DNA from: an uncultured archaeon
Lineage (GTDB): Archaea > Aenigmatarchaeota > Aenigmatarchaeia > QMZP01 > QMZT01
Direction of reading: 5' to 3'
DNA length: 40,062 nucleotides
Assembly: GCA_964346665.1 (NCBI GenBank)
Contig: CAYFVC010000035.1
Coordinates: 1 to 40,062, forward strand
Shown here: positions 1 through 40,062 of the stretch, one piece after another
How the letters are laid out: every line of letters begins with the position of its first letter
Numbering within the stretch: the stretch's first letter is position 1
Position numbers and translations under genes: made by a program
The notes under the pieces: model-generated
What the model saw: the letters and a program-made list of their open reading frames with translations, nothing else
What the model was told of the DNA's origin: nothing
Databases searched by the model: none

Positions 1-3000
1 GTTATAATGAACAGCACACTTATCAACACATTGATTATCCCACAAGGAAAAGAAGTACTTCGTGGTTCTAACTTAACTATTCAGGTCAGGGTGAACGATA
101 GTTGTGATAATAACATAACAGATGCGAACTTGACGATAAGAATGGTTAGTAACAAGACAAGTGAAACATTTAACTGCTCGGATATCACTCATGTAGGAAA
201 CGGCTACTACAACTGCACCTTCAACACCTCAGCAAATCCAGGAGTGATGCCTGCGAAGGGATATGAGATCATAATAAACTCCTCAAAAGAGTCTTACATG
301 TCGGACACCATATCGGTGAACTATTCGTCTTCATCGTCCTTCTTCATCGAAACAAAACCAGTAATAGAGAACAACTCCTGGAATCTAACGCCTTCGGATG
401 ACTGGGGCTGGGGAGAGACTTACACATTCACGGTTAACGTAAGCGATGAGGACGATGATAACATGACAGTGGAGATATGGGTGAACGTAAGTGGAGGCTG
501 GAACAACATCTACACGAATTCCACCGTGAATGGCGTAAACAAGACAGTTACGTACATCTACGACGCATTTGATAACGATGATATCGGAAACAGACAGTAC
601 GTCATAAACGTGACGGATGATGGTGACCACCCGAGAACAGGAGGTATTTCATACAACGATTCAACACCAATAGAAAACTTCACCATTTACAAGGATGACA
701 TTTCCTTCGAAATTTTGTTGGGGGATGGGGACATCGTTCAGAGAATAACGGGATCTTTCACCTTCAGGGTTAGGGGATGGGATATAGACAAGGATCCGAA
801 CGAGACAATAAGTGACGTTAGAGGTAGATTCTGGTATACAAAAGACGGAGTAACATGGAGTGTTAGCACGGAGAGATTTACCGATACGGATGATAATCTA
901 ACTTTCGAATCATCGGAGATCAGCTTCGACTGCTCGTTCTTGGTCGGGCCCCAGAAATGGAAGGCTGAAATGTATGATAACACCTATTATAAGGACACGA
1001 ACTCGACGAACATCTCATGGACCATCTTCACAACCCCGCTAAACGCTACCATGTGGCTATCAAGCGACCATTACCTGAGAGGTGTGGATAACGTAACGAT
1101 GACAGCCAACGTAACCGAAACAGATGGTTGCGGACAGGTCAGCGGGGCAACCGTGTTTTTCAATGTTACCGATGATAACCAACAGCAGGTCCATACCTGC
1201 ACAGGGCAGGAAATATCCAGTGGTATATATGAATGCAATATAACCCCAAGCACACACGCCGGCTGGTCATCAGGATTTTATAACGTGACCGCCAACATTA
1301 CCAAAACATATTACAATGGAACATCTTTGGATGGGGATGAGACCGAAACGTTCTTCCTGGCTACCAGTCCTTATTTCCAGAGTCTGCAGGCGATAAGATC
1401 AGGGGGGTCCGGCTCAACAGGAGGATGGGGCGAAACATGGGAGTTCCAAGCTAATTTGCTTGATCCTGATTCCAATTATAACAATGTCTCGCTTTACGCC
1501 AACCTCACAGGCGGATGGGAGAAGATAAACGAAACCTACACCACTCCGAAACTTGTAAGGTTCCGTGGACATCAGTTCAACTGCTCAGTCCTTCAAGGCC
1601 AGTCAACCAGCCAGAAACAATTCAACTTCACATCCATCGATGTATGGAACTACATGAGCTCGTCCGTTGCGAATTTCACGCTCGAAAAGGACGATACCAG
1701 CGCTACTGCATCCTCGCCTTATGGCGTAACGATAAACAGGGATTTTGACGATAATGAAACCTTAGAGATATACATTAGAGACACGGATAACGGTTCTTCA
1801 ATCGTGGGATCAGGAGTGGAGGGAGCGTTCTGGACGATGACGAATGAATCAGACCCCCCAAGCCAAGACGGTTCGTATATCTTAGCGAAGATAAACTACA
1901 CGGATTCCAGCGGTTATTTGAGATACACTTTCAACCCTAACTGTTCGTATGGTGTAGGAGATCTGTACTGGAGAGCTGGAACGTATTACAACGACACGTG
2001 TTACAAAGGGGCGAGTTCTGCTATTTCAGGTTACAATACAGGCGCAAGGCTAATGATAATAAAAGGACAACTGAAAACGAACCTGACAGATCCAAACGCA
2101 ACCGAGGCCTCTAACATCCTGGTTGGAGATAATGTTACGTTCAGGTTCGGGGTCCCAACGGATTGTAGCGGTATAGGGATAAACGAAAGCTACCAGACAG
2201 GGTTGTCCTTGGTTTTGCTTGAGCTGCAGAATCCGGAAAGTGGGTGGGAGAACTGTACGCAGGGTGGGGGTATAAATGATGAAGGGAATGGGTGGTACAA
2301 CTGCACATGGGAAACAAAAGGTCATAAAGGAGGGAATTACACTGTTAGGATAACTGTGAAATCCTCCTTAGATTACAACGACAACATAACCATTTTGACC
2401 AATTACACGTATCTAAACAACACACCTCCTGATTACGGTAACTTCTCTGTTTCGCCTTCAGAAGACGGGTGGGGCGCTGTCTACAACTACAGTGTTGACA
2501 TATGGGACGCCCAAGAGGATAACGTCACCTGCAAGCTTTTCGTGAAAACGAACAATTACGGGGGGCAGTGGATTTTGAAGAATTCAACTATCGTCTACGG
2601 AGGGAGGAGCAAGTGTTCTTTCCTAGTCAGCGATTTCGATTGTCAGGACATAGGAGACGATTCAGTTAATGCGTACATGTTCGAATTTGACGATGAAACC
2701 ACTATATTTAACACCACCAACCAGAGCGGACCGAACATAACGATAGACAGCGTGGAGATCTCGTATTACTATGGGAACCTCTCGGAGATCAACAGATCTG
2801 ATGACGAGCCGAACAGCACGGCGCTCCTCATGGTGTTCGTTAACGACACGGATAAGGATCAACCTGCGGATGCGAACGTTACGTTCTGGGTGACCATAGA
2901 CTCCTCTGACCCGAACAGCTGGGATTCAGGGAACGTAACCATAACGAATTCCTCAGGTATTGCGAACGTTTCTTTCAATCCTGAATGTACTCCGCAGTAT

Positions 3001-6000
3001 ACGGTCGGGAACCACTCATGGAAGGCGGGGGTAACGGATGGGTGTTATGCCGAAGTGAACATCACCGAAGATCTTAACTTAACGATTTACGGAACGCTGA
3101 AAACGACAATAAAAACAACGGAACTTCCAACGGGCACAGAAGTTCTGAGGGGCGACAACATAACAGAACAGATCTACGTGAGCAGCGATTGTTTTACGGA
3201 TGTTGATGATGCGAACACCACGATTGAATTAATCCATGAAGATAGCATTACAGTTTATAACTGCACGCCCATGTACAGTATCAGTTCCGGGGAGTACGAA
3301 TGCATATGGAACACGACGGGGATGAAGGCTAAATGGTACGATACGAGGGCGAATTCATTCCGGGACCTATACAACATGAATACAACCACCCTCGAAAACC
3401 ACTTTTTCATAAAGACAAAACCTGTTCTTTCCAACGAGACCGCTGATAAAGATCCTGCAGGTTGGGGGGAGAACAGGAGCTTCAGCGTTACAGTGAATGA
3501 TGACGACCTGGACAACGTGACAGTCGAGCTTTACATAAAGTGCTTGGAAACGGTTGGGGGGAGCTGTCCGGGAATATACTCGGATAATGACTGGCATTGG
3601 GAAAATGACGTAACGCTCGAATCTCCTGTAAACGAGACTACCCAGCTGAGCGTGAGTGATAATTTCTACGGAATTGGCTGTCCGACAACAGGGAATTGGA
3701 GCTACAGGTTCAACGCCACGGATATCCCTCACGATTACGAGGATTCGACAACACCGCACAACTTCACCGTAGAGAAAAATGACGTGATATATGAGCCAAT
3801 TAGCGGTTACGACAACGAGACTGTATGGAGGAACGGAAGTGACTCGATAGTCCTCAAAGTGAGAGTCTACGATAACGACAGCAAGTCATACGCGGGATCC
3901 GCCAACGCAACTGTATGGGTAACCAAAAACGCCTCTGATCCTGATAGCTGGGATATAGGAAAACATATAGATGTTGACGGGAGTGGCTACATTAACTACA
4001 GCTTCTTCGATGATGGCGAGATGCCGATGCATGAGTGCAACTACACCGTGGGGTTCCACAACTGGACCGCCGGAATTGGGGGAATAAATGAGGATACCTG
4101 TTATAAAACCTCGAATTCATCCATATATAACCTCAGTGTATGGTCGGATCTTAGACCGATCATAGTGAAGCCGCTCGCGACAGAGGGCTTCCTTCAGGGA
4201 GACTTGATAAACATAAGCGGTTACGTTGAGGACGATTGTTCGTGGAGGATGCCTTACGGGGTGGAAGGCGTCACCATCGACCCGTCAAGTGGAACGCAGA
4301 GGTTCATACTCAAGGCATATGTTCCTTTCGATTTATATCGTTACTGCAGTACAAACTGGCAGGAGGGAGAGGGATATTACAACTGCACATGGGACTCAGC
4401 GACTCAGCAGAGGGTGTTGTGGAACATAACGATGAGCATTGACAAGGATTACTACGCCCCGAATTCGACTACAGAGATCGAGGCCTTCCACTTGGGGAAT
4501 AACCCTTACCTTACGACTCCTGCAGGGGTCAGCCCGACTGTTGAGGGATGGGGCTACAACTTCACATTATATGTCCGCTTCGGTGATGCAGACCAGAACC
4601 CGAACAACATCTCCCTGTGGAAGAGCTTTGATAATCAAACATGGGAGCATGTGAGTACAAAGACAGATGTGGTTTCATCAGGAAAAAATCTTAACTTCCG
4701 CGAGAAGTTCACGTGCGCGGATTCCTTGCCGACGCCCGGAAGGATTAACTATTACAAGTTCAACGTCACCGATCCCTATGGATACACCGATGAGATTTAT
4801 CCCGGGACGTTCAACCTCACGGAGGACAGCGTGACCTTGTTTATAAACTACTCCGAGAGCAGCGATAACATTAGGAGGTTGGGAAACGACCAAGCACTTC
4901 TGAAATTCAGGATAAGGGATGATGATTACAGTTACCTGAATCCGAACGGGAGTCATTATCCGACAGGGGCGGACGGTCTCGTATGGGTAACCAGCAACGG
5001 AACGAATTACACAAACGTTCTTAACTGCACATCGAACGACGGACATTGTGAGGTCGATTACGACCCGAACTGTTCGACATCCGAAGTGGGTATACAATAT
5101 TGGAAGGGAGGGACGAACGATACGTGTTACGAATACGAGAATTCAACGAACGAAACGCTCGAAGTTGTTGGGCAGCTTAACATTTCAATCGTGAACCCCA
5201 CCGAAAACGTCATACTAAACAGGAACACTACCGCTGTATTCAACGCTACTGTTTATGATGATTGTGATCTCTCGATCAACGATTCTACCGTCATTTGGTA
5301 TAATGAGAGCTGGTATAACCTCACTTCAGGATACAACACTACTTGGTTTGTTCCTTACAATTATCCTTTGGGTCCAGACGTGATAAGGGCGAACACAAGC
5401 AGAACGTATTACGATGGTAACACGAATTCAACCTCCGTGTATATATACGGTTGGGCTGAGCTTGATTCCATGTATCCTCCAAATGGAACGGTTGATTTAG
5501 CAGGCGATGTGAAAACGATAAAATGTCATTTGAGGGATGCGAACACGCTCAAAAACATTACTAATTACACAGTTGCCTTCTATGTCAACGAGGAATATCA
5601 GGAATCAAAAAACACGAGCAATCAGTCAGGAGAGGAAGGCAACGCTTCATTCCTATTCAGTACGAACAGGCCTGGGGGTTGGTATAACCTCACATGCGCT
5701 ATAAACAGCAGTTCATACTGGTATTACAACGTTTCCACCCCGAACATAACAAAAGAAGTTCGTATATCAAGACCGTTGATAATAGACCAGATAGTAAGAG
5801 ACCCTTCTGATGGAAAGATTTATAGGAATGATTCTAGTGGATATTCCCCAAATCAGGTCAACATAACAGTCCACTTGAAGGATGCGGATCTGCCTGGCGA
5901 GGGAGCGGATAACGCAACGGTGTGGTTCTACAACCATTCTCAGGCATATATAGGTAACTGCACGACGAACGCTTCTGGATGGTGTAATGAATCGGTTTCC

Positions 6001-9000
6001 TGGAACCCGGTCGATACGATAACACCTAACTATTACACCATCTACATAAACGCAACAAAACCTGGAACCAATGAGAATTCAACAACCAACACCACCACCA
6101 TCGATGTGATGGGGGTATATATAGCGAACATAACTTCTCCTGCCAATGGATCACAGTATGGTAGGGGGGATCTCATCTCCTTCAACGCCAGCATAAGGGA
6201 TGAGAACTGGAACTGGTTCATTGGAGGAACCAATTGGGTGTACTGGTACAACGATACTGGGGACCATATAGAAACGACGGTTTCAGGAGAGCAAAGCTCG
6301 TTTGATTCGAGCACGCAAGCTCCAGGTTTCAGAAACTTCACCGCAAGGTCCGAACCTGGCTTGCCTCACTATTATGCTGAAAATGATACCGTTACGGTTC
6401 ATATAACTGGATGGGCTGATGTTGTGTGGGTGTATCCACCACATCTTTCGAGCGTAACGTATCCTTACACGTTCCAGAGGATTTGCAGGGTTGTTGACTA
6501 CGTTACTAGTGTAGGAATCGAAAACTATCCGATCAATTTCTCCTACTTAAACGAGACTTTGGGAGAATGGGTTTACAATGGAACGTATCTAACTAATTCG
6601 ACCGGTTATGCAAACGCCAGCTGGACACCTTGGGATAAAGGGAATGTAACGTTTAATTGTACGATCTGGGACAATTCCTCGCTTGAATACACAACAAATA
6701 TAGCGAGTGTAAGCGCAACAATATGGGTTAAGGATAATGTCCCGCCAACCATAGAGAATGTTTCAATCATTCCTAACCAGAGCATGGAGGCGTGGATGAA
6801 CACCACAAACATATCTGCGGACGTAACGGATGATTACGCGGTCGATAGTGGTGGTGTATGGGCTTACATAGGGCTTCCGAACGGAAGTTACGAGAACAAG
6901 ACAATGTCATTCGTTGAGAATAATACCTATCGCTACGAATATCTTCCGAAACTTAACGGAACCTACAATGTTACTGTATACGCAAAGGACGAAGGGCCCG
7001 AAAACAACGTTAACCATTCGGATGTTTACTACTTCGAGGTTTGGGGTAAAGCAACGGGGAAGGTGGATCAAATAGGATACGTGTACGCAGGGGGGATCAC
7101 GCAAACCAGTGATTTCAAATTCAACCTGACCATAAACTTCACCAATCTCGGGCCTCCAAATGCTTACTACGTAAACCTCACAATCTACGATGATTCCCCA
7201 GGTTACGTGAGCTACAACGAAACCTCATATTACTGCGGGAACATGACGAACGGCTCGTTCTGCAGTTGGACTCTTGAGGTCACTATATTGCCTGCTACAC
7301 CTCCAACAGGAATATACATTTACGGTAATGCTAGCTGGATGGATCCTGACAAAACAGATGCTTCTGTGATTAACTCAACATACGTGGTAGTTGCTTCCAA
7401 CCCCATTATTGAGATAATAGAGACTGGAATAAACAAGACTGTTATGCATGACAAGACAACTTACATTGATAACATCACCGTTTACTCGAGCGGAAATGAC
7501 AGGGTCAACGAAATATCGCTTTCGAACTTGGGAGGAAACTTTGATTATGATTGTTATGATTGTGGATTAATGATGGTTCCTGACTCCCAAGATGATCTAG
7601 CAGCAGGCTATAATTTCACCTCCCACATCTGGGTTACCATACCAAAGGGTAAATCACCCGGAATCTACTGGACCTACATAGTTGTTAATTCAAGTAACGG
7701 TGGATCGGATGAATACCTTCTGAACCTCACGGTTGAACCCAACGCCTCTTGGACCAGAACGCCGGATTCGTTCCCGACTGTAATAGCACAACCGAATACG
7801 AACGGTCTGGTAGGGAGGGTGAACGTCACGAACCACGGGAATGTGAAGATATACTTCGAGACATCAAGAAGGGAGGCAGCAGCATCTCTGCTCATAGTCA
7901 CACCGGAAGGTTTCGCCTCCGAAAAGTTATCGAAGAGGGTCATAAACATTTCGTATTCGGTCCCGCTGGCCTATCCGGAAGATATGTATTATGGAATTGT
8001 GGCTATAAGGAACGACACGCTACCTGCGGATCCTGTGGAAAGAACGGTTTCCTTCTGGCTAAACGTAACGGACCTCCCGCCCAACGTAACGGATTACAGC
8101 GTGATACCTACAGAGTTTGAAGTTGGTTACGAAACAGTGTATATCAACGCCACGATTGTGGATAATGTAGCGGTTGACAAGGGCTGGATAGATGTTGAGA
8201 GGCCTGGGGACATAAGTTATTCTTACGTTAGTAAACAGATTCACTCTTCGTCAGGGGATCCCGGATTCAACTACACTGAGGGTATAAATTACTCTGGAAT
8301 CATGCAGTACTTCAACATCACGATTTACAACCAGAACGAATCTTTCGTTTATGTGAACATAACGGTTAACGGTTTGCTCATCGCCTCCAACCAGTCCATC
8401 GAGAATTCAACGAACTTCACGATAGATGCCGTCCAGGAAAGCGTGAGTTTCGCTTTGCCAGGAAATCAAACCATAAACATCACTGTACAGAACTCTAGCG
8501 GAGACCTCATCAATTCAGCGTATACATCTTGGCTTAGCTACAGTTTAAGAATAGGGGAAACGTACAAAAAAATCATGGACAGGAATGCAAGCGAATTCAA
8601 CACAACCTATTGGACCAACATAAGCGGAATTCATGATTTGAGAATATGCGCGAATGACACGTCATCGAAAATCGGTTGCACATCAATCATATATCTCACA
8701 GCGGCAGGGAACACGAGTATAGCGATCTCGCCTAACGTTACAGTGATAAACGTAACGAACATGACGATCTATCAGGGAGAGGATATCCACATCGAATTCA
8801 ACATTTCGAATGTAGGTTACGCGAGGGCTTACAACATAACCATGAACATATCTTATCCAGAAAACTGGTCAGCTACTCCAGAGAATTTCTCATTCGGAAC
8901 ACTTTACAAAACTAACATATCTTCGAATTTCACCTTGATATCCGTTCCTCCGTTCACGCTGCCTGGAGAATATCTGGTAAACTTCACCGCCAACTGGATA

Positions 9001-12000
9001 AATCTTAATATATCCTATAACGGAACCAACACAACTTCCATACTAGTGAACGTGACAGCGAACCCTGTTCTGGATCTCCAAGACAGGATACCTGAAACAG
9101 GAGAAGTGGTTATAATGTCAGGGGGAACGAAGAATGAGACATTCAACGTGACTTCGATAGGTAATGTCAACGTAACCAACGTGAACTTCTCCTGCCAGTC
9201 AGGAGAGGTCTGCGAGAATTTCACGGACCCGTCCCCATTCTATCCATCAAACATATCCGTCCTTCTGGTGAATCAAACCGAATTCGTAAACATAAGCATT
9301 TCAATCCCCCCGGAATATCCAGCAGGATACTATAACGGAACAATTCTTGCGAATGGAACTTCCACCTGGGATTCCTCCTACATATACGTGAACATCCCAG
9401 AGAACATATCTTGGACTCAAGATCCTAACAACATAACCAAGGAGGTAATACAGGGAACGCAGGGAAACTTCGGGACCATAACAGTTAGAAATAACGGAAA
9501 TGTTTTCGTAAGGTTGGCGGTAGTACAATATAACTGGGGTTTAGGGACTTACGTGACGTTTTATCCAAACCAGCTTGAACTGGATATCGGGGAAACGAAA
9601 TACATATACCTTAACTACAACGCACCAGTTGTTTATTCCCTCACAAGTTACACTGGCACATTGTGGACGTACAACGAAACTGCGGACCCGAGTTACCACG
9701 ACACTCTGCTAAATTTGACCATACACCCGTACTTCGTGGATATCATTTCCCCAACAGAGGCCAATCCGAAATTAAATGTTTCCCCGAGCGATGAGATAGA
9801 GGCGAGAATCAACATAACTTACGGAAATTCAAGCGTAAACGAAAGCATGACTTTCAATCTCTCGCTATCCAACAGCACCACGCTCGTTTACGTGGACATG
9901 ACAAATGTGAGCTACAATTCATCCGAAGGTTTGTGGTACGTGAATTTCACCGCCCCAAATTTTGCGCTTCAGAAGGGTTATGATTTGAATGTGACAGCGA
10001 TTTATTCGAAAACCCCTGTTTCAAACGTAACTTATTACGACTTCGAAGCAAAAGCCGTTATATACAGGGATGATATCCAACCAACCATTTTGATATCAGT
10101 TCCGCCTAGGGTACCCGCAAACACAACAGCCGTTATATACGCGAACGTGACCGACCCAGGAGGGGTTGAAAACGCGAGCATCGTTGTTTACGACCCGGAC
10201 AGCATAGCAGAGTACGGAGACATGACTTTCCTTTACAGGTATGTGGACACGTATGTTTACAAATATGATTACACGAACACGAGCAAGGTGGGAGTATATA
10301 ATGTAAACGTTACGGGTTGTGATAAATCCGGGAACTGTAATTCAACGAACAGGACTTTCGAAATTTACGTAGGGGCGTGGTTCTCTGGTTACGCGAAAGA
10401 TATAGTTAGAACAGGCAACCCTGTCATAAACCAGAGTTTCTGGTTCTATGATGATATACAATACGGAAATCTCCTTATAAACTTCTCAAGCGATCCGGAT
10501 ACAGGATATTACAACGAGAGTATAGACGCGAGGATGTATGATTTGAAAGTGGACTTCTGGAATGACAGCGTTTCGCTTTTGAACATTCCGTTACTTCAAG
10601 ATGTCCACAACCCGATACAATTCGGTAGTGTTACAAACCTTAACCGTATATCAGCAGGTGGAGCAGGGGTGTACAGGAGTGTGGTCGTTAACAATTCACT
10701 TAATTACTCCACAGGAAGCATCACTTTGAACTATTCAAGTTTTGAGAATGTTGCAATACTCGGTAACCTAACCATTTATCACTGTCCTTCGTTCGGTGTC
10801 AACGTCGTACAAATTTGCACTTCGAGCTGGACTAGGATGAGCTCGTCACTTAACATCACAACCACCTCGCTCACGGCGAACACCACAAACCTTCAAGGAG
10901 TGTTCGCAATTGCGAACTTCATATGCGGGGATGGGGAATGTGATGAGGACTACGGAGAATCAATTGCCAACTGCCCACAGGATTGTGAAATACCCATACC
11001 TCCACCACCGGTTACTCCAGGCGTTGGGGGGAGAGGTGCGAGGGTTGAAGTACCACCTAGTGTTCCACAAGTCCCTGTCGAAATAAAGTCAACCCTTATA
11101 TTCGTTACCCTTCGTCCGGGTGAGCATGAAATACACTCGATAGACGTGACGAATAATCTAGGAACGGGAATCGTTGTGGAGACAAGCGTGACGGGGAACG
11201 CCTGGGAGCTCGTTCAGATAGAAAAACCTGTCATGAACGTTTCCGCGAGGTCAACAGGAGTTTTGAAAGTCAAACTCTACGCCTTGCCAACGACGCAGGC
11301 AGGGATATACACTGGTGATATCATATCGAAGGTGAGATATCGCAACATCACGCATATAACGCCCGTAACCATAAAGGTAGAGATCCCGCCAGAACCACTA
11401 CTCGACGTGAAGGTCAAGGCATTGACAAAAACAGTAGAGCCGGGTGGCAATCTCAAATTCGAGGTAACTCTTATGAACATGGGACCAACCGCCACCATCG
11501 ATGACATAGTGGTCATTTACGAAATAAAGGGTTTGGAAACCGAAAGAGTGATAACGAAGAGCAGCGAAACGCTAGCAGTGGAGAATGTGAAAAGTTTCAC
11601 CAAAACCATCCCCATCCCTTGGGATACGCCACAAGACAGGTATATGGTTGAGGTCAACGTTACGTATTGGTACGGGAAGAAGTCGGCGTTTTCTGTGGAT
11701 TCGTTTGATGTTTTCGTTCTGCCCGCGCCTCTAGCCCTGTTACGAGCGGTGTTCATGCACTGGCTGACGTATGTGGTAGTATTCATGTTAATCCCAGGAT
11801 TCTACTTCGGAAGAAGACTTTACATGATTTGGATGGAGAAGAAAAGGAGAAGAAGGAGGTACATATTCCCAATAGACTTCAAGAAGCTTCCGAAGACTGG
11901 GCCTGATTCGATCCTCGTTGGTAAAATAGCAGAAACGGATGTGAAGGCATACGTGGATACCAAAGCCCTCATGATGCATTCGCTTTCGGCAGGGGCGACC

Positions 12001-12927
12001 GGAGCCGGCAAAACAGTTTCAGCGATGATAGTGGCGGAAGAACTTTTGAAGAGAGGTGTCCCTATCATCGTTTTCGACCCGACCGCCCAGTGGACAGGGT
12101 TCATGAAAGCATGCAGGGATAAGAGGATGTTTGATATCTACCCGAATTTCGGCCTTAAACCAGAGGACGCGAAGGCGTTCAAGACCAACATCGTTCTGGT
12201 GACAGACCCCGAAATGGAGGTGGACGTACAGAAGTACAGAAAACCTGGGGAAATAACGGTATTCGTTATGAACAGACTTGAACCCGGACAGATAGATAAA
12301 TTTGTTAGGAAAACAGTTTCTTCTGTGTTCCGCGCCGCACTTCCGGAGGAGAGGGAGATAAAGTTACTTCTGGTTTACGATGAGGTCCACAGGCTGCTTC
12401 CGAAGTACGGAGGTAAGGGAGGTTACATCGCGCTGGAAAGGGCTTGCCGAGAGTTCAGGAAGTGGGGAATCGGTGTGTTCATGATCTCCCAAGTCCTCAT
12501 GGATTTCCGAGGGGCGATACGTGCTAACATCGCCACGGAAATACAATTGAGGACGAAGTACGAAGGTGACATAGGAAGGGTGAAGACAAAATACGGAACG
12601 GATTACGCATCCAAGGTCGTGAAACTCACGACAGGAACAGCGTTAGTACAGAACCCAGCCTTCAACGAGGGTAAACCGTATTTCATAAGTTTCCGTCCGC
12701 TTCTTCACAACACTGGAAGGTTAACGGATAAGGAGATAAACAAGTACGTGAAAATCCAGAAGGAAATAGAGAAAATAGAGAAAAGGGTCGAGGCGATGAA
12801 AGCGAGAAAGGTCGACACAACAGACATAGAGATTGAACTCAACCTCGCGAAGGACAAGATGAAGGCAGGGCAGTTCACAATGGCCGAAAGCTACATAGGA
12901 TCATTGAAAGCCAGGCTAAAAGTGTAA
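1..12927 (+). CDS. Giant single-pass surface glycoprotein (>4,306 aa, probably truncated at the window start) with a C-terminal cytoplasmic HerA/FtsK-superfamily (DUF87-like) P-loop ATPase domain
   Basis: Uninterrupted 12.9-kb frame that is open to position 1 (GTT ATA ATG...). There is no signal peptide after the first Met, and a super-repeat unit begins at the window edge, so the real start is probably upstream. The extracellular part is made of Ig-like/CARDB-like repeats with about one N-X-S/T sequon per 10 aa. One TM helix and a polybasic stretch follow, then Walker A/B motifs and a terminal coiled coil. Confidence 0.85.
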   Translation, partial: VIMNSTLINTLIIPQGKEVLRGSNLTIQVRVNDSCDNNITDANLTIRMVSNKTSETFNCSDITHVGNGYYNCTFNTSANPGVMPAKGYEIIINSSKESYMSDTISVNYSSSSSFFIETKPVIENNSWNLTPSDDWGWGETYTFTVNVSDEDDDNMTVEIWVNVSGGWNNIYTNSTVNGVNKTVTYIYDAFDNDDIGNRQYVINVTDDGDHPRTGGISYNDSTPIENFTIYKDDISFEILLGDGDIVQRITGSFTFRVRGWDIDKDPNETISDVRGRFWYTKDGVTWSVSTERFTDTDDNLTFESSEISFDCSFLVGPQKWKAEMYDNTYYKDTNSTNISWTIFTTPLNATMWLSSDHYLRGVDNVTMTANVTETDGCGQVSGATVFFNVTDDNQQQVHTCTGQEISSGIYECNITPSTHAGWSSGFYNVTANITKTYYNGTSLDGDETETFFLATSPYFQSLQAIRSGGSGSTGGWGETWEFQANLLDPDSNYNNVSLYANLTGGWEKINETYTTPKLVRFRGHQFNCSVLQGQSTSQKQFNFTSIDVWNYMSSSVANFTLEKDDTSATASSPYGVTINRDFDDNETLEIYIRDTDNGSSIVGSGVEGAFWTMTNESDPPSQDGSYILAKINYTDSSGYLRYTFNPNCSYGVGDLYWRAGTYYNDTCYKGASSAISGYNTGARLMIIKGQLKTNLTDPNATEASNILVGDNVTFRFGVPTDCSGIGINESYQTGLSLVLLELQNPESGWENCTQGGGINDEGNGWYNCTWETKGHKGGNYTVRITVKSSLDYNDNITILTNYTYLNNTPPDYGNFSVSPSEDGWGAVYNYSVDIWDAQEDNVTCKLFVKTNNYGGQWILKNSTIVYGGRSKCSFLVSDFDCQDIGDDSVNAYMFEFDDETTIFNTTNQSGPNITIDSVEISYYYGNLSEINRSDDEPNSTALLMVFVNDTDKDQPADANVTFWVTIDSSDPNSWDSGNVTITNSSGIANVSFNPECTPQYTVGNHSWKAGVTDGCYAEVNITEDLNLTIYGTLKTTIKTTELPTGTEVLRGDNITEQIYVSSDCFTDVDDANTTIELIHEDSITVYNCTPMYSISSGEYECIWNTTGMKAKWYDTRANSFRDLYNMNTTTLENHFFIKTKPVLSNETADKDPAGWGENRSFSVTVNDDDLDNVTVELYIKCLETVGGSCPGIYSDNDWHWENDVTLESPVNETTQLSVSDNFYGIGCPTTGNWSYRFNATDIPHDYEDSTTPHNFTVEKNDVIYEPISGYDNETVWRNGSDSIVLKVRVYDNDSKSYAGSANATVWVTKNASDPDSWDIGKHIDVDGSGYINYSFFDDGEMPMHECNYTVGFHNWTAGIGGINEDTCYKTSNSSIYNLSVWSDLRPIIVKPLATEGFLQGDLINISGYVEDDCSWRMPYGVEGVTIDPSSGTQRFILKAYVPFDLYRYCSTNWQEGEGYYNCTWDSATQQRVLWNITMSIDKDYYAPNSTTEIEAFHLGNNPYLTTPAGVSPTVEGWGYNFTLYVRFGDADQNPNNISLWKSFDNQTWEHVSTKTDVVSSGKNLNFREKFTCADSLPTPGRINYYKFNVTDPYGYTDEIYPGTFNLTEDSVTLFINYSESSDNIRRLGNDQALLKFRIRDDDYSYLNPNGSHYPTGADGLVWVTSNGTNYTNVLNCTSNDGHCEVDYDPNCSTSEVGIQYWKGGTNDTCYEYENSTNETLEVVGQLNISIVNPTENVILNRNTTAVFNATVYDDCDLSINDSTVIWYNESWYNLTSGYNTTWFVPYNYPLGPDVIRANTSRTYYDGNTNSTSVYIYGWAELDSMYPPNGTVDLAGDVKTIKCHLRDANTLKNITNYTVAFYVNEEYQESKNTSNQSGEEGNASFLFSTNRPGGWYNLTCAINSSSYWYYNVSTPNITKEVRISRPLIIDQIVRDPSDGKIYRNDSSGYSPNQVNITVHLKDADLPGEGADNATVWFYNHSQAYIGNCTTNASGWCNESVSWNPVDTITPNYYTIYINATKPGTNENSTTNTTTIDVMGVYIANITSPANGSQYGRGDLISFNASIRDENWNWFIGGTNWVYWYNDTGDHIETTVSGEQSSFDSSTQAPGFRNFTARSEPGLPHYYAENDTVTVHITGWADVVWVYPPHLSSVTYPYTFQRICRVVDYVTSVGIENYPINFSYLNETLGEWVYNGTYLTNSTGYANASWTPWDKGNVTFNCTIWDNSSLEYTTNIASVSATIWVKDNVPPTIENVSIIPNQSMEAWMNTTNISADVTDDYAVDSGGVWAYIGLPNGSYENKTMSFVENNTYRYEYLPKLNGTYNVTVYAKDEGPENNVNHSDVYYFEVWGKATGKVDQIGYVYAGGITQTSDFKFNLTINFTNLGPPNAYYVNLTIYDDSPGYVSYNETSYYCGNMTNGSFCSWTLEVTILPATPPTGIYIYGNASWMDPDKTDASVINSTYVVVASNPIIEIIETGINKTVMHDKTTYIDNITVYSSGNDRVNEISLSNLGGNFDYDCYDCGLMMVPDSQDDLAAGYNFTSHIWVTIPKGKSPGIYWTYIVVNSSNGGSDEYLLNLTVEPNASWTRTPDSFPTVIAQPNTNGLVGRVNVTNHGNVKIYFETSRREAAASLLIVTPEGFASEKLSKRVINISYSVPLAYPEDMYYGIVAIRNDTLPADPVERTVSFWLNVTDLPPNVTDYSVIPTEFEVGYETVYINATIVDNVAVDKGWIDVERPGDISYSYVSKQIHSSSGDPGFNYTEGINYSGIMQYFNITIYNQNESFVYVNITVNGLLIASNQSIENSTNFTIDAVQESVSFALPGNQTINITVQNSSGDLINSAYTSWLSYSLRIGETYKKIMDRNASEFNTTYWTNISGIHDLRICANDTSSKIGCTSIIYLTAAGNTSIAISPNVTVINVTNMTIYQGEDIHIEFNISNVGYARAYNITMNISYPENWSATPENFSFGTLYKTNISSNFTLISVPPFTLPGEYLVNFTANWINLNISYNGTNTTSILVNVTANPVLDLQDRIPETGEVVIMSGGTKNETFNVTSIGNVNVTNVNFSCQSGEVCENFTDPSPFYPSNISVLLVNQTEFVNISISIPPEYPAGYYNGTILANGTSTWDSSYIYVNIPENISWTQDPNNITKEVIQGTQGNFGTITVRNNGNVFVRLAVVQYNWGLGTYVTFYPNQLELDIGETKYIYLNYNAPVVYSLTSYTGTLWTYNETADPSYHDTLLNLTIHPYFVDIISPTEANPKLNVSPSDEIEARINITYGNSSVNESMTFNLSLSNSTTLVYVDMTNVSYNSSEGLWYVNFTAPNFALQKGYDLNVTAIYSKTPVSNVTYYDFEAKAVIYRDDIQPTILISVPPRVPANTTAVIYANVTDPGGVENASIVVYDPDSIAEYGDMTFLYRYVDTYVYKYDYTNTSKVGVYNVNVTGCDKSGNCNSTNRTFEIYVGAWFSGYAKDIVRTGNPVINQSFWFYDDIQYGNLLINFSSDPDTGYYNESIDARMYDLKVDFWNDSVSLLNIPLLQDVHNPIQFGSVTNLNRISAGGAGVYRSVVVNNSLNYSTGSITLNYSSFENVAILGNLTIYHCPSFGVNVVQICTSSWTRMSSSLNITTTSLTANTTNLQGVFAIANFICGDGECDEDYGESIANCPQDCEIPIPPPPVTPGVGGRGARVEVPPSVPQVPVEIKSTLIFVTLRPGEHEIHSIDVTNNLGTGIVVETSVTGNAWELVQIEKPVMNVSARSTGVLKVKLYALPTTQAGIYTGDIISKVRYRNITHITPVTIKVEIPPEPLLDVKVKALTKTVEPGGNLKFEVTLMNMGPTATIDDIVVIYEIKGLETERVITKSSETLAVENVKSFTKTIPIPWDTPQDRYMVEVNVTYWYGKKSAFSVDSFDVFVLPAPLALLRAVFMHWLTYVVVFMLIPGFYFGRRLYMIWMEKKRRRRRYIFPIDFKKLPKTGPDSILVGKIAETDVKAYVDTKALMMHSLSAGATGAGKTVSAMIVAEELLKRGVPIIVFDPTAQWTGFMKACRDKRMFDIYPNFGLKPEDAKAFKTNIVLVTDPEMEVDVQKYRKPGEITVFVMNRLEPGQIDKFVRKTVSSVFRAALPEEREIKLLLVYDEVHRLLPKYGGKGGYIALERACREFRKWGIGVFMISQVLMDFRGAIRANIATEIQLRTKYEGDIGRVKTKYGTDYASKVVKLTTGTALVQNPAFNEGKPYFISFRPLLHNTGRLTDKEINKYVKIQKEIEKIEKRVEAMKARKVDTTDIEIELNLAKDKMKAGQFTMAESYIGSLKARLKV
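7..5175 (+). repeat. Five tandem protein-level super-repeats (342-351 aa, about 1.03 kb each) inside the giant ORF
   Basis: Units start at nt ~19, 1039, 2071, 3097 and 4150; a different module starts at 5176. Each unit keeps the same motif order. First comes a Cys-containing domain (D.C ... Y.C ... G.Y.C.W[NDE][TS]). Second comes FF[IL].T.P ... GWG[E] ... DN.T[VC][EK]. Third comes F[TN]..KDD ... [VF]W[VY]T..SDP.SWD ... W[KRT][AG]G ...[DN][TG]CY. The units are divergent at the DNA level. Confidence 0.8.
11746..11811 (+). other. Single transmembrane helix of giant protein 1, followed by a polybasic stop-transfer stretch
   Basis: AVFMHWLTYVVVFMLIPGFYFG is followed by RRLYMIWMEKKRRRRRY (to nt 11862). 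By the positive-inside rule the downstream part is cytoplasmic. N-X-S/T sequons stop completely after this point. Confidence 0.75.
11860..12720 (+). other. HerA/FtsK-superfamily (DUF87/VirB4/CedB-like) ATPase domain
   Basis: Walker A AGATGAGKT (11989-12015) sits in the context LMMHSLSAGATGAGKTV...GVPIIVFDPTAQW. Walker B is LLLVYDE-VHRLLP (12364-12384). GIGVFMISQVLMDF...ANIATEIQLRT matches the HerA-type xxSQrP...T.i.lr pattern as I remember it. A coiled coil follows at 12720-12924. Confidence 0.7.
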
Positions 12928-12950
12928 TAAGCGTAATTCGCTCACATCTA

Positions 12951-12957
12951 TTTATTT
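12951..12957 (+). promoter_or_regulatory. TATA-like box (TTTATTT) 22-28 nt upstream of the ATG at 12979
   Basis: A/T box in a 51-nt intergenic spacer. The spacing fits an archaeal leaderless or short-leader transcript. Confidence 0.3.
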
Positions 12958-12978
12958 GATTGTATTTAATTAATTATT

Positions 12979-14523
12979 ATGAGGAGAAGGGTGAAAAAAG
13001 GTAGGGTAAAGAGGAAACCGAGAAGAAAAATTTCTGCAAAAAAAGCGGAAGAAATTCCTAAATTAACGGAAAGCCTTGAACATTTAATGCACCAGAAAGA
13101 GGAGATACGTGCTTTGCTTTCTTCGCTGGAGGATGCGTACAGCGAGGCTACTATTATGGAGGAGGACTACAGAGAAATCAAATCCAAGAATCTTACGAGA
13201 CTTGAGGAGATAAACAAGAAGATAGAGACTTTGAAAAGGGAGGGGGTGAAACCTAAACCCCCGCCAAGACCAGAAATCCCGGTGGTCGAACCTCCGACTG
13301 CAGTCCCTGTTGAGGCACCTCCGATTCCTGCTGCTCCCCCTGTTGTTGTTGAGGAGAAGGTTGAGAGAAAACCAAAGAAAAAGAAGGGATTAGTGAGCCC
13401 AGAGGATCTGAAAAAGCTAGAAGTGGACCTCGCAGAAAGAGTAAAGGAAATGGTGGAGGACATAGGGGCAAAGGTATCCGAAAAGGATGTTCTTGAGATA
13501 AAGAACAAATTCACCAGATTCGATACGGAAATAGAGAAGATGAAAGCGTTGATCGAAACCGTAAGGGAAGGTAAAAAGGTTTCTGATGAAAAGATCCAGA
13601 GGGTTGTGGAAGGCCTCGCTGAGATCCGAACCATGGTCTACGGAAGGGAGGCTTCCATGAAGGAGTGGGAGGTCAAACTGGAAAAGGTTATGGATATCAT
13701 GAACAGGGTCGAACCGGAAAAGATAATGATGGAGATGGGAAGAAGGGACAAGGAAGTGGAAAATCAGAATTTGAGGATAAACAAGCTTGAGGAAATGACA
13801 AAGGAGTTTGGGGAAATGGTTAAAAATATAGAAAAGGTTTTGCGCGACATAGGGAGTCTGGAAAATGTTGTTAAGGTAAGTAGCGATGCTTCTGAAAAAT
13901 TGATGAACATGCAGAATATCGAAAGGAATAACCAGAAGATGTTAGATAAAATTCAGGGTCTTTATGCTGAACTCAGCAAACGAATGGAGGAATTCATGCT
14001 TTATCGAGCTAAGCAAGATCGGATGGAGGATTTGATTAATGAGATGCTGAAAAACCTTGACGACATCAACACTAAGGCCGCGTACTTCGTAACGAGGGAT
14101 GATTTAGAGTCGTTCAGGGCGAGCATGCAGGCTGCCGCTCCCTCCGCACCTTCACCAAAAGATGAACTAAGTGATTTAAAATCAGAGAAGGAAGAAATAG
14201 AAATGCTCATGAAATCGTTAGAGGAGGAGTTCAAGGGCGTTGCGATTTCGAAGGAAGAGTACGAAAAAATGAAGAATGCGAATTTAGCAAAACTTAAGGA
14301 GATAGAGGGGAAAATAAAGGAAGCTGAAAAGGGGAAGGTTTTGGGAGCGATCAAAGAGGGGAAACCAGAGGGAAAGCCAAAGAAAATCGAAAGGGGAATA
14401 CCCCCAGAAGAAAAGGGGAAGGAAGAAATGCTTTTGAAGGATCTGGAAGAGACCTTCAAAAAGGGGTTCATAAGCAAGGAAGCGTATGAGAAAACCAAGA
14501 AGATGATTTTGAGAAAAGGGTGA
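12979..14523 (+). CDS. Cytoplasmic coiled-coil protein with a polybasic N-terminus, a Pro-rich linker and three SHOCT-like motifs
   Basis: ATG start and no TM segment. N-terminus is MRRRVKKGRVKRKPRRK; linker is KPKPPPRPEIPVVEPPTAVPVEAPPIPAAPP. The central part is E/K-rich with heptad character. SHOCT-like L..LE..[YF]k.g.IS.E.Y...K motifs lie at 13114-13203, 14206-14295 and 14431-14520. The TGA stop overlaps the GTG start of the next gene. Confidence 0.8.
   Translation: MRRRVKKGRVKRKPRRKISAKKAEEIPKLTESLEHLMHQKEEIRALLSSLEDAYSEATIMEEDYREIKSKNLTRLEEINKKIETLKREGVKPKPPPRPEIPVVEPPTAVPVEAPPIPAAPPVVVEEKVERKPKKKKGLVSPEDLKKLEVDLAERVKEMVEDIGAKVSEKDVLEIKNKFTRFDTEIEKMKALIETVREGKKVSDEKIQRVVEGLAEIRTMVYGREASMKEWEVKLEKVMDIMNRVEPEKIMMEMGRRDKEVENQNLRINKLEEMTKEFGEMVKNIEKVLRDIGSLENVVKVSSDASEKLMNMQNIERNNQKMLDKIQGLYAELSKRMEEFMLYRAKQDRMEDLINEMLKNLDDINTKAAYFVTRDDLESFRASMQAAAPSAPSPKDELSDLKSEKEEIEMLMKSLEEEFKGVAISKEEYEKMKNANLAKLKEIEGKIKEAEKGKVLGAIKEGKPEGKPKKIERGIPPEEKGKEEMLLKDLEETFKKGFISKEAYEKTKKMILRKG
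13114..13203 (+). other. SHOCT-like motif copy 1 (LLSSLEDAYSEATIMEEDYREIKSKNLTRL)
   Basis: Read from the translation. Resembles the SHOCT pattern (L..L..L...G.It.eEye..K..LL) recalled from memory. Confidence 0.45.
14206..14295 (+). other. SHOCT-like motif copy 2 (LMKSLEEEFKGVAISKEEYEKMKNANLAKL)
   Basis: Read from the translation. This is the closest match to the SHOCT pattern. Confidence 0.5.
14431..14520 (+). other. SHOCT-like motif copy 3 (LLKDLEETFKKGFISKEAYEKTKKMILRKG) at the extreme C-terminus
   Basis: Read from the translation. A C-terminal position is typical for SHOCT. Confidence 0.5.
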
Positions 14524-17500
14524 GTGAAATCCGCCACGGCAAATTGATTTTGGCGTTTGTGATCTTAGGAGTTTTCATGGTTTTGAATTTGGTTAGCACG
14601 TACTCTCAATCTTACGATTATGAATGGTGGGACGTTCGCTGGCGTTACAGAATCGGTTTGGAAATAAACAACACCGGTTACGAAAGAACGGACTGGCCCA
14701 TAGAATACGAAATGAACTTCACAAATATTCTGGAGGGTATGAACGTAACCGGGACGTTCGATGAGAATTCCACCCGCGTGATAGAATACAACTCAACAGG
14801 TTCTATTCTTCATGAGCTCCCCTCCCAATTCGATAAAGGTGAAGGTTATGATCCAGCCACGAATGCTTTCGGAACGATAGTTTTTGAAATGAACGGGACC
14901 ACGCCTGCGGATGAAAAACGTTATTTCTACATTTATTTCGATATAACGGAAAATGATGACAAAGACCAGCCGAGCTATTCAACTGACCTTGTTTACAATT
15001 ACACTGGAAGCGTCTCGGAATTCAATGTGAACAACTCGCTTTTCCAATGGTGGATTGACACAGAAAGAGGGGAGAACACATCAGGTATTTACCATGTTAA
15101 GGATATTTATGCAGGAGAAAATGAAGTATTGCTGACCGATCCCTCAGACAACAGGACAGCCGAGTACTCCGAATTCTCGAATGCGAGCGATACATTCGGG
15201 TTCGACTTCAGGAACAACGCAACCTTCAAATATGTGGGACCTGTTAGAATTGTTGTTGAGCAGAAGGGTTACGAAATCTTCTGGAACCAACCAGATAACA
15301 AAACTAATGAAGGGTATATGATAAAAAGATACACGTTCTACCGGGAAATCGACTGGATTAAGATTGAACAGATATTTGTTAACAACGCCAGTTATAACAT
15401 AACGAGAAATTCAACCGTTGCCGGTGCCTTTGCTGTTTACGTTAACTATACATTCAACTACGGGTCAGGTTATTCTACCATGTCGGACACGAACGATCCA
15501 GGATCTTACGGATGGGCGGTGCAGGACGGGGGACAGGTGTGGATAGGGATTGTGAATAAATACGAAAACGGAACAAATAACTTCTTCGGCCTTGAGGACA
15601 CCGTAACCGGAAGGATCGGGATACAACTAAACGAAACGAACATGACACTGGGCAGTTCCATAAAACACATCGCCCACCTTCAGTTCAATGCAAGCGGTGA
15701 GGCAGGACAAGAAGATTATTTCAAAAATTTCGTGAACCAGAGCATCACACCTCTCAACATAACTGAACTCACCCCAGAATTTTGGAGTGTTGTGGTTGAG
15801 GGGAAGTTCTACATGAACGGAACGGACGAGGCGAACGTTTTCAACAGGAACGAGAGCGTTATACTATTGGCGAACGTAACCGATCTTTACAACATCTCCA
15901 AAAAAGTGAACGCGAGCTTGGATTTTGGAGTCGGCGAAGTGAACGTAACGCTATACGATGACGGAAACCACAGCGACGGACAGGCGAATGACAAGGTTTA
16001 TGCTAACACGTATAACATAACAGACTCGGATACCTTGGGTTTGTGGAACGTAACGTTTAGGGTATACAACGAAACATGGTATTTGGTTAACATAAGCTGG
16101 TCAACCTTCAACGTAACGGATGTGTATAACGTAACGGTTAACATAACGAATCCCACGGGCTTCACGGACAGGGTAGTGAACACAACTGTTTACGTGAGGA
16201 ATTACAGGAAGGATATTTGGATTGTTAACGCGACTCTGAACTGTTCGTTTGATTCCACAGAAATCCCTCAGGATAACATAACGGACAACGGGAATGGAAC
16301 TTATGATGTAAAGTTCAATGCCCCTGCATACGCAGGCTTGTTCACCCTTAACTGCAGCGCAACTAGAAATAATAACACAGGATGGGGAACGGACGAGTTC
16401 ACTTCAGAGACCTATACTACAAACGTCAGCATATTGAAGATTCCAGAAAACCTAACAGCGGATAACGTCACATCTTATTCGAATCAAACATTCAACATAA
16501 CCATCATCGCCGAGAACATAGCGAACGGGAGTGCGTATAATTCTAACATCACGCTTAATTTCTCAACCCCAAACATAACTGCGAACTTAACTTTTGTATC
16601 ATGCGGAAACATCCTGATAACGAAAAACTGTACGAAAACTTTCCAGATAATAGTTTTCAATGCGACACCTGCAGGAAACTATTCCCTGAACATAAGCGTT
16701 AGGTGGAGGAATTCAAATGGGTCTGTCCCCGGATATAACGAAAGCGTTATGAATATAACTGTCCTTGAAAATCCTATCCTTGACCTTTCGAAAAATTATG
16801 TATTCGGGATGATAGCCATAGGGATGGCGTTGAAAAACATAGATAACTTCACTGTGTATTCGCTGGGTAACGAGCCTCTGCAAAACGTAACGTTCGATGT
16901 TCTAGGTTTCAGTGGTAACTTCACCTTTGAGTTCATCCCCGAAAACTTTTCCTCAATTGGTGTTGGTATTTCGGAAAATGTGGAGATTTGGATTAACTCC
17001 ACAAATGATACTCTACCTGGGGAGTACAACGGAACGATAAACGTAACCAGCGATAACAACGGGTTCGAGATCATAAACGTTACCATCGCTGTTTCAGAAA
17101 CTAACATGACTATCGAAACGGACGTCGATAATTATACCGCTGAAAACGTTACGTGGTATAAAAACGAGACTTTCCCTATTTTCGTCAACACAACAAATAT
17201 AGGGAATGCAACCGCTTATAACGTGAGTCTGATTCTGAATTTCTCAAGTGATAATATAACCGCAAACGTAACCTCCCAAAACTGCGGAAATATCCCGAAG
17301 TCCGGGGTATGCAACTCCTCATTCCTCGTGATAATAAAAAGCGGAACACCTTCCGGGAACTACACCGTAAATGTGAGCGTGGAATGGGAGGATGAAAAAG
17401 GGATAAACACAAACGTAACGACTGTCAACATAACCGTACTTTCGAATATCTTGCTAATTGTACAACCGGATGAATTGTCGGATAATGTTACGCACGGGAC

Positions 17501-20459
17501 TGAAAAACAGATAGGTGTTCTTGTCTTGAATTCCACGGGAAATGACCCTGCTGAGAACATAACATTCGATATCTACAACTTTTCGAATGATTTCACTTTC
17601 GAATTCGTTCCGCCGAACATTTCTAGTCTGAATGGAGAATATCCGCAGGGTGTTAAGGTCAACGTCAGCGTTAAGTTCGGGAGAAATCCAGGGGTTTACA
17701 AGGGGATTTTGAACGTGACAACGGGGAATGATGGATACAAGGAGATTAACCTGACTATAGAAGTTCCAATATCAAGAACATGGTATCTGAACACAACATA
17801 TTGCGTAAAGGTTGAATACCCAGAGGAGGGAAAGGTGTGCGATGTTTTGGTTAACAACACTGGAAACGTTGTGATAAACTACACAATATCCCCTGTCACC
17901 AATTCAACTAGTATGTACAACTACACTTGGATCAATGAAACGAATTTCATAGTGGTGAATGGGACAACGCATGTTTTCTCTGTTTTCTACAACATAACAG
18001 GTCAGAGCATACAGTTTTACTACGCGAATTACACCATCGATGCTGTTCAGACAGGTTCGGACCCGGATAGCGAAATACTTCAGATAGTTCTCAGCCCTTT
18101 CGTAAAGCCTTTGGTTTCGGTGGGTTTCGCTCCCAACCAAACCGAACAAACTAAAAGCGTTTGGGTATACGCGAATGTTACAGATCAATCCGGGGCGGGG
18201 ATAGATGACGGGAACGTGACTGCGAATGTGACTAGACCTGATGGGACAAGCACGGTTGTAATCATGACCTTTTACGGTGGTGTAAAAACAGGAGGAACTT
18301 CAATATGGCGAGCGCAATATCCGGATGACCCGAATGAGGGGAACTGGGGAAATTCAACGTTAAAGGGTTATTACAATGTGAGTGTTTTCGCGATAGATAA
18401 TCAGGGAAAGAATGACACGGGAATCTCGCAATTCTACATTTACTCGAAACTTTCTCCGTTCTTTATGACAACTATGCCCTACTATTACCAAAAGGTTGGG
18501 CCCGGCACACCCATCATATTTTACAAATCTTTGGACTTCACAGAGGATACCCTGCCGGGAACGAACGTGACTTTCGTAATCAACAATTCAAACGGAACCG
18601 TCTACAACAGCTCCTCTAAATATGGTATACTGACGACCCATGATGATGGTTACATAAGAGATGAGTATGGGGGGATATATCTTGAAACAAGGTCTCTTAA
18701 AAGCTTTCCGACAGGAAACTACACCGCCACCGCCTATTCCACCTTCTTTGAACAAACGGCGTCCGCAATTATAAACGATACTTCAACGTATAATTTCGAA
18801 TTGCTGGAAAGCGCGGGAACACTTGCGAACATCTTTGTCTATCCTGTTTGGTATCCAGCCGAAGGTATAGTGAAATTCAAGATGTGGGTAACCGATAGCA
18901 TAGGGAATTTGCAGGAGCCCGTTTCAATGAACCTTAGCGTGTTTTACCCCATAACCGGCAATCCGTACTTCAACCGAACGATGAGCCAGATGACGAAGAT
19001 TTCGGAAGGCGTGTACATGTACACACATAACCTCCCAGCTAGTCCAACACCCGGGGTTTATGACGTTACTCTCGAAGTCCTAGGTAGGGATGGTACGAGA
19101 ACTTATGCTTTTTCCGGTTTCAGGATTGGTATAGGAGGGCCTTACGATGTTAGAATAACCGAAATCGAAAGTTCCGTTTACCAAAATGATTACCTTGACT
19201 TCACGCTGTTGATCAAAAACATGGGGGATGCCCCAACAGAAAACCTCGTTGAATACTGGGTGACAGGCCCGGATAACAGCACATGGGAGTACGGAAGCTA
19301 CTCCGAGGAGGTTGGAGCGGGTGTTGAAAAAACCGATTTAGTTAGTTTACTAATTTGGAGTTATCATCCTCCGGGAGATTACACTTTGAATGTCAAGCTT
19401 ACATACGACCAGGTCAACAACCTTTACGCTTCTGCAGCCGCTCCCTTCTCCGTACTTACAGGTGCGCCACCGGAAGAGCCAGGACCTGGTGTTGGCCCGG
19501 CAGAGATTCCTGCTATGCCTGTAGCCCCTAAAATAGAGATTATGAAATATCCTACGGAGTTTGGAATGGAAACAGATTCTGTTAAGTACCCGACGGTGGA
19601 GGTCAAAAATACAGGGGGGGTTACGTTGTATAACGTGACCCTTAGGGTAACGGGTATTCCATCCCCATGGATCCAAGAGGTAACGCCTGGGAAAATAGAT
19701 AGGTTGGACAGGGGTCGTAACGCCACATTCACCGTAACGTTGAGAATCCCGCTTGTTGCAGAAGCGAAAGAATATGCAGGTAAATTTGTAGCGGATGCTA
19801 ACGTGACGAGAGATGAGAAAACGTTCGTTTTGACCCTTTTCGCTTCACGTGCGGACCTGATAAGATGGGAGATCGACAGGTTGAAGGAAGCGTTACAAGA
19901 ATTAGAGGTGGACGTTGAGAACGCGAAAAAGGTGGGAAAAGACGTAAGTGAGGTTGAGCCGTACATAGACCGAATAAAGGAACAGATAAGGCTCGCTGAA
20001 GACTACCTCACGAAAAAGATGTACGATGAATCGTTGAGCGCGATACATACTGGGTGGAGTTTTCTCGAAAATGCAAGGTATTATTTGTCGATAGCGCCAT
20101 TTGTTGAAACCCTGATAGAGACCATATTCCCTCCATGGCTGATAGCATTGCTAATCGTCTTGGCTACTGTCATAATTATACTCCTGTTCTTTGTGAAAAG
20201 GATGAAAGGGGTTTTCGACAGGATATTCAGAATACAGGTTCCTGGCGCACCAGCCGCTGTCAAGCCATCCGTGATCATGGAGAAGATGAAGGAGAAGGAA
20301 ACCATGGAAAAGGAAAGGATGAATATAAGAAGGGTTCTCAGTCTTCTGGAAAGGGAATACAAGGAAGGATTGATATCAGAGAAGGCTTACAGCGATCTCA
20401 AGAAGAGGAACGAGGAAAAGCTTTCGAAAATCGAGAAGAGGATATCTGCGATGAAATAA
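14520..20459 (+). CDS. Giant single-pass surface glycoprotein 2 (1,979 aa) with an N-terminal signal/anchor, a C-terminal TM helix and a SHOCT-like cytoplasmic tail
   Basis: GTG start in a GTGA overlap with the upstream stop. N-terminal hydrophobic segment is KLILAFVILGVFMVLNLVSTYSQ. It is followed by YEWWDVRWRYRIGLEINN, which resembles the start of DUF2341-type beta-sandwich domains (from memory; needs an HMM check). Sequon density is extreme, with 17 N-X-S/T in one ~115-aa stretch. A Pro-rich stalk (APPEEPGPGVGPAEIPAMPVAP), a CARDB-like domain and a helical segment precede the TM helix at 20136-20195 (WLIALLIVLATVIIILLFFV-KRMK). The cytoplasmic tail is 87 aa. Confidence 0.85.
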   Translation: MSEIRHGKLILAFVILGVFMVLNLVSTYSQSYDYEWWDVRWRYRIGLEINNTGYERTDWPIEYEMNFTNILEGMNVTGTFDENSTRVIEYNSTGSILHELPSQFDKGEGYDPATNAFGTIVFEMNGTTPADEKRYFYIYFDITENDDKDQPSYSTDLVYNYTGSVSEFNVNNSLFQWWIDTERGENTSGIYHVKDIYAGENEVLLTDPSDNRTAEYSEFSNASDTFGFDFRNNATFKYVGPVRIVVEQKGYEIFWNQPDNKTNEGYMIKRYTFYREIDWIKIEQIFVNNASYNITRNSTVAGAFAVYVNYTFNYGSGYSTMSDTNDPGSYGWAVQDGGQVWIGIVNKYENGTNNFFGLEDTVTGRIGIQLNETNMTLGSSIKHIAHLQFNASGEAGQEDYFKNFVNQSITPLNITELTPEFWSVVVEGKFYMNGTDEANVFNRNESVILLANVTDLYNISKKVNASLDFGVGEVNVTLYDDGNHSDGQANDKVYANTYNITDSDTLGLWNVTFRVYNETWYLVNISWSTFNVTDVYNVTVNITNPTGFTDRVVNTTVYVRNYRKDIWIVNATLNCSFDSTEIPQDNITDNGNGTYDVKFNAPAYAGLFTLNCSATRNNNTGWGTDEFTSETYTTNVSILKIPENLTADNVTSYSNQTFNITIIAENIANGSAYNSNITLNFSTPNITANLTFVSCGNILITKNCTKTFQIIVFNATPAGNYSLNISVRWRNSNGSVPGYNESVMNITVLENPILDLSKNYVFGMIAIGMALKNIDNFTVYSLGNEPLQNVTFDVLGFSGNFTFEFIPENFSSIGVGISENVEIWINSTNDTLPGEYNGTINVTSDNNGFEIINVTIAVSETNMTIETDVDNYTAENVTWYKNETFPIFVNTTNIGNATAYNVSLILNFSSDNITANVTSQNCGNIPKSGVCNSSFLVIIKSGTPSGNYTVNVSVEWEDEKGINTNVTTVNITVLSNILLIVQPDELSDNVTHGTEKQIGVLVLNSTGNDPAENITFDIYNFSNDFTFEFVPPNISSLNGEYPQGVKVNVSVKFGRNPGVYKGILNVTTGNDGYKEINLTIEVPISRTWYLNTTYCVKVEYPEEGKVCDVLVNNTGNVVINYTISPVTNSTSMYNYTWINETNFIVVNGTTHVFSVFYNITGQSIQFYYANYTIDAVQTGSDPDSEILQIVLSPFVKPLVSVGFAPNQTEQTKSVWVYANVTDQSGAGIDDGNVTANVTRPDGTSTVVIMTFYGGVKTGGTSIWRAQYPDDPNEGNWGNSTLKGYYNVSVFAIDNQGKNDTGISQFYIYSKLSPFFMTTMPYYYQKVGPGTPIIFYKSLDFTEDTLPGTNVTFVINNSNGTVYNSSSKYGILTTHDDGYIRDEYGGIYLETRSLKSFPTGNYTATAYSTFFEQTASAIINDTSTYNFELLESAGTLANIFVYPVWYPAEGIVKFKMWVTDSIGNLQEPVSMNLSVFYPITGNPYFNRTMSQMTKISEGVYMYTHNLPASPTPGVYDVTLEVLGRDGTRTYAFSGFRIGIGGPYDVRITEIESSVYQNDYLDFTLLIKNMGDAPTENLVEYWVTGPDNSTWEYGSYSEEVGAGVEKTDLVSLLIWSYHPPGDYTLNVKLTYDQVNNLYASAAAPFSVLTGAPPEEPGPGVGPAEIPAMPVAPKIEIMKYPTEFGMETDSVKYPTVEVKNTGGVTLYNVTLRVTGIPSPWIQEVTPGKIDRLDRGRNATFTVTLRIPLVAEAKEYAGKFVADANVTRDEKTFVLTLFASRADLIRWEIDRLKEALQELEVDVENAKKVGKDVSEVEPYIDRIKEQIRLAEDYLTKKMYDESLSAIHTGWSFLENARYYLSIAPFVETLIETIFPPWLIALLIVLATVIIILLFFVKRMKGVFDRIFRIQVPGAPAAVKPSVIMEKMKEKETMEKERMNIRRVLSLLEREYKEGLISEKAYSDLKKRNEEKLSKIEKRISAMK
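16419..17768 (+). repeat. Tandem duplication of a ~225-aa two-domain (CARDB-like) cassette in giant protein 2
   Basis: Unit 1 spans 16419-17099 and unit 2 spans 17100-17768. Aligned motifs: TN[VM][ST]I...DN.TAENVT...N.TF.I...N[IT].N[GA][ST]AYN...L NFS..NITAN[LV]T...CGNI...C...F..I[VI]...TP[AS]GNY[ST][LV]N[IV]SV.W...N[IV]TVL.N ... NDP/NEP..N[IV]TFD[VI]..FS..FTFEF[IV]P.N[FI]SS...PG[EV]Y.G.[IL]NVT..N.G...IN[VL]TI.V. Confidence 0.8.
20136..20195 (+). other. Transmembrane helix of giant protein 2
   Basis: WLIALLIVLATVIIILLFFV is followed by KRMKG. There are no sequons downstream of it. Confidence 0.75.
20337..20423 (+). other. SHOCT-like motif in the cytoplasmic tail of giant protein 2 (LSLLEREYKEGLISEKAYSDLKKRNEEKL)
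   Basis: Same L..LE..[YF]K.G.IS.E.Y...K pattern as the three copies in the 514-aa protein. Confidence 0.5.
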
Positions 20460-20538
20460 ATAGTATAATACTATTAAAAAATTTCTGATTATTCGAACGG
20501 TTTGATAAATTGTTAAGGTTCCTTGGAAGGGGGAATTC

Positions 20539-20546
20539 TTTTAAAG
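20539..20546 (+). promoter_or_regulatory. TATA-like box (TTTTAAAG) 29-36 nt upstream of the ATG at 20575
   Basis: Lies in the only sizeable intergenic gap (115 nt) of the + block. Confidence 0.3.
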
Positions 20547-20574
20547 TTCTGAAAACTAGTATATTCATATAAGT

Positions 20575-21234
20575 ATGCGGAAAAAATCGAAACTCACGGA
20601 TTACAAGAATTTCTGGCTCATATGGATAAACTGCGCTGGGGAAAAAGAAGGGGTCTCGTTGTTTAAGATTCAGACAGAGTGGGATGTGAAAACGAATTAC
20701 TTGTACCACAACGAAGTGGGTCTGGGGAGACCGTTGTTCAGGTCCATGGTAAGGGAGAATTACATAGCGAAAGAAGGTAAGCGCCTGAAAGCGAAATTTG
20801 AATGGATACCAAAATTCATAAGGGAAAAATACGAAGGGGAGAGGAAGGGTCTATGGTTTCCCGATTCTTTGCTCAGGATTAAATGGGGGGCTGTTCAGAA
20901 ATTCATCGAAAAATATCATCCCGTACTTTTCAGAATGAAAAACCTAAAACTTCTGTACAAGAATGATAAGGAATTAATAGGGAAATCCGGAACGCATGTA
21001 TTCACGGATGTTTTTCTTTACGTGTTGTTTTCTAATCTCAGAACATTCTGCAAGAAATACGAGGCTGATGTTGTTCTGAGAATAATATCCACCCTAATTT
21101 CACTTTCAACCGATAGGGATTTGCTGAATTACATACACAGGCTAGATTCAGAACTAGGGAAAGTTCCCGACTTCCCCGTATTGGTTAGGGACGAGAACGA
21201 ACTGTCGAAAATATTGTGTACGCTGAAATGGTAA
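20575..21234 (+). CDS. Hypothetical protein (219 aa), no family recognised
   Basis: ATG-initiated ORF with its own upstream A/T box and coding-like composition. There is no TM segment and no motif I can name. Confidence 0.6.
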   Translation: MRKKSKLTDYKNFWLIWINCAGEKEGVSLFKIQTEWDVKTNYLYHNEVGLGRPLFRSMVRENYIAKEGKRLKAKFEWIPKFIREKYEGERKGLWFPDSLLRIKWGAVQKFIEKYHPVLFRMKNLKLLYKNDKELIGKSGTHVFTDVFLYVLFSNLRTFCKKYEADVVLRIISTLISLSTDRDLLNYIHRLDSELGKVPDFPVLVRDENELSKILCTLKW

Positions 21235-21236
21235 AG

Positions 21237-21244
21237 ATATAAAA
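21237..21244 (+). promoter_or_regulatory. TATA-like box (ATATAAAA) 24-31 nt upstream of the ATG at 21268
   Basis: Part of GATATAAAATATAAAAAC in a 33-nt spacer. Confidence 0.3.
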
Positions 21245-21267
21245 TATAAAAACAAGATAATGGTAAG

Positions 21268-22038
21268 ATGACGAGGGTAATAGGCATAATTTCGGGAAAA
21301 GGTGGAGTGGGGAAGACGACGTTAGTTGCAAACTTAGGATCTGTTCTTGCCCAGAAATTCAAAAAGGAAGTTATCATAATAGATTGCAACGTCTCTACAT
21401 CGCACCTTGGCCTTTACCTCGGGATGTACTACACACCTGTGACCCTAAACCAAGTTTTGACGGGCGAAGCCGAAATAGAGGACGCGATATACGAATACCA
21501 CATAAGCGGTTTACGCGTGATACCTGCCTCCCTATCTTTCAGCGATTTAAAAGGGGTGGACATAGCGAGGTTGAAGAATTCTTTGAAGAAACTCTTCGGA
21601 AAGGCTGATATCGTATTACTTGATGCCGCCCCCGGACTCGGGAGGGAGGCGCTAGCGACTGTTAGGGCCTCTGATGAGGTCATCTTTGTAAACACACCTT
21701 TCGTTCCCTCCACAATGGATATTATGAAATGCCACCAAGTCGCGAATGAGATAGGGGTGAAGCCCTTGGGGGTCGTACTCAACATGGTGGGGAAAGAGAA
21801 ATATGAACTGAACCCTAAAGAAGTTGAAGAGCTGATAGAACTACCCGTGATCTCGAACATACCCATGGACAAAAACGTTCTTCGCAGCCTCGCTTTGAAG
21901 ATACCTGTCGTTCTATTCTCTCCTAATTCCCCTTCAAGCAAAGAATTCACTAAGCTTGCAGCAAAGATAATCGGGGAAGAATACGAACCTGAGGGGTTCT
22001 TTGCAAATTTATTGAAATTCTTCAGCAGGAAGAAGTAA
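21268..22038 (+). CDS. minD: ParA/MinD-family P-loop ATPase (archaeal MinD-like) with a C-terminal amphipathic helix
   Basis: Deviant Walker A is IISGKGGVGKTTLVANLG, with the signature Lys. Also present are IIIDCN, DIVLLDAAPGLG and GVVLNMV. The C-terminal GFFANLLKFFSRKK (21994-22035) resembles a MinD membrane-targeting helix. Confidence 0.85.
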   Translation: MTRVIGIISGKGGVGKTTLVANLGSVLAQKFKKEVIIIDCNVSTSHLGLYLGMYYTPVTLNQVLTGEAEIEDAIYEYHISGLRVIPASLSFSDLKGVDIARLKNSLKKLFGKADIVLLDAAPGLGREALATVRASDEVIFVNTPFVPSTMDIMKCHQVANEIGVKPLGVVLNMVGKEKYELNPKEVEELIELPVISNIPMDKNVLRSLALKIPVVLFSPNSPSSKEFTKLAAKIIGEEYEPEGFFANLLKFFSRKK

Positions 22039-22046
22039 TTTATTTA
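22036..22046 (+). promoter_or_regulatory. TATA-like box (TAATTTATTTA) 26-36 nt upstream of the ATG at 22072
   Basis: A/T box overlapping the upstream stop codon. This is a weak call. Confidence 0.2.
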
Positions 22047-22071
22047 GAGTATCACCGATAAAATTATATTT

Positions 22072-22335
22072 ATGGTCTATGAAATAGTTATTATTTTCCT
22101 CCTTGCAATAATTTGTTTTTTATTATACAAATTATATAGAATTAAATATGAAGAGGGGGGCGGAAGCGAGTTGATACCCAAAGGGTGGAAAAAAGATTTG
22201 ATGGAACTCGATAGCGAAAAGGGGAAAGAATTCGAAATGCGTTTCGAGGATATAAACTCTCGTATTTCGGAGATTGAGAAAAGAATCGAAAGGTATGAAA
22301 GAATTGTTAAAAAACTTGTCGAGGAATTGAGCTAA
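22072..22335 (+). CDS. Small membrane-anchored coiled-coil protein (87 aa)
   Basis: N-terminal TM helix is VYEIVIIFLLAIICFLLYKLY. The cytoplasmic helical tail is FEDINSRISEIEKRIERYERIVKKLVEEL. The next gene starts 9 nt downstream. Confidence 0.65.
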   Translation: MVYEIVIIFLLAIICFLLYKLYRIKYEEGGGSELIPKGWKKDLMELDSEKGKEFEMRFEDINSRISEIEKRIERYERIVKKLVEELS

Positions 22336-22344
22336 TGGGGTAAG

Positions 22345-24264
22345 ATGGTAAGAAAGAAATCTGCTAAGCCAAAGGGCGAATTTGAAAAAATGGGTGATCT
22401 GGAGAAGGGAATGAGTAAAAAAAAGGAGAGCACAGAGGATATAATAAAGGAGATAGAAACCTTTGATGCCACCAAAACAGATAGGCCCGTAGGGGAAGAA
22501 ACGCCTCCGAAAACCGAAGTTAAAAAGAAAGCAGGTGGGGAAGAGGCTGAAGGCCTCAAGAAAGAACTGGAAAGGGAAAGGGAGAAGACCAAAAGCCTGG
22601 CGAAGATAATAGAGAAGGTTTCAAGTGCTGCGGACAAGCCTGTGGAGAAACCTGATGAGAAGCCCGCTGTACCTGACGTTGAACCGAGATTGAAAGAGAT
22701 CGAAAGCAAAATGGACGAGAAAATTCAGTCGCAAATGAAGGGTATTAAGGATGCTGTGGCTGCGATGGGGGCGAAGATGGAAGAAGCTGCGAAATCCGGG
22801 AAAAGCGAAAGGACAAGCACCAAGGTAAAGGATATGATAGACAATGTTCAAGCTGATACGACAAAGAAAATAACAGAGATTGAGGAAACCATGAGAAAGA
22901 TGGTCGAAAAGGCCGAGGAGCCTAGAAAAGAAGAGGGTGATGTTTCGAAAGGTCTTGCCGCATTGGGCGGTGGTGTTGGTCTTAAGAAAGAAATACTTGA
23001 GATGAGAAGTTCTCTGAAGGATTTGGAGAAAAGCATCAATGAACTTCGTGACGAAACAGACACGAGGATAACAAGGATAAAGGAGCAGACAAGAGTTCTC
23101 GAGAAAATCCCCGTAATTGAGGAGAAACTTGAGGGTCTCATAGAAAAAATGAGCCCAGGGAACATAGAGAAACTGAAGAAGTTCGTTTTCTCCGCGGATG
23201 AGATAACGAGTGAGTTAATACCGAATGAGATAGAAAAACGAATGACGAAAGATCTCACCCCCGTATTCAACGACATGAAGAATGTGAGGGACGATATTGA
23301 GAAACTGAGCGAGGGTATAAAAACTATATTCAACGATATAAACTTTTTCAAGGGAGAAATCAAAACTCTCTACAAACTCGGGGACTACATAACGGAACTC
23401 CAGAAAGAAAAGGAAAAGATACACAAAAAGATGAATGAAAAGGAAGGAAATCTCATAGGAATGATCAACAAGCTTGAAGGGCTGATAAAGAAAAAGACAG
23501 ACCTTATGAGTGAAAAGGTAGGGGAATTCGAGAAGACAATCGAAGGTAAGGTTAAGGAACGTTTCAATGACCTGACTGAATCCAAGTTCACCGAACTTGA
23601 GGACAGAACGGAGAAAAACCTAGCGATATCCAGGGTGAAAGTAAATGATATGGTTTCAAAGTTCGTTCAGTTCCAGAACGTTGTGAATCCCACGCTTTCG
23701 CTCGTTAAGGAAGAGTTCGAAAAACTTAACACGAAACTTGAGAAATTGAAGAGTGATCAAGCGGATCTTGAGGATGAGATGGAAGAAACTGTAAATGGGA
23801 TGTTCACTGACCTTGCTGAACCAAGGATGAAGGAGATCAGGGAAGAGACCACCAAATTATCAAGCAAGGTGAATGAAAGGCTTGAAGATTTCGAATCCGA
23901 ATTTGTCCAGTTCCAGAATGTAATAAATCCTACCCTTAACCTCCTGAAGAACGATATTTCGAAGATTGACAACAAAATCGAAAATTTGAAAACGAGGCAT
24001 GATGATTTGAAGGGGAACGTGAAAGAATTCGAAAGTTTCAGGGAAGCGATAGTTTCCTTAAACGAGGGAGTGAGGTCATTAGAAAACAATCAGAAGGATT
24101 TGGAAAATAAAATTTTGATTCTGGGAAGCAAACTTGGCGAGACCAGGGAGGAATTCAACAACATTGTCAAGCAGAGCCTTATCGACAGAAAGAAACTGGA
24201 CGAGGAATCAAAGAAGCAAAGGGAAAGGATAAATATACTTCTCAAAGAGTTGAAGGGTTCATGA
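22345..24264 (+). CDS. E/K-rich coiled-coil protein (639 aa)
   Basis: ATG is preceded by GGGGT (SD-like). No TM segment and no P-loop. It contains an 80-aa internal repeat marked by FVQFQNV[VI]NPTL at 23662 and 23902. The stop overlaps the next start (ATGA). Confidence 0.8.
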   Translation: MVRKKSAKPKGEFEKMGDLEKGMSKKKESTEDIIKEIETFDATKTDRPVGEETPPKTEVKKKAGGEEAEGLKKELEREREKTKSLAKIIEKVSSAADKPVEKPDEKPAVPDVEPRLKEIESKMDEKIQSQMKGIKDAVAAMGAKMEEAAKSGKSERTSTKVKDMIDNVQADTTKKITEIEETMRKMVEKAEEPRKEEGDVSKGLAALGGGVGLKKEILEMRSSLKDLEKSINELRDETDTRITRIKEQTRVLEKIPVIEEKLEGLIEKMSPGNIEKLKKFVFSADEITSELIPNEIEKRMTKDLTPVFNDMKNVRDDIEKLSEGIKTIFNDINFFKGEIKTLYKLGDYITELQKEKEKIHKKMNEKEGNLIGMINKLEGLIKKKTDLMSEKVGEFEKTIEGKVKERFNDLTESKFTELEDRTEKNLAISRVKVNDMVSKFVQFQNVVNPTLSLVKEEFEKLNTKLEKLKSDQADLEDEMEETVNGMFTDLAEPRMKEIREETTKLSSKVNERLEDFESEFVQFQNVINPTLNLLKNDISKIDNKIENLKTRHDDLKGNVKEFESFREAIVSLNEGVRSLENNQKDLENKILILGSKLGETREEFNNIVKQSLIDRKKLDEESKKQRERINILLKELKGS

Positions 24265-27200
24265 GCGAGCTTACAGAACTCGAGGAGGGATTGAGGAAGC
24301 TCAAAGAGGACAATCTAGAGAAGAAGCGACTGGTTTCTCAACTGGAAAGGGAAAAGAAATACCTTGACGAGAGAAACAAGTATTTGATAGAAAAGCTTAA
24401 GCAGGCAGGCGTGTTGTACGAGGAAGCGGGGAAAAGGGTTGTGGATTTCGTAAACGTACACGTAAAGCCGTTGAGAACGAAACTCGCTGATTTTGATTCA
24501 AGACTTTCAAAAATCAAGGAGTACGAAAGGTCTATAAATTCCACCCTGAAGAGGATTGAGTATGTCGAGGAGGTGGTTAATGGTTTCAAAAACGAGTTGT
24601 TGAAAACCCGAGAAAAGGAAGCGTTGTTGTCCGCAAATGTGAAAGATCTAAAGAAGAAGGGTTCTGAGCTTTCGAAAAGAATATCCACTGTCCAGACATT
24701 CGGGTCGGAAGAGCTCGCTGAGAAGGTCGAGGAAATAAAGGGTAAGTTCGGAGAGGATGTTGAAGGGGTTGAGGATAAATTTAACGAGTTCAAGACAGGA
24801 GTTGAAAACACAGTAGATAATTTCAGGAAGGAGTTCGAAAGTGAAGCGAGTTCCTTAAGAGAAGTGGTTGAAGGGGCTGACCTTAAGAAAGCTAAAGAAC
24901 TTGATGAAGCGTTGGGGAGGGTGATGGAGGACCTCGCCAAAACAAAGAGAGAATTTTCGAAATCCCTGGCCTCTATGGAGAAGGCTGTCGAAAGGCTGGA
25001 TGTTAAAAAAACGGAAGAAGTGGGCAAATCAATAGAAATGCTCACAGCGAATCTTAATGAAAGGTTCGAAAGCTTTGCTGAAGACCTTGAAGAGCGGGTT
25101 AAAACTGCGGAGAATGAATTGAACGATTTCAAGGTGGAACTCGAAAAATCGCTTGGGGATGTGAAGACCGAAACGAGGGATTTTGTTAATTCCAAATCCA
25201 AAGAATTCGATTCCCTACTATATGAACTGCGGAACAAAATGGATGAACAGATGGAGAGTTCGGTAACGGAATGGAACGATAACCTAGGGAAAGTGAAATC
25301 TGATCTGATGAGCACAAAAAAAGAAATAGAAAAACTTATCGGGTCGGTGAACAGGAAAGTGGAAATCGGGGAGGAGAGAAGGGAAAAGAAGGTGGATAAT
25401 TCGCTTTCGGATATGCACTCCTCACTTTCTGAAAGACTGGATAGCATGAATAAGGATATTGATGGGAAGATAGGGGGGATAGTTGAGAATGTGGGGAGGA
25501 AATTCGAAAATGTTGAAGAAAGCCTTATTGAAAAGATAGTATCTGTCGAAAACAGTATGGATGAGATTAGAGCGAACTTCCAGGGTTTTGTAAATTCCAT
25601 GTCTGCTGATTTCGAAAATAAAATGAATTCTCTAAGAAAGGAATTCGAAAAACGTGACTCGAAAAGGGACAAAAGTTTCGAAAAGTTCTCGGAATCGTTT
25701 AAGAGCAATGTTGATGAAAAGTTCGGGATTTTAAGAGAAGGGATCGGAGGGGAAATTGAAGAAATAAAGGGTGAAACGACTTCTTTGCGGAAGGAGATGG
25801 ACAACTTCGTAGTTGATCTAAAGGAGAAGTTTGATGGGATCATAAAGGAGAAATCAAAGGAGTTTGAAATGATGGTGAATTCGCTTGTAGATGATACAAA
25901 AGCGATGGAGAAAGAGGTTAAAGGGGTTATAGACGACTTCAAAAAGGAGATAGAATCCAAGGAAATCGAAAGAGGTGAGGAGATAAACAAGATGGTAAAT
26001 GAGTTCATTTCGCAAAAAGGTGAGATTGACGGGAAAATCAAACAGCTCGATTCTAAGATATCGGAATTCTCTGAAACAAGTGAGGATATTCGAAAAGGGA
26101 TTCTTAAGGAAAGCCTTGTAGGGGTGAATGAAAGGGTCGAGGGCATAGCAGAAGGGATGGAAGAGAGATTCGACAGCGCCAAGGAAGATATGGAAAGGGA
26201 GGTTAACGAAGCTGTGGAAAATATTGATAACAGGGTAAAGGGGATGGAAACAAATCTTAATGACTTCAAGGTCGAACTTGAGAAAACGGTTGGGAAGCTC
26301 AGGGATGACGTGGATAATATCACGGGCAAGAAGACCGAGAAGATGGACAAGGTTGTTGAAAAAGCGAAGAAGGATCTTGAGGGAAGGGTGAAATCATTCA
26401 CTTCGGAGGTTTCAGGGGATATCGAAATGTTGAAGAATGATGTTGTTTCTATGAGGAACGAGTTTGAAAAGGGAGAAAGGGAGAGGGAAGGGAAGGTTGA
26501 GGAGACGAGGGAAAAGCTTGAGAAAGGAATAAAGGAGAGGTTTGATGATTTATTCGGAAGTGTAGAGGGGAGGATAAATGCTGTGGAAGGTGAAATCGAA
26601 TCTTTGAGTAAAGGCACGGAATCTCTCGTTAAGAATCTGGAAGCCGGATTCGAAAAGGCTGAGACAAAAAGGGAGGGGAAGATCGAGAAAGCAAAAACGA
26701 AGATTGAAAAAGAAATAAAAGAGGGATTTGATGATTTCGTTGGAAGAACTGAGGAGAGAATGAAGGTGGCGGAAAGCGAAGTCGTATCCTTGAGAAACAA
26801 AATGAATGATGTCCTCGGAGAACTTAGGGCAAACTTCGAGGAGGTTGTAGAAAAGAAATCGAAGGATTTCGAAAATATTATGAAAGAGTTGGTTGACAGG
26901 TCAGAAAAAGCGAAGAATGATATGGAATCGCTTGCTGGATATCTGGAAACCAAATTCCAGGAAGGTGAAAAAGAAAGGGAGAAAGAGGTAGGAAAATCCG
27001 TAAAGGAATTGATGGTCACGATGGGGATGATAGAAGGAAGGTTGAAGGGAGTGGACGAGGAAATGGACAAGTTTTCCGAGATAAGGGATAACTTGAAAAA
27101 CGAAATAATGAGGGAGAAGACTGACTTGATTGATGACAGGTTTTCCTCGCTTTCCGAGAACACGAAAGCGAAGGTATCTGACATGAGGAAATCGCTTAGA

Positions 27201-27551
27201 GAGGAAATGAAAGGATCAAGATCAGCCTACACAAGAGTTGAAGAGAAACTGGCCAAAATGAGCGATAGAATTGGTATGATTAAGGATCAGATTTTTGAAA
27301 TGAAAAAATCAAGAGACCTTGTATTAGGTGATGTGAAATCTTTGAATAAAACCTTAGAAGGGAACGTCGATTCAAAGCTCAAGAATTTCATGAAGGATTT
27401 GGAGAAGCGAATGAAAACTCAGGAGGAAATTTTGAATTTGAAAATGACGGAAATAGAAAGCAAAATCAATTCCGTTTCGGAAGAGATAACGAAAACCAAA
27501 AAGGAGAAAGAGGAACAGCTTGATGAAATACTTGAACACGTGGAATCATGA
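24261..27551 (+). CDS. E/K-rich coiled-coil protein (1,096 aa) with degenerate internal repeats
   Basis: ATGA overlaps at both ends. No TM segment and no Walker motifs, so it is not SMC/Rad50-like. The FEK.[ED].[KR][RE][ED][GK]K motif recurs roughly every 70-75 aa. N[ED]LNDFKVELEK occurs twice, at ~25122 and ~26259. Confidence 0.8.
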   Translation: MSELTELEEGLRKLKEDNLEKKRLVSQLEREKKYLDERNKYLIEKLKQAGVLYEEAGKRVVDFVNVHVKPLRTKLADFDSRLSKIKEYERSINSTLKRIEYVEEVVNGFKNELLKTREKEALLSANVKDLKKKGSELSKRISTVQTFGSEELAEKVEEIKGKFGEDVEGVEDKFNEFKTGVENTVDNFRKEFESEASSLREVVEGADLKKAKELDEALGRVMEDLAKTKREFSKSLASMEKAVERLDVKKTEEVGKSIEMLTANLNERFESFAEDLEERVKTAENELNDFKVELEKSLGDVKTETRDFVNSKSKEFDSLLYELRNKMDEQMESSVTEWNDNLGKVKSDLMSTKKEIEKLIGSVNRKVEIGEERREKKVDNSLSDMHSSLSERLDSMNKDIDGKIGGIVENVGRKFENVEESLIEKIVSVENSMDEIRANFQGFVNSMSADFENKMNSLRKEFEKRDSKRDKSFEKFSESFKSNVDEKFGILREGIGGEIEEIKGETTSLRKEMDNFVVDLKEKFDGIIKEKSKEFEMMVNSLVDDTKAMEKEVKGVIDDFKKEIESKEIERGEEINKMVNEFISQKGEIDGKIKQLDSKISEFSETSEDIRKGILKESLVGVNERVEGIAEGMEERFDSAKEDMEREVNEAVENIDNRVKGMETNLNDFKVELEKTVGKLRDDVDNITGKKTEKMDKVVEKAKKDLEGRVKSFTSEVSGDIEMLKNDVVSMRNEFEKGEREREGKVEETREKLEKGIKERFDDLFGSVEGRINAVEGEIESLSKGTESLVKNLEAGFEKAETKREGKIEKAKTKIEKEIKEGFDDFVGRTEERMKVAESEVVSLRNKMNDVLGELRANFEEVVEKKSKDFENIMKELVDRSEKAKNDMESLAGYLETKFQEGEKEREKEVGKSVKELMVTMGMIEGRLKGVDEEMDKFSEIRDNLKNEIMREKTDLIDDRFSSLSENTKAKVSDMRKSLREEMKGSRSAYTRVEEKLAKMSDRIGMIKDQIFEMKKSRDLVLGDVKSLNKTLEGNVDSKLKNFMKDLEKRMKTQEEILNLKMTEIESKINSVSEEITKTKKEKEEQLDEILEHVES

Positions 27552-28417
27552 ACGAGAAAATGGATAAGGTGAAGAGAAGGATAGACGAGATAAAGAAGGA
27601 GAGAGAGGAATTGAAGGAGAAATATGATTACCTTGTGGAACAAATGAAAAAAACGATTGACAAACATTCCCAAGATATCGAGTTCCTCAAGAATGAAGTG
27701 AGGGGAATCGCTGACAAGGAGGAGAAAGATGAAGAGGGGGTCTCGGACGTTCGCTCGCTGATGAATTCCATTAAAGATGAACTCAATGAAAAGGTTAACG
27801 TCCTCGATAAAGAAATAACATCTGAACTTTCGAAATTTAAAGGACTTGAAGAAAGGTTAGGTAAAGATGTTGAAGATTTCGAGAAATTCGCAAGTAAACA
27901 GAAGTCTAGGATAGATGAATTCGAATCAAAGGTTTCGGATAAGATCGACATGTTCGCAATCGAAAAGGAGAATCTAAGGAGGGATTTCACCTCGATTTCG
28001 AGTGATTTCAAGAATATAGGAAGTCATTTGGATTCCTTAAAGGAGAAGGATTCTAATCTAAGCCAGCATTTACAAAACCTCTCACTCGAAATGGAGAACT
28101 TCAAAAAGGCGACGGAAGAAATTCTCGAGAAGTTGAAGGGGGAACAAAAGATATTCCAGGAGAATGTCGTAGCAAAACTCAATGAGGCGAGCAATAAAAT
28201 ACTCAACCGCCTTTCACAGAGCGAAGCGAAAACTTCTTCTGAGCTTGTAAAAAAATCGGAGGATATCAAGCTCTTCAGAGCGCACACGACACAATTCATA
28301 AATGATCTCGTAGTGAATTACGAAAAGCGATTCGAGATGATGAAATCCGAGATTGATGAGATCCTAAAACTGGTGGAAGAGCGAGTAAGGGCACAGCGAG
28401 CGATGATTTTTGAGTGA
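27548..28417 (+). CDS. E/K-rich coiled-coil protein (289 aa)
   Basis: ATGA overlap with the upstream gene. Heptad-like composition with no TM segment. Confidence 0.75.
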   Translation: MNEKMDKVKRRIDEIKKEREELKEKYDYLVEQMKKTIDKHSQDIEFLKNEVRGIADKEEKDEEGVSDVRSLMNSIKDELNEKVNVLDKEITSELSKFKGLEERLGKDVEDFEKFASKQKSRIDEFESKVSDKIDMFAIEKENLRRDFTSISSDFKNIGSHLDSLKEKDSNLSQHLQNLSLEMENFKKATEEILEKLKGEQKIFQENVVAKLNEASNKILNRLSQSEAKTSSELVKKSEDIKLFRAHTTQFINDLVVNYEKRFEMMKSEIDEILKLVEERVRAQRAMIFE

Positions 28418-28459
28418 ATGTTTATATTCTGGTGAAATTTGGATAAAAATCTGGATAAG

Positions 28460-28469
28460 TTTTTAAATA
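28460..28469 (+). promoter_or_regulatory. TATA-like box (TTTTTAAATA) 22-31 nt upstream of the glmS ATG
   Basis: Lies in the 73-nt spacer after the coiled-coil block. Confidence 0.3.
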
Positions 28470-28490
28470 AATGGAGAGAAACTACTTCTC

Positions 28491-30248
28491 ATGTGTGGTA
28501 TAATCGGATACATAGGCGGGAAAGAAGCATCCCCCGTCCTTTTCGATAGTTTGCGGAGATTGGAGTATAGGGGTTACGATTCTTATGGGTTCGCAACGCT
28601 CGATAAGGGGAAAGTATGGGTAAGGAAAGGTAAAGGGAAAATAAGCGAAGCGGGATTCGAAAAAATACCTGGCTCCTTAGGAATTGCTCACACGAGATGG
28701 GCAACGCACGGAAAGGTTTCTAAGGCGAATGCACATCCCCATATAGATTGTGAAAAGCGCATCGCGATCATCCACAACGGCATAATAGAGAATTTTGAAA
28801 AATTAAAGAAGGATCTTACTCGAAGAGGTCATAAGTTTCGTTCGGAAACCGACAGCGAGATAATTTCGCATATGATAGAGGAGAATATGGATATGGGTTT
28901 GCAGGAAGCTGTTAGGAAAACGATGAGGGTTCTGAAAGGTAGATCTGCAGTACTCGTGGTAAAGGATGATTTCGATGGGATGATGGCTGCACGAACCGGC
29001 TCGCCTCTCATACTTGGTAGAGGGAAGAACGAGTACTTCGTGGCTTCTGATATACCGGCGTTCCTCAACAGGACAAAGGACGTGATGTATTTAGATGACG
29101 GGGAAATGGTCATATTGGAAAGGGGCAAGAAACCCGTTTTCGTGAACATGGAGGATGGTAAGAAAATCGAGAAGAGAATAATAAGGATAGAATGGGATAC
29201 GAAACAAGCGGAAAAAGGTGAATATCAACACTACATGATCAAGGAGATAATGGAGCAGAAGGACACAATAATCCGTGCGATAAACCAGAACGATAAGGAT
29301 ATAAAAAGGGTTGCGAAAGAGATAAACAAGGCGTATGGCGTTTTCCTAACAGGGTGTGGGACTGCGGGGAAAGTATGCCACACAGGGGAATACGTATTCT
29401 CTAATATCGCGAACAAACACGTGAATTATGTTGTTTCATCAGAATTCCCCAATTACAGGAATTTCCTCACGAAAAAAACCCTGCTCATAACGGTTTCCCA
29501 GAGCGGGGAAACCGCGGATGTACTTGAGGCGGTTAAGGCAGCGAAGGAGAAGGGAGTGAAAGTTATATCCTTAGTGAACGTTAAAGGTTCAACACTCGAT
29601 CGCATTTCGGACTTCACCTTCCTCATAAAAGCAGGCCCCGAGAAGGCAGTGGCCTCCACGAAAGCGACCACCGCTCAGTTAGCGATACTCTACTTACTAG
29701 CATACGCATGTATAGGAAAACTTAAAGAGGGGAAGCGTTTGCTTATAGAGGTCGCTTCCAAAATAAACGATATGCTGAATCCTAGATATGAGGATAGGAT
29801 AAAGAGGCTCGCGAAGACCATGCATCGAAAAAAGGATTTCTACATAATAGGCAGATCGCTAAACCATCCTATGGCATTGGAGTCAGCAATAAAGATCATG
29901 GAGGTTAGTTATATACACGCGCAAGGCTTCGCGGGAGGCGAACTTAAGCATGGTCCTATCGCACTCATAGAGAAAAACACGCCATGCATCGTGCTAACGG
30001 AAGGGAATTCGGATCACGATGTAATCAGCAATGCCATGGAAATTAAATCAAGAGGGGGATTCATAATCGGAGTTGGCCCGAAAAGATACGGGGTTTTCGA
30101 CTTCTGGATAAAGACCCCTGACGTTGGTTTTGCCTCACCCATAGTCAACATAATACCGGTTCAGTTATTTGCCTATCACCTAGGAGTGCTGAGAGGTTGC
30201 GAAGTAGATACACCAAGGAACCTCGCGAAATCCGTCACGGTGAAGTAG
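28491..30248 (+). CDS. glmS: Glutamine--fructose-6-phosphate aminotransferase (isomerizing)
   Basis: N-terminal MCGIIGYIG supplies the Cys1 nucleophile of class II amidotransferases. Also present are RGYDSYG and HTRWATHG. Two SIS-domain regions are visible (LTGCGTAG, SQSGETADV). The C-terminal LAKSVTVK matches the typical GlmS end. Confidence 0.95.
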   Translation: MCGIIGYIGGKEASPVLFDSLRRLEYRGYDSYGFATLDKGKVWVRKGKGKISEAGFEKIPGSLGIAHTRWATHGKVSKANAHPHIDCEKRIAIIHNGIIENFEKLKKDLTRRGHKFRSETDSEIISHMIEENMDMGLQEAVRKTMRVLKGRSAVLVVKDDFDGMMAARTGSPLILGRGKNEYFVASDIPAFLNRTKDVMYLDDGEMVILERGKKPVFVNMEDGKKIEKRIIRIEWDTKQAEKGEYQHYMIKEIMEQKDTIIRAINQNDKDIKRVAKEINKAYGVFLTGCGTAGKVCHTGEYVFSNIANKHVNYVVSSEFPNYRNFLTKKTLLITVSQSGETADVLEAVKAAKEKGVKVISLVNVKGSTLDRISDFTFLIKAGPEKAVASTKATTAQLAILYLLAYACIGKLKEGKRLLIEVASKINDMLNPRYEDRIKRLAKTMHRKKDFYIIGRSLNHPMALESAIKIMEVSYIHAQGFAGGELKHGPIALIEKNTPCIVLTEGNSDHDVISNAMEIKSRGGFIIGVGPKRYGVFDFWIKTPDVGFASPIVNIIPVQLFAYHLGVLRGCEVDTPRNLAKSVTVK

Positions 30249-30278
30249 ATTTAAAAGTGAAAGAAACGAATTATTAAT

Positions 30279-30707
30279 ATGGCAGCGGATATTCTGACAA
30301 ATCTTGTCACGAGCCTCGGTGTTGATTTCACAAATCCCATAACCTTAGCGATAAACATTATAGTGTCCACGATAATAGGAGGAATCGTCCTCCTTATATT
30401 AGTGGAAATAGTTGGTAAGAAGTTCTCAGAGGAAGTTCACCCAGCGAACGCGTTCCTTGTGGTGCTCATAATAAACCTGATAAACCTTCTAGGGGTGTTA
30501 GCGTTCATAACCCCCTACATCTCGTTCATCCCGTTCCTTCCAGTGATTCTGCCTATTTTGGTATGGATAATCCTGATCAAGTTGTTTTTCAAAGAGATGT
30601 CGATTACGCATGCGGTGATCGTCGGCGTTGTGGGATGGTTACTCAGCATATTCCTGATACCGTATCTAGTCGGGATAGCGAGTGGTTTCATACCGAGTTT
30701 CGGATAG
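30279..30707 (+). CDS. Polytopic membrane protein (142 aa, about 4 TM helices), unknown function
   Basis: Four long hydrophobic stretches and an ATG start. Its 3' end overlaps the convergent gene by 20 nt. Confidence 0.6.
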   Translation: MAADILTNLVTSLGVDFTNPITLAINIIVSTIIGGIVLLILVEIVGKKFSEEVHPANAFLVVLIINLINLLGVLAFITPYISFIPFLPVILPILVWIILIKLFFKEMSITHAVIVGVVGWLLSIFLIPYLVGIASGFIPSFG

Positions 30708-31938
30708 TTTCGGCATTAAGGTGCGTAAGCCCGAAATTCGTAATCTTCACTTTCAAGAATTTGCCCATTACATTCTTTTTTCCTTCGAAAATCACGGGTT
30801 TATAATATTCATTCCTTCCCATGAGCTGGTTTTTTCTCTTTCCCTTTTCTGTTACAAGGATCTCACATTCTTTCGAAAGCCATTCCTTGTTTTTCTCCAT
30901 ACCGATTTTTCTCACGAGATCAGCAAGCCTTTTCGATCTCTTCTTTATCACCATGTTATCCAGCTGTTTCATACGTTTCGCTTTCGTTCTTGGCCGAGGA
31001 GCGAATTTCGAGATGTTCACGATATCTGGTCTTACCCTTTTGATCATTTCGATCGTTTCCTTGAAATCACTTTCTTTTTCGCTGGGAAACCCCACTATTA
31101 TATCCGTGGATAACGTGATGTTTGGAAAGATTTTTCTGAATTCCTTCACGATCTTTTCGAAATTTTTTACTTTGTAACCCCTCCTCATGGATTTCAGAAT
31201 TTTATCAGAACCCGACTGAACGGGTATGTGGATGGACTTGTATATTTTCGGGTTTTTGTATATTTCAATCAATTCTCCCAAAATCGGTTTCATGTGATTT
31301 GGATTCATCATGCCTACACGTATTTTGAAATCTCCATTTATCTCAACTATCTGCCTAAGTAGATCGGCAAGATTCATTTGTATATCCAAACCATAACACC
31401 CACAATCCTGAGATGTAATCCAAATTTCCTTGCATCCGTCTTTTAGGGAATTTTCTATTTCTTTCAAAATCTCTTCGATCTTTCTCGATTTCAGATTACC
31501 CCTAGCGAATTTCACTATGCAATATGCACACGCTCCCAAACAGCCGGAAGCAATCTCCGTTATTCCCACTAGTTGGTTTTTCCTGATTTTTTTACCTGTT
31601 TTCTTCACTCGTTTCAATAACAACTTAGCTATGTCTTTCGATTTATGAGAGGAGAGAAAAAAGGCGTGAGGAACGATCTCCCTGAAAATCCCCACATTGC
31701 TGGCACATCCAGCTATCACTAGCTTTTTGTTAGGATATTTACTAACAAAAAACTTTATCCTCTCCCTTATCTTGTTCTCTGTGGGGCTTTTCACAACGCA
31801 CGTATTAATTACGATCACATCCGCTTTCCCTATGTTTTTGACTATCTTGAAACCATTTGCAATTAGCGAAGTTTCCATCACTTCCGAATGCGCCTGATTC
31901 GCGGAGCAGCCGTATGTTTCGAGGTAAACGGATTTCAT
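30688..31938 (-). CDS. Archaeal-type MiaB-like radical-SAM tRNA methylthiotransferase (MtaB/CDKAL1-like)
   Basis: N-terminal UPF0004 motif is YLETYGCSANQ. The radical-SAM cluster motif is GCLGACAYC (CxxxCxxC). A C-terminal TRAM-like segment is present (GKFLKVKITN). Confidence 0.85.
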   Translation of the reverse strand: MKSVYLETYGCSANQAHSEVMETSLIANGFKIVKNIGKADVIVINTCVVKSPTENKIRERIKFFVSKYPNKKLVIAGCASNVGIFREIVPHAFFLSSHKSKDIAKLLLKRVKKTGKKIRKNQLVGITEIASGCLGACAYCIVKFARGNLKSRKIEEILKEIENSLKDGCKEIWITSQDCGCYGLDIQMNLADLLRQIVEINGDFKIRVGMMNPNHMKPILGELIEIYKNPKIYKSIHIPVQSGSDKILKSMRRGYKVKNFEKIVKEFRKIFPNITLSTDIIVGFPSEKESDFKETIEMIKRVRPDIVNISKFAPRPRTKAKRMKQLDNMVIKKRSKRLADLVRKIGMEKNKEWLSKECEILVTEKGKRKNQLMGRNEYYKPVIFEGKKNVMGKFLKVKITNFGLTHLNAETIRNSV

Positions 31939-31970
31939 AATAAGAAATTAGATAAAGAATATTTTAAAAA

Positions 31971-32891
31971 TCACTCTCTGAACAATGTATTGAGCAATTT
32001 ACTTAGTTTAGTGAATTCGGTATCATCTGCCTCTTCTTCCGCAATTTTTTCTATTGTTTTTTTCAGTTTATCTTGTAATGTTATTCTTAGTTTTCTTGTT
32101 TTTGGGGTTTTTGATATACAGGTTTCTATCAATTCCCTTGAATATTTTCCCAATTTCATTTCAGTCAATCTGTTGTTTTTGTAATCTTTCATCACACTCA
32201 TTAAATATTTCATTGGTATGTTCGTTCTGTGTTTTCTGGAGAAATCTCTTATTGTTTTTTCGAAACTTTTCTGATCCAATTCCTCTAACTTGGTGTTCCT
32301 TTTTTCACAAAATCTTTCAAATTTTTCAACAACATTTTTTAACTTATTCTTTATTAACTCTGGTCCTTTTTTCTCCAAAATTTTTGCATTGTAATTTATT
32401 TCAAGTATACCTTGATTTTTCAAGAACCTTTGGGGGAAATATTTCAACAACTGTTCTCTATTAATTTTACTTTCGATATCCCAACTATAAGAAATACTTT
32501 TTATTACATCGTCTCCTGTATAACGTTCTTTTTTACCCAATATGCCCTCCATGTTTTTTCTTTCGGTATCTGCAGAGTCTCTTATTACATTTCCTATGGT
32601 CTTAGTTCCTTCATATGAAACCGCACTTCTATCCAATTCGTTCTTCATACCAGAAGTCAAATCTTCTGGTCTGAGTGTTATTTCTCTTATTCTTTTTCTT
32701 TCCCTTTCTATTTCTACCTTTTTTTCTTCTACCTCCTTTTTCCAATACGCAAATTCTCTTTCTATCCTATACGGTCTTTTTTTACTAGTCCTTGCAGGCT
32801 CCAAATAAGAATCGACCTTCTTCTTCGAAATACCGAGATATTTTGCTACTTCCGAACGGGGCATCAAATGGGACATCGAGTCTTCTAACAT
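31971..32891 (-). CDS. Hypothetical K/E-rich protein with a possible N-terminal HTH, in an AT-rich segment
   Basis: The ORF track starts at a TTG (32897); the first ATG is at 32891 (MLEDSMSHLMPRSEVAKYLGISKKKVDSYL). No family recognised. Sampled 60-nt lines give about 22-32% G+C. Confidence 0.55.
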   Translation of the reverse strand: MLEDSMSHLMPRSEVAKYLGISKKKVDSYLEPARTSKKRPYRIEREFAYWKKEVEEKKVEIERERKRIREITLRPEDLTSGMKNELDRSAVSYEGTKTIGNVIRDSADTERKNMEGILGKKERYTGDDVIKSISYSWDIESKINREQLLKYFPQRFLKNQGILEINYNAKILEKKGPELIKNKLKNVVEKFERFCEKRNTKLEELDQKSFEKTIRDFSRKHRTNIPMKYLMSVMKDYKNNRLTEMKLGKYSRELIETCISKTPKTRKLRITLQDKLKKTIEKIAEEEADDTEFTKLSKLLNTLFRE

Positions 32892-32931
32892 ACACAATCA
32901 ATTACAAGAATAATCCAAAACTTTTTATTCT

Positions 32932-33420
32932 TTAGGTCTCCGCTATTACCATCTGTATGTTCAGATTCGCCTCTTCTTGGAGGATCTTTTCGTTCGCGGT
33001 CCACCTGGGTGTTTTCGCTATAACCAGGTCGCATCTGTCACCGTACACTATGCGGTCCCCTCCAACCACGGTCCAGTTATCCGGCTCTATTATCATGCAG
33101 TAATCGAAAGTTGGCTTTATCACTTTCTTCACGAGGTCTGGGACGATCTCGCTAGAAAGGTTTCGGCAGTTCGTCCCTCCGCAATTCCTGTACGAGGTCA
33201 TGTAGGCGCAGGCTACAGTGGAAGAAACGGTATCGCAGTACCCTCCGTAACCCGTGTTTCTCCTCAGGACTGAAAGCAAAAGGTTGTGGGCGTAGAGGTT
33301 GTTGTATTCCTCGTACTCCGGTTTTATCGAGGATATTAGAAGGAATATCCCGACTCCCATGAATATTATGATTATGAGTACTATCAGTATCATGCTCGTT
33401 TGGCCTGATTTCTTTTGCAT
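32932..33420 (-). CDS. Type IV pilin-like protein (class III signal peptide), Cys-rich
   Basis: The ATG at 33420 is preceded by GGGAGGAT (strong SD); the ORF-track TTG at 33447 is less likely. N-terminus is MQKKSG/QTSMILIVLIIIIFMGVGIFLL. There are 6 Cys in the globular part. Confidence 0.6.
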   Translation of the reverse strand: MQKKSGQTSMILIVLIIIIFMGVGIFLLISSIKPEYEEYNNLYAHNLLLSVLRRNTGYGGYCDTVSSTVACAYMTSYRNCGGTNCRNLSSEIVPDLVKKVIKPTFDYCMIIEPDNWTVVGGDRIVYGDRCDLVIAKTPRWTANEKILQEEANLNIQMVIAET

Positions 33421-33421
33421 T

Positions 33422-33895
33422 TTATCCTCCCTGATGGTACAAACCAACCCTTAGGAAACCTATATCTATTTCATTCTTTGTTTTTCTATAAATGTTAACG
33501 GGCAGTTCAAATATTATCGCTTCCCCTTCTTTTTTGCAATACTCCCACTTCCCGCAAAGTGGGTATGTTTCTTCATTGCACTCTTCTTTAGATCCCAAGG
33601 ATTCGATCTCCGCGAACCACCCACTTCCGTACAATTTCTCGAGATCCTCGCAGGTTATCGAGCTTAATTTTGAATCCTCAAGCATGGACCCCTCCTTGTA
33701 GGTGGCCTTGTTTATGTACGGGGAATTGGTGAACGCCCGTAGAAGGAACTCTGCTCTGTCATACAAAACCTTTCTCTGTTCCGAGCCCGTCGTTGTGATC
33801 TGCCAGCCTGTGAGGAACAGGGTTATCAGGACTATTATAAGGATTATGAAAAAGCTCAGCAAAACATACTCCATTAAGTGAACTTGCCCTCTCAT
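33422..33895 (-). CDS. Type IV pilin-like protein (class III signal peptide)
   Basis: The ATG at 33895 shares one nucleotide with the upstream TGA (TGATG). N-terminus MRG/QVHLMEYVLLSFFIILIIVLI fits the archaeal prepilin pattern of [KR]G then Q...E[YF] plus a hydrophobic helix. Confidence 0.65.
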   Translation of the reverse strand: MRGQVHLMEYVLLSFFIILIIVLITLFLTGWQITTTGSEQRKVLYDRAEFLLRAFTNSPYINKATYKEGSMLEDSKLSSITCEDLEKLYGSGWFAEIESLGSKEECNEETYPLCGKWEYCKKEGEAIIFELPVNIYRKTKNEIDIGFLRVGLYHQGG

Positions 33896-34947
33896 CACCC
33901 GCACCCCAAGATTTCGAGATCTTTGTAGTTTTTAACGGATTCCTTCATGTGGTAAGCGAATTCCCTCACGTCGTCTTCTTTCATTGAATCAAGCTTGGGG
34001 ATGAGTTCTTCTTTTATGAAACCGAGCGTTCCCGTGAATTTTGAAAATTCCGTTCCGCACCTATTTCTCAAATTAATATCCCCGATTAAGAGATTGGATT
34101 CCTTGATTCCGACATCGATTCCGACCCCAAGCTCTCTTAGGAATTTCTCGTTAACGTAATCGTAATGCCTTTTTCCTCCCAGAAGCAAAGCCACTATATC
34201 CAAGCCGTTCTTGTAGATATGTTCTTCGTATTCATCCCCGCTTTTTATGTAAACATACCCTATTTCGTTGTCTATCGGACTCACAAGGAAATCCGCATCC
34301 ATGGATTTTTCAGATATCGTGATGACCTTGATGCCCTTTTTTCTGAAGTGTTCAAGATTTTCGCAGGGATTGAATTCCAACTCACTTGCCTTTAAACTTG
34401 GAACTATCCTTTCCAAGAATTGGTATCTCTCCCATCCCAGCCAAAAATCCGAACCATTACACCCTACTCCGAATTTCACCTTGGTTTTCGTGTTCTCTGT
34501 TGAGGGGAAGAATTTGGTTATGTTTTCCATAACCGACCATATCCTTTCATCTCTCCCTAAGGGCATGAATAAGATCTGTGTTTCTGGGAAAACCTCTATG
34601 AAATAGAATTTCCACCACCCGATATCGTATTCGTTCCTGTATATGGAGAACTTTTCGCCCGGGATGAGGAGGAGAGGAACGGGATCCGCATCAAAAAACG
34701 AAACGGGTGTTTCGATGTTAGGAGGTCTGTAATTCAAAATTTCAGAATCTTTCATTTCAAAATCTGTGGAAACGCCAGTTGTGTAAACATCCTCAATTGA
34801 TTTTTTGAAGTTAACTATAATGGAAACCTGCCTGCCTGATTCGCCTATTTCCATATAAGAGCCCGCGAACCTTAGGAGAAAGAAGAGTATGAAGGCTGAA
34901 ATTATAATTCCCAAAATTATCTTGAAAACCTGGAATACGCTTATCAT
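33895..34947 (-). CDS. Membrane-anchored protein (about 350 aa) in the pilin cluster
   Basis: The ATG at 34947 is preceded by GAGAGGT (SD-like); the TTG at 34965 is an alternative start. N-terminal helix is MISVFQVFKIILGIIISAFILFFLL. The large globular domain has no family I recognise. Confidence 0.6.
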   Translation of the reverse strand: MISVFQVFKIILGIIISAFILFFLLRFAGSYMEIGESGRQVSIIVNFKKSIEDVYTTGVSTDFEMKDSEILNYRPPNIETPVSFFDADPVPLLLIPGEKFSIYRNEYDIGWWKFYFIEVFPETQILFMPLGRDERIWSVMENITKFFPSTENTKTKVKFGVGCNGSDFWLGWERYQFLERIVPSLKASELEFNPCENLEHFRKKGIKVITISEKSMDADFLVSPIDNEIGYVYIKSGDEYEEHIYKNGLDIVALLLGGKRHYDYVNEKFLRELGVGIDVGIKESNLLIGDINLRNRCGTEFSKFTGTLGFIKEELIPKLDSMKEDDVREFAYHMKESVKNYKDLEILGCG

Positions 34948-34961
34948 GCTATCGACCTCTC

Positions 34962-35432
34962 TCAAAATTCAGGGAGCGTTGCCTCTACGAGTGTCCCTAT
35001 ATTTCGGAGGATAACTTCCCTTGTTGAGGTTATGCAGAAGTTAACGTATGGTCTGAATTTCTCTATTTTGTGGCCGTCAATTTCGCCGTTAGATTTCATT
35101 ATGACGACATTGTACCCGTAACTGGACACGAATTTCGTAACGAACTCGCTCGGAATCCACCCACCTTCCTCATACTCTATTTCAGGATGGTTCGGGTCGA
35201 CAAAACAAAACCTTTCGATGCAGTTTGGGACAAGGATTTTAACCTTTTGTGACGCATCCATGGACAAAGTCAGAGTTGATTCCACTCCCTTCTCCAGATT
35301 TATTACCTGCTGTCCAATCTGGGATTCGCAACTCAAGAACATAACCTCGTTTATGTACCTGAAACCGAAGAACAATAGCAGTATTATTACTATGGCCGCA
35401 AATATTATTCCGAAAACCAACCCTACATCCAT
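34962..35432 (-). CDS. Membrane-anchored protein (about 156 aa) in the pilin cluster
   Basis: The ORF track starts at TTG 35480; the first ATG is at 35432 (MDVGLVFGIIFAAIVIILLLFFGF). It has a single N-terminal hydrophobic helix and no clear prepilin cleavage motif. Confidence 0.5.
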   Translation of the reverse strand: MDVGLVFGIIFAAIVIILLLFFGFRYINEVMFLSCESQIGQQVINLEKGVESTLTLSMDASQKVKILVPNCIERFCFVDPNHPEIEYEEGGWIPSEFVTKFVSSYGYNVVIMKSNGEIDGHKIEKFRPYVNFCITSTREVILRNIGTLVEATLPEF

Positions 35433-35469
35433 AATTAAATAAATGTAAAAGGGGAGATAAATATCATTC

Positions 35470-36048
35470 CTAAGCTTCAATTGTTATGGTCACTGGCTGC
35501 GGGCTTCCCCAAATGTTGGCTGCGTTTATGTCACATCCCGAAGGAGTACCTGCACCCTCTGCTGATTCTCCATAACAGGCATAAACGTCGAAGAGGTAAT
35601 TTCCCTGCTTGGCAGCGCTTGGTATGTTAAGCGTAAGATCCCTGTTTGCGGTTGCTGCTGGGTCAATCTTTGTTGCAGTACCTGGAACCAAGACCCACGT
35701 GTTTACTTGGTCAAGGTTTTCCCCAGAATCCGTGGATGTGGCTTTCATGTTTATTACGTAATAGAGTACTCTGCCTGCTTGGTCATTGTTCCTTATCCCC
35801 GCCGCCATTATCAACTTGTTTCCAGGTTCAACCGAGTACCTTGCCGGCCATATCGCGAAGTTCTTGTCCGTGTTCTGGAATACCTTCGCTATCTCGCTTT
35901 GCGCCTGTTGTGTGAGGTCCACTGTAAGCGGTTCAAGTCCTGTGAAAAAACCCCTCAACCAGTATATAGCAAGACTCAGCAGAACCACCGCGAATACGAC
36001 CGTTATTATGAACCCCAAACTCAATTGTATAGCTCCTTTCCTATTCAT
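35470..36048 (-). CDS. Type IV pilin-like protein (class III signal peptide), first gene of the cluster and candidate major pilin
   Basis: The internal ATG at 36048 gives MNRKG/AIQLSLGFIITVVFAVVLLSLAIYW. A TATA-like box lies 22-31 nt upstream of this ATG. The ORF-track N-terminal extension (to 36087) would bury the signal peptide. Confidence 0.7.
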   Translation of the reverse strand: MNRKGAIQLSLGFIITVVFAVVLLSLAIYWLRGFFTGLEPLTVDLTQQAQSEIAKVFQNTDKNFAIWPARYSVEPGNKLIMAAGIRNNDQAGRVLYYVINMKATSTDSGENLDQVNTWVLVPGTATKIDPAATANRDLTLNIPSAAKQGNYLFDVYACYGESAEGAGTPSGCDINAANIWGSPQPVTITIEA

Positions 36049-36069
36049 AATATATATTTCGGGCAGCCC

Positions 36070-36079
36070 GTATAAAAAC
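36070..36079 (-). promoter_or_regulatory. TATA-like box (minus-strand TTTTTATAC) upstream of the pilin gene
   Basis: Lies 22-31 nt upstream of the ATG at 36048, in a divergent intergenic region. Confidence 0.35.
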
Positions 36080-36110
36080 TTAATCAAATGTTTCTTTTCG
36101 AAAGCAAATC

Positions 36111-36127
36111 TAATTTATGTTTTTATC
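36111..36127 (+). promoter_or_regulatory. A/T boxes (TAATTTAT / TTTTTATC) upstream of the XPF gene
   Basis: Lie 17-33 nt upstream of the ATG at 36144. Confidence 0.3.
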
Positions 36128-36143
36128 TCCTAATATAATTCGA

Positions 36144-36821
36144 ATGGTCAAAGCTCAGAAGATTCTGGATACGGGAAAGGTTAGGATAGTGGTGGATCAC
36201 AGGGAATCGAAAAACCATGTTTTCAGGAATCTCAGGGAATTCGATGTTCTTCTCGTTCGCAAGCAGCTGAAAACAGGGGATTATATATGTTCTGACAGGG
36301 TTTGCGTGGAGAGGAAAACCATCCCAGATTTCATTCAATCAGTAATCGACCAGAGGATATTCAAGCAGGTTTTGGAGATTTCGGAGTGTTTCGAGAAACC
36401 TTTGTTAATTCTCGAGGGAAACCCTGATCTGTTGTTTATGGAGAGGAATATCCATCCTAACATGGTTCGTGGCGCACTCGCCTCACTAGCTATAGATCAC
36501 AAAATTCCTATAATCTGGACTAGGAATTCGTTAGAAACAGCGAATCAAATTTACTGGATTGCATATAGAGAGCAGGCCAAGGAGAAGAGGAGTGTAGCGA
36601 TTCGTTGTCCAAGGAAATTCGCTAGCGCTAGCGAAAGGCAGGAGTTCCTGATAGCCGGGCTTCCTCACGTGAACACAAAGTTAAGCAAGAACCTGTTGAA
36701 AAAATTCAAAACGCCAAAACGCGTTTTCTCAGCCAAGCAGGAAAAACTTATGAAAGTCGAAGGGATAGGGAAGGAGAAAGCGAAGAGGATCTGGGAACTG
36801 CTGAATGCAGATTATGAATAA
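36144..36821 (+). CDS. xpf: Short-form XPF/ERCC4-family structure-specific nuclease (nuclease domain plus HhH2, no helicase domain)
   Basis: The ERCC4 signature is GDYICSDRVCVERKTIPDF (GDY...ERK...D). The C-terminal tandem helix-hairpin-helix is LIAGLPHVNTKLSKNLL ... LMKVEGIGKEKAKRIWELL. The start is taken at ATG 36144; the ORF track gives 36117. Confidence 0.8.
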   Translation: MVKAQKILDTGKVRIVVDHRESKNHVFRNLREFDVLLVRKQLKTGDYICSDRVCVERKTIPDFIQSVIDQRIFKQVLEISECFEKPLLILEGNPDLLFMERNIHPNMVRGALASLAIDHKIPIIWTRNSLETANQIYWIAYREQAKEKRSVAIRCPRKFASASERQEFLIAGLPHVNTKLSKNLLKKFKTPKRVFSAKQEKLMKVEGIGKEKAKRIWELLNADYE

Positions 36822-36823
36822 AA

Positions 36824-38377
36824 CTATTTGGCAGGAATGTATTTTATAGTGGGTATTGCATCGGTTGTCACGTTCAAACCAGTCTTTCTCAAACCCGAAC
36901 GATCCCCGTTTGTCGGTATGTGCGTTATGTGCATTTCACAATTTTTTAAATTCTCTAACTTCTCTATTGCCTTCTTAGTTTCAGGATTCGTCAAACTACT
37001 GGCTGACAAGGCTATCAATGTTTCATCCAAGTTCAGGCTTTCTGATTTCATTTCAAGCGTTTTTGTCTTCAACTTTTCTATACTTTTGAGAACATTAGGC
37101 TGTATCAAATGAATATCATCAGGTATGCCCGCCAAAACCTTTATCGCATTTAGAACGGCAGCTGAAGATGCATGAAGTAAAGGAGAATTCTTCCCTGTCA
37201 CTATCTTTCCGTTCGGCAGTTCGATCGCTGCTCCACAGAATACGCCTTTGTTTCCCTTTCCCTTATTTTTCGCTTCATCTGAGGCTTTCCTCGCTGGTAA
37301 AACAACCTTCCTTTCTTCCGGTTTCAGGCCTGATTTTTTCATTATTTTTTCCACCCTTTTGACCGTTTCCTTGCTTTCTATACCAAGCATCATTTCTTCC
37401 TTGTACCTGAAATATCTCCTTATTATTTCCTGTTTTGCCGCCTCACTGCATACTTTATCATCAATTATTCCAACCTTAGCTTTGTTAACTCCCATGTCTG
37501 TTGGGGAATTATAGGATATATCGCTTTCTTTACCGAGAATCCTATCCAAGATGTTTTTCATCAATTCGAAATTCTCGATGTCCCTGTTGTAGTTTATCGC
37601 TGTGATCCCGTACTTCTTCTTGTGGAAGGGATCGACCATAACATAATCCCCAAGATCGGCGGTTGCAGCTTCATATGCTATATTAACAGGATGGTTAATA
37701 GGCAAATTCCATATGGGGAAAGTCTCGAACTTCGCGAAGCCTGATTTTATCCCCTTTTTGTGATCGTGATACATTTGAGATAAGCACAAAAACATCTTTC
37801 CGCTCCCCCCTCCTGCTCCTGTAACAACAATCAGGGGTTTTTCAATCTTTATGTAGGGCTGGTTCCCGTAACCCTTATCGCTTACAACCAAATCAAGATC
37901 ATTCGGGTAACCTCTTATCTCTGTAAAAACGTAAACCTTGATCCCAAGATTTTTCAAATACCTTTTGAACCTGTCAGCAAGACTTTCTCCATTATAAATC
38001 GTTATCGCAACACATGAAACTTCCATTCCCCTGTCTCTCAGATCTCCGATATCCTTCAATGTCTGCTGGTCATAAGGCAGGCCAAAATCCCCTCTCATTT
38101 TCCCTCTTTGTATGTCCTTCGCACTCACACAATAGATTATCTGAATGTCCTTGCTCATTTTTTTGAATAACTTTATCTTTGTATCGGGCCCGTATCCCGG
38201 TAAAACCCTGGCCGCATGATAATCGTAACAGAGCTTACCTCCAAATTCAAGATACAGCCTTTTGTCAAACTTTTTGACCCTGTTCAAGATTTCGGATGAT
38301 TGAACCTTCAGATATTTGTCGGTATCAAACCCTATCCTTTTCAAAGAATTAGATCTTTTCTTTTTCTTCCTAGGCAT
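36824..38377 (-). CDS. DUF1846 / UPF0371-family protein (517 aa), function unknown
   Basis: N-terminal IGFDTDKYLKVQSSEILNRVKKFDKRLYLEFGGKLCYDYHAARVLPGYGPDTKIKL matches my memory of the conserved DUF1846 N-terminus. The length of about 500 aa is typical. Confidence 0.75.
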   Translation of the reverse strand: MPRKKKKRSNSLKRIGFDTDKYLKVQSSEILNRVKKFDKRLYLEFGGKLCYDYHAARVLPGYGPDTKIKLFKKMSKDIQIIYCVSAKDIQRGKMRGDFGLPYDQQTLKDIGDLRDRGMEVSCVAITIYNGESLADRFKRYLKNLGIKVYVFTEIRGYPNDLDLVVSDKGYGNQPYIKIEKPLIVVTGAGGGSGKMFLCLSQMYHDHKKGIKSGFAKFETFPIWNLPINHPVNIAYEAATADLGDYVMVDPFHKKKYGITAINYNRDIENFELMKNILDRILGKESDISYNSPTDMGVNKAKVGIIDDKVCSEAAKQEIIRRYFRYKEEMMLGIESKETVKRVEKIMKKSGLKPEERKVVLPARKASDEAKNKGKGNKGVFCGAAIELPNGKIVTGKNSPLLHASSAAVLNAIKVLAGIPDDIHLIQPNVLKSIEKLKTKTLEMKSESLNLDETLIALSASSLTNPETKKAIEKLENLKNCEMHITHIPTNGDRSGLRKTGLNVTTDAIPTIKYIPAK

Positions 38378-38398
38378 AATAATTTATCAAGAACTGAG

Positions 38399-38407
38399 TT
38401 TAAAAAG
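38399..38407 (-). promoter_or_regulatory. TATA-like box (minus-strand CTTTTTAAA) upstream of the DUF1846 gene
   Basis: Lies 22-30 nt upstream of the ATG at 38377. Confidence 0.3.
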
Positions 38408-38424
38408 ATTTATTTCAAAGAAGT

Positions 38425-38748
38425 CTACTTCGGTCTTGTCTGGTATTTCTGCTGGGACGGGATGGTCTGGGATTTCTGATGGATGTATTCCTCCTCCTTC
38501 ATATCAACCATCGCCTTTACCCCTTCCAAGTCTATCTCTATTTCCTTCGACAGTCTTGATCTCTCCACCCTGCTCACCCTCCGTTCTTCCAGGATCCGCA
38601 GGTTCTGCTCTACCATGTCCATTTTTGTGAGTATGTCCCCTTTCAGGGGTTGTTTCTTTTTCAAAGCCTTCTCCCTCAGCCTGTCCCATTTCTTCCGGAG
38701 CTTGCGGACTCTCCTTCCGAAACCGAAAAATCCTAAAAATCCTTTCAT
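38425..38748 (-). CDS. Small basic helical protein (about 107 aa)
   Basis: The ATG at 38748 lies 1 nt after the upstream stop; the ORF-track TTG is at 38772. N-terminus is MKGFLGFFGFGRRVRKLRKKW, followed by a charged helix. Confidence 0.5.
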   Translation of the reverse strand: MKGFLGFFGFGRRVRKLRKKWDRLREKALKKKQPLKGDILTKMDMVEQNLRILEERRVSRVERSRLSKEIEIDLEGVKAMVDMKEEEYIHQKSQTIPSQQKYQTRPK

Positions 38749-38749
38749 T

Positions 38750-39064
38750 CTACCAAACCAGACCCTTATCAACCAGTTCCTTTGCTTTCGTCTTTTTCAT
38801 CCCTGCTAGCTTGAACATTTCCTCTTCAAGCTCGTTTTTTGTTTCAACGTAGAACTTCCGCGATCTATATTCGAACGCCCCGAATATTAGCATGAGTACT
38901 ACTGATATTGTTATAACGTACATGTTGTAGTAGACAAAGCCTATAACTAGTCCTATAATACATGAAGCGAACAGAATCGAGGAGGTGAGGAAGATCGTGT
39001 TCCACTCCGAAACTAGGGACTGGTATTTCGCGATCAAGGTTTCCTCTTTTTCCAAGCTAGACAC
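38750..39064 (-). CDS. Small membrane protein (104 aa, 2 TM helices)
   Basis: GTG start. Two hydrophobic helices (IFLTSSILFASCIIGLVIGFVYY and VITISVVLMLIFGAF) are followed by a charged C-terminus. Confidence 0.5.
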   Translation of the reverse strand: MSSLEKEETLIAKYQSLVSEWNTIFLTSSILFASCIIGLVIGFVYYNMYVITISVVLMLIFGAFEYRSRKFYVETKNELEEEMFKLAGMKKTKAKELVDKGLVW

Positions 39065-39067
39065 CCC

Positions 39068-39562
39068 CTAAAATTTTCTTATTCGGTCTGAAATCAGATG
39101 TGAAGCGTATCCCACAATTATAAATAAGGCGAATGTGATATTAATGTTTGCGAGAGCGAACAAAATCAAGGATATTCCTCCGAAAAGAAAGCAGTATCGC
39201 CAGAGGTGGAGGGAACGCTTTCCCCTGTGTTTGAGGGGGAGATTCTTGTAAATGTAATACGCAAGGATTAGGATTATTATAATAATCAAGGCCTTTGTTC
39301 CTACATCCATGGCCAATTCAATAATTATGAACAACATCATCAAATAGAAAACTAAGATGAAAGTTATTTTTCTTATCATTGATTTCGGGTGGTCAAGATC
39401 GGGGAGGAGGGAGGAGAAAACAAGGATTAGAAGCGCCTGGACGGAATAGATAAGGGAAAACTGGGAAAACGAGATTATCAGAAAATACAGGAAAAGAGAA
39501 AGGATTACATGCAATTTCCAGTCCATGTAAAAACCTATAGTTTCGAATGACGCAGGTTTCAC
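39068..39562 (-). CDS. Membrane-bound metal-dependent hydrolase-like protein (DUF457/YdjM-like)
   Basis: Polytopic protein with LLPDLDHPKS and a C-terminal GYASHLISD motif, typical of DUF457 as I recall it. The start is either GTG 39562 (GTGA overlap with the upstream stop) or ATG 39526 (MDWKLHV...). Confidence 0.55.
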   Translation of the reverse strand: MKPASFETIGFYMDWKLHVILSLFLYFLIISFSQFSLIYSVQALLILVFSSLLPDLDHPKSMIRKITFILVFYLMMLFIIIELAMDVGTKALIIIIILILAYYIYKNLPLKHRGKRSLHLWRYCFLFGGISLILFALANINITFALFIIVGYASHLISDRIRKF

Positions 39563-39569
39563 CTGCGTC
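39549..39569 (-). terminator. Perfect 9-bp inverted repeat (GACGCAGGT-TTC-ACCTGCGTC) spanning the stop codon of the acetyl-CoA synthetase gene
   Basis: Read directly from the sequence. On the minus strand a T5 run follows about 20 nt downstream. It could be an attenuating or terminating hairpin, or may simply lie within coding sequence. Confidence 0.25.
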
Positions 39570-40062
39570 TATCGTTGATTATCATTCTCGCGTCCGCTGC
39601 CTTAACGCCCTTGGAATCAACAAAAAGAGGGTTTATATCGAGCTCTTCCATTTTCTTCTCCTTCCACACCATGTCAGATACCTTTAGCAAAACATCTTCC
39701 AAGGCCTTGAAATTAACCGGTTTTTGCCCGCGAACCCCTTTCAATATCTCGTAGCCTTTTATTTCAGAAATCATCTCCTTAGCGTCTTTCCTTTCGATGG
39801 GGATTATTCTGAAGCTAACGTCTTTGAATACCTCAACGAATATCCCTCCCAACCCGAACATTATGACCGGTCCGAACTGCGGGTCTTTTTTTGACCCTAT
39901 TATACATTGTCTCCCCTCTCTAATCATCTCTTGAACGAGAATTCCCAGTATTTTCGCATTCTTGTCGTACTTCCTAGCGGATTTCATCATCTCTTCGAAA
40001 CCTTTCGAAACTCCTTCCTCGTTTTTCAGGTTTAGGATAACCCCCCCGGCCTCTGTTTTGTG
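39559..40062 (-). CDS. ADP-forming acetyl-CoA synthetase (acetate--CoA ligase, ATP-grasp/beta-type domain), 3' part only
   Basis: The frame is open to the window end (HKTEAGGVILNL...). GILVQEM...IIGSKKDPQFGPVIMFGLGGIFVEVFKDVSFRIIP...EIKGYEILKGVRG is highly characteristic of ACD-family enzymes. Confidence 0.85.
   Translation of the reverse strand, partial: HKTEAGGVILNLKNEEGVSKGFEEMMKSARKYDKNAKILGILVQEMIREGRQCIIGSKKDPQFGPVIMFGLGGIFVEVFKDVSFRIIPIERKDAKEMISEIKGYEILKGVRGQKPVNFKALEDVLLKVSDMVWKEKKMEELDINPLFVDSKGVKAADARMIINDRRR

What the first reader, a model, noticed from the sequence alone, without database searches (positions are those of the whole stretch)
1..28417. 28-kb co-directional locus linking two giant glycoproteins to a cytoplasmic ATPase, SHOCT-like, MinD and coiled-coil set: candidate undescribed trans-envelope apparatus
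Nine consecutive same-strand genes have tiny gaps or 4-nt start/stop overlaps. In order these are 51 nt, GTGA at 14520-14523, 115 nt, 33 nt, 33 nt, 9 nt, ATGA at 24261-24264 and ATGA at 27548-27551. The parts divide cleanly by predicted topology. Outside the cell are about 5,800 aa of sequon-saturated Ig/CARDB-like repeats in two single-pass proteins. Inside are a HerA/FtsK-type ATPase domain fused to giant protein 1, and SHOCT-like motifs on the giant protein 2 tail and a 514-aa partner. Also inside are a ParA/MinD ATPase with a MinD-like amphipathic C-terminus, an 87-aa TM/coiled-coil protein, and about 2,000 aa of E/K-rich coiled coil in three coupled genes. I know of no described archaeal machine with this parts list. 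Working hypothesis (inference): this is a surface attachment or cell-cell contact organelle. Its glycoprotein fibres would be anchored to an internal coiled-coil scaffold, positioned by a MinD-type ATPase, with a ring ATPase at the base. That would fit a symbiotic or small-genome archaeon.
Basis: partly seen in the sequence, partly recalled or inferred. Interest (0 to 1): 0.9.

Follow-up and report, generated by a model that had tools for sequence, protein, structure and literature searches.

The report
Giant surface-protein ATPase locus in DPANN archaeon
The 28-kb run is real, but it is two neighbouring conserved gene modules of a tiny symbiotic (DPANN) archaeon: a giant surface protein fused to an ATPase of an already published kind (SPEARE-like) with two apparently undescribed partners, followed by a separately promoted MinD plus coiled-coil module.

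Summary
All nine genes, gaps and overlaps are as described. The best relatives are Aenigmatarchaeota (DPANN).

g1 (at least 4,306 aa, cut by the window edge) is a sequon-rich ectodomain, one TM helix, a HerA-clade ATPase and a helical tail. This architecture is already published for nanohaloarchaeal SPEARE giant proteins.

What I did not find described:
- **Three-gene core.** g1, g2 and g3 travel together. g2 lies directly downstream of the ATPase in 70/72 species genomes, and a long g3 homologue follows in 32/47.
- **Shared motif.** A about 38-aa helical hairpin occurs three times in g2 and once in the cytoplasmic tail of g3. It recurs in the orthologues.
- **Second module.** g4, an archaeal MinD with a membrane-targeting helix, a small TM protein and coiled-coil genes form a unit. 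MinD follows g4 in 42/43 loci, and a g7-like gene is linked in 24/24.
- **Own promoter.** This second module has a conserved promoter region with paired palindromes.

The two modules are adjacent in about half of relatives, sometimes after inversion, and each also occurs alone. It is therefore not one operon, and their functional coupling is plausible but unproven.

Verdict: a new variant of a known kind. A host-contact or surface apparatus is the best reading, and the role of the ATPase is unknown.

The parts
1..12927 (+). g1: SPEARE-like giant type-I surface glycoprotein. At least 4,306 aa; the ORF is open at the window's 5' edge and the first ATG is at 7. The ectodomain is aa 1-3905.
   Evidence: ORF. 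No stop upstream of the first ATG. 262 sequons against 70 expected, all before the TM helix. Pfam NPCBM_assoc at aa 2923-2997. In relatives, 73/84 ATPase ORFs are open to the locus start. Complete relatives of 4.6-7.9 kaa start with signal peptides.
11722..11808 (+). g1 transmembrane anchor (aa about 3906-3934), followed by KKRRRRR (positive-inside).
   Evidence: Hydropathy scan and direct reading of the sequence.
11854..12726 (+). g1 cytoplasmic HerA-clade P-loop ATPase domain. Walker A GATGAGKT is at nt 11992-12015 and Walker B LLLVYDEVH at nt 12364-12390.
   Evidence: Pfam DUF87 35.8 bits (cut-off 23.2) and HerA_C 29.7 bits (cut-off 22). The family profile hits HerA 4d2i at E 5e-13. Walker residues are invariant in 23 relatives.
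12727..12924 (+). g1 C-terminal charged helical tail (aa 4241-4306), conserved in relatives.
   Evidence: Invariant D374, E378, A382, K385 and Y397 in alignment A1. It is not hit by the g2 hairpin HMM. It matches the 'coiled-coil at the tip' described for SPEARE-type proteins (PMC10266531). No coiled-coil predictor was run.
12979..14523 (+). g2: 514-aa cytoplasmic all-helical adaptor candidate. Three hairpin motifs lie at nt 13093-13206, 14185-14298 and 14410-14517. The central long-helix core is at nt 13480-14088.
   Evidence: No Pfam or PDB sequence match. AF2 model with pLDDT 72.8 and no significant Foldseek hit. A homologue lies directly downstream of the ATPase in 70/72 informative species genomes.
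14520..20459 (+). g3: 1,979-aa second surface glycoprotein. Signal peptide at nt 14520-14606, C-terminal TM helix at nt 20139-20195, and a cytoplasmic tail carrying the g2-type hairpin motif at nt 20331-20423.
   Evidence: for the TM helix and 121 sequons against 31 expected. The motif HMM built only from the g2 family hits aa 1938-1968 with i-E 1.6e-8. The same tail motif is found in at least 10 g3 orthologues. Full-length homologues at 31-66% identity occur in relatives.
20460..20574 (+). g3-g4 spacer: conserved promoter/operator region of module B. The palindrome ATAGTATAATACTAT is at 20460-20474, a TATA-like TTTTAAAG at 20539-20546, and a second site CTAGTATATTCATATAAG at 20556-20573.
   Evidence: The nucleotide alignment of 10 relatives has long invariant blocks. 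These are the only two intergenic TAGTAYA sites in the window. The 8-mer is about 48-fold enriched in the 260 nt upstream of g4 across about 2 Mb of related loci.
20575..21234 (+). g4: 219-aa conserved protein of unknown function. N-terminal winged-helix-like fold plus a helical domain; candidate regulator or MinD partner.
   Evidence: No Pfam, NCBIfam or PDB sequence hit. AF2 model with pLDDT 88 and pTM 0.86. No significant Foldseek hit, though the list is dominated by wHTH regulators. MinD follows it in 42/43 loci.
21268..22038 (+). g5: archaeal MinD ATPase with a C-terminal amphipathic membrane-targeting helix (nt 21991-22035, EGFFANLLKFFSRKK).
   Evidence: TIGR01969 minD_arch 241.5 bits against cut-off 201.75. 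Best PDB hit is A. fulgidus MinD-1 1hyq at 1.4e-46. The hydrophobic moment peaks at 0.71 at aa 244-254, and the helix is conserved in homologues.
22072..22335 (+). g6: 87-aa protein with an N-terminal TM helix and a charged C-terminal helix.
   Evidence: Homologues, or 71-75-aa ORFs, lie after MinD in L008, L010, L011, L087, L090, L091 and L100.
22345..28417 (+). g7 (639 aa), g8 (1,096 aa) and g9 (289 aa): E/K-rich predicted coiled-coil cytoplasmic proteins, translationally coupled by ATGA overlaps.
   Evidence: Composition. Only coiled-coil-type profile hits: SMC, Rad50 and ZorA-tail below cut-offs, and Apolipoprotein and Baculo_PEP_C marginal. g7-like genes are linked to g4-MinD in 24/24 informative loci. 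Orthologues in L087 are 54, 55 and 46% identical.
28491..30248 (+). g10: GlmS (glucosamine-6-phosphate synthase), a conserved downstream neighbour of module B. It may supply glycan precursors and is not necessarily part of the apparatus.
   Evidence: Pfam SIS and GATase domains. It lies downstream of g9 homologues in L087, L091, L097-L100, L105 and L107 at 70-78% identity.

Best explanation
The locus consists of two adjacent, separately promoted, conserved modules of an Aenigmatarchaeota-type DPANN archaeon. Together they most likely build and organise a cell-surface, host-contact apparatus.

**Module A (g1-g3).**
- g1 is a SPEARE-like giant N-glycosylated fibre. It is exported by a signal peptide that lies beyond the window edge and held in the membrane by one C-terminal TM helix.
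- Its cytoplasmic end is a catalytically intact HerA-clade ATPase. Such ATPases work as hexameric rings, so a ring would bundle six fibres at its base (inferred).
- g2 is a cytoplasmic helical adaptor carrying three copies of a helix-turn-helix hairpin.
- g3 is a second roughly 2,000-aa type-I glycoprotein whose short cytoplasmic tail ends in the same hairpin.
- The shared hairpin most likely mediates g2-g3 tail association and so couples g3 to the base of g1 (inferred).

**Module B (g4-g9).**
- It comprises a winged-helix-like protein, an archaeal MinD that binds the membrane through its C-terminal amphipathic helix, a small TM anchor and about 2,000 aa of coiled coil.
- It most likely forms a MinD-organised sub-membrane scaffold that localises surface machinery. 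Characterised archaeal MinDs position the motility machinery in this way (inferred).

**Shown versus inferred.** Shown here are the domain identities, the topology, the conserved gene linkage, the shared motif and the separate promoter region. Inferred are the physical interactions, the A-B coupling and the substrate of the ATPase.
For: **Architecture and family of g1.**
-.
- The fusion of a giant ectodomain to the ATPase is the family norm. 73/84 ORFs are open to the locus start. Among the top 150 cluster representatives, 68 are at least 2,000 aa and the longest is 7,878 aa, with the ATPase C-terminal. Complete members have signal peptides.
- The same architecture is published for SPEARE proteins, which were detected by proteomics. 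Similar sequences were reported in Aenigm-, Micr- and Woesearchaeota and in Altiarchaeales (PMC6642349; PMC10266531). These are the same lineages as.

**Module A linkage.**
- g2 lies downstream of the ATPase in 70/72 loci. A long g3 homologue follows in 32/47 loci with at least 9 kb downstream.
- The hairpin HMM built from g2 alone hits the g3 tail (i-E 1.6e-8) and the tails of at least 10 g3 orthologues. It does not hit the 2,024 aa of g7-g9.

**MinD association.**
- A MinD gene lies within 10 kb downstream in 22/47 loci. My rough estimate for chance is about 3%, assuming a few MinD genes in a roughly 1-Mb genome.
- Two MinD paralogue groups are involved, and both keep the amphipathic tail.

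**Module B linkage.** MinD follows g4 in 42/43 loci and a g7-like gene is linked in 24/24.

**A-B adjacency.** It survives inversions (L031, L032, L090, L140, L141). g3 lies directly upstream of g4 in 27/50 loci.

**Precedent.** Archaeal MinD4 positions the archaellum and chemosensory arrays (bioRxiv 10.1101/2020.04.03.021790, listed). FleN/MinD ATPases are linked with archaeal surface filaments and with wHTH regulators (PMC4858521).
Against: - Module B has its own conserved promoter/operator.
- Module B occurs with no module A within 10 kb in L087, L099, L089 and L123.
- Only 10/47 ATPase loci carry g4.
- The hairpin motif is absent from g1's tail and from g6-g9, so no sequence feature links A to B.
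- No ATPase-g2 fusion proteins were found.
- No structure or interaction was computed for any pair of proteins.
- Metagenome contigs include near-duplicates, so those counts are inflated.
- In small related genomes, adjacency can persist by descent.
- Direct sequence comparison with the named SPEARE proteins was not possible.
Confidence: 0.55

Rival explanations
1. These are two functionally unrelated operons that are neighbours only by descent. Module A is a SPEARE-type adhesin system. Module B is a MinD and coiled-coil cytoskeletal system for something else, such as chromosome or cell-pole organisation, division-related positioning, or positioning of pili.
For: - Module B has a separate conserved promoter/operator.
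- Module B occurs without A (L087, L099, L089, L123), and A occurs without g4 in 37/47 loci.
- No motif is shared between A and B.
- ParA/MinD ATPases with coiled-coil partners are a general theme (own knowledge: PomXYZ, ParA-Scy).
- A pilin-like gene cluster lies 4.5 kb downstream in the window.
Against: - The modules are adjacent in about half of g4-centred loci, and stay adjacent after inversion of one module relative to the other.
- In other Aenigmatarchaeota a second MinD paralogue sits inside module A, between g2 and g3 (L003, L004, L018, L022, L039, L060, L066). MinD-type ATPases are therefore tied to module A in two independent ways.
- In Haloferax the divisome is positioned by the unrelated Dip system, and the MinD studied there positions the motility machinery.
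Confidence: 0.3
2. Module A is a type IV secretion-like or Ced-like conduit. The ATPase ring pumps DNA or effectors through a channel at the base of the giant protein. This is the 'straw' proposed for nanohaloarchaeal giant proteins. It would feed the symbiont or manipulate the host.
For: [quoted passage not shown]
- Some homologues carry weak TraG/TrwB/FtsK Pfam hits.
- CedB and CedD are TM-anchored HerA/VirB4-like ATPases needed for DNA import (PMC11868833).
- The secretion proposal is made in PMC10266531.
Against: - The locus has no VirB4 N-terminal domain, no second VirB4-like ATPase and no polytopic channel protein of the VirB6 or CedA type. g1, g3 and g6 each have a single TM helix.
- NCBIfam CedD scores 35.6 bits against a cut-off of 600, and TraD 24.6 against 366.
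- The conserved partners are a helical adaptor and a glycoprotein, not secretion components.
Confidence: 0.15
3. g3 is the S-layer or major envelope glycoprotein of these archaea. Module A mainly serves to anchor or assemble the envelope, with g2 as the cytoplasmic tether, rather than to contact a host.
For: - g3 has a signal peptide, heavy sequon load and a C-terminal TM anchor. It is conserved over its full length at 31-66% identity and about 1,900-2,100 aa across the phylum.
- Large proteins with a C-terminal TM helix are read as S-layer-like in archaeal surface loci (PMC4858521).
Against: - No S-layer Pfam or NCBIfam family is matched.
- A separate S_layer_C protein is encoded next to module B in L087.
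- Abundance and lattice formation are untested.
- This reading does not explain the ATPase.
Confidence: 0.15
4. It is a HerA-based anti-phage defence system.
For: The ATPase domain hits the PADLOC models mad8 (55.7 bits) and HerA. g8 hits ZorA-tail models.
Against: - The hits cover only the generic P-loop domain or coiled-coil regions.
- No nuclease, Sir2, methylase or other defence partner is present.
- g2, g4 and g5 have no PADLOC hit.
- The ATPase is fused to a giant glycosylated ectodomain.
Confidence: 0.02

Closest known systems
SPEARE giant proteins of Nanohaloarchaeota (Hamm et al. 2019, PMC6642349; reinterpreted by the xylan-consortia study 2023, PMC10266531)
   Same: - The protein is very long and mostly extracytoplasmic, with adhesion-type domains.
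- It has a single TM helix near the C terminus, and the cytoplasmic domain is the most conserved part.
- That domain is now read as a VirB4/TraG/HerA-like ATPase, followed by a terminal coiled coil.
- It is found in DPANN symbionts. Similar sequences were reported in Aenigm-, Micr- and Woesearchaeota and in Altiarchaeales, matching the lineages.
   Different: - Direct sequence homology to the named proteins was not testable here.
- No laminin-G, protease, toxin or WD40 domains were detected in the part of g1 inside the window.
- In the cultured nanohaloarchaea the next gene is a second VirB4-like ATPase. Here, and in 70/72 relatives, it is the g2 helical adaptor followed by the g3 glycoprotein.
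- I found no mention of the MinD and coiled-coil linkage in those papers.
HerA / FtsK-HerA superfamily ATPases, including the membrane-anchored CedB and CedD of the Sulfolobales DNA-import system (PMC11868833)
   Same: - It is a P-loop ATPase of the HerA clade, with DUF87 and HerA_C above Pfam cut-offs and HerA as the best PDB hit.
[quoted passage not shown]
   Different: - It has no HAS-barrel or VirB4-like N-terminal domain. The ATPase starts about 45 aa after the TM helix.
- There is no NurA partner and no CedA-like channel.
- The NCBIfam CedD and HerA models score far below their cut-offs.
- It is fused to a giant ectodomain.
Archaeal MinD positioning ATPases (H. volcanii MinD4 and MinD2; FleN/MinD arCOG00589 linked with type IV pili and wHTH regulators, PMC4858521)
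   Same: - g5 passes the archaeal MinD model, has the deviant Walker A motif and has a C-terminal amphipathic helix.
- It is encoded next to a winged-helix-like protein and near surface-structure genes.
   Different: - The partners here are DPANN-specific: g4, a small TM protein and three long coiled-coil proteins.
- No archaellum or chemotaxis genes are present.
- Function is untested.
ParA/MinD plus coiled-coil scaffold systems of bacteria (for example PomXYZ of Myxococcus and ParA-Scy of Streptomyces; own knowledge)
   Same: The logic is the same: a MinD/ParA ATPase encoded with long coiled-coil proteins that form a positioned scaffold.
   Different: There is no sequence relationship of the coiled-coil proteins. 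The domain of life and the likely cargo differ. This is an analogy only.
DPANN-specific coiled-coil proteins (CCPs) next to type IV pilus loci (Hamm et al. 2023, bioRxiv 10.1101/2023.02.24.529834)
   Same: - They are long coiled-coil proteins conserved in cluster-2 DPANN, including Aenigmarchaeota.
- g7 has a weak nucleoporin-type TPR_MLP1_2 hit, in line with the 'putative nucleopore domains' of the CCPs.
- Pilin-like genes lie 4.5 kb downstream in the window.
   Different: - Membership could not be tested because the CCP sequences were not at hand.
- The published loci contain CpaF and TadC, which are absent from this window.
- No MinD link is reported in the passages I read.
SHOCT domain (Pfam PF09851 and related families)
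   Same: It is a short two-helix motif, often at the C terminus of membrane proteins. 4 of 25 motif instances hit SHOCT and 4 hit SHOCT_2, all below threshold.
   Different: No instance reaches the gathering score. The window's own four copies do not hit SHOCT at E<=10. Weak GvpG hits are more frequent (16 of 25).

Membership tests
SPEARE-type giant surface proteins (DPANN) | Very long protein, mostly extracytoplasmic, with adhesion-type domains | tested here: met
   At least 3,905 aa lie before the TM helix. There are 262 sequons, all in that part. NPCBM_assoc is above threshold, with weak Big_1, Filamin and Invasin hits.
SPEARE-type giant surface proteins (DPANN) | Single TM helix near the C terminus followed by the conserved cytoplasmic NTPase domain (VirB4/TraG/HerA-like) | tested here: met
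   TM helix at aa 3906-3934, then DUF87 and HerA_C with intact Walker A and B. The ATPase is 74-88% identical in close relatives against 36-47% for the ectodomain.
SPEARE-type giant surface proteins (DPANN) | N-terminal Sec signal peptide | not testable with these tools
   The g1 ORF runs off the window's 5' edge. Complete family representatives of 4.6-7.9 kaa do start with signal peptides.
SPEARE-type giant surface proteins (DPANN) | Terminal coiled coil after the ATPase | tested here: inconclusive
   A conserved charged helical-looking tail lies at aa 4241-4306. No coiled-coil or structure prediction was run on it.
SPEARE-type giant surface proteins (DPANN) | At least one laminin-G domain in the ectodomain (stated by Hamm et al. 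2019) | tested here: inconclusive
   No Laminin_G hit at E<=1 in the 3,900 aa inside the window. However, the N terminus is missing, most of the ectodomain matches no Pfam model, and the 2023 re-analysis does not list this domain.
SPEARE-type giant surface proteins (DPANN) | Sequence homology of the cytoplasmic domain to the named proteins (NAR1_1133, SVXNc_0300) | not testable with these tools
   Those sequences were not at hand, and cluster look-up found none of the cited accessions. The evidence is indirect: the same lineage distribution as reported, and a MAG labelled Nanohalarchaeota (L041) with a 59%-identical ATPase.
HerA helicase proper (HerA-NurA) | HerA-type ATPase core (DUF87 / HerA_C) | tested here: met
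   Pfam scores are above the cut-offs. The profile hits HerA 4d2i at 5e-13.
HerA helicase proper (HerA-NurA) | N-terminal HAS-barrel domain and a NurA nuclease partner | tested here: not met
   The ATPase starts about 45 aa after the TM helix. NCBIfam HerA models score 20-25 bits against cut-offs of 800-970. No NurA gene is in the window.
Type IV secretion / Ced DNA-transfer systems | VirB4 N-terminal domain, a polytopic channel protein (VirB6/CedA) and further T4SS parts | tested here: not met
   No such Pfam or NCBIfam hits. CedD scores 35.6 bits against a cut-off of 600. The membrane proteins of the locus each have a single TM helix.
Archaeal MinD (TIGR01969) | Score above the curated cut-off, and the deviant Walker A motif | tested here: met
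   241.5 bits against 201.75. GKGGVGKT is present. The best PDB hits are archaeal MinD structures.
Archaeal MinD (TIGR01969) | C-terminal amphipathic membrane-targeting helix (MinD-like, not universal in archaea) | tested here: met
   In EGFFANLLKFFSRKK the hydrophobic moment is 0.71, the maximum in the protein. The helix is conserved in homologues.
SHOCT domain | Match to PF09851 or a related family at the gathering score | tested here: inconclusive
   The four window copies give no SHOCT hit at E<=10. Among 25 family instances, 4 hit SHOCT (best E 0.0018) and 4 hit SHOCT_2, all below threshold.
Archaeal S-layer glycoprotein (for g3) | Signal peptide, N-glycosylation sites and a C-terminal membrane anchor | tested here: met
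   These are generic features and are not sufficient for membership.
Archaeal S-layer glycoprotein (for g3) | Match to a known S-layer family; lattice formation and abundance | tested here: not met
   There is no S-layer Pfam or NCBIfam match. Lattice formation and abundance are not testable here.
   A conserved promoter/operator block lies in the g3-g4 spacer. The modules occur separately.

The most novel reading that the evidence does not exclude
Modules A and B together encode one organelle, the localised host-contact site of DPANN archaea. Six giant SPEARE-like fibres would be bundled by a HerA-type ring motor. A second giant glycoprotein would be clipped to that base through a hairpin-motif adaptor (g2). 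A MinD-driven, membrane-anchored coiled-coil scaffold would place the assembly at one spot on the cell. The ring ATPase would power uptake of host macromolecules, or remodelling of the fibre.
Probability: 0.2. Interest if true: 0.85.

Novelty: new variant of a known kind. Interest (0 to 1): 0.6.

Why it matters
DPANN archaea live attached to other archaea, and how they hold on to and feed from their hosts is largely unknown. SPEARE-type giant proteins are the leading candidates, but they have been discussed mostly as single genes in Nanohaloarchaeota.

This analysis shows three things. Across dozens of species-level genomes of Aenigmatarchaeota and other DPANN, the giant ATPase-fused protein travels with a specific cytoplasmic adaptor and a second giant glycoprotein. 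These two partners share a tail motif. A MinD-type positioning ATPase and coiled-coil proteins are recurrently encoded alongside.

That gives a concrete, testable parts list and interaction model for the contact apparatus. It also gives a conserved operator motif and a candidate regulator for its scaffold module.

Tried and rejected
- **g2 structure.** A fold search of the g2 model against the PDB gave nothing significant (best E 0.24: ESCRT-I headpiece and CdvA helices). The profile against PDB sequences gave only coiled-coil noise.
- **g4 structure.** The model is good, but it has no significant PDB neighbour (best E 0.37) and no PDB sequence hit. The winged-helix reading therefore stays weak.
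- **Rosetta-stone fusions.** None of the 145 ATPase-family representatives carries the g2 profile or the hairpin motif.
- **Hairpin motif elsewhere.** It is absent from g1's tail and from g6-g9, so it does not link the two modules.
- **Internal repeats.** None were found by BLAST in g1 or g3. Only three weak similarities exist between g1 and g3.
- **Paralogy among g7, g8 and g9.** None was detected.
- **Defence-system reading.** Rejected.
- **RNA genes.** No Rfam family and no tRNA in the window.
- **Tying g1 to published SPEARE accessions.** The cluster look-up found none of the cited accessions.
- **Recovering the source contig.** The aim was to see g1's N terminus. Only short contigs with identical g4-g6 were found.
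- **Literature searches.** Searches for DPANN+DUF87, Aenigmarchaeota+HerA and DPANN+HerA+transmembrane returned nothing relevant. The SPEARE link came from 'DPANN' + 'giant proteins'.
- **Sigma-70 promoter/terminator scan.** Not used, because it does not apply to archaea.

Full report
**1. Observation**

The spacings are 51 nt, a GTGA overlap at 14520-14523, 115, 33, 33 and 9 nt, and ATGA overlaps at 24261 and 27548.

- N-X-S/T sequons are enriched 3.7-3.9-fold in g1 (262 against 70 expected) and g3 (121 against 31). They stop before the membrane anchors.
- g1 has one TM helix (aa about 3906-3934) followed by KKRRRRR and a P-loop domain. The domain passes Pfam DUF87 and HerA_C and has intact Walker A and B motifs.
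- g3 has a signal peptide and a C-terminal TM helix.
- g5 passes the curated archaeal MinD model and ends in an amphipathic helix.
- g6 is a small TM protein.
- g7-g9 total 2,024 aa of E/K-rich sequence that matches only coiled-coil-type profiles.

Caveats:
- The g1 ORF is open at the window edge and lacks a signal peptide, so it is truncated.
- Ig-like character rests on one above-threshold NPCBM_assoc domain per giant plus weak hits. There are no internal sequence repeats.
- Tight gene spacing is the rule in the whole window, which is 97% coding.

**2. Organism and the g1 family**

The closest proteins come from Aenigmatarchaeota MAGs.

- A pattern scan of one genome per species found at least 594 loci encoding a relative of the g1 ATPase domain. 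The best 80 are mostly Aenigmatarchaeota. A few are labelled Micrarchaeota, Nanoarchaeia, Woesearchaeota, Altiarchaeota or Nanohalarchaeota, plus one Heimdallarchaeota MAG whose 3.5-kb contig may be mis-binned.
- In 73 of 84 loci the ATPase reading frame stays open to the start of the fetched DNA. In 57 it has at least 1,000 codons upstream.
- An exhaustive HMMER search found 433 clusters (50% identity) at E<=1e-30. Of the best 150 representatives, 112 are at least 1,000 aa, 68 at least 2,000 aa and 23 at least 4,000 aa, up to 7,878 aa. The ATPase is at or near the C terminus.
- Complete members begin with classical signal peptides.
- The ectodomain is homologous along its length in relatives but evolves faster. 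In the close relatives L008-L013 it is 36-47% identical, against 74-85% for the ATPase.

A giant type-I surface protein fused to a HerA-clade ATPase is therefore a widespread DPANN family.

**3. This architecture is already published**

- Hamm et al. 2019 (PMC6642349) described nanohaloarchaeal SPEARE proteups of up to 8,553 aa. They are mostly extracytoplasmic, with a TM helix near the C terminus and a conserved cytoplasmic portion.
- The same paper detected the protein by proteomics. It noted similar sequences in Woesearchaeota, Aenigmarchaeota, Micrarchaeota and Altiarchaeales.
- A 2023 study (PMC10266531) re-analysed these proteins as signal peptide, about 75 Ig-like domains, TM helix, VirB4/TraG-like ATPase and terminal coiled coil. 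It proposed a secretion 'straw'.
- g1 has this layout, including a conserved charged C-terminal tail.

I could not align g1 with the named proteins directly. Membership therefore rests on shared architecture and matching lineage distribution.

**4. Module A (g1-g2-g3)**

- A g2 homologue lies directly downstream of the ATPase in 70 of 72 informative species genomes.
- Where at least 9 kb of downstream DNA is available, a long g3 homologue follows in 32 of 47.
- g2 has no Pfam, NCBIfam or PDB relative.
- Its AF2 model (pLDDT 72.8) shows three helix-turn-helix hairpins around a core of three long helices. It has no significant fold match.
- An HMM built only from g2-family hairpins hits the last 40 residues of g3 (aa 1938-1968, i-E 1.6e-8). 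It also hits the extreme C termini of g3 orthologues in at least 10 other loci. It does not hit g1's tail or the 2,024 aa of E/K-rich g7-g9.
- The motif is only weakly SHOCT-like. It gives sub-threshold SHOCT or SHOCT_2 hits in a minority of instances, and GvpG-like hits more often.
- No ATPase-g2 fusions exist among 145 family representatives.

**5. Module B (g4-g9)**

- g4 is a conserved, Aenigmatarchaeota-restricted 220-aa protein without known relatives.
- Its AF2 model is confident (pLDDT 88, pTM 0.86). It shows an N-terminal winged-helix-like unit, but Foldseek hits are not significant.
- In g4-centred loci from metagenomes and assemblies, MinD follows g4 in 42 of 43 informative cases.
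- A g7-like coiled-coil gene is linked in 24 of 24 cases. It is co-directional downstream in 16 and divergent upstream in 8.
- L087 and L099 carry g4-MinD-small ORF-g7-g8-g9-GlmS with g7, g8 and g9 at 46-55% identity.
- The 115-nt g3-g4 spacer is conserved at the nucleotide level among relatives whose proteins are only 66-72% identical. It holds two copies of a palindromic ATAGTATA...TATA element, in the window at 20460-20474 and 20556-20573. These flank a conserved block and a TATA-like box.
- These are the only intergenic TAGTAYA sites in the window.
- The 8-mer is about 48-fold enriched upstream of g4 across about 2 Mb of related loci, and is essentially absent upstream of g2 and g3 homologues.

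Module B therefore has its own regulated promoter. g4 as its regulator is an inference.

**6. Are A and B linked?**

For linkage:
- g3 lies directly upstream of g4 in 27 of 50 loci.
- Adjacency survives inversion of one module (L031, L032, L090, L140, L141).
- A MinD gene lies within 10 kb downstream of the ATPase in 22 of 47 loci.
- In several Aenigmatarchaeota a second MinD paralogue, 30-48% identical to g5 and also with an amphipathic tail, sits between g2 and g3.

Against linkage:
- Among loci with at least 8 kb on both sides, 4 of 9 have module B without A.
- Only 10 of 47 ATPase loci carry g4.
- No shared motif connects the modules.
- The metagenome set contains near-duplicate contigs.

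I rate functional coupling as plausible, at roughly even odds, and not shown.

**7. Mechanism**

Shown here:
- The topology.
- Catalytic motifs that are intact and invariant.
- Conserved linkage.
- The shared hairpin.
- The MinD membrane-targeting helix.
- The separate promoter.

Inferred:
- The ATPase forms a ring, as the superfamily does, at the base of the fibre.
- g2 bridges the g3 tail, and perhaps the ring, through hairpin association.
- MinD, g6 and the coiled-coil proteins form a positioned sub-membrane scaffold.

Characterised archaeal MinDs position surface machinery rather than the divisome. FleN/MinD ATPases and wHTH regulators are linked to archaeal surface filaments (PMC4858521).

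The substrate of the ATPase is unknown. A T4SS- or Ced-like pump is possible (PMC10266531; PMC11868833). However, the locus has no VirB4 N-terminal domain, no channel protein and no further T4SS parts.

**8. Verdict**

The giant-ATPase fusion is a new member of a known kind.

In the searchable literature I found no description of the following:
- the conserved g1-g2-g3 core;
- the g2/g3 hairpin;
- the recurrent MinD link;
- the g4-MinD-coiled-coil module with its operator.

That literature is incomplete. DPANN coiled-coil proteins near pilus loci have been reported and might overlap with g7-g9.

Overall this is a new variant of a known kind, of moderate to high interest.

Noticed in passing
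window 20460-20474 and 20556-20573 (g3-g4 spacer): Two copies of a palindromic ATAGTATA...TATACTAT-type element flank a block that is conserved at the nucleotide level. The element is about 48-fold enriched upstream of g4 homologues. It is probably an operator pair for a dimeric regulator, possibly g4 itself.
   Followed up: yes
L003 12666-13421; L004 3498-4256; also L018, L022, L024, L026, L029, L033, L039, L060, L066: In other Aenigmatarchaeota a second MinD paralogue sits inside module A, between the g2 and g3 homologues, without any g4. It is 30-48% identical to g5 and also has an amphipathic C terminus.
   Followed up: partly
window 28491-30248: GlmS (glucosamine-6-phosphate synthase) lies directly downstream of the coiled-coil genes. 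It keeps this position in relatives (L087, L091, L097-L100, L105, L107). This may relate to glycan supply for the roughly 380 sequons of g1 and g3.
   Followed up: partly
window 32932-36087, - strand (five ORFs of 171, 160, 356, 172 and 205 aa): A run of overlapping small genes, each with one N-terminal hydrophobic segment after a short charged leader. Several contain K/R-G-(A/Q), which resembles class III (prepilin) signals, and several contain multiple Cys. None has a Pfam hit. It looks like a pilin or minor-pilin cluster, but no assembly ATPase or TadC is in the window.
   Followed up: no
L001 and L002 (contigs JABAOH010126249.1 and ERR2564004_268868): These short contigs carry g4-g6 identical to the window. 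In L001 the g7 and g8 genes are broken up: a 16-aa gap in g7, and g8 split with an ORF called on the opposite strand. This is either an assembly or frameshift variant, or strain variation in the coiled-coil genes.
   Followed up: partly
L089 1-1138 (gene called at 12,847 aa) and L003 1-6109 (8,615 aa): Even larger giant genes lie near the module in relatives. The L089 giant has no ATPase hit within the fetched stretch. In L003 the giant is followed by several small ORFs before a 400-aa ATPase gene, which may be a fragmented fusion.
   Followed up: no
window 24261-27551 (g8): g8 just passes the Pfam gathering score for Apolipoprotein A1/A4/E (92.5 against 90). It clearly passes Baculo_PEP_C (77.9 against 38) and hits the long cytoplasmic tail of ZorA models in PADLOC. 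I took these as amphipathic-helix and coiled-coil composition effects, but a lipid- or membrane-binding helical repeat is not excluded.
   Followed up: no
window 38378-39067: This 690-nt stretch is the only long stretch without a long ORF in a 97%-coding window. It holds only overlapping ORFs of about 104-115 aa on both strands, and no Rfam or tRNA hit.
   Followed up: no
L070 and L074 (one Nanoarchaeia MAG); L047 and L086; L058 and L085: Some genomes carry two separate loci with the giant-ATPase gene, so there are paralogous copies of the system. This parallels the multiple SPEARE genes reported in Ca. Nanopetramus.
   Followed up: no
L005 and L006 10001-15252: A more distant, complete 549-aa member of the ATPase family (49% identity in the ATPase domain, short ectodomain) lacks g2 and g3. 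Instead it is followed by a 1,169-aa protein with a SecA_DEAD domain. The family therefore has other partner sets outside the giant-fusion clade.
   Followed up: no

Follow-up and report, generated by a model that had tools for sequence, protein, structure and literature searches.

A giant surface protein of probable SPEARE type with a C-terminal HerA-clade ATPase in an Aenigmatarchaeota archaeon

The sequence analyzed here (the window) is a stretch of 40,062 nt from an uncultured archaeon of the Aenigmatarchaeota. Frame 1 runs without an internal stop codon from the first base to a TAA stop codon at positions 12925–12927, a stretch of 4,308 codons. The frame is already open at base 1; thus the open reading frame is cut at its 5′ end by the window and has a length of at least 4,308 codons. 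This giant gene (positions 1–12927; it and all features described below are on the + strand) encodes, in order, an ectodomain, one membrane helix, a KKRRRRR segment, a P-loop ATPase and a helical tail.

The ectodomain (positions 1–11730) comprises at least 3,910 aa, is rich in Asn, Thr and Ser, and has 57 Cys residues. It is heavily N-glycosylatable: from its composition 72 N-x-S/T sequons would be expected in 3,912 aa, whereas 262 are present, and the cytosolic part of 373 aa has none. This bears out the giant extracellular part of >3,900 aa proposed in a first-pass annotation of the window. The N-terminal part (positions 1–5280) consists of divergent tandem super-repeats of ~345 aa; a self-BLAST with 300-aa chunks shows these to be 22%–32% identical, at offsets of ~340–350 aa, from residue 1 to ~1760. 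One NPCBM_assoc domain is present at residues 2925–2999 (Pfam, 1.1e-9), and there are weak Pfam matches to Filamin and Big_1. Pfam detected no protease or toxin-like regions in the window ectodomain and no laminin-G domain at E ≤ 0.01; the N-terminus lies beyond the window. Among the relatives, 115 begin with Met, and 75 of these have a hydrophobic stretch at the N-terminus.

The last part of the ectodomain is a conserved membrane-proximal module (positions 10798–11730). It includes a Cys-rich knot (positions 10924–10989), a Pro-rich linker (positions 10990–11076) and ~220 aa of beta-rich domains. Pfam gives only weak matches to this module (Nis1 5e-5, DUF11 and ASH).

A single transmembrane helix, LALLRAVFMHWLTYVVVFMLIPGFYFG, follows at positions 11731–11811 (residues 3911–3937), with a Kyte-Doolittle peak at residues 3913–3931 and a long helix in the AF2 model; the helix placed previously at 11746–11811 lies within it. 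A KKRRRRR positive-inside patch is at positions 11839–11859, and after it the relatives share a conserved juxtamembrane motif, RYxxPxDxxKLPKxG (consensus of 88 relatives). All sequons are before the helix and none after it; thus the protein is a type I membrane protein, N-out and C-in. Within the core the helix is conserved least, with a mean majority-residue fraction of 0.38 compared with 0.67 for the ATPase, and no conserved polar residues are present in it in the alignment of relatives. Both properties argue against a channel of six helices, and the “six-helix membrane passage” suggested in the first-pass annotation is not upheld. Judged from its sequence, the helix looks like an anchor and not a channel lining.

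The cytosolic domain of ~290 aa is a HerA-clade ATPase that has all catalytic motifs and lacks the HerA N-terminal barrel. Its RecA-like core (positions 11905–12714) is defined by Pfam, AF2, Foldseek and conserved residues. It displays a Walker A motif AGATGAGKT (positions 11989–12015), a Walker B motif LLLVYDE (positions 12364–12384), the ATPase motif ERACREFRKWGIG (positions 12436–12474), an ISQ motif (positions 12484–12492), ATEIQLR (positions 12532–12552) and FRPLLH (positions 12691–12708); the Walker motifs, ISQ and the T.IQLR segment had been recognized before. Pfam matches to HerA_C (6.6e-10) and DUF87 (2.1e-9) are both over the gathering scores, and phmmer against the PDB yields HerA helicases, down to 8e-7. 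The AF2 monomer model of the ATPase (pLDDT 94, pTM 0.90), used in a Foldseek search, matches HerA best (4d2i, 6e-14), then TcpA (2.4e-10) and FtsK (4e-9). A family profile against the PDB gives HerA at 2.5e-12 and IcmO/DotL at 0.004. These results support a place in the HerA-FtsK superfamily closest to HerA, and the HerA/FtsK-type assignment made previously holds.

The catalytic residues are also in place, their absence having been a conceivable objection to this assignment. Residues K91, E215, H217, R218, R237, R240, K241, S250 and Q251 are invariant in 88 relatives, and D214 is 99% conserved; the Lys and the Asp-Glu pair thus vary little or not at all, as would be expected of a functional motor. 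R218, R237, R240 and Q251, all invariant, are candidates for arginine-finger or sensor residues. Between the membrane helix and the P-loop strand AF2 shows only ~20 unstructured residues and one beta-hairpin; thus a HAS barrel is absent. The Pfam matches likewise extend over no more than the P-loop part. A C-terminal three-helix coiled-coil tail (positions 12715–12924) ends the protein, with helices at 330–355, 361–375 and 379–394 of the modelled segment and pLDDT above 90. The AF2 model of the 373 cytosolic residues is entirely ATPase core and helices, with no nuclease domain.

Other families give weaker or partial matches to the ATPase. Pfam T4SS-DNA_transf reaches 22.1 bits (cut-off 20.1) at residues 71–134 only (about 60 residues at the P-loop), and no stretch passes alone. 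The VirB4 N-terminal domain (PF03135) has no Pfam match in the window protein. NCBIfam TraD and TraC are weak (17–25 bits vs cut-offs of 366–647), as are HerA_Thermprot (24.8 bits vs 800), helicase_HerA (20.4 bits vs 970) and CedD (35.8 bits vs 600, model positions 201–266 only).

Directly downstream is an open reading frame of 514 aa (positions 12979–14523), a coiled-coil partner with a basic N-terminus and three helix-hairpin motifs. A homologue occupies the same place in 80 of 88 loci of an Aenigmatarchaeota-centred set and in 18 of 71 of a Woesearchaeota-centred set. AF2 gives an all-alpha structure with a pTM of 0.22 and Foldseek finds nothing below E 0.29; thus no function can be assigned to it by fold. 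The start of the next gene, which encodes a second large surface glycoprotein of 1,979 aa (positions 14520–20459), overlaps the stop of the 514-aa gene. This protein has an N-terminal anchor, a C-terminal transmembrane segment with a short helical cytosolic tail, 121 sequons and an NPCBM_assoc match (1.4e-13); full-length homologues follow the partner gene in about 12 loci. A SHOCT-like motif that the 514-aa protein, in its three hairpins, seems to share with the tail of the larger glycoprotein is without statistical support (SHOCT_2 0.033, GvpG 0.003–0.02).

An archaeal MinD-type ATPase is encoded at positions 21268–22038 (NCBIfam minD_arch 7.7e-72, above cut-off), and in 30 loci such a gene lies no more than 10 kb downstream of the giant gene. 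Three more long coiled-coil proteins are encoded at positions 22345–28417. The window displays no recognizable channel or type IV secretion components, no NurA gene and no defence partners (SIR2, DUF4297 or other mad genes).

The in-frame fusion of ATPase and ectodomain, proposed in the first-pass annotation, is also present in relatives. Of 180 related loci, each assembled independently, 170 have a single in-frame tblastn match that runs through the membrane-helix junction. The match begins at least 150 aa upstream of the helix in 156 of the 170 (and hence in 156 of the 180), many matches beginning near residue 3600–3606. In addition, 71 of 80 related loci taken from GTDB species representatives show an uninterrupted frame from the ATPase upstream to the edge of the locus, with an upstream flank limit of 3,333 codons per locus. 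Judged from these related loci, the fusion is not an assembly artefact. The alternative, two genes misjoined by a sequencing or assembly error near 11700–11860, is effectively refuted by these counts, even though short versions exist with ectodomains of ~320 aa and some relatives have the ATPase called as a gene of its own of ~400 aa: in one such case (P0006 in locus L001) the locus holds an orthologue collinear with the window protein over residues 473–4307, interrupted by several frame changes, and the frame that carries the ATPase starts within the ectodomain.

Giant proteins termed SPEARE have been described in Nanohaloarchaeota (Hamm et al. 2019, PMC6642349). They were later re-read as a signal peptide, an Ig-like ectodomain, a transmembrane segment, a cytosolic VirB4/TraG-like ATPase and a coiled coil (Reva et al. 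2023, PMC10266531, section 11). A BLASTP alignment of the window protein, from the transmembrane helix to the C-terminus, with the C-terminus of SPEARE from Ca. Nanohaloarchaeum antarcticus shows 38% identity over 393 aa (E-value = 8e-99), and is collinear from the transmembrane helix to the last helix. (The reference is the sequence printed in SI Fig. S18 of PMC6642349, machine-read and with stray marks removed.) This identity and the common anatomy make it very probable that the window open reading frame encodes a SPEARE-type giant surface protein of the Aenigmatarchaeota (DPANN). A fusion of this type has therefore been described before, contrary to the first-pass annotation, which was aware of no adhesin-HerA fusion.

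The intracellular part is the most conserved SPEARE region and was also reported in Aenigmarchaeota, Woesearchaeota, Micrarchaeota and Altiarchaeales; laminin-G domains are said to be present in all SPEARE ectodomains, together with other adhesion domains (PMC6642349). Table S3 of that paper includes Euryarchaeota archaeon SM23-78, and a contig of MAG SM23-78 (L103) encodes a relative 51% identical to the window ATPase. In proteomics of SPEARE, ectodomain peptides and transmembrane/cytosolic peptides were found in different size fractions (PMC6642349), which suggests that the two parts may be separated by cleavage after synthesis.

The best matches of the window protein are Aenigmarchaeota MAG proteins, with up to 92% identity. 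Matching cluster representatives number 1,171 at E ≤ 0.001 and 361 at E ≤ 1e-30. An exhaustive search of these representatives shows relatives of 1,000–7,665 aa in which the ATPase lies at the C-terminus or close to it; among the matches listed in a shorter set of homologues there are only fragments of <700 aa. Among GTDB species representatives at least 556 loci encode a relative. The SPEARE-type family is thus very widespread in DPANN and more than a nanohaloarchaeal curiosity. Its conserved unit is the last ~700 aa, i.e. the membrane-proximal ectodomain, the transmembrane helix, the ATPase and the coiled coil, and the N-terminal ectodomain is freely expanded across the family.

A literature search found no DPANN paper that names DUF87 or HerA; the ATPase goes unmentioned in papers on the attachment organelle and in cryo-tomography studies of DPANN, and the family is not treated in the giant-gene preprint of West-Roberts et al. 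What is new here is the wide spread in DPANN, the ~700-aa core, the poorly conserved transmembrane helix and the downstream coiled-coil partner. Annotations often list the SPEARE-type ATPase as a “DUF87” gene of its own, the result of giant frames broken by contig ends or frame errors, and should be read with this in mind.

The mechanism favoured here is offered tentatively. The ATPase may oligomerize under the membrane, by analogy with its ring-forming relatives, and this would gather several glycoprotein stalks at the contact with the host cell. ATP would then drive the passage of a polymer, either DNA or unfolded protein, through a conduit at the contact site, built with other components rather than from the six helices of the ATPase itself. 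Scaffolding or positioning of the assembly could fall to the coiled-coil protein encoded downstream and to the MinD-type ATPase close by. It is quite speculative, and on the whole improbable, that the ~700-aa core, the 514-aa protein, the second glycoprotein and MinD form a contact-site machine in which a HerA-clade ring, tethered to the membrane, draws DNA of the host or some other polymer into the symbiont; if true, such import would explain how nucleotide-auxotrophic DPANN cells feed.

Two other readings of the ATPase are each rather unlikely. One, proposed by Reva et al. (2023, PMC10266531), takes it as a VirB4/TraG-type secretion ATPase and the giant protein as a “straw” that injects effectors into the host. 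The T4SS-DNA_transf score, though confined to the P-loop, the structural match to TcpA, the profile match to IcmO/DotL (0.004) and the weak TraD and TraC matches are consistent with this, as are reported cytoplasmic bridges (PMC11001535). However, HerA matches are consistently stronger than those to coupling proteins, the VirB4 N-terminal domain and other secretion components were not found, the gene downstream encodes a coiled-coil protein in place of a second VirB4-like ATPase, and the single transmembrane helix is unconserved.

The other takes the ATPase as a non-translocating switch, in which ATP binding and hydrolysis would do no more than toggle oligomerization, cluster or release the stalks and couple them to the coiled-coil scaffold, i.e. 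an inside-out control of adhesion. The poorly conserved anchor and the conserved coiled-coil tail point this way, as do the partner directly downstream in 80 of 88 loci, the MinD-type positioning ATPase nearby in 30 loci and the further coiled-coil proteins at 22345–28417. Against it, all solved relatives found (HerA, FtsK, TcpA) are translocases, and the catalytic residues are all strictly or almost strictly conserved.

Two further roles of the intracellular domain are most improbable, namely that of a type III restriction enzyme for the breakdown of imported DNA (Hamm et al. 2019) and that of a HerA/MADS-type ATPase in anti-phage defence: PADLOC does give mad8 at 1.2e-15 and defence HerA models down to 6e-11, but the Pfam ResIII (0.0039) and DEAD (0.002) matches are weak, lie below the gathering scores and cover shared P-loop features only, there is no nuclease domain in the cytosolic part and no mad-type partner gene in the window, and Reva et al. 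concluded likewise (PMC10266531).

DPANN archaea need to be in physical contact with a host cell, and among the candidates for the transfer of material over this contact SPEARE-type proteins are the most conspicuous. The invariant part of the family is a HerA-clade motor with ~300 membrane-proximal extracellular residues. In Aenigmatarchaeota the gene is accompanied by a specific coiled-coil partner. Concrete constructs for experiments are the 700-aa core and the tail in combination with this partner.

Among known systems, SPEARE (Ca. Nanohaloarchaeum antarcticus NAR1_1133; Ca. Nanopetramus SG9; SVXNc_0300 and BNXNv_0298) has the same order of parts as the window protein. The tails are homologous end to end (38% identity) and both ectodomains have NPCBM_assoc-type domains. 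The window protein differs in that it belongs to another phylum, the Aenigmatarchaeota, and is not from a halophile. Its ectodomain is unrelated in sequence, with ~345-aa super-repeats in place of ~75 Ig-like domains, and the laminin-G, protease and toxin-like regions of nanohaloarchaeal SPEARE were not detected by Pfam in the part of it that lies in the window. The downstream neighbour is a coiled-coil protein, whereas in nanohaloarchaea it is a second VirB4-like ATPase.

The HerA-FtsK superfamily is marked by a hexameric ring with a central pore, a trans-acting arginine finger and a polar sensor residue. For the RecA-like core, HerA (Sulfolobus 4d2i, Thermococcus 9x1l) is the best match in both sequence and structure, and the two align in their Walker A, Walker B and REGRK-like (REFRKWG) motifs. 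Unlike HerA, the window ATPase is membrane-anchored and has neither the N-terminal HAS barrel nor a NurA partner in the window, and it reaches 20–25 bits with the NCBIfam HerA models, whose cut-offs are 800–970; it is therefore not a canonical HerA of a HerA-NurA pair. It is not placed with VirB4/TraG (VirD4), given the lack of a PF03135 match, the partial T4SS-DNA_transf match and the lack of partner genes in the window, nor with the Ced DNA-import ATPases, given the CedD score far below its cut-off.

TcpA, TraD/VirD4, IcmO/DotL, FtsK and the crenarchaeal Ced ATPase resemble the window protein in that a membrane anchor is followed by a cytosolic ring-type ATPase; TcpA and FtsK are structural matches, CedD and TraD weak profile matches. 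In contrast to these membrane-anchored motors, which have two or more transmembrane segments, the window protein has one, reaches none of their family cut-offs and has no conjugation or Ced partners nearby, and its anchor is preceded by a giant ectodomain.

The giant gene (1–12927, plus strand) displays no stop in frame 1 over 4,308 codons, between base 1 and its TAA (12925–12927). Thus it is truncated by the 5′ end of the window and its true N-terminus is absent. Its 3′ region encodes a hydrophobic helix (11731–11811), the run KKRRRRR (11839–11859), a Walker A motif AGATGAGKT (11989–12015), a Walker B motif LLLVYDE (12364–12384), ISQ (12484–12492), ATEIQLR (12532–12552) and a helical tail extending to 12924, all on the plus strand. 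The first-pass annotation had read the same elements in the C-terminal 400 residues, with the helix at 11746–11811 (within the segment given here), and this reading matches the sequence.

It had also claimed an in-frame fusion of the ATPase to the giant ectodomain. An exhaustive HMMER search over 1.84 billion cluster representatives yielded 1,171 relatives, 361 of them with E <= 1e-30. Of the 144 top-ranking new ones, 112 exceed 1,000 aa and 33 exceed 3,000 aa, with a maximum of 7,665 aa. The matched domain forms the extreme C-terminus in many relatives and is at or near the C-terminus in all the others. There is typically a single hydrophobic helix ~80 residues N-terminal to the Walker A motif, and relatives that start with Met often have a second, N-terminal hydrophobic stretch. 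At least 556 loci in species-representative genomes encode a relative. Of the 80 best loci, 71 have a frame 5′ of the ATPase that is open up to the locus edge (the check is bounded by the fetched flank, a 3,333-codon limit). A single in-frame tblastn match runs across the membrane-helix junction for 170 of 180 loci, and 156 of these matches start at least 150 residues ahead of the helix. In one related locus, L001, the ATPase is called as its own 400-aa gene, 3′ of an 8,615-aa gene; this is a collinear orthologue split by several frame changes, and the ATPase-bearing frame begins within the ectodomain. Because of the tblastn matches, the open frames and L001, a junction artefact is excluded as a general explanation, and the fusion is real.

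The orthologous giant genes in L001 (6081–11203) and in a second locus, L005, are fragmented into many open reading frames by frame changes, and such splitting leaves the ATPase with a gene annotation of its own, about 400 aa long. NCBI entries for the family are mostly “DUF87 domain-containing protein, partial”. Split genes and partial entries together are an annotation trap for this family. In addition, this DPANN-type gene is present on contigs labelled Heimdallarchaeota, Halanaerobiaceae, Saccharibacteria, Alphaproteobacteria or Methanosarcinales (L008, L079, L130, L152 and many “uncultured Methanosarcinales” loci within L101–L176); these labels probably reflect mis-binning or mislabelling and not true occurrence.

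The 3,912-residue ectodomain displays 262 N-x-S/T sequons, against 72 expected from composition, and there are no sequons among the 373 cytosolic residues. Other proteins of the window that are cytoplasmic contain 0–3. This distribution and the basic patch that follows the helix fix an N-out, C-in topology, in agreement with the earlier placement of the giant part outside and the ATPase inside the cell. Residues 1 to ~1,760 consist of divergent tandem super-repeats of ~345 aa each. Pfam recognises one NPCBM_assoc domain in the ectodomain, and Ig-like matches are weak. The last ~300 extracellular residues comprise a Cys-rich knot, a Pro-rich linker and ~220 beta-rich residues. This membrane-proximal module is conserved jointly with the helix and the ATPase, so that the family core is ~700 aa, and the giant portion is a variable N-terminal expansion on it. 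Among short relatives, the upstream frame is open for only ~320 codons in a few loci, and some short versions are second copies in genomes that also encode a giant version.

The first-pass annotation had pictured a six-helix membrane passage. The helix is however the least conserved segment (mean majority fraction 0.38 vs 0.67 in the ATPase) and lacks conserved polar residues, which argues that it serves as an anchor and does not line a channel.

The ATPase matches Pfam HerA_C (6.6e-10) and DUF87 (2.1e-9), each above its gathering score; ResIII, DEAD and AAA_10 fall below theirs. T4SS-DNA_transf gives 22.1 bits against a cut-off of 20.1, for ~60 residues at the P-loop only, and no single stretch passes alone. 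A phmmer search of PDB gave only HerA-type helicases (best 8e-7). When 88 relatives are aligned, K91 (the Walker A lysine) and the Walker B E215 are invariant, and D214 is present in 99%. H217, R218, the motif ExxxRExRKxG (E233, R237, E238, R240, K241, G243), S250, Q251 and further acidic or polar positions are invariant or nearly so. AlphaFold2 on the same alignment (pLDDT 94, pTM 0.90) predicts a long helix, a short linker with a beta-hairpin, then the RecA-like core and, at the C-terminus, a coiled coil of three helices. Foldseek against PDB places HerA at the top (Sulfolobus 4d2i, 6e-14), then HerA-NurA and SIR2-HerA, with TcpA, a coupling protein of conjugation, next (2.4e-10) and then the FtsK motor (4e-9). 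Comparing the family profile with PDB sequences gives the same picture (HerA 2.5e-12, IcmO/DotL 0.004). Scores against curated NCBIfam models all stay far below the cut-offs: CedD gives 35.8 bits against 600, HerA models 20–25 against 800–970, and TraD 24.7 against 366. The compact mad8 ATPase of PADLOC matches over the whole core (1.2e-15), but the window contains no defence partners. Unlike canonical HerA, the ATPase has no HAS barrel and no NurA partner. Thus the earlier HerA/FtsK-type assignment with catalytic residues holds: the domain is a HerA-clade member of the HerA-FtsK superfamily, outside every curated subfamily tested.

A 514-aa all-helical protein (12979–14523, plus strand) is encoded 51 bases after the giant-gene stop. 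It has a KR-rich, basic N-terminus and three similar helix-hairpin motifs; it has no family assignment, its model gave no significant fold match, and no mention of it was found in the consulted papers on SPEARE, the giant surface proteins of Nanohaloarchaeota. A homologue of its central region (residues ~177–435) adjoins the giant gene 3′ in 80 of 88 Aenigmatarchaeota-centred loci and in 18 of 71 Woesearchaeota-centred loci. In the latter set the giant protein often has an additional acidic C-terminal extension in place of the partner gene. In the relative P0232 and loci L102–L141, of Woesearchaeota type, this acidic extension lies past the coiled coil, about 250–350 codons after the ATPase match, and repeats the motif NG..V.S...LYDEI..M.D..F..HV....NDFA.WI; no partner homologue is detectable in most of L102–L141.

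The GTG start of a second surface glycoprotein (14520–20459, plus strand; 1,979 aa, 121 sequons, NPCBM_assoc 1.4e-13) overlaps the 514-aa gene stop by 4 bases. It ends in a transmembrane segment and a short helical cytosolic tail, and full-length homologues come after the partner gene in ~12 loci. The tail looks like the hairpin motifs in the 514-aa protein, with weak SHOCT/GvpG similarity (E 0.01–0.03). At 20575–22038 (plus strand) come a 219-aa protein, which lacks a family match and is conserved in 10 related loci, and then an archaeal MinD-type ATPase (minD_arch 7.7e-72). In 30 loci the MinD-type ATPase is again encoded no more than 10 kb downstream of the giant gene, and it may position the surface complex.

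Further along, 22345–28417 (plus strand) encodes three consecutive long coiled-coil proteins (639, 1,096 and 289 aa) with overlapping stops and starts. This region is very purine-rich, with GC skew up to 0.44; its Pfam matches to Apolipoprotein and Baculo_PEP_C are coiled-coil cross-matches, and a 948-aa antisense open reading frame (24338–27184, minus strand) probably results from that skewed composition. In each of five adjoining small proteins of 160–356 aa (32932–36087, minus strand), with no Pfam match, a single strongly hydrophobic helix comes after a short, charged N-terminus, a pattern like that of archaeal type IV pilin-like precursors.

Judging from its ring-forming homologues, the ATPase tail would probably oligomerise under the membrane and so cluster several stalks, with ATP probably spent on polymer movement or on assembly switching. 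A translocase acting with other contact-site components is tentatively favoured, since all the solved relatives are translocases and the catalytic residues vary little or not at all. Export resembling a type IV secretion system and a role purely in clustering or as a scaffold are rather unlikely alternatives, with equal weight.

The fusion of a giant protein to an ATPase is already in the literature, and the belief of the first-pass annotation that no adhesin-ATPase fusion had been described was wrong. Taken together, what that annotation saw is confirmed and its interpretation holds in part. Hamm et al. (2019; PMC6642349) gave the name SPEARE to very long nanohaloarchaeal proteins, mostly extracytoplasmic, whose single transmembrane segment is close to the C-terminus and whose intracellular part is conserved. 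They interpreted the latter as a type III restriction enzyme domain, present too in Woesearchaeota, Aenigmarchaeota, Micrarchaeota and Altiarchaeales. Their proteomics found ectodomain and transmembrane/cytosolic peptides in different size fractions, so a post-translational separation of the two parts is possible. A re-analysis (Reva et al. 2023; PMC10266531, section 11) describes a Sec signal, an Ig-like ectodomain, a transmembrane segment, a cytosolic VirB4/TraG-like ATPase and a terminal coiled coil, and proposes a secretion “straw”. The HerA-type assignment is more accurate than the restriction enzyme reading and is compatible with the VirB4/TraG-like one, because all lie within one superfamily. 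Table S3 of Hamm et al. includes Euryarchaeota archaeon SM23-78, and the MAG of this organism carries a relative (L103) 51% identical to the window ATPase. The closest matches are Aenigmarchaeota MAG proteins with up to 92% identity, annotated as partial DUF87 domain-containing proteins. Nanohaloarchaeal SPEARE loci differ in that a second VirB4-like ATPase follows, whereas none is downstream in the window. From the helix to the last residue, the window protein displays 38% identity over 393 aa (E 8e-99) with the C-terminus of the Ca. Nha. antarcticus SPEARE (the sequence printed in the supplement of Hamm et al.), and the AGATGSGKT, LIVYDEVHRLL, REFRKWGVG and FRPLLH motifs are common to both. 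This alignment, the published architecture and the Aenigmarchaeota matches make the window protein a newly added Aenigmatarchaeota representative of the known SPEARE-type family; the family is striking, but its fusion was already published.

Follow-up and report, generated by a model that had tools for sequence, protein, structure and literature searches.

The window, which is the whole stretch of 40,062 nucleotides that was analyzed, comes from a Candidatus Aenigmatarchaeota (DPANN) archaeon and carries on its forward strand the gene of a 514-aa protein (p514), located between the genes of two giant proteins and followed by several conserved partners:

11737..12924, + strand: C-terminal part of giant protein 1, with a TM segment, a cytoplasmic HerA/FtsK-like P-loop ATPase and terminal helices (TM, DUF87 and HerA_C matches)
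12979..14523, + strand: p514 gene, encoding a predicted cytoplasmic scaffold protein of 514 aa (ORF and translation)
14520..14523, + strand: GTGA overlap of the p514 stop and the giant-2 start (sequence; GTG start at 14520, TGA stop at 14521-14523)
14520..20459, + strand: giant protein 2 gene, 1979 aa (ORF and translation)
20575..28417, + strand: downstream operon partners, conserved (Pfam, NCBIfam, synteny in closer loci)
21268-22038, + strand: archaeal MinD (minD_arch 241.5 bits against a cut-off of 201.75)

The TM segment of giant protein 1 corresponds to aa 3911-3929, and its ATPase showed DUF87 and HerA_C matches, sub-threshold matches to CedD, TraD and HerA, and HerA matches in PDB. The possibility of a fifth SHOCT-like or MIT-like module in the conserved cytoplasmic C-terminal helices of this protein was considered and rejected (family HMM -0.1 bits, no consistent match in Pfam). 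Besides the archaeal MinD, the downstream partners include a 219-aa unknown protein, a TM protein of 87 aa and three proteins with long coiled coils.

A total of 48 p514 homologues were found. The order of giant 1/HerA-like ATPase, p514 and giant 2 was detected in 24 of 26 informative contigs, and the p514 and giant-2 genes do co-occur across genomes, a point that the preliminary description had suggested checking; the giant-1 ATPase adjoins p514 wherever upstream sequence exists (27 of the 30 fetched loci). The GTGA overlap by which the preliminary description had coupled p514 to giant 2 is indeed present in the window; among 23 p514/giant-2 junctions, 19 were found to overlap or to have a gap of <=10 nt, including eight with an NTGA overlap and a further 10 with a gap of <=10 nt. 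All of these genes belong to an operon that is conserved in Aenigmatarchaeota, for which no published description was found in literature searches. In one contig (L016), a p514 homologue with all three of the hairpins described below has no adjoining giant 2. Giant 2 seems to be truncated in CP070801.1 (L024), a complete chromosome, but this was discarded, as it reflects a masked run of N and not biology.

The p514 protein lacks TM segments, contains a single N-glycosylation sequon and can be divided into the following parts:

12982..13029, + strand: polybasic N-terminus, aa 2-17 (sequence RRRVKKGRVKRKPRRK)
13069..13239, + strand: SHOCT-like hairpin 1, aa 31-87, long form, acidic (AF2 helices 33-55 and 61-87, pLDDT ~90)
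13240..13398, + strand: Pro-rich disordered linker, aa 88-140 (28% Pro, pLDDT <50)
13399..14127, + strand: central long coiled-coil core, aa 141-383 (AF2 helices 141-162, 168-243, 246-292, 294-370 and 373-383)
14158..14331, + strand: SHOCT-like hairpin 2, aa 394-451, long form (AF2 helices 394-419 and 425-451)
14404..14520, + strand: SHOCT-like hairpin 3, aa 476-514, basic, of the short canonical form and located at the very C-terminus (AF2 helices 476-494 and 500-510)

Both the polybasic N-terminus and the Pro-rich spacer had been noticed before and are present as described. The former lies inside a segment (aa 1-30) that is disordered in the AF2 model (pLDDT <50), and the N-terminal net charge across 30 p514 homologues was +6 to +14 in 22, +4 in two and 0 to +2 in six distant ones; since this feature is limited to a clade and absent in a distant clade, it cannot be essential to the core function of the family. 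The Pro content of the linker varied from 11 to 28% among homologues. No relatives of the coiled-coil core were found in PDB or Pfam, and no PDB match was obtained with a profile of the complete p514 alignment. Foldseek of the p514 model against PDB also gave no significant match (the best E value was 0.34, for ESCRT-I headpiece hairpins, and CdvA was at rank 6); helical hairpins are not discriminating.

In giant protein 2, an N-terminal signal/anchor is followed by a heavily N-glycosylated ectodomain, and a C-terminal TM segment separates this ectodomain from a cytoplasmic tail. The membrane-proximal features are as follows:

20139..20195, + strand: C-terminal transmembrane helix of giant 2, aa 1874-1892 (hydropathy 3.49; AF2 helix, residues 223-253 of the modelled segment)
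20265..20453, + strand: SHOCT-like tail hairpin, aa 1916-1978, long form, basic (AF2 helices 267-299 and 305-329 of the segment, pLDDT ~91; HMM match)

Its TM segments are at aa 4-22 and 1874-1892, and all of its 121 sequons are located ahead of the C-terminal TM segment (none after it), which is followed by a basic stretch. The 87 aa that remain after the hydrophobic segment agree with the cytoplasmic tail previously proposed. An NPCBM_assoc/NEW3 domain was found at aa 1692-1758, and Foldseek of the giant-2 C-terminal model returned Ig-like beta-sandwich matches only.

Four copies of a motif had been claimed from reading the sequence, three in p514 and one in the giant-2 tail, and all were found at their positions. 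The pattern L...LE..[YF]....I[SM].[EK].Y...K matches at 13114-13182, 14206-14274 and 14431-14499, and a relaxed version has a sole further match in all six frames, at 20334-20402. The originally proposed form, L..LE..[YF]K.G.IS.E.Y...K..N...L, holds as a consensus but not as an exact match in every copy, because motif 1 has S/A/M in place of K/G/S and motif 3 is without the Asn. All three motifs are kept in every complete p514 homologue, and none of the 18 full-length giant-2 orthologues, which extend to a p514 identity as low as 29-33%, lacks the C-terminal motif. Position-specific invariants hold across homologues of 29-70% identity, including L47, S49, E51, Y54, A57, E61, Y64, N71 and L75 in hairpin 1 and G496, I498 and S499 in hairpin 3, with K430 and N435 conserved in hairpin 2. 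The distance from the end of hairpin 3 to the C-terminus is 0-4 residues in nearly all homologues (18 in the L017 contig), and that from the end of the tail hairpin to the giant-2 C-terminus is 2-6 residues. When a representative library was searched with the motif profile, 346 proteins were obtained at E<=1e-3, many of which have 450-750 aa and three matched stretches.

All of the motifs are E/K-rich and helical and, as discussed below, miss the Pfam SHOCT cut-off, so their similarity might be a by-product of generic E/K-rich coiled-coil composition, as the preliminary description itself had cautioned. HMMs built from motifs of the 514-aa family only were searched against 644 six-frame fragments of the window. 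The giant-2 tail scored 33.2 bits (E 1.4e-9) with the motif-1 HMM, 19.5 bits with the motif-2 HMM and 30.8 bits with the combined HMM, and the next-best fragment reached an E value of ~0.8 to 1. In the shuffled-sequence control that had been suggested for this purpose, the tail was shuffled 5000 times with its composition preserved, and no shuffle reached the real score (maximum 11.6 bits). Three E/K-rich coiled-coil neighbors (639, 1096 and 289 aa) had a best stretch of <=3.8 bits and negative whole-protein scores. A wider scan of 5580 six-frame fragments from 31 sequences (the window and loci L001-L030, some overlapping) yielded scores for p514 homologues and giant-2 C-termini only, each p514 homologue having three matches at constant positions. 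Together with the position-specific invariants and the constant motif position in the 18 giant-2 orthologues, the shuffle and natural controls refute the composition explanation, to which a practically negligible probability is assigned; the similarity among the motifs is not a composition effect. The four motifs are homologous and conserved.

In the AF2 models, each of the four modules is a helix-loop-helix (pLDDT ~90) with disordered linkers between them. Hairpin 3 has a length of ~35 aa, and hairpins 1, 2 and the tail hairpin ~55-60 aa. Different charge classes were also observed among 17 species: the core of hairpin 1 is acidic in all 17 (-3 to -8, mean -5.3), hairpin 2 is about neutral, and hairpin 3 and the tail hairpin have mean charges of +2.5 and +2.8, respectively.

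The assignment of these modules to SHOCT was supported in part. Their pattern and the C-terminal placement of motif 3 and the tail agree with it, but the score with the Pfam SHOCT profile (PF09851) is below the gathering threshold, which is 27 bits in the Pfam copy searched and had been 24 bits in the 2013 paper: no match at E<=1 was obtained with the full proteins, and isolated motif segments reached 12.6-20.6 bits (10 of 41 segments, best E 3.7e-4), so formal Pfam SHOCT membership was rejected. Other sub-threshold matches of the full proteins were to SHOCT_2 (E 0.021) and GvpG (E 0.0036). The criteria described for SHOCT (PMC3581485) are strong conservation of a Gly and a Glu, conservation of about five hydrophobic positions and no indels in helices or loop. 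Here, the motif core aligns without gaps across all classes. The loop Gly never varies in hairpin 3 (G496) and is found in 17 of the 18 tails, the L017 tail having Lys; in hairpin 2 this position is variable, and hairpin 1 has no Gly there. SHOCT domains have a form of ~30 aa with two alpha-helices and a short loop, and lie <=~50 aa from the C-terminus; the two-helix form was observed in all four modules in AF2 models, and the placement in hairpin 3 and the tail, hairpins 1 and 2 being internal. Features in common with SHOCT and SHOCT_2 (PF20612) include the Gly of the loop, the pair I-[ST], an aromatic residue at the seventh position past this Gly and the lack of indels, and the sub-threshold matches are in register, covering profile positions 3-28. 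On the other hand, hairpins 1, 2 and the tail hairpin are about twice as long (55-60 aa) as SHOCT and have an extra conserved N..KL..IE.KI stretch, and hairpin 1 has no Gly. A tblastn search of the tail motif against plasmids gave no match.

A relationship also emerged with the DUF1707 SHOCT-like family (PF08044). Although window segments did not reach its threshold directly (best 14.7 bits against 27.6, 2 of 41 segments matching), the motif profile retrieved two proteins, P0168 and P0183 (E ~2e-9 among 1.84e9 proteins), which score 54.9 and 36 bits on DUF1707, above threshold. In hhalign, the motif alignment matched the 16 repeats of these two proteins with 93.3% probability (E 2.7e-7), which indicates profile-level homology to Pfam-accepted DUF1707 repeats; the reciprocal HMM was weak, with E values of 0.0021 (p514) and 0.92 (giant 2). 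The motifs and DUF1707 share the core L..L..A[YF]..G.I[ST]...Y..N..KL, including the conserved Asn, and P0168 and P0183, like p514, have multiple copies with Pro-rich linkers between them. In P0183, an Ig-like ectodomain and a TM segment precede five cytoplasmic DUF1707 SHOCT-like repeats on Pro-rich linkers, whereas the copies in the window are divided between a soluble scaffold and a membrane-protein tail instead of forming a one-chain array. Based on the in-register sub-threshold matches, the retrieval of DUF1707 proteins and the hhalign result, the motifs are probably homologous to the SHOCT-like superfamily. GvpG (PF05120) was the most frequent sub-threshold Pfam match (28 of 41 motif segments, best E 1.2e-3), with scores of 12-18 bits on the motifs against a cut-off of 30.6, and membership was not indicated. 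As the DUF1707 repeats of P0168 also exceed the cut-off of the GvpG model, GvpG probably holds a related hairpin. No gas-vesicle (gvp) genes were detected among the annotated ORFs of the window.

The best solved-structure match of the motif profile was CdvA aa 90-112 (PDB 9s9g, E 4.9e-4), and CdvA (Pfam PF18822) has a second similar segment at aa 144-170. These two segments hold six hydrophobic residues whose mutation abolishes filament formation, and A90, L94 and I100 are experimentally required head-to-tail filament contacts (PMC12818579). This match suggests a way in which such hairpins could mediate protein-protein contacts, but it is a borderline match (Foldseek E=1.0) and could be due to helical hairpins having converged. 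CdvA is defined by an N-terminal PRC barrel, a three-helix coiled coil, a C-terminal ESCRT-III-binding peptide and cdvB/cdvC neighbors. In contrast to CdvA, p514 has neither the PRC barrel nor the ESCRT-III-binding peptide; no PRC or ESCRT matches were found in p514 and no Cdv genes in the window, and the hairpin segment alone matches.

It is possible, with a probability somewhat short of an even chance, that the four motifs are homologous copies of a SHOCT-like bihelical module by which p514 docks onto the giant-2 tail and forms a sub-membrane lattice. Cytoplasmic p514 would carry three copies on flexible linkers around a rigid coiled-coil rod, and one copy would end the short cytoplasmic tail of giant 2, a type-I protein encoded directly 3' and often translationally coupled. 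As the most likely mechanism, the hairpins would associate through partly exposed hydrophobic faces into short helical bundles, allowing p514 to dock beneath the membrane on the tail. Being trivalent, p514 could connect several tails, or further p514 molecules, by cross-links into a lattice below the membrane, which would organize the giant surface proteins, and the always-acidic hairpin 1 appears to be the best candidate partner of the basic tail hairpin. The homology and conservation of the motifs, the synteny, the hairpin fold and the membrane topology are observations, from which we infer the hairpin-hairpin interaction and its pairing specificity. Physical docking of p514 and giant 2 is plausible. 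It is favored by the specific similarity, the conservation, linkage, fold, topology and class-specific charges described above, by the CdvA contacts as a precedent and by P0183 as an analogous architecture. Other results speak against it: the charges are complementary, but charge covariation between p514 hairpins and tails in 17 species was not significant (rho 0.39, -0.13 and -0.34), giant 2 is missing next to p514 in L016, the CdvA similarity is borderline, and Foldseek gave no significant match for the p514 model. In addition, oligomerization was not supported in the sole published SHOCT experiment (PMC3581485).

The charge classes also bear on a different, rather unlikely explanation, namely that each module binds the inner membrane leaflet or keeps its host domain membrane-proximal, as a shared localization device without mutual binding. 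SHOCT-like domains have been proposed, by comparative genomics, to anchor disparate domains to the inner leaflet (PMC11237479), and the basic nature of hairpin 3, the tail hairpin and the p514 N-terminus, as well as the membrane-proximal repeat arrays in P0168 and P0183, would be consistent with this. However, the acidic hairpin 1 and the nearly neutral hairpin 2 are unfavorable for binding anionic archaeal lipids, a second membrane anchor would add little to a tail hairpin already tethered by its own TM helix, and the hydrophobic residues, as read from the sequence, appear in a heptad-like core pattern with no amphipathic surface helix.

Homo-oligomerization alone, in which giant-2 tails would cluster and p514 would self-assemble into CdvA-like filaments or bundles without direct contact between the two proteins, is about as unlikely. 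The matching segment of CdvA makes homotypic head-to-tail contacts, SHOCT commonly accompanies oligomeric proteins (PMC3581485), and the p514 of L016 keeps its three hairpins with no giant 2 adjoining. Nevertheless, the motif-1 HMM, which gave 36.6 bits on hairpin 2, placed the tail closer to hairpin 1 (33 bits) than hairpin 3 is (5.7 bits), so that the tail can be assigned to the long subtype shared with the p514 modules, and the strict adjacency, coupling and opposite conserved charges fit heterotypic pairing better.

Nucleic-acid binding was one of the original hypotheses for SHOCT (PMC3581485). The modules and the polybasic N-terminus of p514 might accordingly link DNA to the neighboring membrane HerA/FtsK-like translocase, as the upstream gene ends in a CedD/TraD/HerA-like ATPase. 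This idea appears very improbable: homologues of the distant clade lack the polybasic segment, the charge of hairpins 1 and 2 is acidic or neutral, no match to a nucleic-acid-binding domain was obtained, and no motif-bearing neighbor was found for the giant-1-type ATPase homologues of other DPANN lineages.

The locus offers a natural, conserved and genetically coupled pair for deciding what SHOCT-like modules do, the soluble partner having three modules of distinct conserved charge and the membrane partner having one on a short tail. Thousands of prokaryotic proteins contain SHOCT or SHOCT-like modules, the function of which is, to our knowledge, still undemonstrated. In a wider and decidedly doubtful reading, the operon might encode an undescribed envelope-spanning apparatus, composed of a giant glycoprotein-HerA/FtsK-type ATPase fusion, trivalent p514, the SHOCT-like-tailed giant 2, MinD and the coiled coils, in which SHOCT-like hairpins would act as a heterotypic "velcro" coupling giant surface adhesins to a sub-membrane cytoskeleton and a translocating ATPase, plausibly as a host-attachment or uptake organelle of these DPANN archaea. 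If true, this would be the first defined molecular function for SHOCT-type modules. The pair also offers a first handle on how DPANN archaea might link enormous surface glycoproteins to the cytoplasm, a link that bears on host attachment and exploitation by ultra-small archaea.

The three genes around which the analysis was organized, and the regions adjoining them, are located as follows.

7..12927, + strand, giant 1, the upstream giant glycoprotein gene, an ORF truncated at its 5' end, beyond the 5' window edge (at least 4306 aa)
~11884-12726, + strand, HerA/FtsK/TraD/CedD-like ATPase of giant 1
12979..14523, + strand, p514, the 514-aa ORF of a soluble coiled-coil scaffold protein
14520..20459, + strand, giant 2, the downstream giant glycoprotein gene, a 1979-aa ORF
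20575-28417, + strand, conserved downstream genes, in a region with very strong purine skew and GC skew up to 0.44

On the + strand, giant 1, p514 and giant 2 are followed by a 219-aa ORF, a MinD/ParA ATPase, an 87-aa transmembrane (TM) protein and three long coiled-coil proteins. The preliminary description had placed three SHOCT-like motifs in p514 and a fourth in the cytoplasmic tail of giant 2, and these positions were recovered: a core regular expression matches p514 at 13114-13182, 14206-14274 and 14431-14499, and a relaxed version matches giant 2 at 20334-20402, the sole further site in six frames. The motif pattern as then written holds as a consensus but not as a literal match. The gene overlap was also observed, with the giant-2 GTG start overlapping the p514 TGA stop, as were the 87-aa tail, which is what remains after a strong hydrophobic segment (giant-2 aa 1874-1892), and the polybasic N-terminus and Pro-rich spacer of p514. 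Giant 1 and p514 are separated by 51 nt of very AT-rich sequence (12928-12978; tatttatttgattgtatttaattaattatt), with the ATG directly after it; this interval may be an internal archaeal promoter producing a leaderless or short-leader p514/giant-2 transcript.

The similarity between the tail and the p514 motifs was evaluated using HMMs of the three p514 motif classes, built from 30 family members with all giant-2 sequences left out, against the window's 644 stop-to-stop fragments. Scores for the giant-2 tail were 33.2 bits with the motif-1 HMM (E 1.4e-9), 19.5 bits with motif 2, 8.8 bits with motif 3 and 30.8 bits with the combined HMM, and the runner-up fragment had an E-value of ~1. Generic coiled-coil composition, the alternative source of such likeness, fails because 5000 shuffled tails reached a maximum of 11.6 bits and three E/K-rich coiled-coil proteins of the same operon remained under 4 bits with the family HMM. 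HMM cross-matches divide the motifs into two subtypes, a long one (motifs 1 and 2 and the tail) and a short, canonical-length one (motif 3).

BLAST of the window proteins against the fetched homologous loci revealed the order giant-1/HerA-like ATPase, p514 and giant 2 on one strand in 24/26 informative contigs. In one exception (L016, 5930-8751), the p514 homologue keeps three hairpins and is followed by Mnh-like membrane genes in place of giant 2; in the other (L030, 7724-11719, labelled Micrarchaeota), a 1331-aa p514-like protein has three motif matches, with 7 kb between its gene and a giant-2-like gene. An apparent truncation of giant 2 in L024 reflects a masked run of N. Among 5580 fragments from all loci, combined-HMM matches were restricted to p514 homologues, with three apiece at equivalent positions, and to giant-2 C-termini, where they stop 2-6 residues short of the end. 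At E<0.01 the motif was detected in 15/18 full-length giant-2 orthologues, and the other three carry it by eye (18/18). The 23 p514/giant-2 junctions comprise eight NTGA overlaps, one 7-nt overlap, ten gaps of 1-10 nt and four larger gaps.

Forty-eight p514 homologues were found at E<=1e-3, those with names belonging to Candidatus Aenigmarchaeota. A scan of GTDB species representatives yielded 26 loci, many titled only 'uncultured archaeon', the taxon-titled ones being nearly all Aenigmatarchaeota MAGs. In a 30-sequence alignment, all three motifs were the best-conserved parts of p514, and invariant residues include L47, S49, E51, Y54, A57, E61, Y64, N71, L75, K430, N435, G496, I498 and S499. 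Against 1.84 billion representative proteins, the motif profile retrieved 346 at E<=1e-3, many of them 450-750 aa long with three matched stretches.

Membership in Pfam SHOCT (PF09851) itself was not borne out: full-length proteins gave no match at E<=1, and isolated segments scored 12.6-20.6 bits (cut-off 27 bits). Scores were likewise below cut-off with SHOCT_2 (14-16 bits; cut-off 24 bits), DUF1707 SHOCT-like (14.7 bits; cut-off 27.6 bits) and GvpG (12-18 bits; cut-off 30.6 bits), yet the matches were in register and recurrent. The representative-library search also retrieved, at E ~2e-9, two unrelated metagenomic proteins that exceed the DUF1707 SHOCT-like threshold (P0168, 54.9 bits; P0183, 36 bits), whose repeats, [VL]..L..A[YF]..G[RK]I[ST]..aYe.N..kL, display the core of the window family, Asn included. 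Alignment of the window-family motifs with these 16 repeats by hhalign gave 93.3% probability and E 2.7e-7. The reciprocal HMM of the DUF1707 repeats was weak: its top match in the window was p514 (E 0.0021), followed by giant 2 (E 0.92), and it also matched two p514 homologues (E 1.8e-6 and 9.7e-5). The four modules are thus probably members of the SHOCT-like superfamily, three of them being an elongated variant. Although unrelated, P0183 and P0168 have a design principle in common with the window system. In P0183 (640 aa), Ig-like ectodomains and a TM helix are followed by five DUF1707 SHOCT-like repeats, which are cytoplasmic and set on Pro-rich linkers; P0168 (625 aa) has a TM helix and eleven repeats. 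The P0168 repeats also exceed the GvpG cut-off, suggesting the presence of a related hairpin in GvpG.

An AF2 model of p514 (30-sequence alignment, mean pLDDT 72.9) contains a basic, disordered N-terminus, a hairpin (33-55/61-87), a Pro-rich disordered linker, helices 141-162 and 168-243, long helices 246-292 and 294-370, a short helix 373-383, and two hairpins (394-419/425-451 and 476-494/500-510) separated by a disordered linker. For the C-terminal 330 residues of giant 2, the AF2 model (mean pLDDT 84.3) shows a beta-sandwich, a three-helix stalk, a TM helix, a disordered stretch and the tail hairpin (267-299/305-329 of the modelled segment, pLDDT ~91). All 121 N-glycosylation sequons of giant 2 precede the TM segment and p514 has one, which places p514 and the tail in the cytoplasm and most of giant 2 outside the cell.

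Giant 1 has a TM helix near its end (aa 3911-3929), followed by a cytoplasmic P-loop ATPase (Walker A GATGAGKT) that matches Pfam DUF87 and HerA_C, HerA-like helicases in the PDB and, below threshold, NCBIfam CedD, TraD and HerA. It carries 262 N-glycosylation sequons in at least 4306 aa, and the called product of its L004 orthologue has 14,519 aa. Such a combination of surface giant and translocase-type ATPase in one chain is unusual. A search with the ATPase gave 380 homologues (E<=0.001), those with names coming from several DPANN lineages, and homologues of the membrane DUF87/HerA-like ATPase (48-82% identity; P0195-P0314) are widespread in DPANN, Woese-, Pace- and Nanoarchaeota included. 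In a Woesearchaeota locus (L031, 10125-15206) the ATPase likewise forms one chain with a surface protein (1693 aa), and no SHOCT-like partner was found near it. Since no motif-bearing ORF was found in three ATPase contexts outside Aenigmatarchaeota, the SHOCT-like pairing appears, within these contexts, to be particular to the Aenigmatarchaeota operon. The cytoplasmic C-terminus of giant 1 (12727-12924, +) contains a strongly conserved helical element (approximate consensus DTxD[IL]ExELxLA[KR]DK......F.MA..Y..S.K), which matched neither the SHOCT-like HMM nor any Pfam family and could be another putative docking site.

Among the downstream products, the 219-aa protein has no family match, the MinD/ParA ATPase scores above the NCBIfam cut-off for archaeal MinD and is a bona fide member, the 87-aa TM protein has a coiled coil, and the proteins of 639, 1096 and 289 aa are long coiled coils with apolipoprotein-like repeats. 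Opposite the gene for the 1096-aa repeat protein runs a 948-aa ORF (24338-27184, -), which is most likely not a gene but an artefactual product of the purine-rich, repetitive coding strand. Farther downstream, five successive ORFs with overlapping ends (32932-36087, -; 170, 159, 355, 171 and 204 aa) have no Pfam match and are flanked by genes for a MiaB-like radical-SAM protein (30688-31938), an ERCC4/XPF nuclease (36117-36821) and a DUF1846 protein (36824-38377).

With regard to the possible mode of action, the best match of the motif profile among solved structures was CdvA aa 90-112 (E 4.9e-4); a further CdvA segment matches at 144-170. In a 2026 structure paper, A90, L94, I100, I149, M153 and I156 form the longitudinal head-to-tail contacts of CdvA, and their mutation abolishes filament formation (PMC12818579); CdvA is a precedent for such hairpins in protein-protein association. 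Pure homo-oligomerization of the modules is a live alternative. In the original SHOCT paper, initial experiments were reported to lend oligomerization no support (PMC3581485). Module charge is class-specific and was kept across 17 species, the mean core charge being -5.3 for hairpin 1 (always acidic), -1.1 for hairpin 2, +2.5 for hairpin 3 and +2.8 for the giant-2 tail (never acidic). This pattern fits a heterotypic arrangement in which hairpin 1 pairs with either the tail or hairpin 3; charge covariation between hairpins and tail over the 17 species was not significant. A membrane-anchor role of SHOCT-like modules (PMC11237479) is also a live possibility, and the conserved class-specific charges argue against every module merely binding anionic lipid.

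A literature search found no description of the p514/giant-2 operon, and the Aenigmatarchaeota operon with its module variant is a conserved, uncharacterised DPANN system. The preliminary observation is confirmed and its interpretation partly upheld: the shared SHOCT-like modules, the gene coupling and the co-occurrence are established, and putative docking between p514 and the giant-2 tail is plausible. The system is a good place to begin experiments on SHOCT function.

What the first reader, a model, noticed from the sequence alone, without database searches (positions are those of the whole stretch)
22345..28417. Three translationally coupled E/K-rich coiled-coil genes (2,024 aa) with no ATPase heads and with internal repeats
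The genes of 639, 1,096 and 289 aa are joined by ATGA overlaps at 24261-24264 and 27548-27551. None has a TM segment, a P-loop or any globular domain I can recognise. They are therefore not SMC/Rad50-like, although automated pipelines would probably label them that way. Internal structure is visible. An 80-aa repeat is marked by FVQFQNV[VI]NPTL at 23662 and 23902. N[ED]LNDFKVELEK appears twice, about 379 aa apart, at ~25122 and ~26259. A degenerate ~70-75-aa unit is marked by FEK.[ED].[KR][RE][ED][GK]K ... [IV]KE[RG]FDD[LF].G. This resembles a filament or ruler-type cytoskeletal set. Its position next to a MinD ATPase and a tiny TM/coiled-coil protein suggests a membrane-attached scaffold.
Basis: partly seen in the sequence, partly recalled or inferred. 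Interest (0 to 1): 0.65.

Follow-up and report, generated by a model that had tools for sequence, protein, structure and literature searches.

The report
Archaeal MinD-linked coiled-coil scaffold operon
Three back-to-back genes in a tiny symbiotic-type archaeon (Aenigmarchaeota) encode long helical rod proteins, one probably a straight rod about 120 nm long, that always sit beside a small membrane anchor and a MinD positioning ATPase, so they most likely build an uncharacterised membrane-attached internal scaffold.

Summary
Three coupled ORFs of 639, 1,096 and 289 aa have ATGA overlaps, no TM segment, no P-loop and real internal repeats.

The window comes from a Candidatus Aenigmatarchaeota (DPANN) genome. 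No profile library gives a meaningful family. The SMC/Rad50 matches lie far below their cutoffs, and the Apolipoprotein and Baculo_PEP_C matches reflect periodicity.

Protein B is not a heptad coiled coil. From about residue 150 to 960 its hydrophobic seam has a phase-coherent period of 3.64 residues. All 13 orthologues share this period. Every length difference between them is a whole number of 3.64-residue turns (sums of 11s and 7s). AlphaFold2 predicts 96% helix, at low confidence. Protein A is heptad-like. It has a basic N-terminal peptide and a variable Pro-rich linker, an architecture like that of PomX.

The block TM87-A-B-C stays next to g219-MinD in every locus examined, including lineages where it is inverted. 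Giant surface-protein genes usually flank the block.

Best reading: a lineage-specific, membrane-tethered coiled-coil scaffold that is cargo or partner of a MinD-type ATPase. It is analogous to PomXYZ and Scy-ParA but not homologous to them. Its function is inferred, not shown.

The parts
20575..21234 (+). g219: an Aenigmarchaeota-specific 219-aa protein that always lies immediately upstream of the MinD gene. It has an N-terminal winged-helix-like subdomain and a helical domain.
   Evidence: At least 146 homologues, and all named ones are Aenigmarchaeota. AF2 pLDDT 88, pTM 0.87. No PDB fold match better than E=0.3; the weak hits are PadR, IclR and Sso10a winged-helix proteins. It sits next to MinD in all loci.
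21268..22038 (+). Archaeal MinD-type ATPase with a deviant Walker A (GKGGVGKT) and a conserved C-terminal amphipathic, basic helix (GFFANLLKFFSRKK) that is a likely membrane-targeting sequence.
   Evidence: TIGR01969 minD_arch scores 241.5 bits against a cutoff of 201.75. The C-terminal amphipathic pattern is conserved in the ten close orthologues, with tail extensions in L013/L014. Identity across loci is 82-95%.
22072..22335 (+). TM87: one N-terminal TM helix (residues 1-24) followed by a cytoplasmic coiled-coil tail. It is the putative membrane anchor and the first gene of the TM87-A-B-C block.
   Evidence: Hydropathy 2.73 over residues 1-19. Conserved in 9 close loci. Recognisable in the inverted operons at E 1e-9 to 1e-10. 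A 9-nt spacer separates it from A.
22345..24264 (+). Protein A (639 aa). It has a Lys/Arg-rich conserved N-terminal peptide, the FDATK motif, a variable Pro/Glu/Lys linker (to about residue 125), and a conserved helical region with heptad-type periodicity and an 80-aa repeat.
   Evidence: Spectral peak at 3.48. Conservation and arbitrary indels are confined to the N-terminal linker. The family has 34 proteins at 37-73% identity.
23647..24006 (+). 80-aa internal repeat of A (residues 435-474 and 515-554), marked by FVQFQNV[VI]NPTL.
   Evidence: Score 115 against a shuffle maximum of 51. The motif is invariant in orthologues. 80 residues equal 22.0 turns at 3.64.
24261..27551 (+). Protein B (1,096 aa): a conserved N-terminal head, a long non-heptad rod and a conserved C-terminal end (...KKEKEE.L.E.L.HVES).
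   Evidence: 13 homologues, 31-56% identity by tblastn across loci. AF2 gives 96% helix in 7 long helices, pLDDT 53.
24261..24716 (+). B head (residues 1-142, heptad-like, densely invariant, e.g. YLIEKLKQAGVLYEE) plus an invariant linker, QTFGSEEL (residues 145-152).
   Evidence: Invariant columns. The predicted loop at residues 143-151. The same head sits at the N-terminus of many other long proteins of 212-1,913 aa.
24714..27143 (+). B rod (residues ~152-961). It has a continuous hydrophobic seam of period 3.64 residues, about 120 nm long if it is a continuous helix, and is built of diverged modules.
   Evidence: Spectral power 17.9 against a shuffle maximum of 2.3, and the phase stays within about 110 degrees (106 to about 196) over windows starting at residues 133-958. 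All 13 orthologues peak at 3.64. All inter-orthologue length differences are whole numbers of turns. The hydrophobic arc is narrow, about +-50 degrees.
26463..26834 (+). Tandem 62-aa unit in B (residues 735-796 and 797-858; FEK..E..REGK ... IKE[RG]FDD). 62 residues equal 17.0 turns.
   Evidence: Score 110 against a shuffle maximum of 59. The window has 51 extra residues here (14.0 turns) relative to most orthologues.
27548..28417 (+). Protein C (289 aa). It is heptad-like and helical, with a conserved C-terminal domain (FRAH.TQFINDLV.NYEKRF ... RAMIFE). The window copy has an in-frame loss of about 105 aa.
   Evidence: Alignment with 7 orthologues of 393-446 aa. Spectral peak at 3.57.
7..20459 (+). 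Flanking context that is usually linked. g4306 is a giant glycoprotein-like surface protein with a C-terminal cytoplasmic HerA/FtsK-type ATPase. g514 is a coiled-coil protein. g1979 is a giant surface protein with a C-terminal TM and a cytoplasmic coiled-coil tail.
   Evidence: Pfam DUF87 and HerA_C at residues 3971-4037. Walker A and B motifs. TM at residues 1874-1892 of g1979. Orthologues adjoin the MinD block in L001, L002, L010, L014 and L015 (in L004 the contig ends before this position) but not in L003.

Best explanation
TM87, A, B and C are the co-translated subunits of an Aenigmarchaeota-specific cytoplasmic coiled-coil scaffold that is tethered to the inner face of the cell membrane. 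The scaffold is functionally coupled to the neighbouring membrane-binding MinD-type ATPase and its partner g219.

Shown here:
- The genes are tightly coupled.
- The proteins are helical, lack ATPase heads and are cytoplasmic (no signal peptide or TM segment).
- B carries an ~810-residue uninterrupted hydrophobic seam of period 3.64 residues. That is the period of an undistorted alpha-helix, so the rod should be essentially straight and unsupercoiled, about 120 nm long.
- Evolution has changed the rod length only by whole helical turns.
- The TM87-A-B-C block stays adjacent to g219-MinD through inversions.

Inferred:
- B forms a parallel, in-register homo-oligomeric rod. This is the simplest way for single-site insertions of 11 to 142 residues to stay matched and in phase.
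- TM87 anchors the assembly to the membrane.
- A resembles PomX in layout: a conserved basic N-terminal peptide, a variable Pro-rich linker and a coiled coil. A is therefore the likely contact and ATPase-activating partner of MinD.
- MinD, with its C-terminal amphipathic helix, positions the scaffold on the membrane or controls its assembly.
For: Gene structure.

Heads and membrane segments: no P-loop or TM segment. SMC and Rad50 models score far below their cutoffs.

Periodicity:
- The 3.64 peak has power 17.9 against a shuffle maximum of 2.3, with stable phase over windows starting at residues 133-958.
- The same period is found in 13 orthologues and in the L014 orthologue (3.63, power 14.1).
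- The A orthologues keep about 3.49.

Rod length changes: the length differences between invariant anchors are 142, 87, 80, 11, 51, 69, 73 and 113 residues. These equal 39.0, 23.9, 22.0, 3.0, 14.0, 19.0, 20.1 and 31.0 turns. The chance that eight values all fall within 0.1 turn of an integer is about 0.2^8, or 3e-6 (my arithmetic).

Structure: AF2 predicts 96% helix. The hydrophobic arc is narrow and flanked by Arg, then Glu/Asp.

Synteny:
- 9 GTDB species loci, all Aenigmatarchaeota or unnamed archaea, have the same order wherever the contig reaches.
- In L003 the giant genes are absent but the block is kept.
- In L015 and L016 the TM-A-B-C operon is inverted and divergent from g219-MinD. Orthology there is supported at E 1e-9 (TM87), 1e-27 to 1e-32 (A) and 1e-14 to 1e-16 (B).

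MinD: it is a bona fide archaeal MinD with a conserved C-terminal amphipathic helix.

A's N-terminal layout matches the layout described for PomX and other activators of ParA/MinD ATPases (PMC7993993).

Long hendecad rods are known cytoskeletal scaffolds that interact with ParA: Scy (PMC9858780, PMC3718342).
Against: - Nothing experimental exists, and no RNA data were found.
- The AF2 model of B has pLDDT 53 and pTM 0.20, so its tertiary and quaternary structure are unknown.
- Gene order is broadly conserved in this clade (GlmS and the MiaB-like gene are syntenic too), so adjacency alone is weak evidence. The inverted arrangements help, but they are only three lineages.
- The oligomeric state, the A-MinD contact and the anchoring by TM87 are all analogies.
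- Rod length varies by species (1,041-1,387 aa), so a strict 'ruler' of fixed length is unlikely.
- These genomes hold other MinD/ParA paralogues.
Confidence: 0.5

Rival explanations
1. The scaffold is the cytoplasmic base of an envelope-spanning cell-cell interaction apparatus. That apparatus is built with the flanking giant surface proteins: g4306, which has a cytoplasmic HerA/FtsK-type ATPase, and g1979, which has a cytoplasmic coiled-coil tail, together with g514. MinD positions this apparatus. This is a more specific version of the main explanation rather than an exclusive alternative.
For: - The giant genes adjoin the MinD block in most loci and in three different arrangements.
- g4306 ends in a TM region followed by a HerA-like P-loop domain.
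- g1979 has a C-terminal TM and a ~90-aa cytoplasmic coiled-coil tail that shares a motif with g514.
- DPANN archaea build large attachment organelles and cytoplasmic filaments whose proteins are unknown (PMC11420986, PMC11104419).
Against: - L003 keeps g219-MinD-TM-A-B-C without the giant genes next to it.
- Attachment organelles have been imaged only in Nanobdellota, not in Aenigmarchaeota.
- No sequence link joins A, B or C to the tails of the giant proteins.
Confidence: 0.2
2. A chromosome or plasmid segregation and anchoring system. g219 (winged-helix-like) acts as a DNA-binding adaptor for the ParA/MinD ATPase, and A, B and C tether DNA to the membrane or act as the tracked cargo.
For: - The N-terminal subdomain of g219 gives only weak Foldseek hits, and those hits are to winged-helix DNA-binding proteins.
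- ParA/MinD systems commonly pair with a DNA-binding adaptor, and PomXYZ uses the nucleoid as its matrix (PMC7993993).
Against: - The fold hits for g219 are not significant (best E 0.3).
- This MinD scores as archaeal MinD rather than ParA (241 bits against 53 for ParA_partition) and carries a membrane-targeting-type C-terminus.
- No centromere-like repeats were seen (one search covers the operon only).
Confidence: 0.12
3. B is an apolipoprotein- or LEA-like amphipathic helix protein that lies flat on membranes or lipid surfaces instead of forming a coiled coil.
For: - Pfam Apolipoprotein scores 92.5 bits against a cutoff of 90, and ApoLp-III scores 40.9 against 36.3.
- ApoA-I and ApoA-IV are the only PDB sequence hits (E 6e-5 to 1e-3).
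- The ~3.64 period is shared with proteins built of 11-mer repeats.
Against: - The hydrophobic arc is only about +-50 degrees.
- Glu/Asp flank the seam and Lys sits on the far side. This is the opposite of the class-A lipid-binding pattern.
- B has 1 Pro in 1,096 residues, so there is no helix punctuation.
- The seam stays in phase for ~810 residues, and indels are whole turns.
- The specific head and tail sequences are conserved.
Confidence: 0.05
4. SMC/Rad50-type chromosome proteins, as automated annotation says.
For: JGI names. Weak matches to SMC, Rad50 and ASRP coiled-coil arms.
Against: - There is no Walker A.
- Scores are 23-41 bits against cutoffs of 300-1,000.
- The matches cover only the coiled-coil arm regions.
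- B's period is 3.64, not a heptad period.
Confidence: 0.01
5. The three genes are structural coiled-coil proteins of unrelated role, and their neighbourhood with MinD is inherited gene order without functional coupling.
For: Housekeeping neighbours (GlmS, the MiaB-like gene) are equally syntenic in the close relatives.
Against: Adjacency survives inversion of the operon (L015, L016 and L013), survives loss of the upstream giant genes (L003), and survives re-splitting of the coiled-coil genes (L014).
Confidence: 0.1

Closest known systems
Scy / FilP (Streptomyces intermediate-filament-like polarisome scaffolds)
   Same: Both have very long rods (>1,000 residues in Scy) made mainly of hendecads mixed with heptads. 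The period is about 3.64 (51/14), giving almost no supercoil. A heptad-type N-terminal head precedes the rod. Scy interacts functionally with a ParA-type ATPase (PMC9858780, PMC3718342). One B orthologue differs from the others by exactly 51 residues.
   Different: No DivIVA-like N-terminal motif is detected. The core is L/I/V/M/F with only 3% Ala, whereas the dimeric Scy/FilP cores are Ala-rich (PMC9858780). B is archaeal, not actinobacterial. No sequence homology is shown.
PomX / PomY / PomZ (Myxococcus ParA/MinD ATPase with coiled-coil cargo)
   Same: A ParA/MinD-family ATPase gene lies next to genes for large coiled-coil proteins. Protein A copies the PomX layout: a conserved positively charged N-terminal peptide, a variable Pro-rich region and a coiled coil (PMC7993993).
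   Different: PomZ uses the nucleoid as its matrix, whereas this MinD has a membrane-targeting-type C-terminus. Homology to PomX or PomY was neither found nor tested. This cluster has additional components (TM87, g219, B, C).
SpiroCoCo family coiled-coil proteins (NCBIfam NF047514/NF047515, spirochaetes; uncharacterised)
   Same: The B rod profile hits them at E 1e-8 to 1e-11. They have the same 3.64 period with high power, 11-20. They carry an N-terminal TM anchor, which parallels the separate TM87 gene here.
   Different: B scores 29 and 35 bits against cutoffs of 75 and 125, so it is not a member. In SpiroCoCo the anchor is fused to the rod rather than encoded separately. They are bacterial. 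No paper was found.
Apolipoprotein A1/A4/E domain (PF01442) and Baculo_PEP_C (PF04513)
   Same: Both are formally above the Pfam gathering score on B (92.5 against 90; 77.9 against 38), through several partial stretches. They share the 11-mer-type amphipathic periodicity.
   Different: B has no Pro punctuation, a narrow seam, the reversed charge pattern and no signal peptide. The matches reflect periodicity and composition, not function.
SMC / Rad50 / archaea-specific SMC-related proteins
   Same: Long helical arms and E/K-rich composition, which is why pipelines give them this name.
   Different: There are no ATPase head halves, no hinge or hook, and the rod is non-heptad.
Archaeal MinD paralogues of Haloferax (MinD4, MinD2)
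   Same: They belong to the same ATPase family. They position non-division cargo such as the archaellum, chemosensory arrays and CetZ1 (bioRxiv 10.1101/2020.04.03.021790; PMC11588486; PMC11621097).
   Different: The abstracts seen describe no coiled-coil operon partner. The cargo here would be new.

Membership tests
SMC / Rad50 / ASRP | N-terminal Walker A and C-terminal Walker B/signature ABC-type head halves | tested here: not met
   No G....GK[ST] motif in A, B or C. NCBIfam scores are 23-41 bits against cutoffs of 300-1,000, and the matches lie in arm regions only.
SMC / Rad50 / ASRP | Central hinge or zinc hook, with antiparallel heptad arms folding back | tested here: not met
   No Cys at all in A, B or C. 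B's seam has period 3.64 and is continuous.
Scy/FilP-type hendecad IF-like proteins | Long rod dominated by hendecads (period ~3.64-3.67) after a heptad head | tested here: met
   Period 3.64 over ~810 residues. The head (residues 1-142) is not in that phase, and windows 39-77 are heptad-like.
Scy/FilP-type hendecad IF-like proteins | DivIVA-like N-terminal motif | tested here: not met
   No DivIVA Pfam hit on A, B or C at E<=1.
Scy/FilP-type hendecad IF-like proteins | Ala-rich hydrophobic core compatible with a dimer | tested here: not met
   Ala is 3.1% overall and <=7% of residues in any bin of the hydrophobic arc (0-60 degrees).
PomX-like activators/cargo of ParA/MinD ATPases | Gene linked to a ParA/MinD ATPase gene | tested here: met
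   MinD is adjacent in all loci, including the rearranged ones.
PomX-like activators/cargo of ParA/MinD ATPases | Short conserved positively charged N-terminal peptide, then a variable linker, then a self-assembling coiled coil | tested here: inconclusive
   The layout is present in A (MVRKKSAKPKGEFEKMG..., variable Pro/Glu linker, coiled coil). ATPase activation and self-assembly cannot be tested here. In the most distant orthologues the peptide is only partly conserved.
PomX-like activators/cargo of ParA/MinD ATPases | Sequence homology to PomX or PomY | not tested
   No PomX or PomY sequence or profile was available. No profile-library hit suggests homology.
SpiroCoCo (NF047514/NF047515) | Score above the NCBIfam cutoffs for the N- and C-terminal domains | tested here: not met
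   B scores 29.4 against 75 and 35.0 against 125. True members score 191-307.
Apolipoprotein A1/A4/E (PF01442) | Pfam gathering score | tested here: met
   92.5 bits against a cutoff of 90, from 6 partial stretches.
Apolipoprotein A1/A4/E (PF01442) | Pro-punctuated 22-mers with a broad class-A lipid-binding face; secreted | tested here: not met
   1 Pro in 1,096 residues. The hydrophobic arc is about +-50 degrees, with Glu/Asp next to the seam and Lys on the far side. No signal peptide.
Archaeal MinD (TIGR01969) - neighbour gene | Score above the cutoff, deviant Walker A, C-terminal amphipathic helix | tested here: met
   241.5 bits against 201.75. GKGGVGKT and GFFANLLKFFSRKK are conserved.
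Single alpha-helix (ER/K) domain | Charged helix without a hydrophobic seam | tested here: not met
   About 32% of residues are hydrophobic, concentrated in one narrow phase-stable stripe.

The most novel reading that the evidence does not exclude
The conserved neighbourhood may be the genetic module of an Aenigmarchaeota-specific, envelope-spanning cell-cell contact or transfer organelle. The neighbourhood comprises the giant surface protein with a HerA-type translocase domain, g514, the second giant surface protein, g219, MinD, TM87, A, B and C. In this reading the ~120-nm straight B rod is the cytoplasmic strut or length-setting element, and MinD places a single copy at the membrane. This would give the first molecular parts list for a DPANN attachment structure.
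Probability: 0.15. Interest if true: 0.85.

Novelty: new variant of a known kind. Interest (0 to 1): 0.6.

Why it matters
Hardly anything is known about the cell biology of DPANN archaea. Papers on their attachment organelles and cytoplasmic filaments state that the component proteins are unknown (PMC11420986, PMC11104419).

This operon gives a concrete, conserved and testable candidate. It has a membrane anchor, three rod proteins and a dedicated MinD-type ATPase with a lineage-specific partner.

It also offers an unusually clean natural example of a very long, non-supercoiled coiled coil. Its evolution is visibly constrained to whole-turn insertions and deletions, which is of interest for coiled-coil structural biology and protein design.

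It would also extend to a new cargo class the theme, known from bacteria and haloarchaea, that ParA/MinD ATPases position large scaffolds.

Practically, these genes are being mis-annotated as SMC or SbcC ATPases in public metagenomes.

Tried and rejected
- Composition-corrected blastp among A, B and C and against themselves gave one weak A-B hit (E 4.5e-4) and nothing else. Repeats were therefore tested by diagonal scoring against shuffles.
- An hhalign comparison of the A family with the B family gave probability 37%, so paralogy is not established.
- PDB sequence searches found only apolipoproteins for B, nothing for A as a single sequence, and only two marginal hits for the A profile.
- A Foldseek search with the B model was not run, because pLDDT 53 and pTM 0.20 would give meaningless matches.
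- The Foldseek search with the g219 model found no significant fold match.
- No DNA-level repeats were found.
- No RNA runs were found, and only DNA metagenomes hold the sequence, so co-transcription could not be checked.
- Literature searches for Aenigmarchaeota with MinD or coiled coil, and for SpiroCoCo, found no description of this system.
- The 948-aa antisense ORF at 24338-27184 is rejected as a gene. It is Ser/Phe/Leu-rich low-complexity sequence, the complement of a purine-rich coding strand.
- A mobile-element or viral origin is rejected. GC content is uniform, and the block is syntenic with housekeeping genes across species.

Full report
**1. Observation**

The three ORFs exist as described: A at 22345-24264 (639 aa), B at 24261-27551 (1,096 aa) and C at 27548-28417 (289 aa). 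ATGA start/stop overlaps lie at 24261-24264 and 27548-27551. The same overlaps occur in orthologous loci.

Each protein is 30-31% Glu+Lys, has no Cys and almost no Trp or His. B has a single Pro. None has a Walker A motif or a hydrophobic segment that passes a 19-residue hydropathy scan.

- A has an 80-aa repeat, score 115 against a shuffle maximum of 51.
- B has a 379-residue offset repeat, score 92 against 59.
- B has a tandem unit, score 110.

The tandem unit is 62 aa, not 70-75 aa. The exact shared string of the other motif is LNDFKVELEK. The repeats are invisible at DNA level, so they are old.

The long antisense ORF at 24338-27184 is a by-product of the purine-rich coding strand.

**2. 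Organism and family**

Homologues of B (13 proteins, 32-43% identity, 1,041-1,387 aa) and of A (34 proteins) come only from metagenomes and MAGs. A scan of one genome per GTDB species found 9 loci. All are labelled Candidatus Aenigmatarchaeota or uncultured archaeon, and one lies on a 1.1-Mb contig. The window is therefore from a DPANN archaeon.

A profile of the B family was run against 1.84 billion cluster representatives. It found only 170 proteins at E<=1e-3 and 14 at E<=1e-30, so the family is narrow.

**3. No meaningful assignment to a known family**

- NCBIfam SMC, Rad50 and ASRP models score 23-41 bits against cutoffs of 300-1,000, and only over arm regions.
- Pfam Apolipoprotein (92.5 against 90) and Baculo_PEP_C (77.9 against 38) pass formally on B, but through several partial stretches.
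- ApoA-I and ApoA-IV are the only PDB sequence hits (E 6e-5 to 1e-3).

**4. What B is**

The hydrophobic pattern of B has one dominant period, 3.64 residues. Its power is 17.9 against a maximum of 2.3 in 200 shuffles.

Tracked in 44-residue windows, the phase of this seam stays between 106 and about 196 degrees for windows starting at residues 133-958, with no slip. The first ~140 residues and the last ~100 are out of that phase.

All 13 orthologues peak at exactly 3.64. The more distant L014 orthologue peaks at 3.63 with power 14.1.

A period of 3.64 is not heptad (3.5). It equals 51/14, 40/11, 62/17 and 80/22, that is, mixtures of hendecads and heptads. It is the pitch of an undistorted alpha-helix (3.63; PMC9858780). 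A bundle built on it should have almost no supercoil.

The strongest result concerns length differences. Between invariant anchor columns of the 14-sequence alignment, every difference is a whole number of 3.64-residue turns:

| Residues | Turns |
|---|---|
| 142 | 39.0 |
| 87 | 23.9 |
| 80 | 22.0 |
| 11 | 3.0 |
| 51 | 14.0 |
| 69 | 19.0 |
| 73 | 20.1 |
| 113 | 31.0 |

Eight values within 0.1 turn of an integer have a chance probability of about 3e-6 (my arithmetic). Selection has therefore kept one continuous seam in register while modules were gained and lost.

AlphaFold2 with this alignment predicts 96% helix in seven long helices, but pLDDT is 53 and pTM is 0.20. That answers 'helical or disordered' and says nothing reliable about packing.

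A helical-wheel analysis of residues 152-960 gives the following:
- The hydrophobic arc is narrow: 83%, 72% and 40% L/I/V/M/F in the 0-20, 20-40 and 40-60 degree bins.
- Arg flanks the seam, Glu/Asp lie at 60-120 degrees, and Lys sits on the far side.
- Ala is rare.

This is a coiled-coil seam, not the broad class-A face of lipid-binding apolipoproteins. It also differs from the Ala-rich core of dimeric Scy/FilP (PMC9858780). As a continuous helix the rod would be about 810 x 0.15 = 120 nm long.

Inference: the simplest way for single-site insertions to remain matched and in phase is a parallel, in-register homo-oligomer. The bulky core hints at more than two strands. Neither point is shown.

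**5. Domain layout**

B:
- The head (residues 1-142) is the most conserved part, e.g. YLIEKLKQAGVLYEE.
- It is followed by an invariant linker, QTFGSEEL, which AF2 places in a loop.
- The same head sits at the N-terminus of many other long proteins of 212-1,913 aa. Most of these are also non-heptad, with periods of 3.53-3.64.

A:
- Its spectral peak is 3.48, and 3.49 in the L014 orthologue.
- It starts with a conserved Lys/Arg-rich peptide and the motif GEFEKMGDLEKG...FDATK.
- A Pro/Glu/Lys-rich linker follows, with arbitrary indels.
- Then comes a strongly conserved helical region with invariant Pro-containing motifs, including the duplicated FVQFQNVxNPTL.

C:
- It is heptad-like.
- It has a conserved C-terminal domain ending in RAMIFE.
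- The window's copy lacks about 105 internal residues that all orthologues have.

A and B are not demonstrably paralogous (hhalign probability 37%).

**6. Neighbourhood**

- Upstream is a bona fide archaeal MinD (TIGR01969, 241.5 bits against 201.75). It has a deviant Walker A and a conserved C-terminal amphipathic basic helix.
- Before MinD lies g219, an Aenigmarchaeota-wide protein with at least 146 homologues. Its model is confident (pLDDT 88). It has no significant PDB fold match, only weak winged-helix hits.
- Between MinD and A lies TM87: one N-terminal TM helix plus a cytoplasmic coiled coil.

In the nine close loci the order is g1979, g219, MinD, TM87, A, B, C wherever the contig reaches. 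Identities are MinD 82-95%, g219 67-87%, A 53-73%, C 46-63% and B 31-56%.

The linkage survives rearrangement:
- L003 has lost the giant gene upstream but keeps the six-gene block.
- L014 has the A and B orthologues followed by four more coiled-coil genes.
- In L015 and L016 the TM-A-B-C operon is inverted and divergent from g219-MinD. Orthology is confirmed by phmmer: TM87 at 1e-9, A at 1e-27 to 1e-32, B at 1e-14 to 1e-16.
- L013 has an A-like gene divergent from g218-MinD.

**7. Wider context**

- The 4,306-aa protein upstream ends in a TM region followed by a HerA/FtsK-type P-loop domain.
- The 1,979-aa protein has an N-terminal signal-like helix, a C-terminal TM and a ~90-aa cytoplasmic coiled-coil tail.
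- That tail shares a motif with the 514-aa coiled-coil protein encoded between the two giants.
- These genes are linked to the MinD block in most lineages and in different arrangements.

**8. Mechanism proposed**

TM87, A, B and C form a membrane-tethered cytoplasmic scaffold whose long element is the straight B rod. MinD, itself membrane-binding, positions the scaffold or regulates its assembly. A is the likely contact, because its layout matches that of PomX and other activators of ParA/MinD ATPases: a basic N-terminal peptide, a variable linker and a coiled coil (PMC7993993).

Precedents for the logic:
- PomXYZ (PMC7993993).
- Scy-ParA (PMC3718342).
- Haloarchaeal MinD4 and MinD2, which position non-division cargo (bioRxiv 10.1101/2020.04.03.021790; PMC11588486).

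These are functional analogies. Membership in the Scy/FilP, SpiroCoCo, apolipoprotein and SMC families fails on defining features (see the membership table).

A more specific and more speculative reading is that the scaffold underlies an envelope complex made with the giant proteins. This is relevant because the proteins of DPANN attachment organelles are unknown (PMC11420986, PMC11104419).

**9. Verdict**

The family is uncharacterised and restricted to one archaeal phylum. It is best classed as a new variant of the coiled-coil scaffold plus ParA/MinD theme, with an unusually clear structural signature. Its function is inferred only.

Noticed in passing
window 7-12927 (+), especially 11700-12927: The 4,306-aa giant surface-type protein ends with a TM region (about residues 3899-3940) followed by a cytoplasmic HerA/FtsK-superfamily P-loop ATPase domain. 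The domain has Walker A GATGAGKT and Walker B LLLVYDE, Pfam DUF87 and HerA_C hits, and weak CedD, TraD and HerA hits. A translocase-type ATPase fused to a giant extracellular protein is unusual.
   Followed up: partly
window 12979-14523 (+) and 20187-20459 (+): The 514-aa coiled-coil protein between the two giant genes carries three copies of a ~35-aa motif (SLE..Y..G.IS.E.Y..K......L..IE). The same motif ends the cytoplasmic tail of the 1,979-aa protein. Hits to SHOCT_2 and GvpG are only sub-threshold. This suggests a tail-adaptor interaction.
   Followed up: partly
window 32932-36087 (-): Five consecutive genes (171, 160, 356, 172 and 205 aa) each have a single N-terminal hydrophobic helix after a short basic leader, which looks like a class III (type IV pilin-like) signal. 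They have no Pfam or NCBIfam hits. They are conserved in the related Aenigmarchaeota loci.
   Followed up: partly
window 24338-27184 (-): A 948-aa antisense ORF lies opposite gene B. It is Ser/Phe/Leu-rich low-complexity sequence. It is an artefact of the strongly purine-rich coding strand (GC skew 0.39-0.44 and AT skew 0.26-0.31 across gene B) and is not a gene.
   Followed up: yes
window 27548-28417 (+), between codons 74 and 75 of C: The window's C protein has an in-frame loss of about 105 residues relative to all seven orthologues (393-446 aa). Whether this is a real strain difference or an assembly collapse was not checked against reads.
   Followed up: no
window 20575-21234 (+): g219 is a phylum-specific protein with a confident AF2 model (pLDDT 88) but no significant match in the PDB. 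It may be a new fold built on a winged-helix-like N-terminal subdomain. It is always paired with this MinD paralogue.
   Followed up: partly
L001 13287-13826 versus P0008 C-terminus: In the 1.1-Mb contig the B orthologue (P0008) has an aberrant C-terminus, and an extra 179-aa ORF follows it. This is probably a frameshift or sequencing error in that assembly.
   Followed up: no
proteins P0161, P0163, P0176, P0170: Very long proteins share the same 3.64-residue period at very high power (11-24). P0163 and P0176 (with N-terminal TM anchors) and P0170 are bacterial SpiroCoCo-family members, while P0161 (the highest power, 23.6) matched no SpiroCoCo model. Straight hendecad/heptad rods of >1,000 residues therefore appear to be a recurrent and largely unstudied structural class.
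   Followed up: partly
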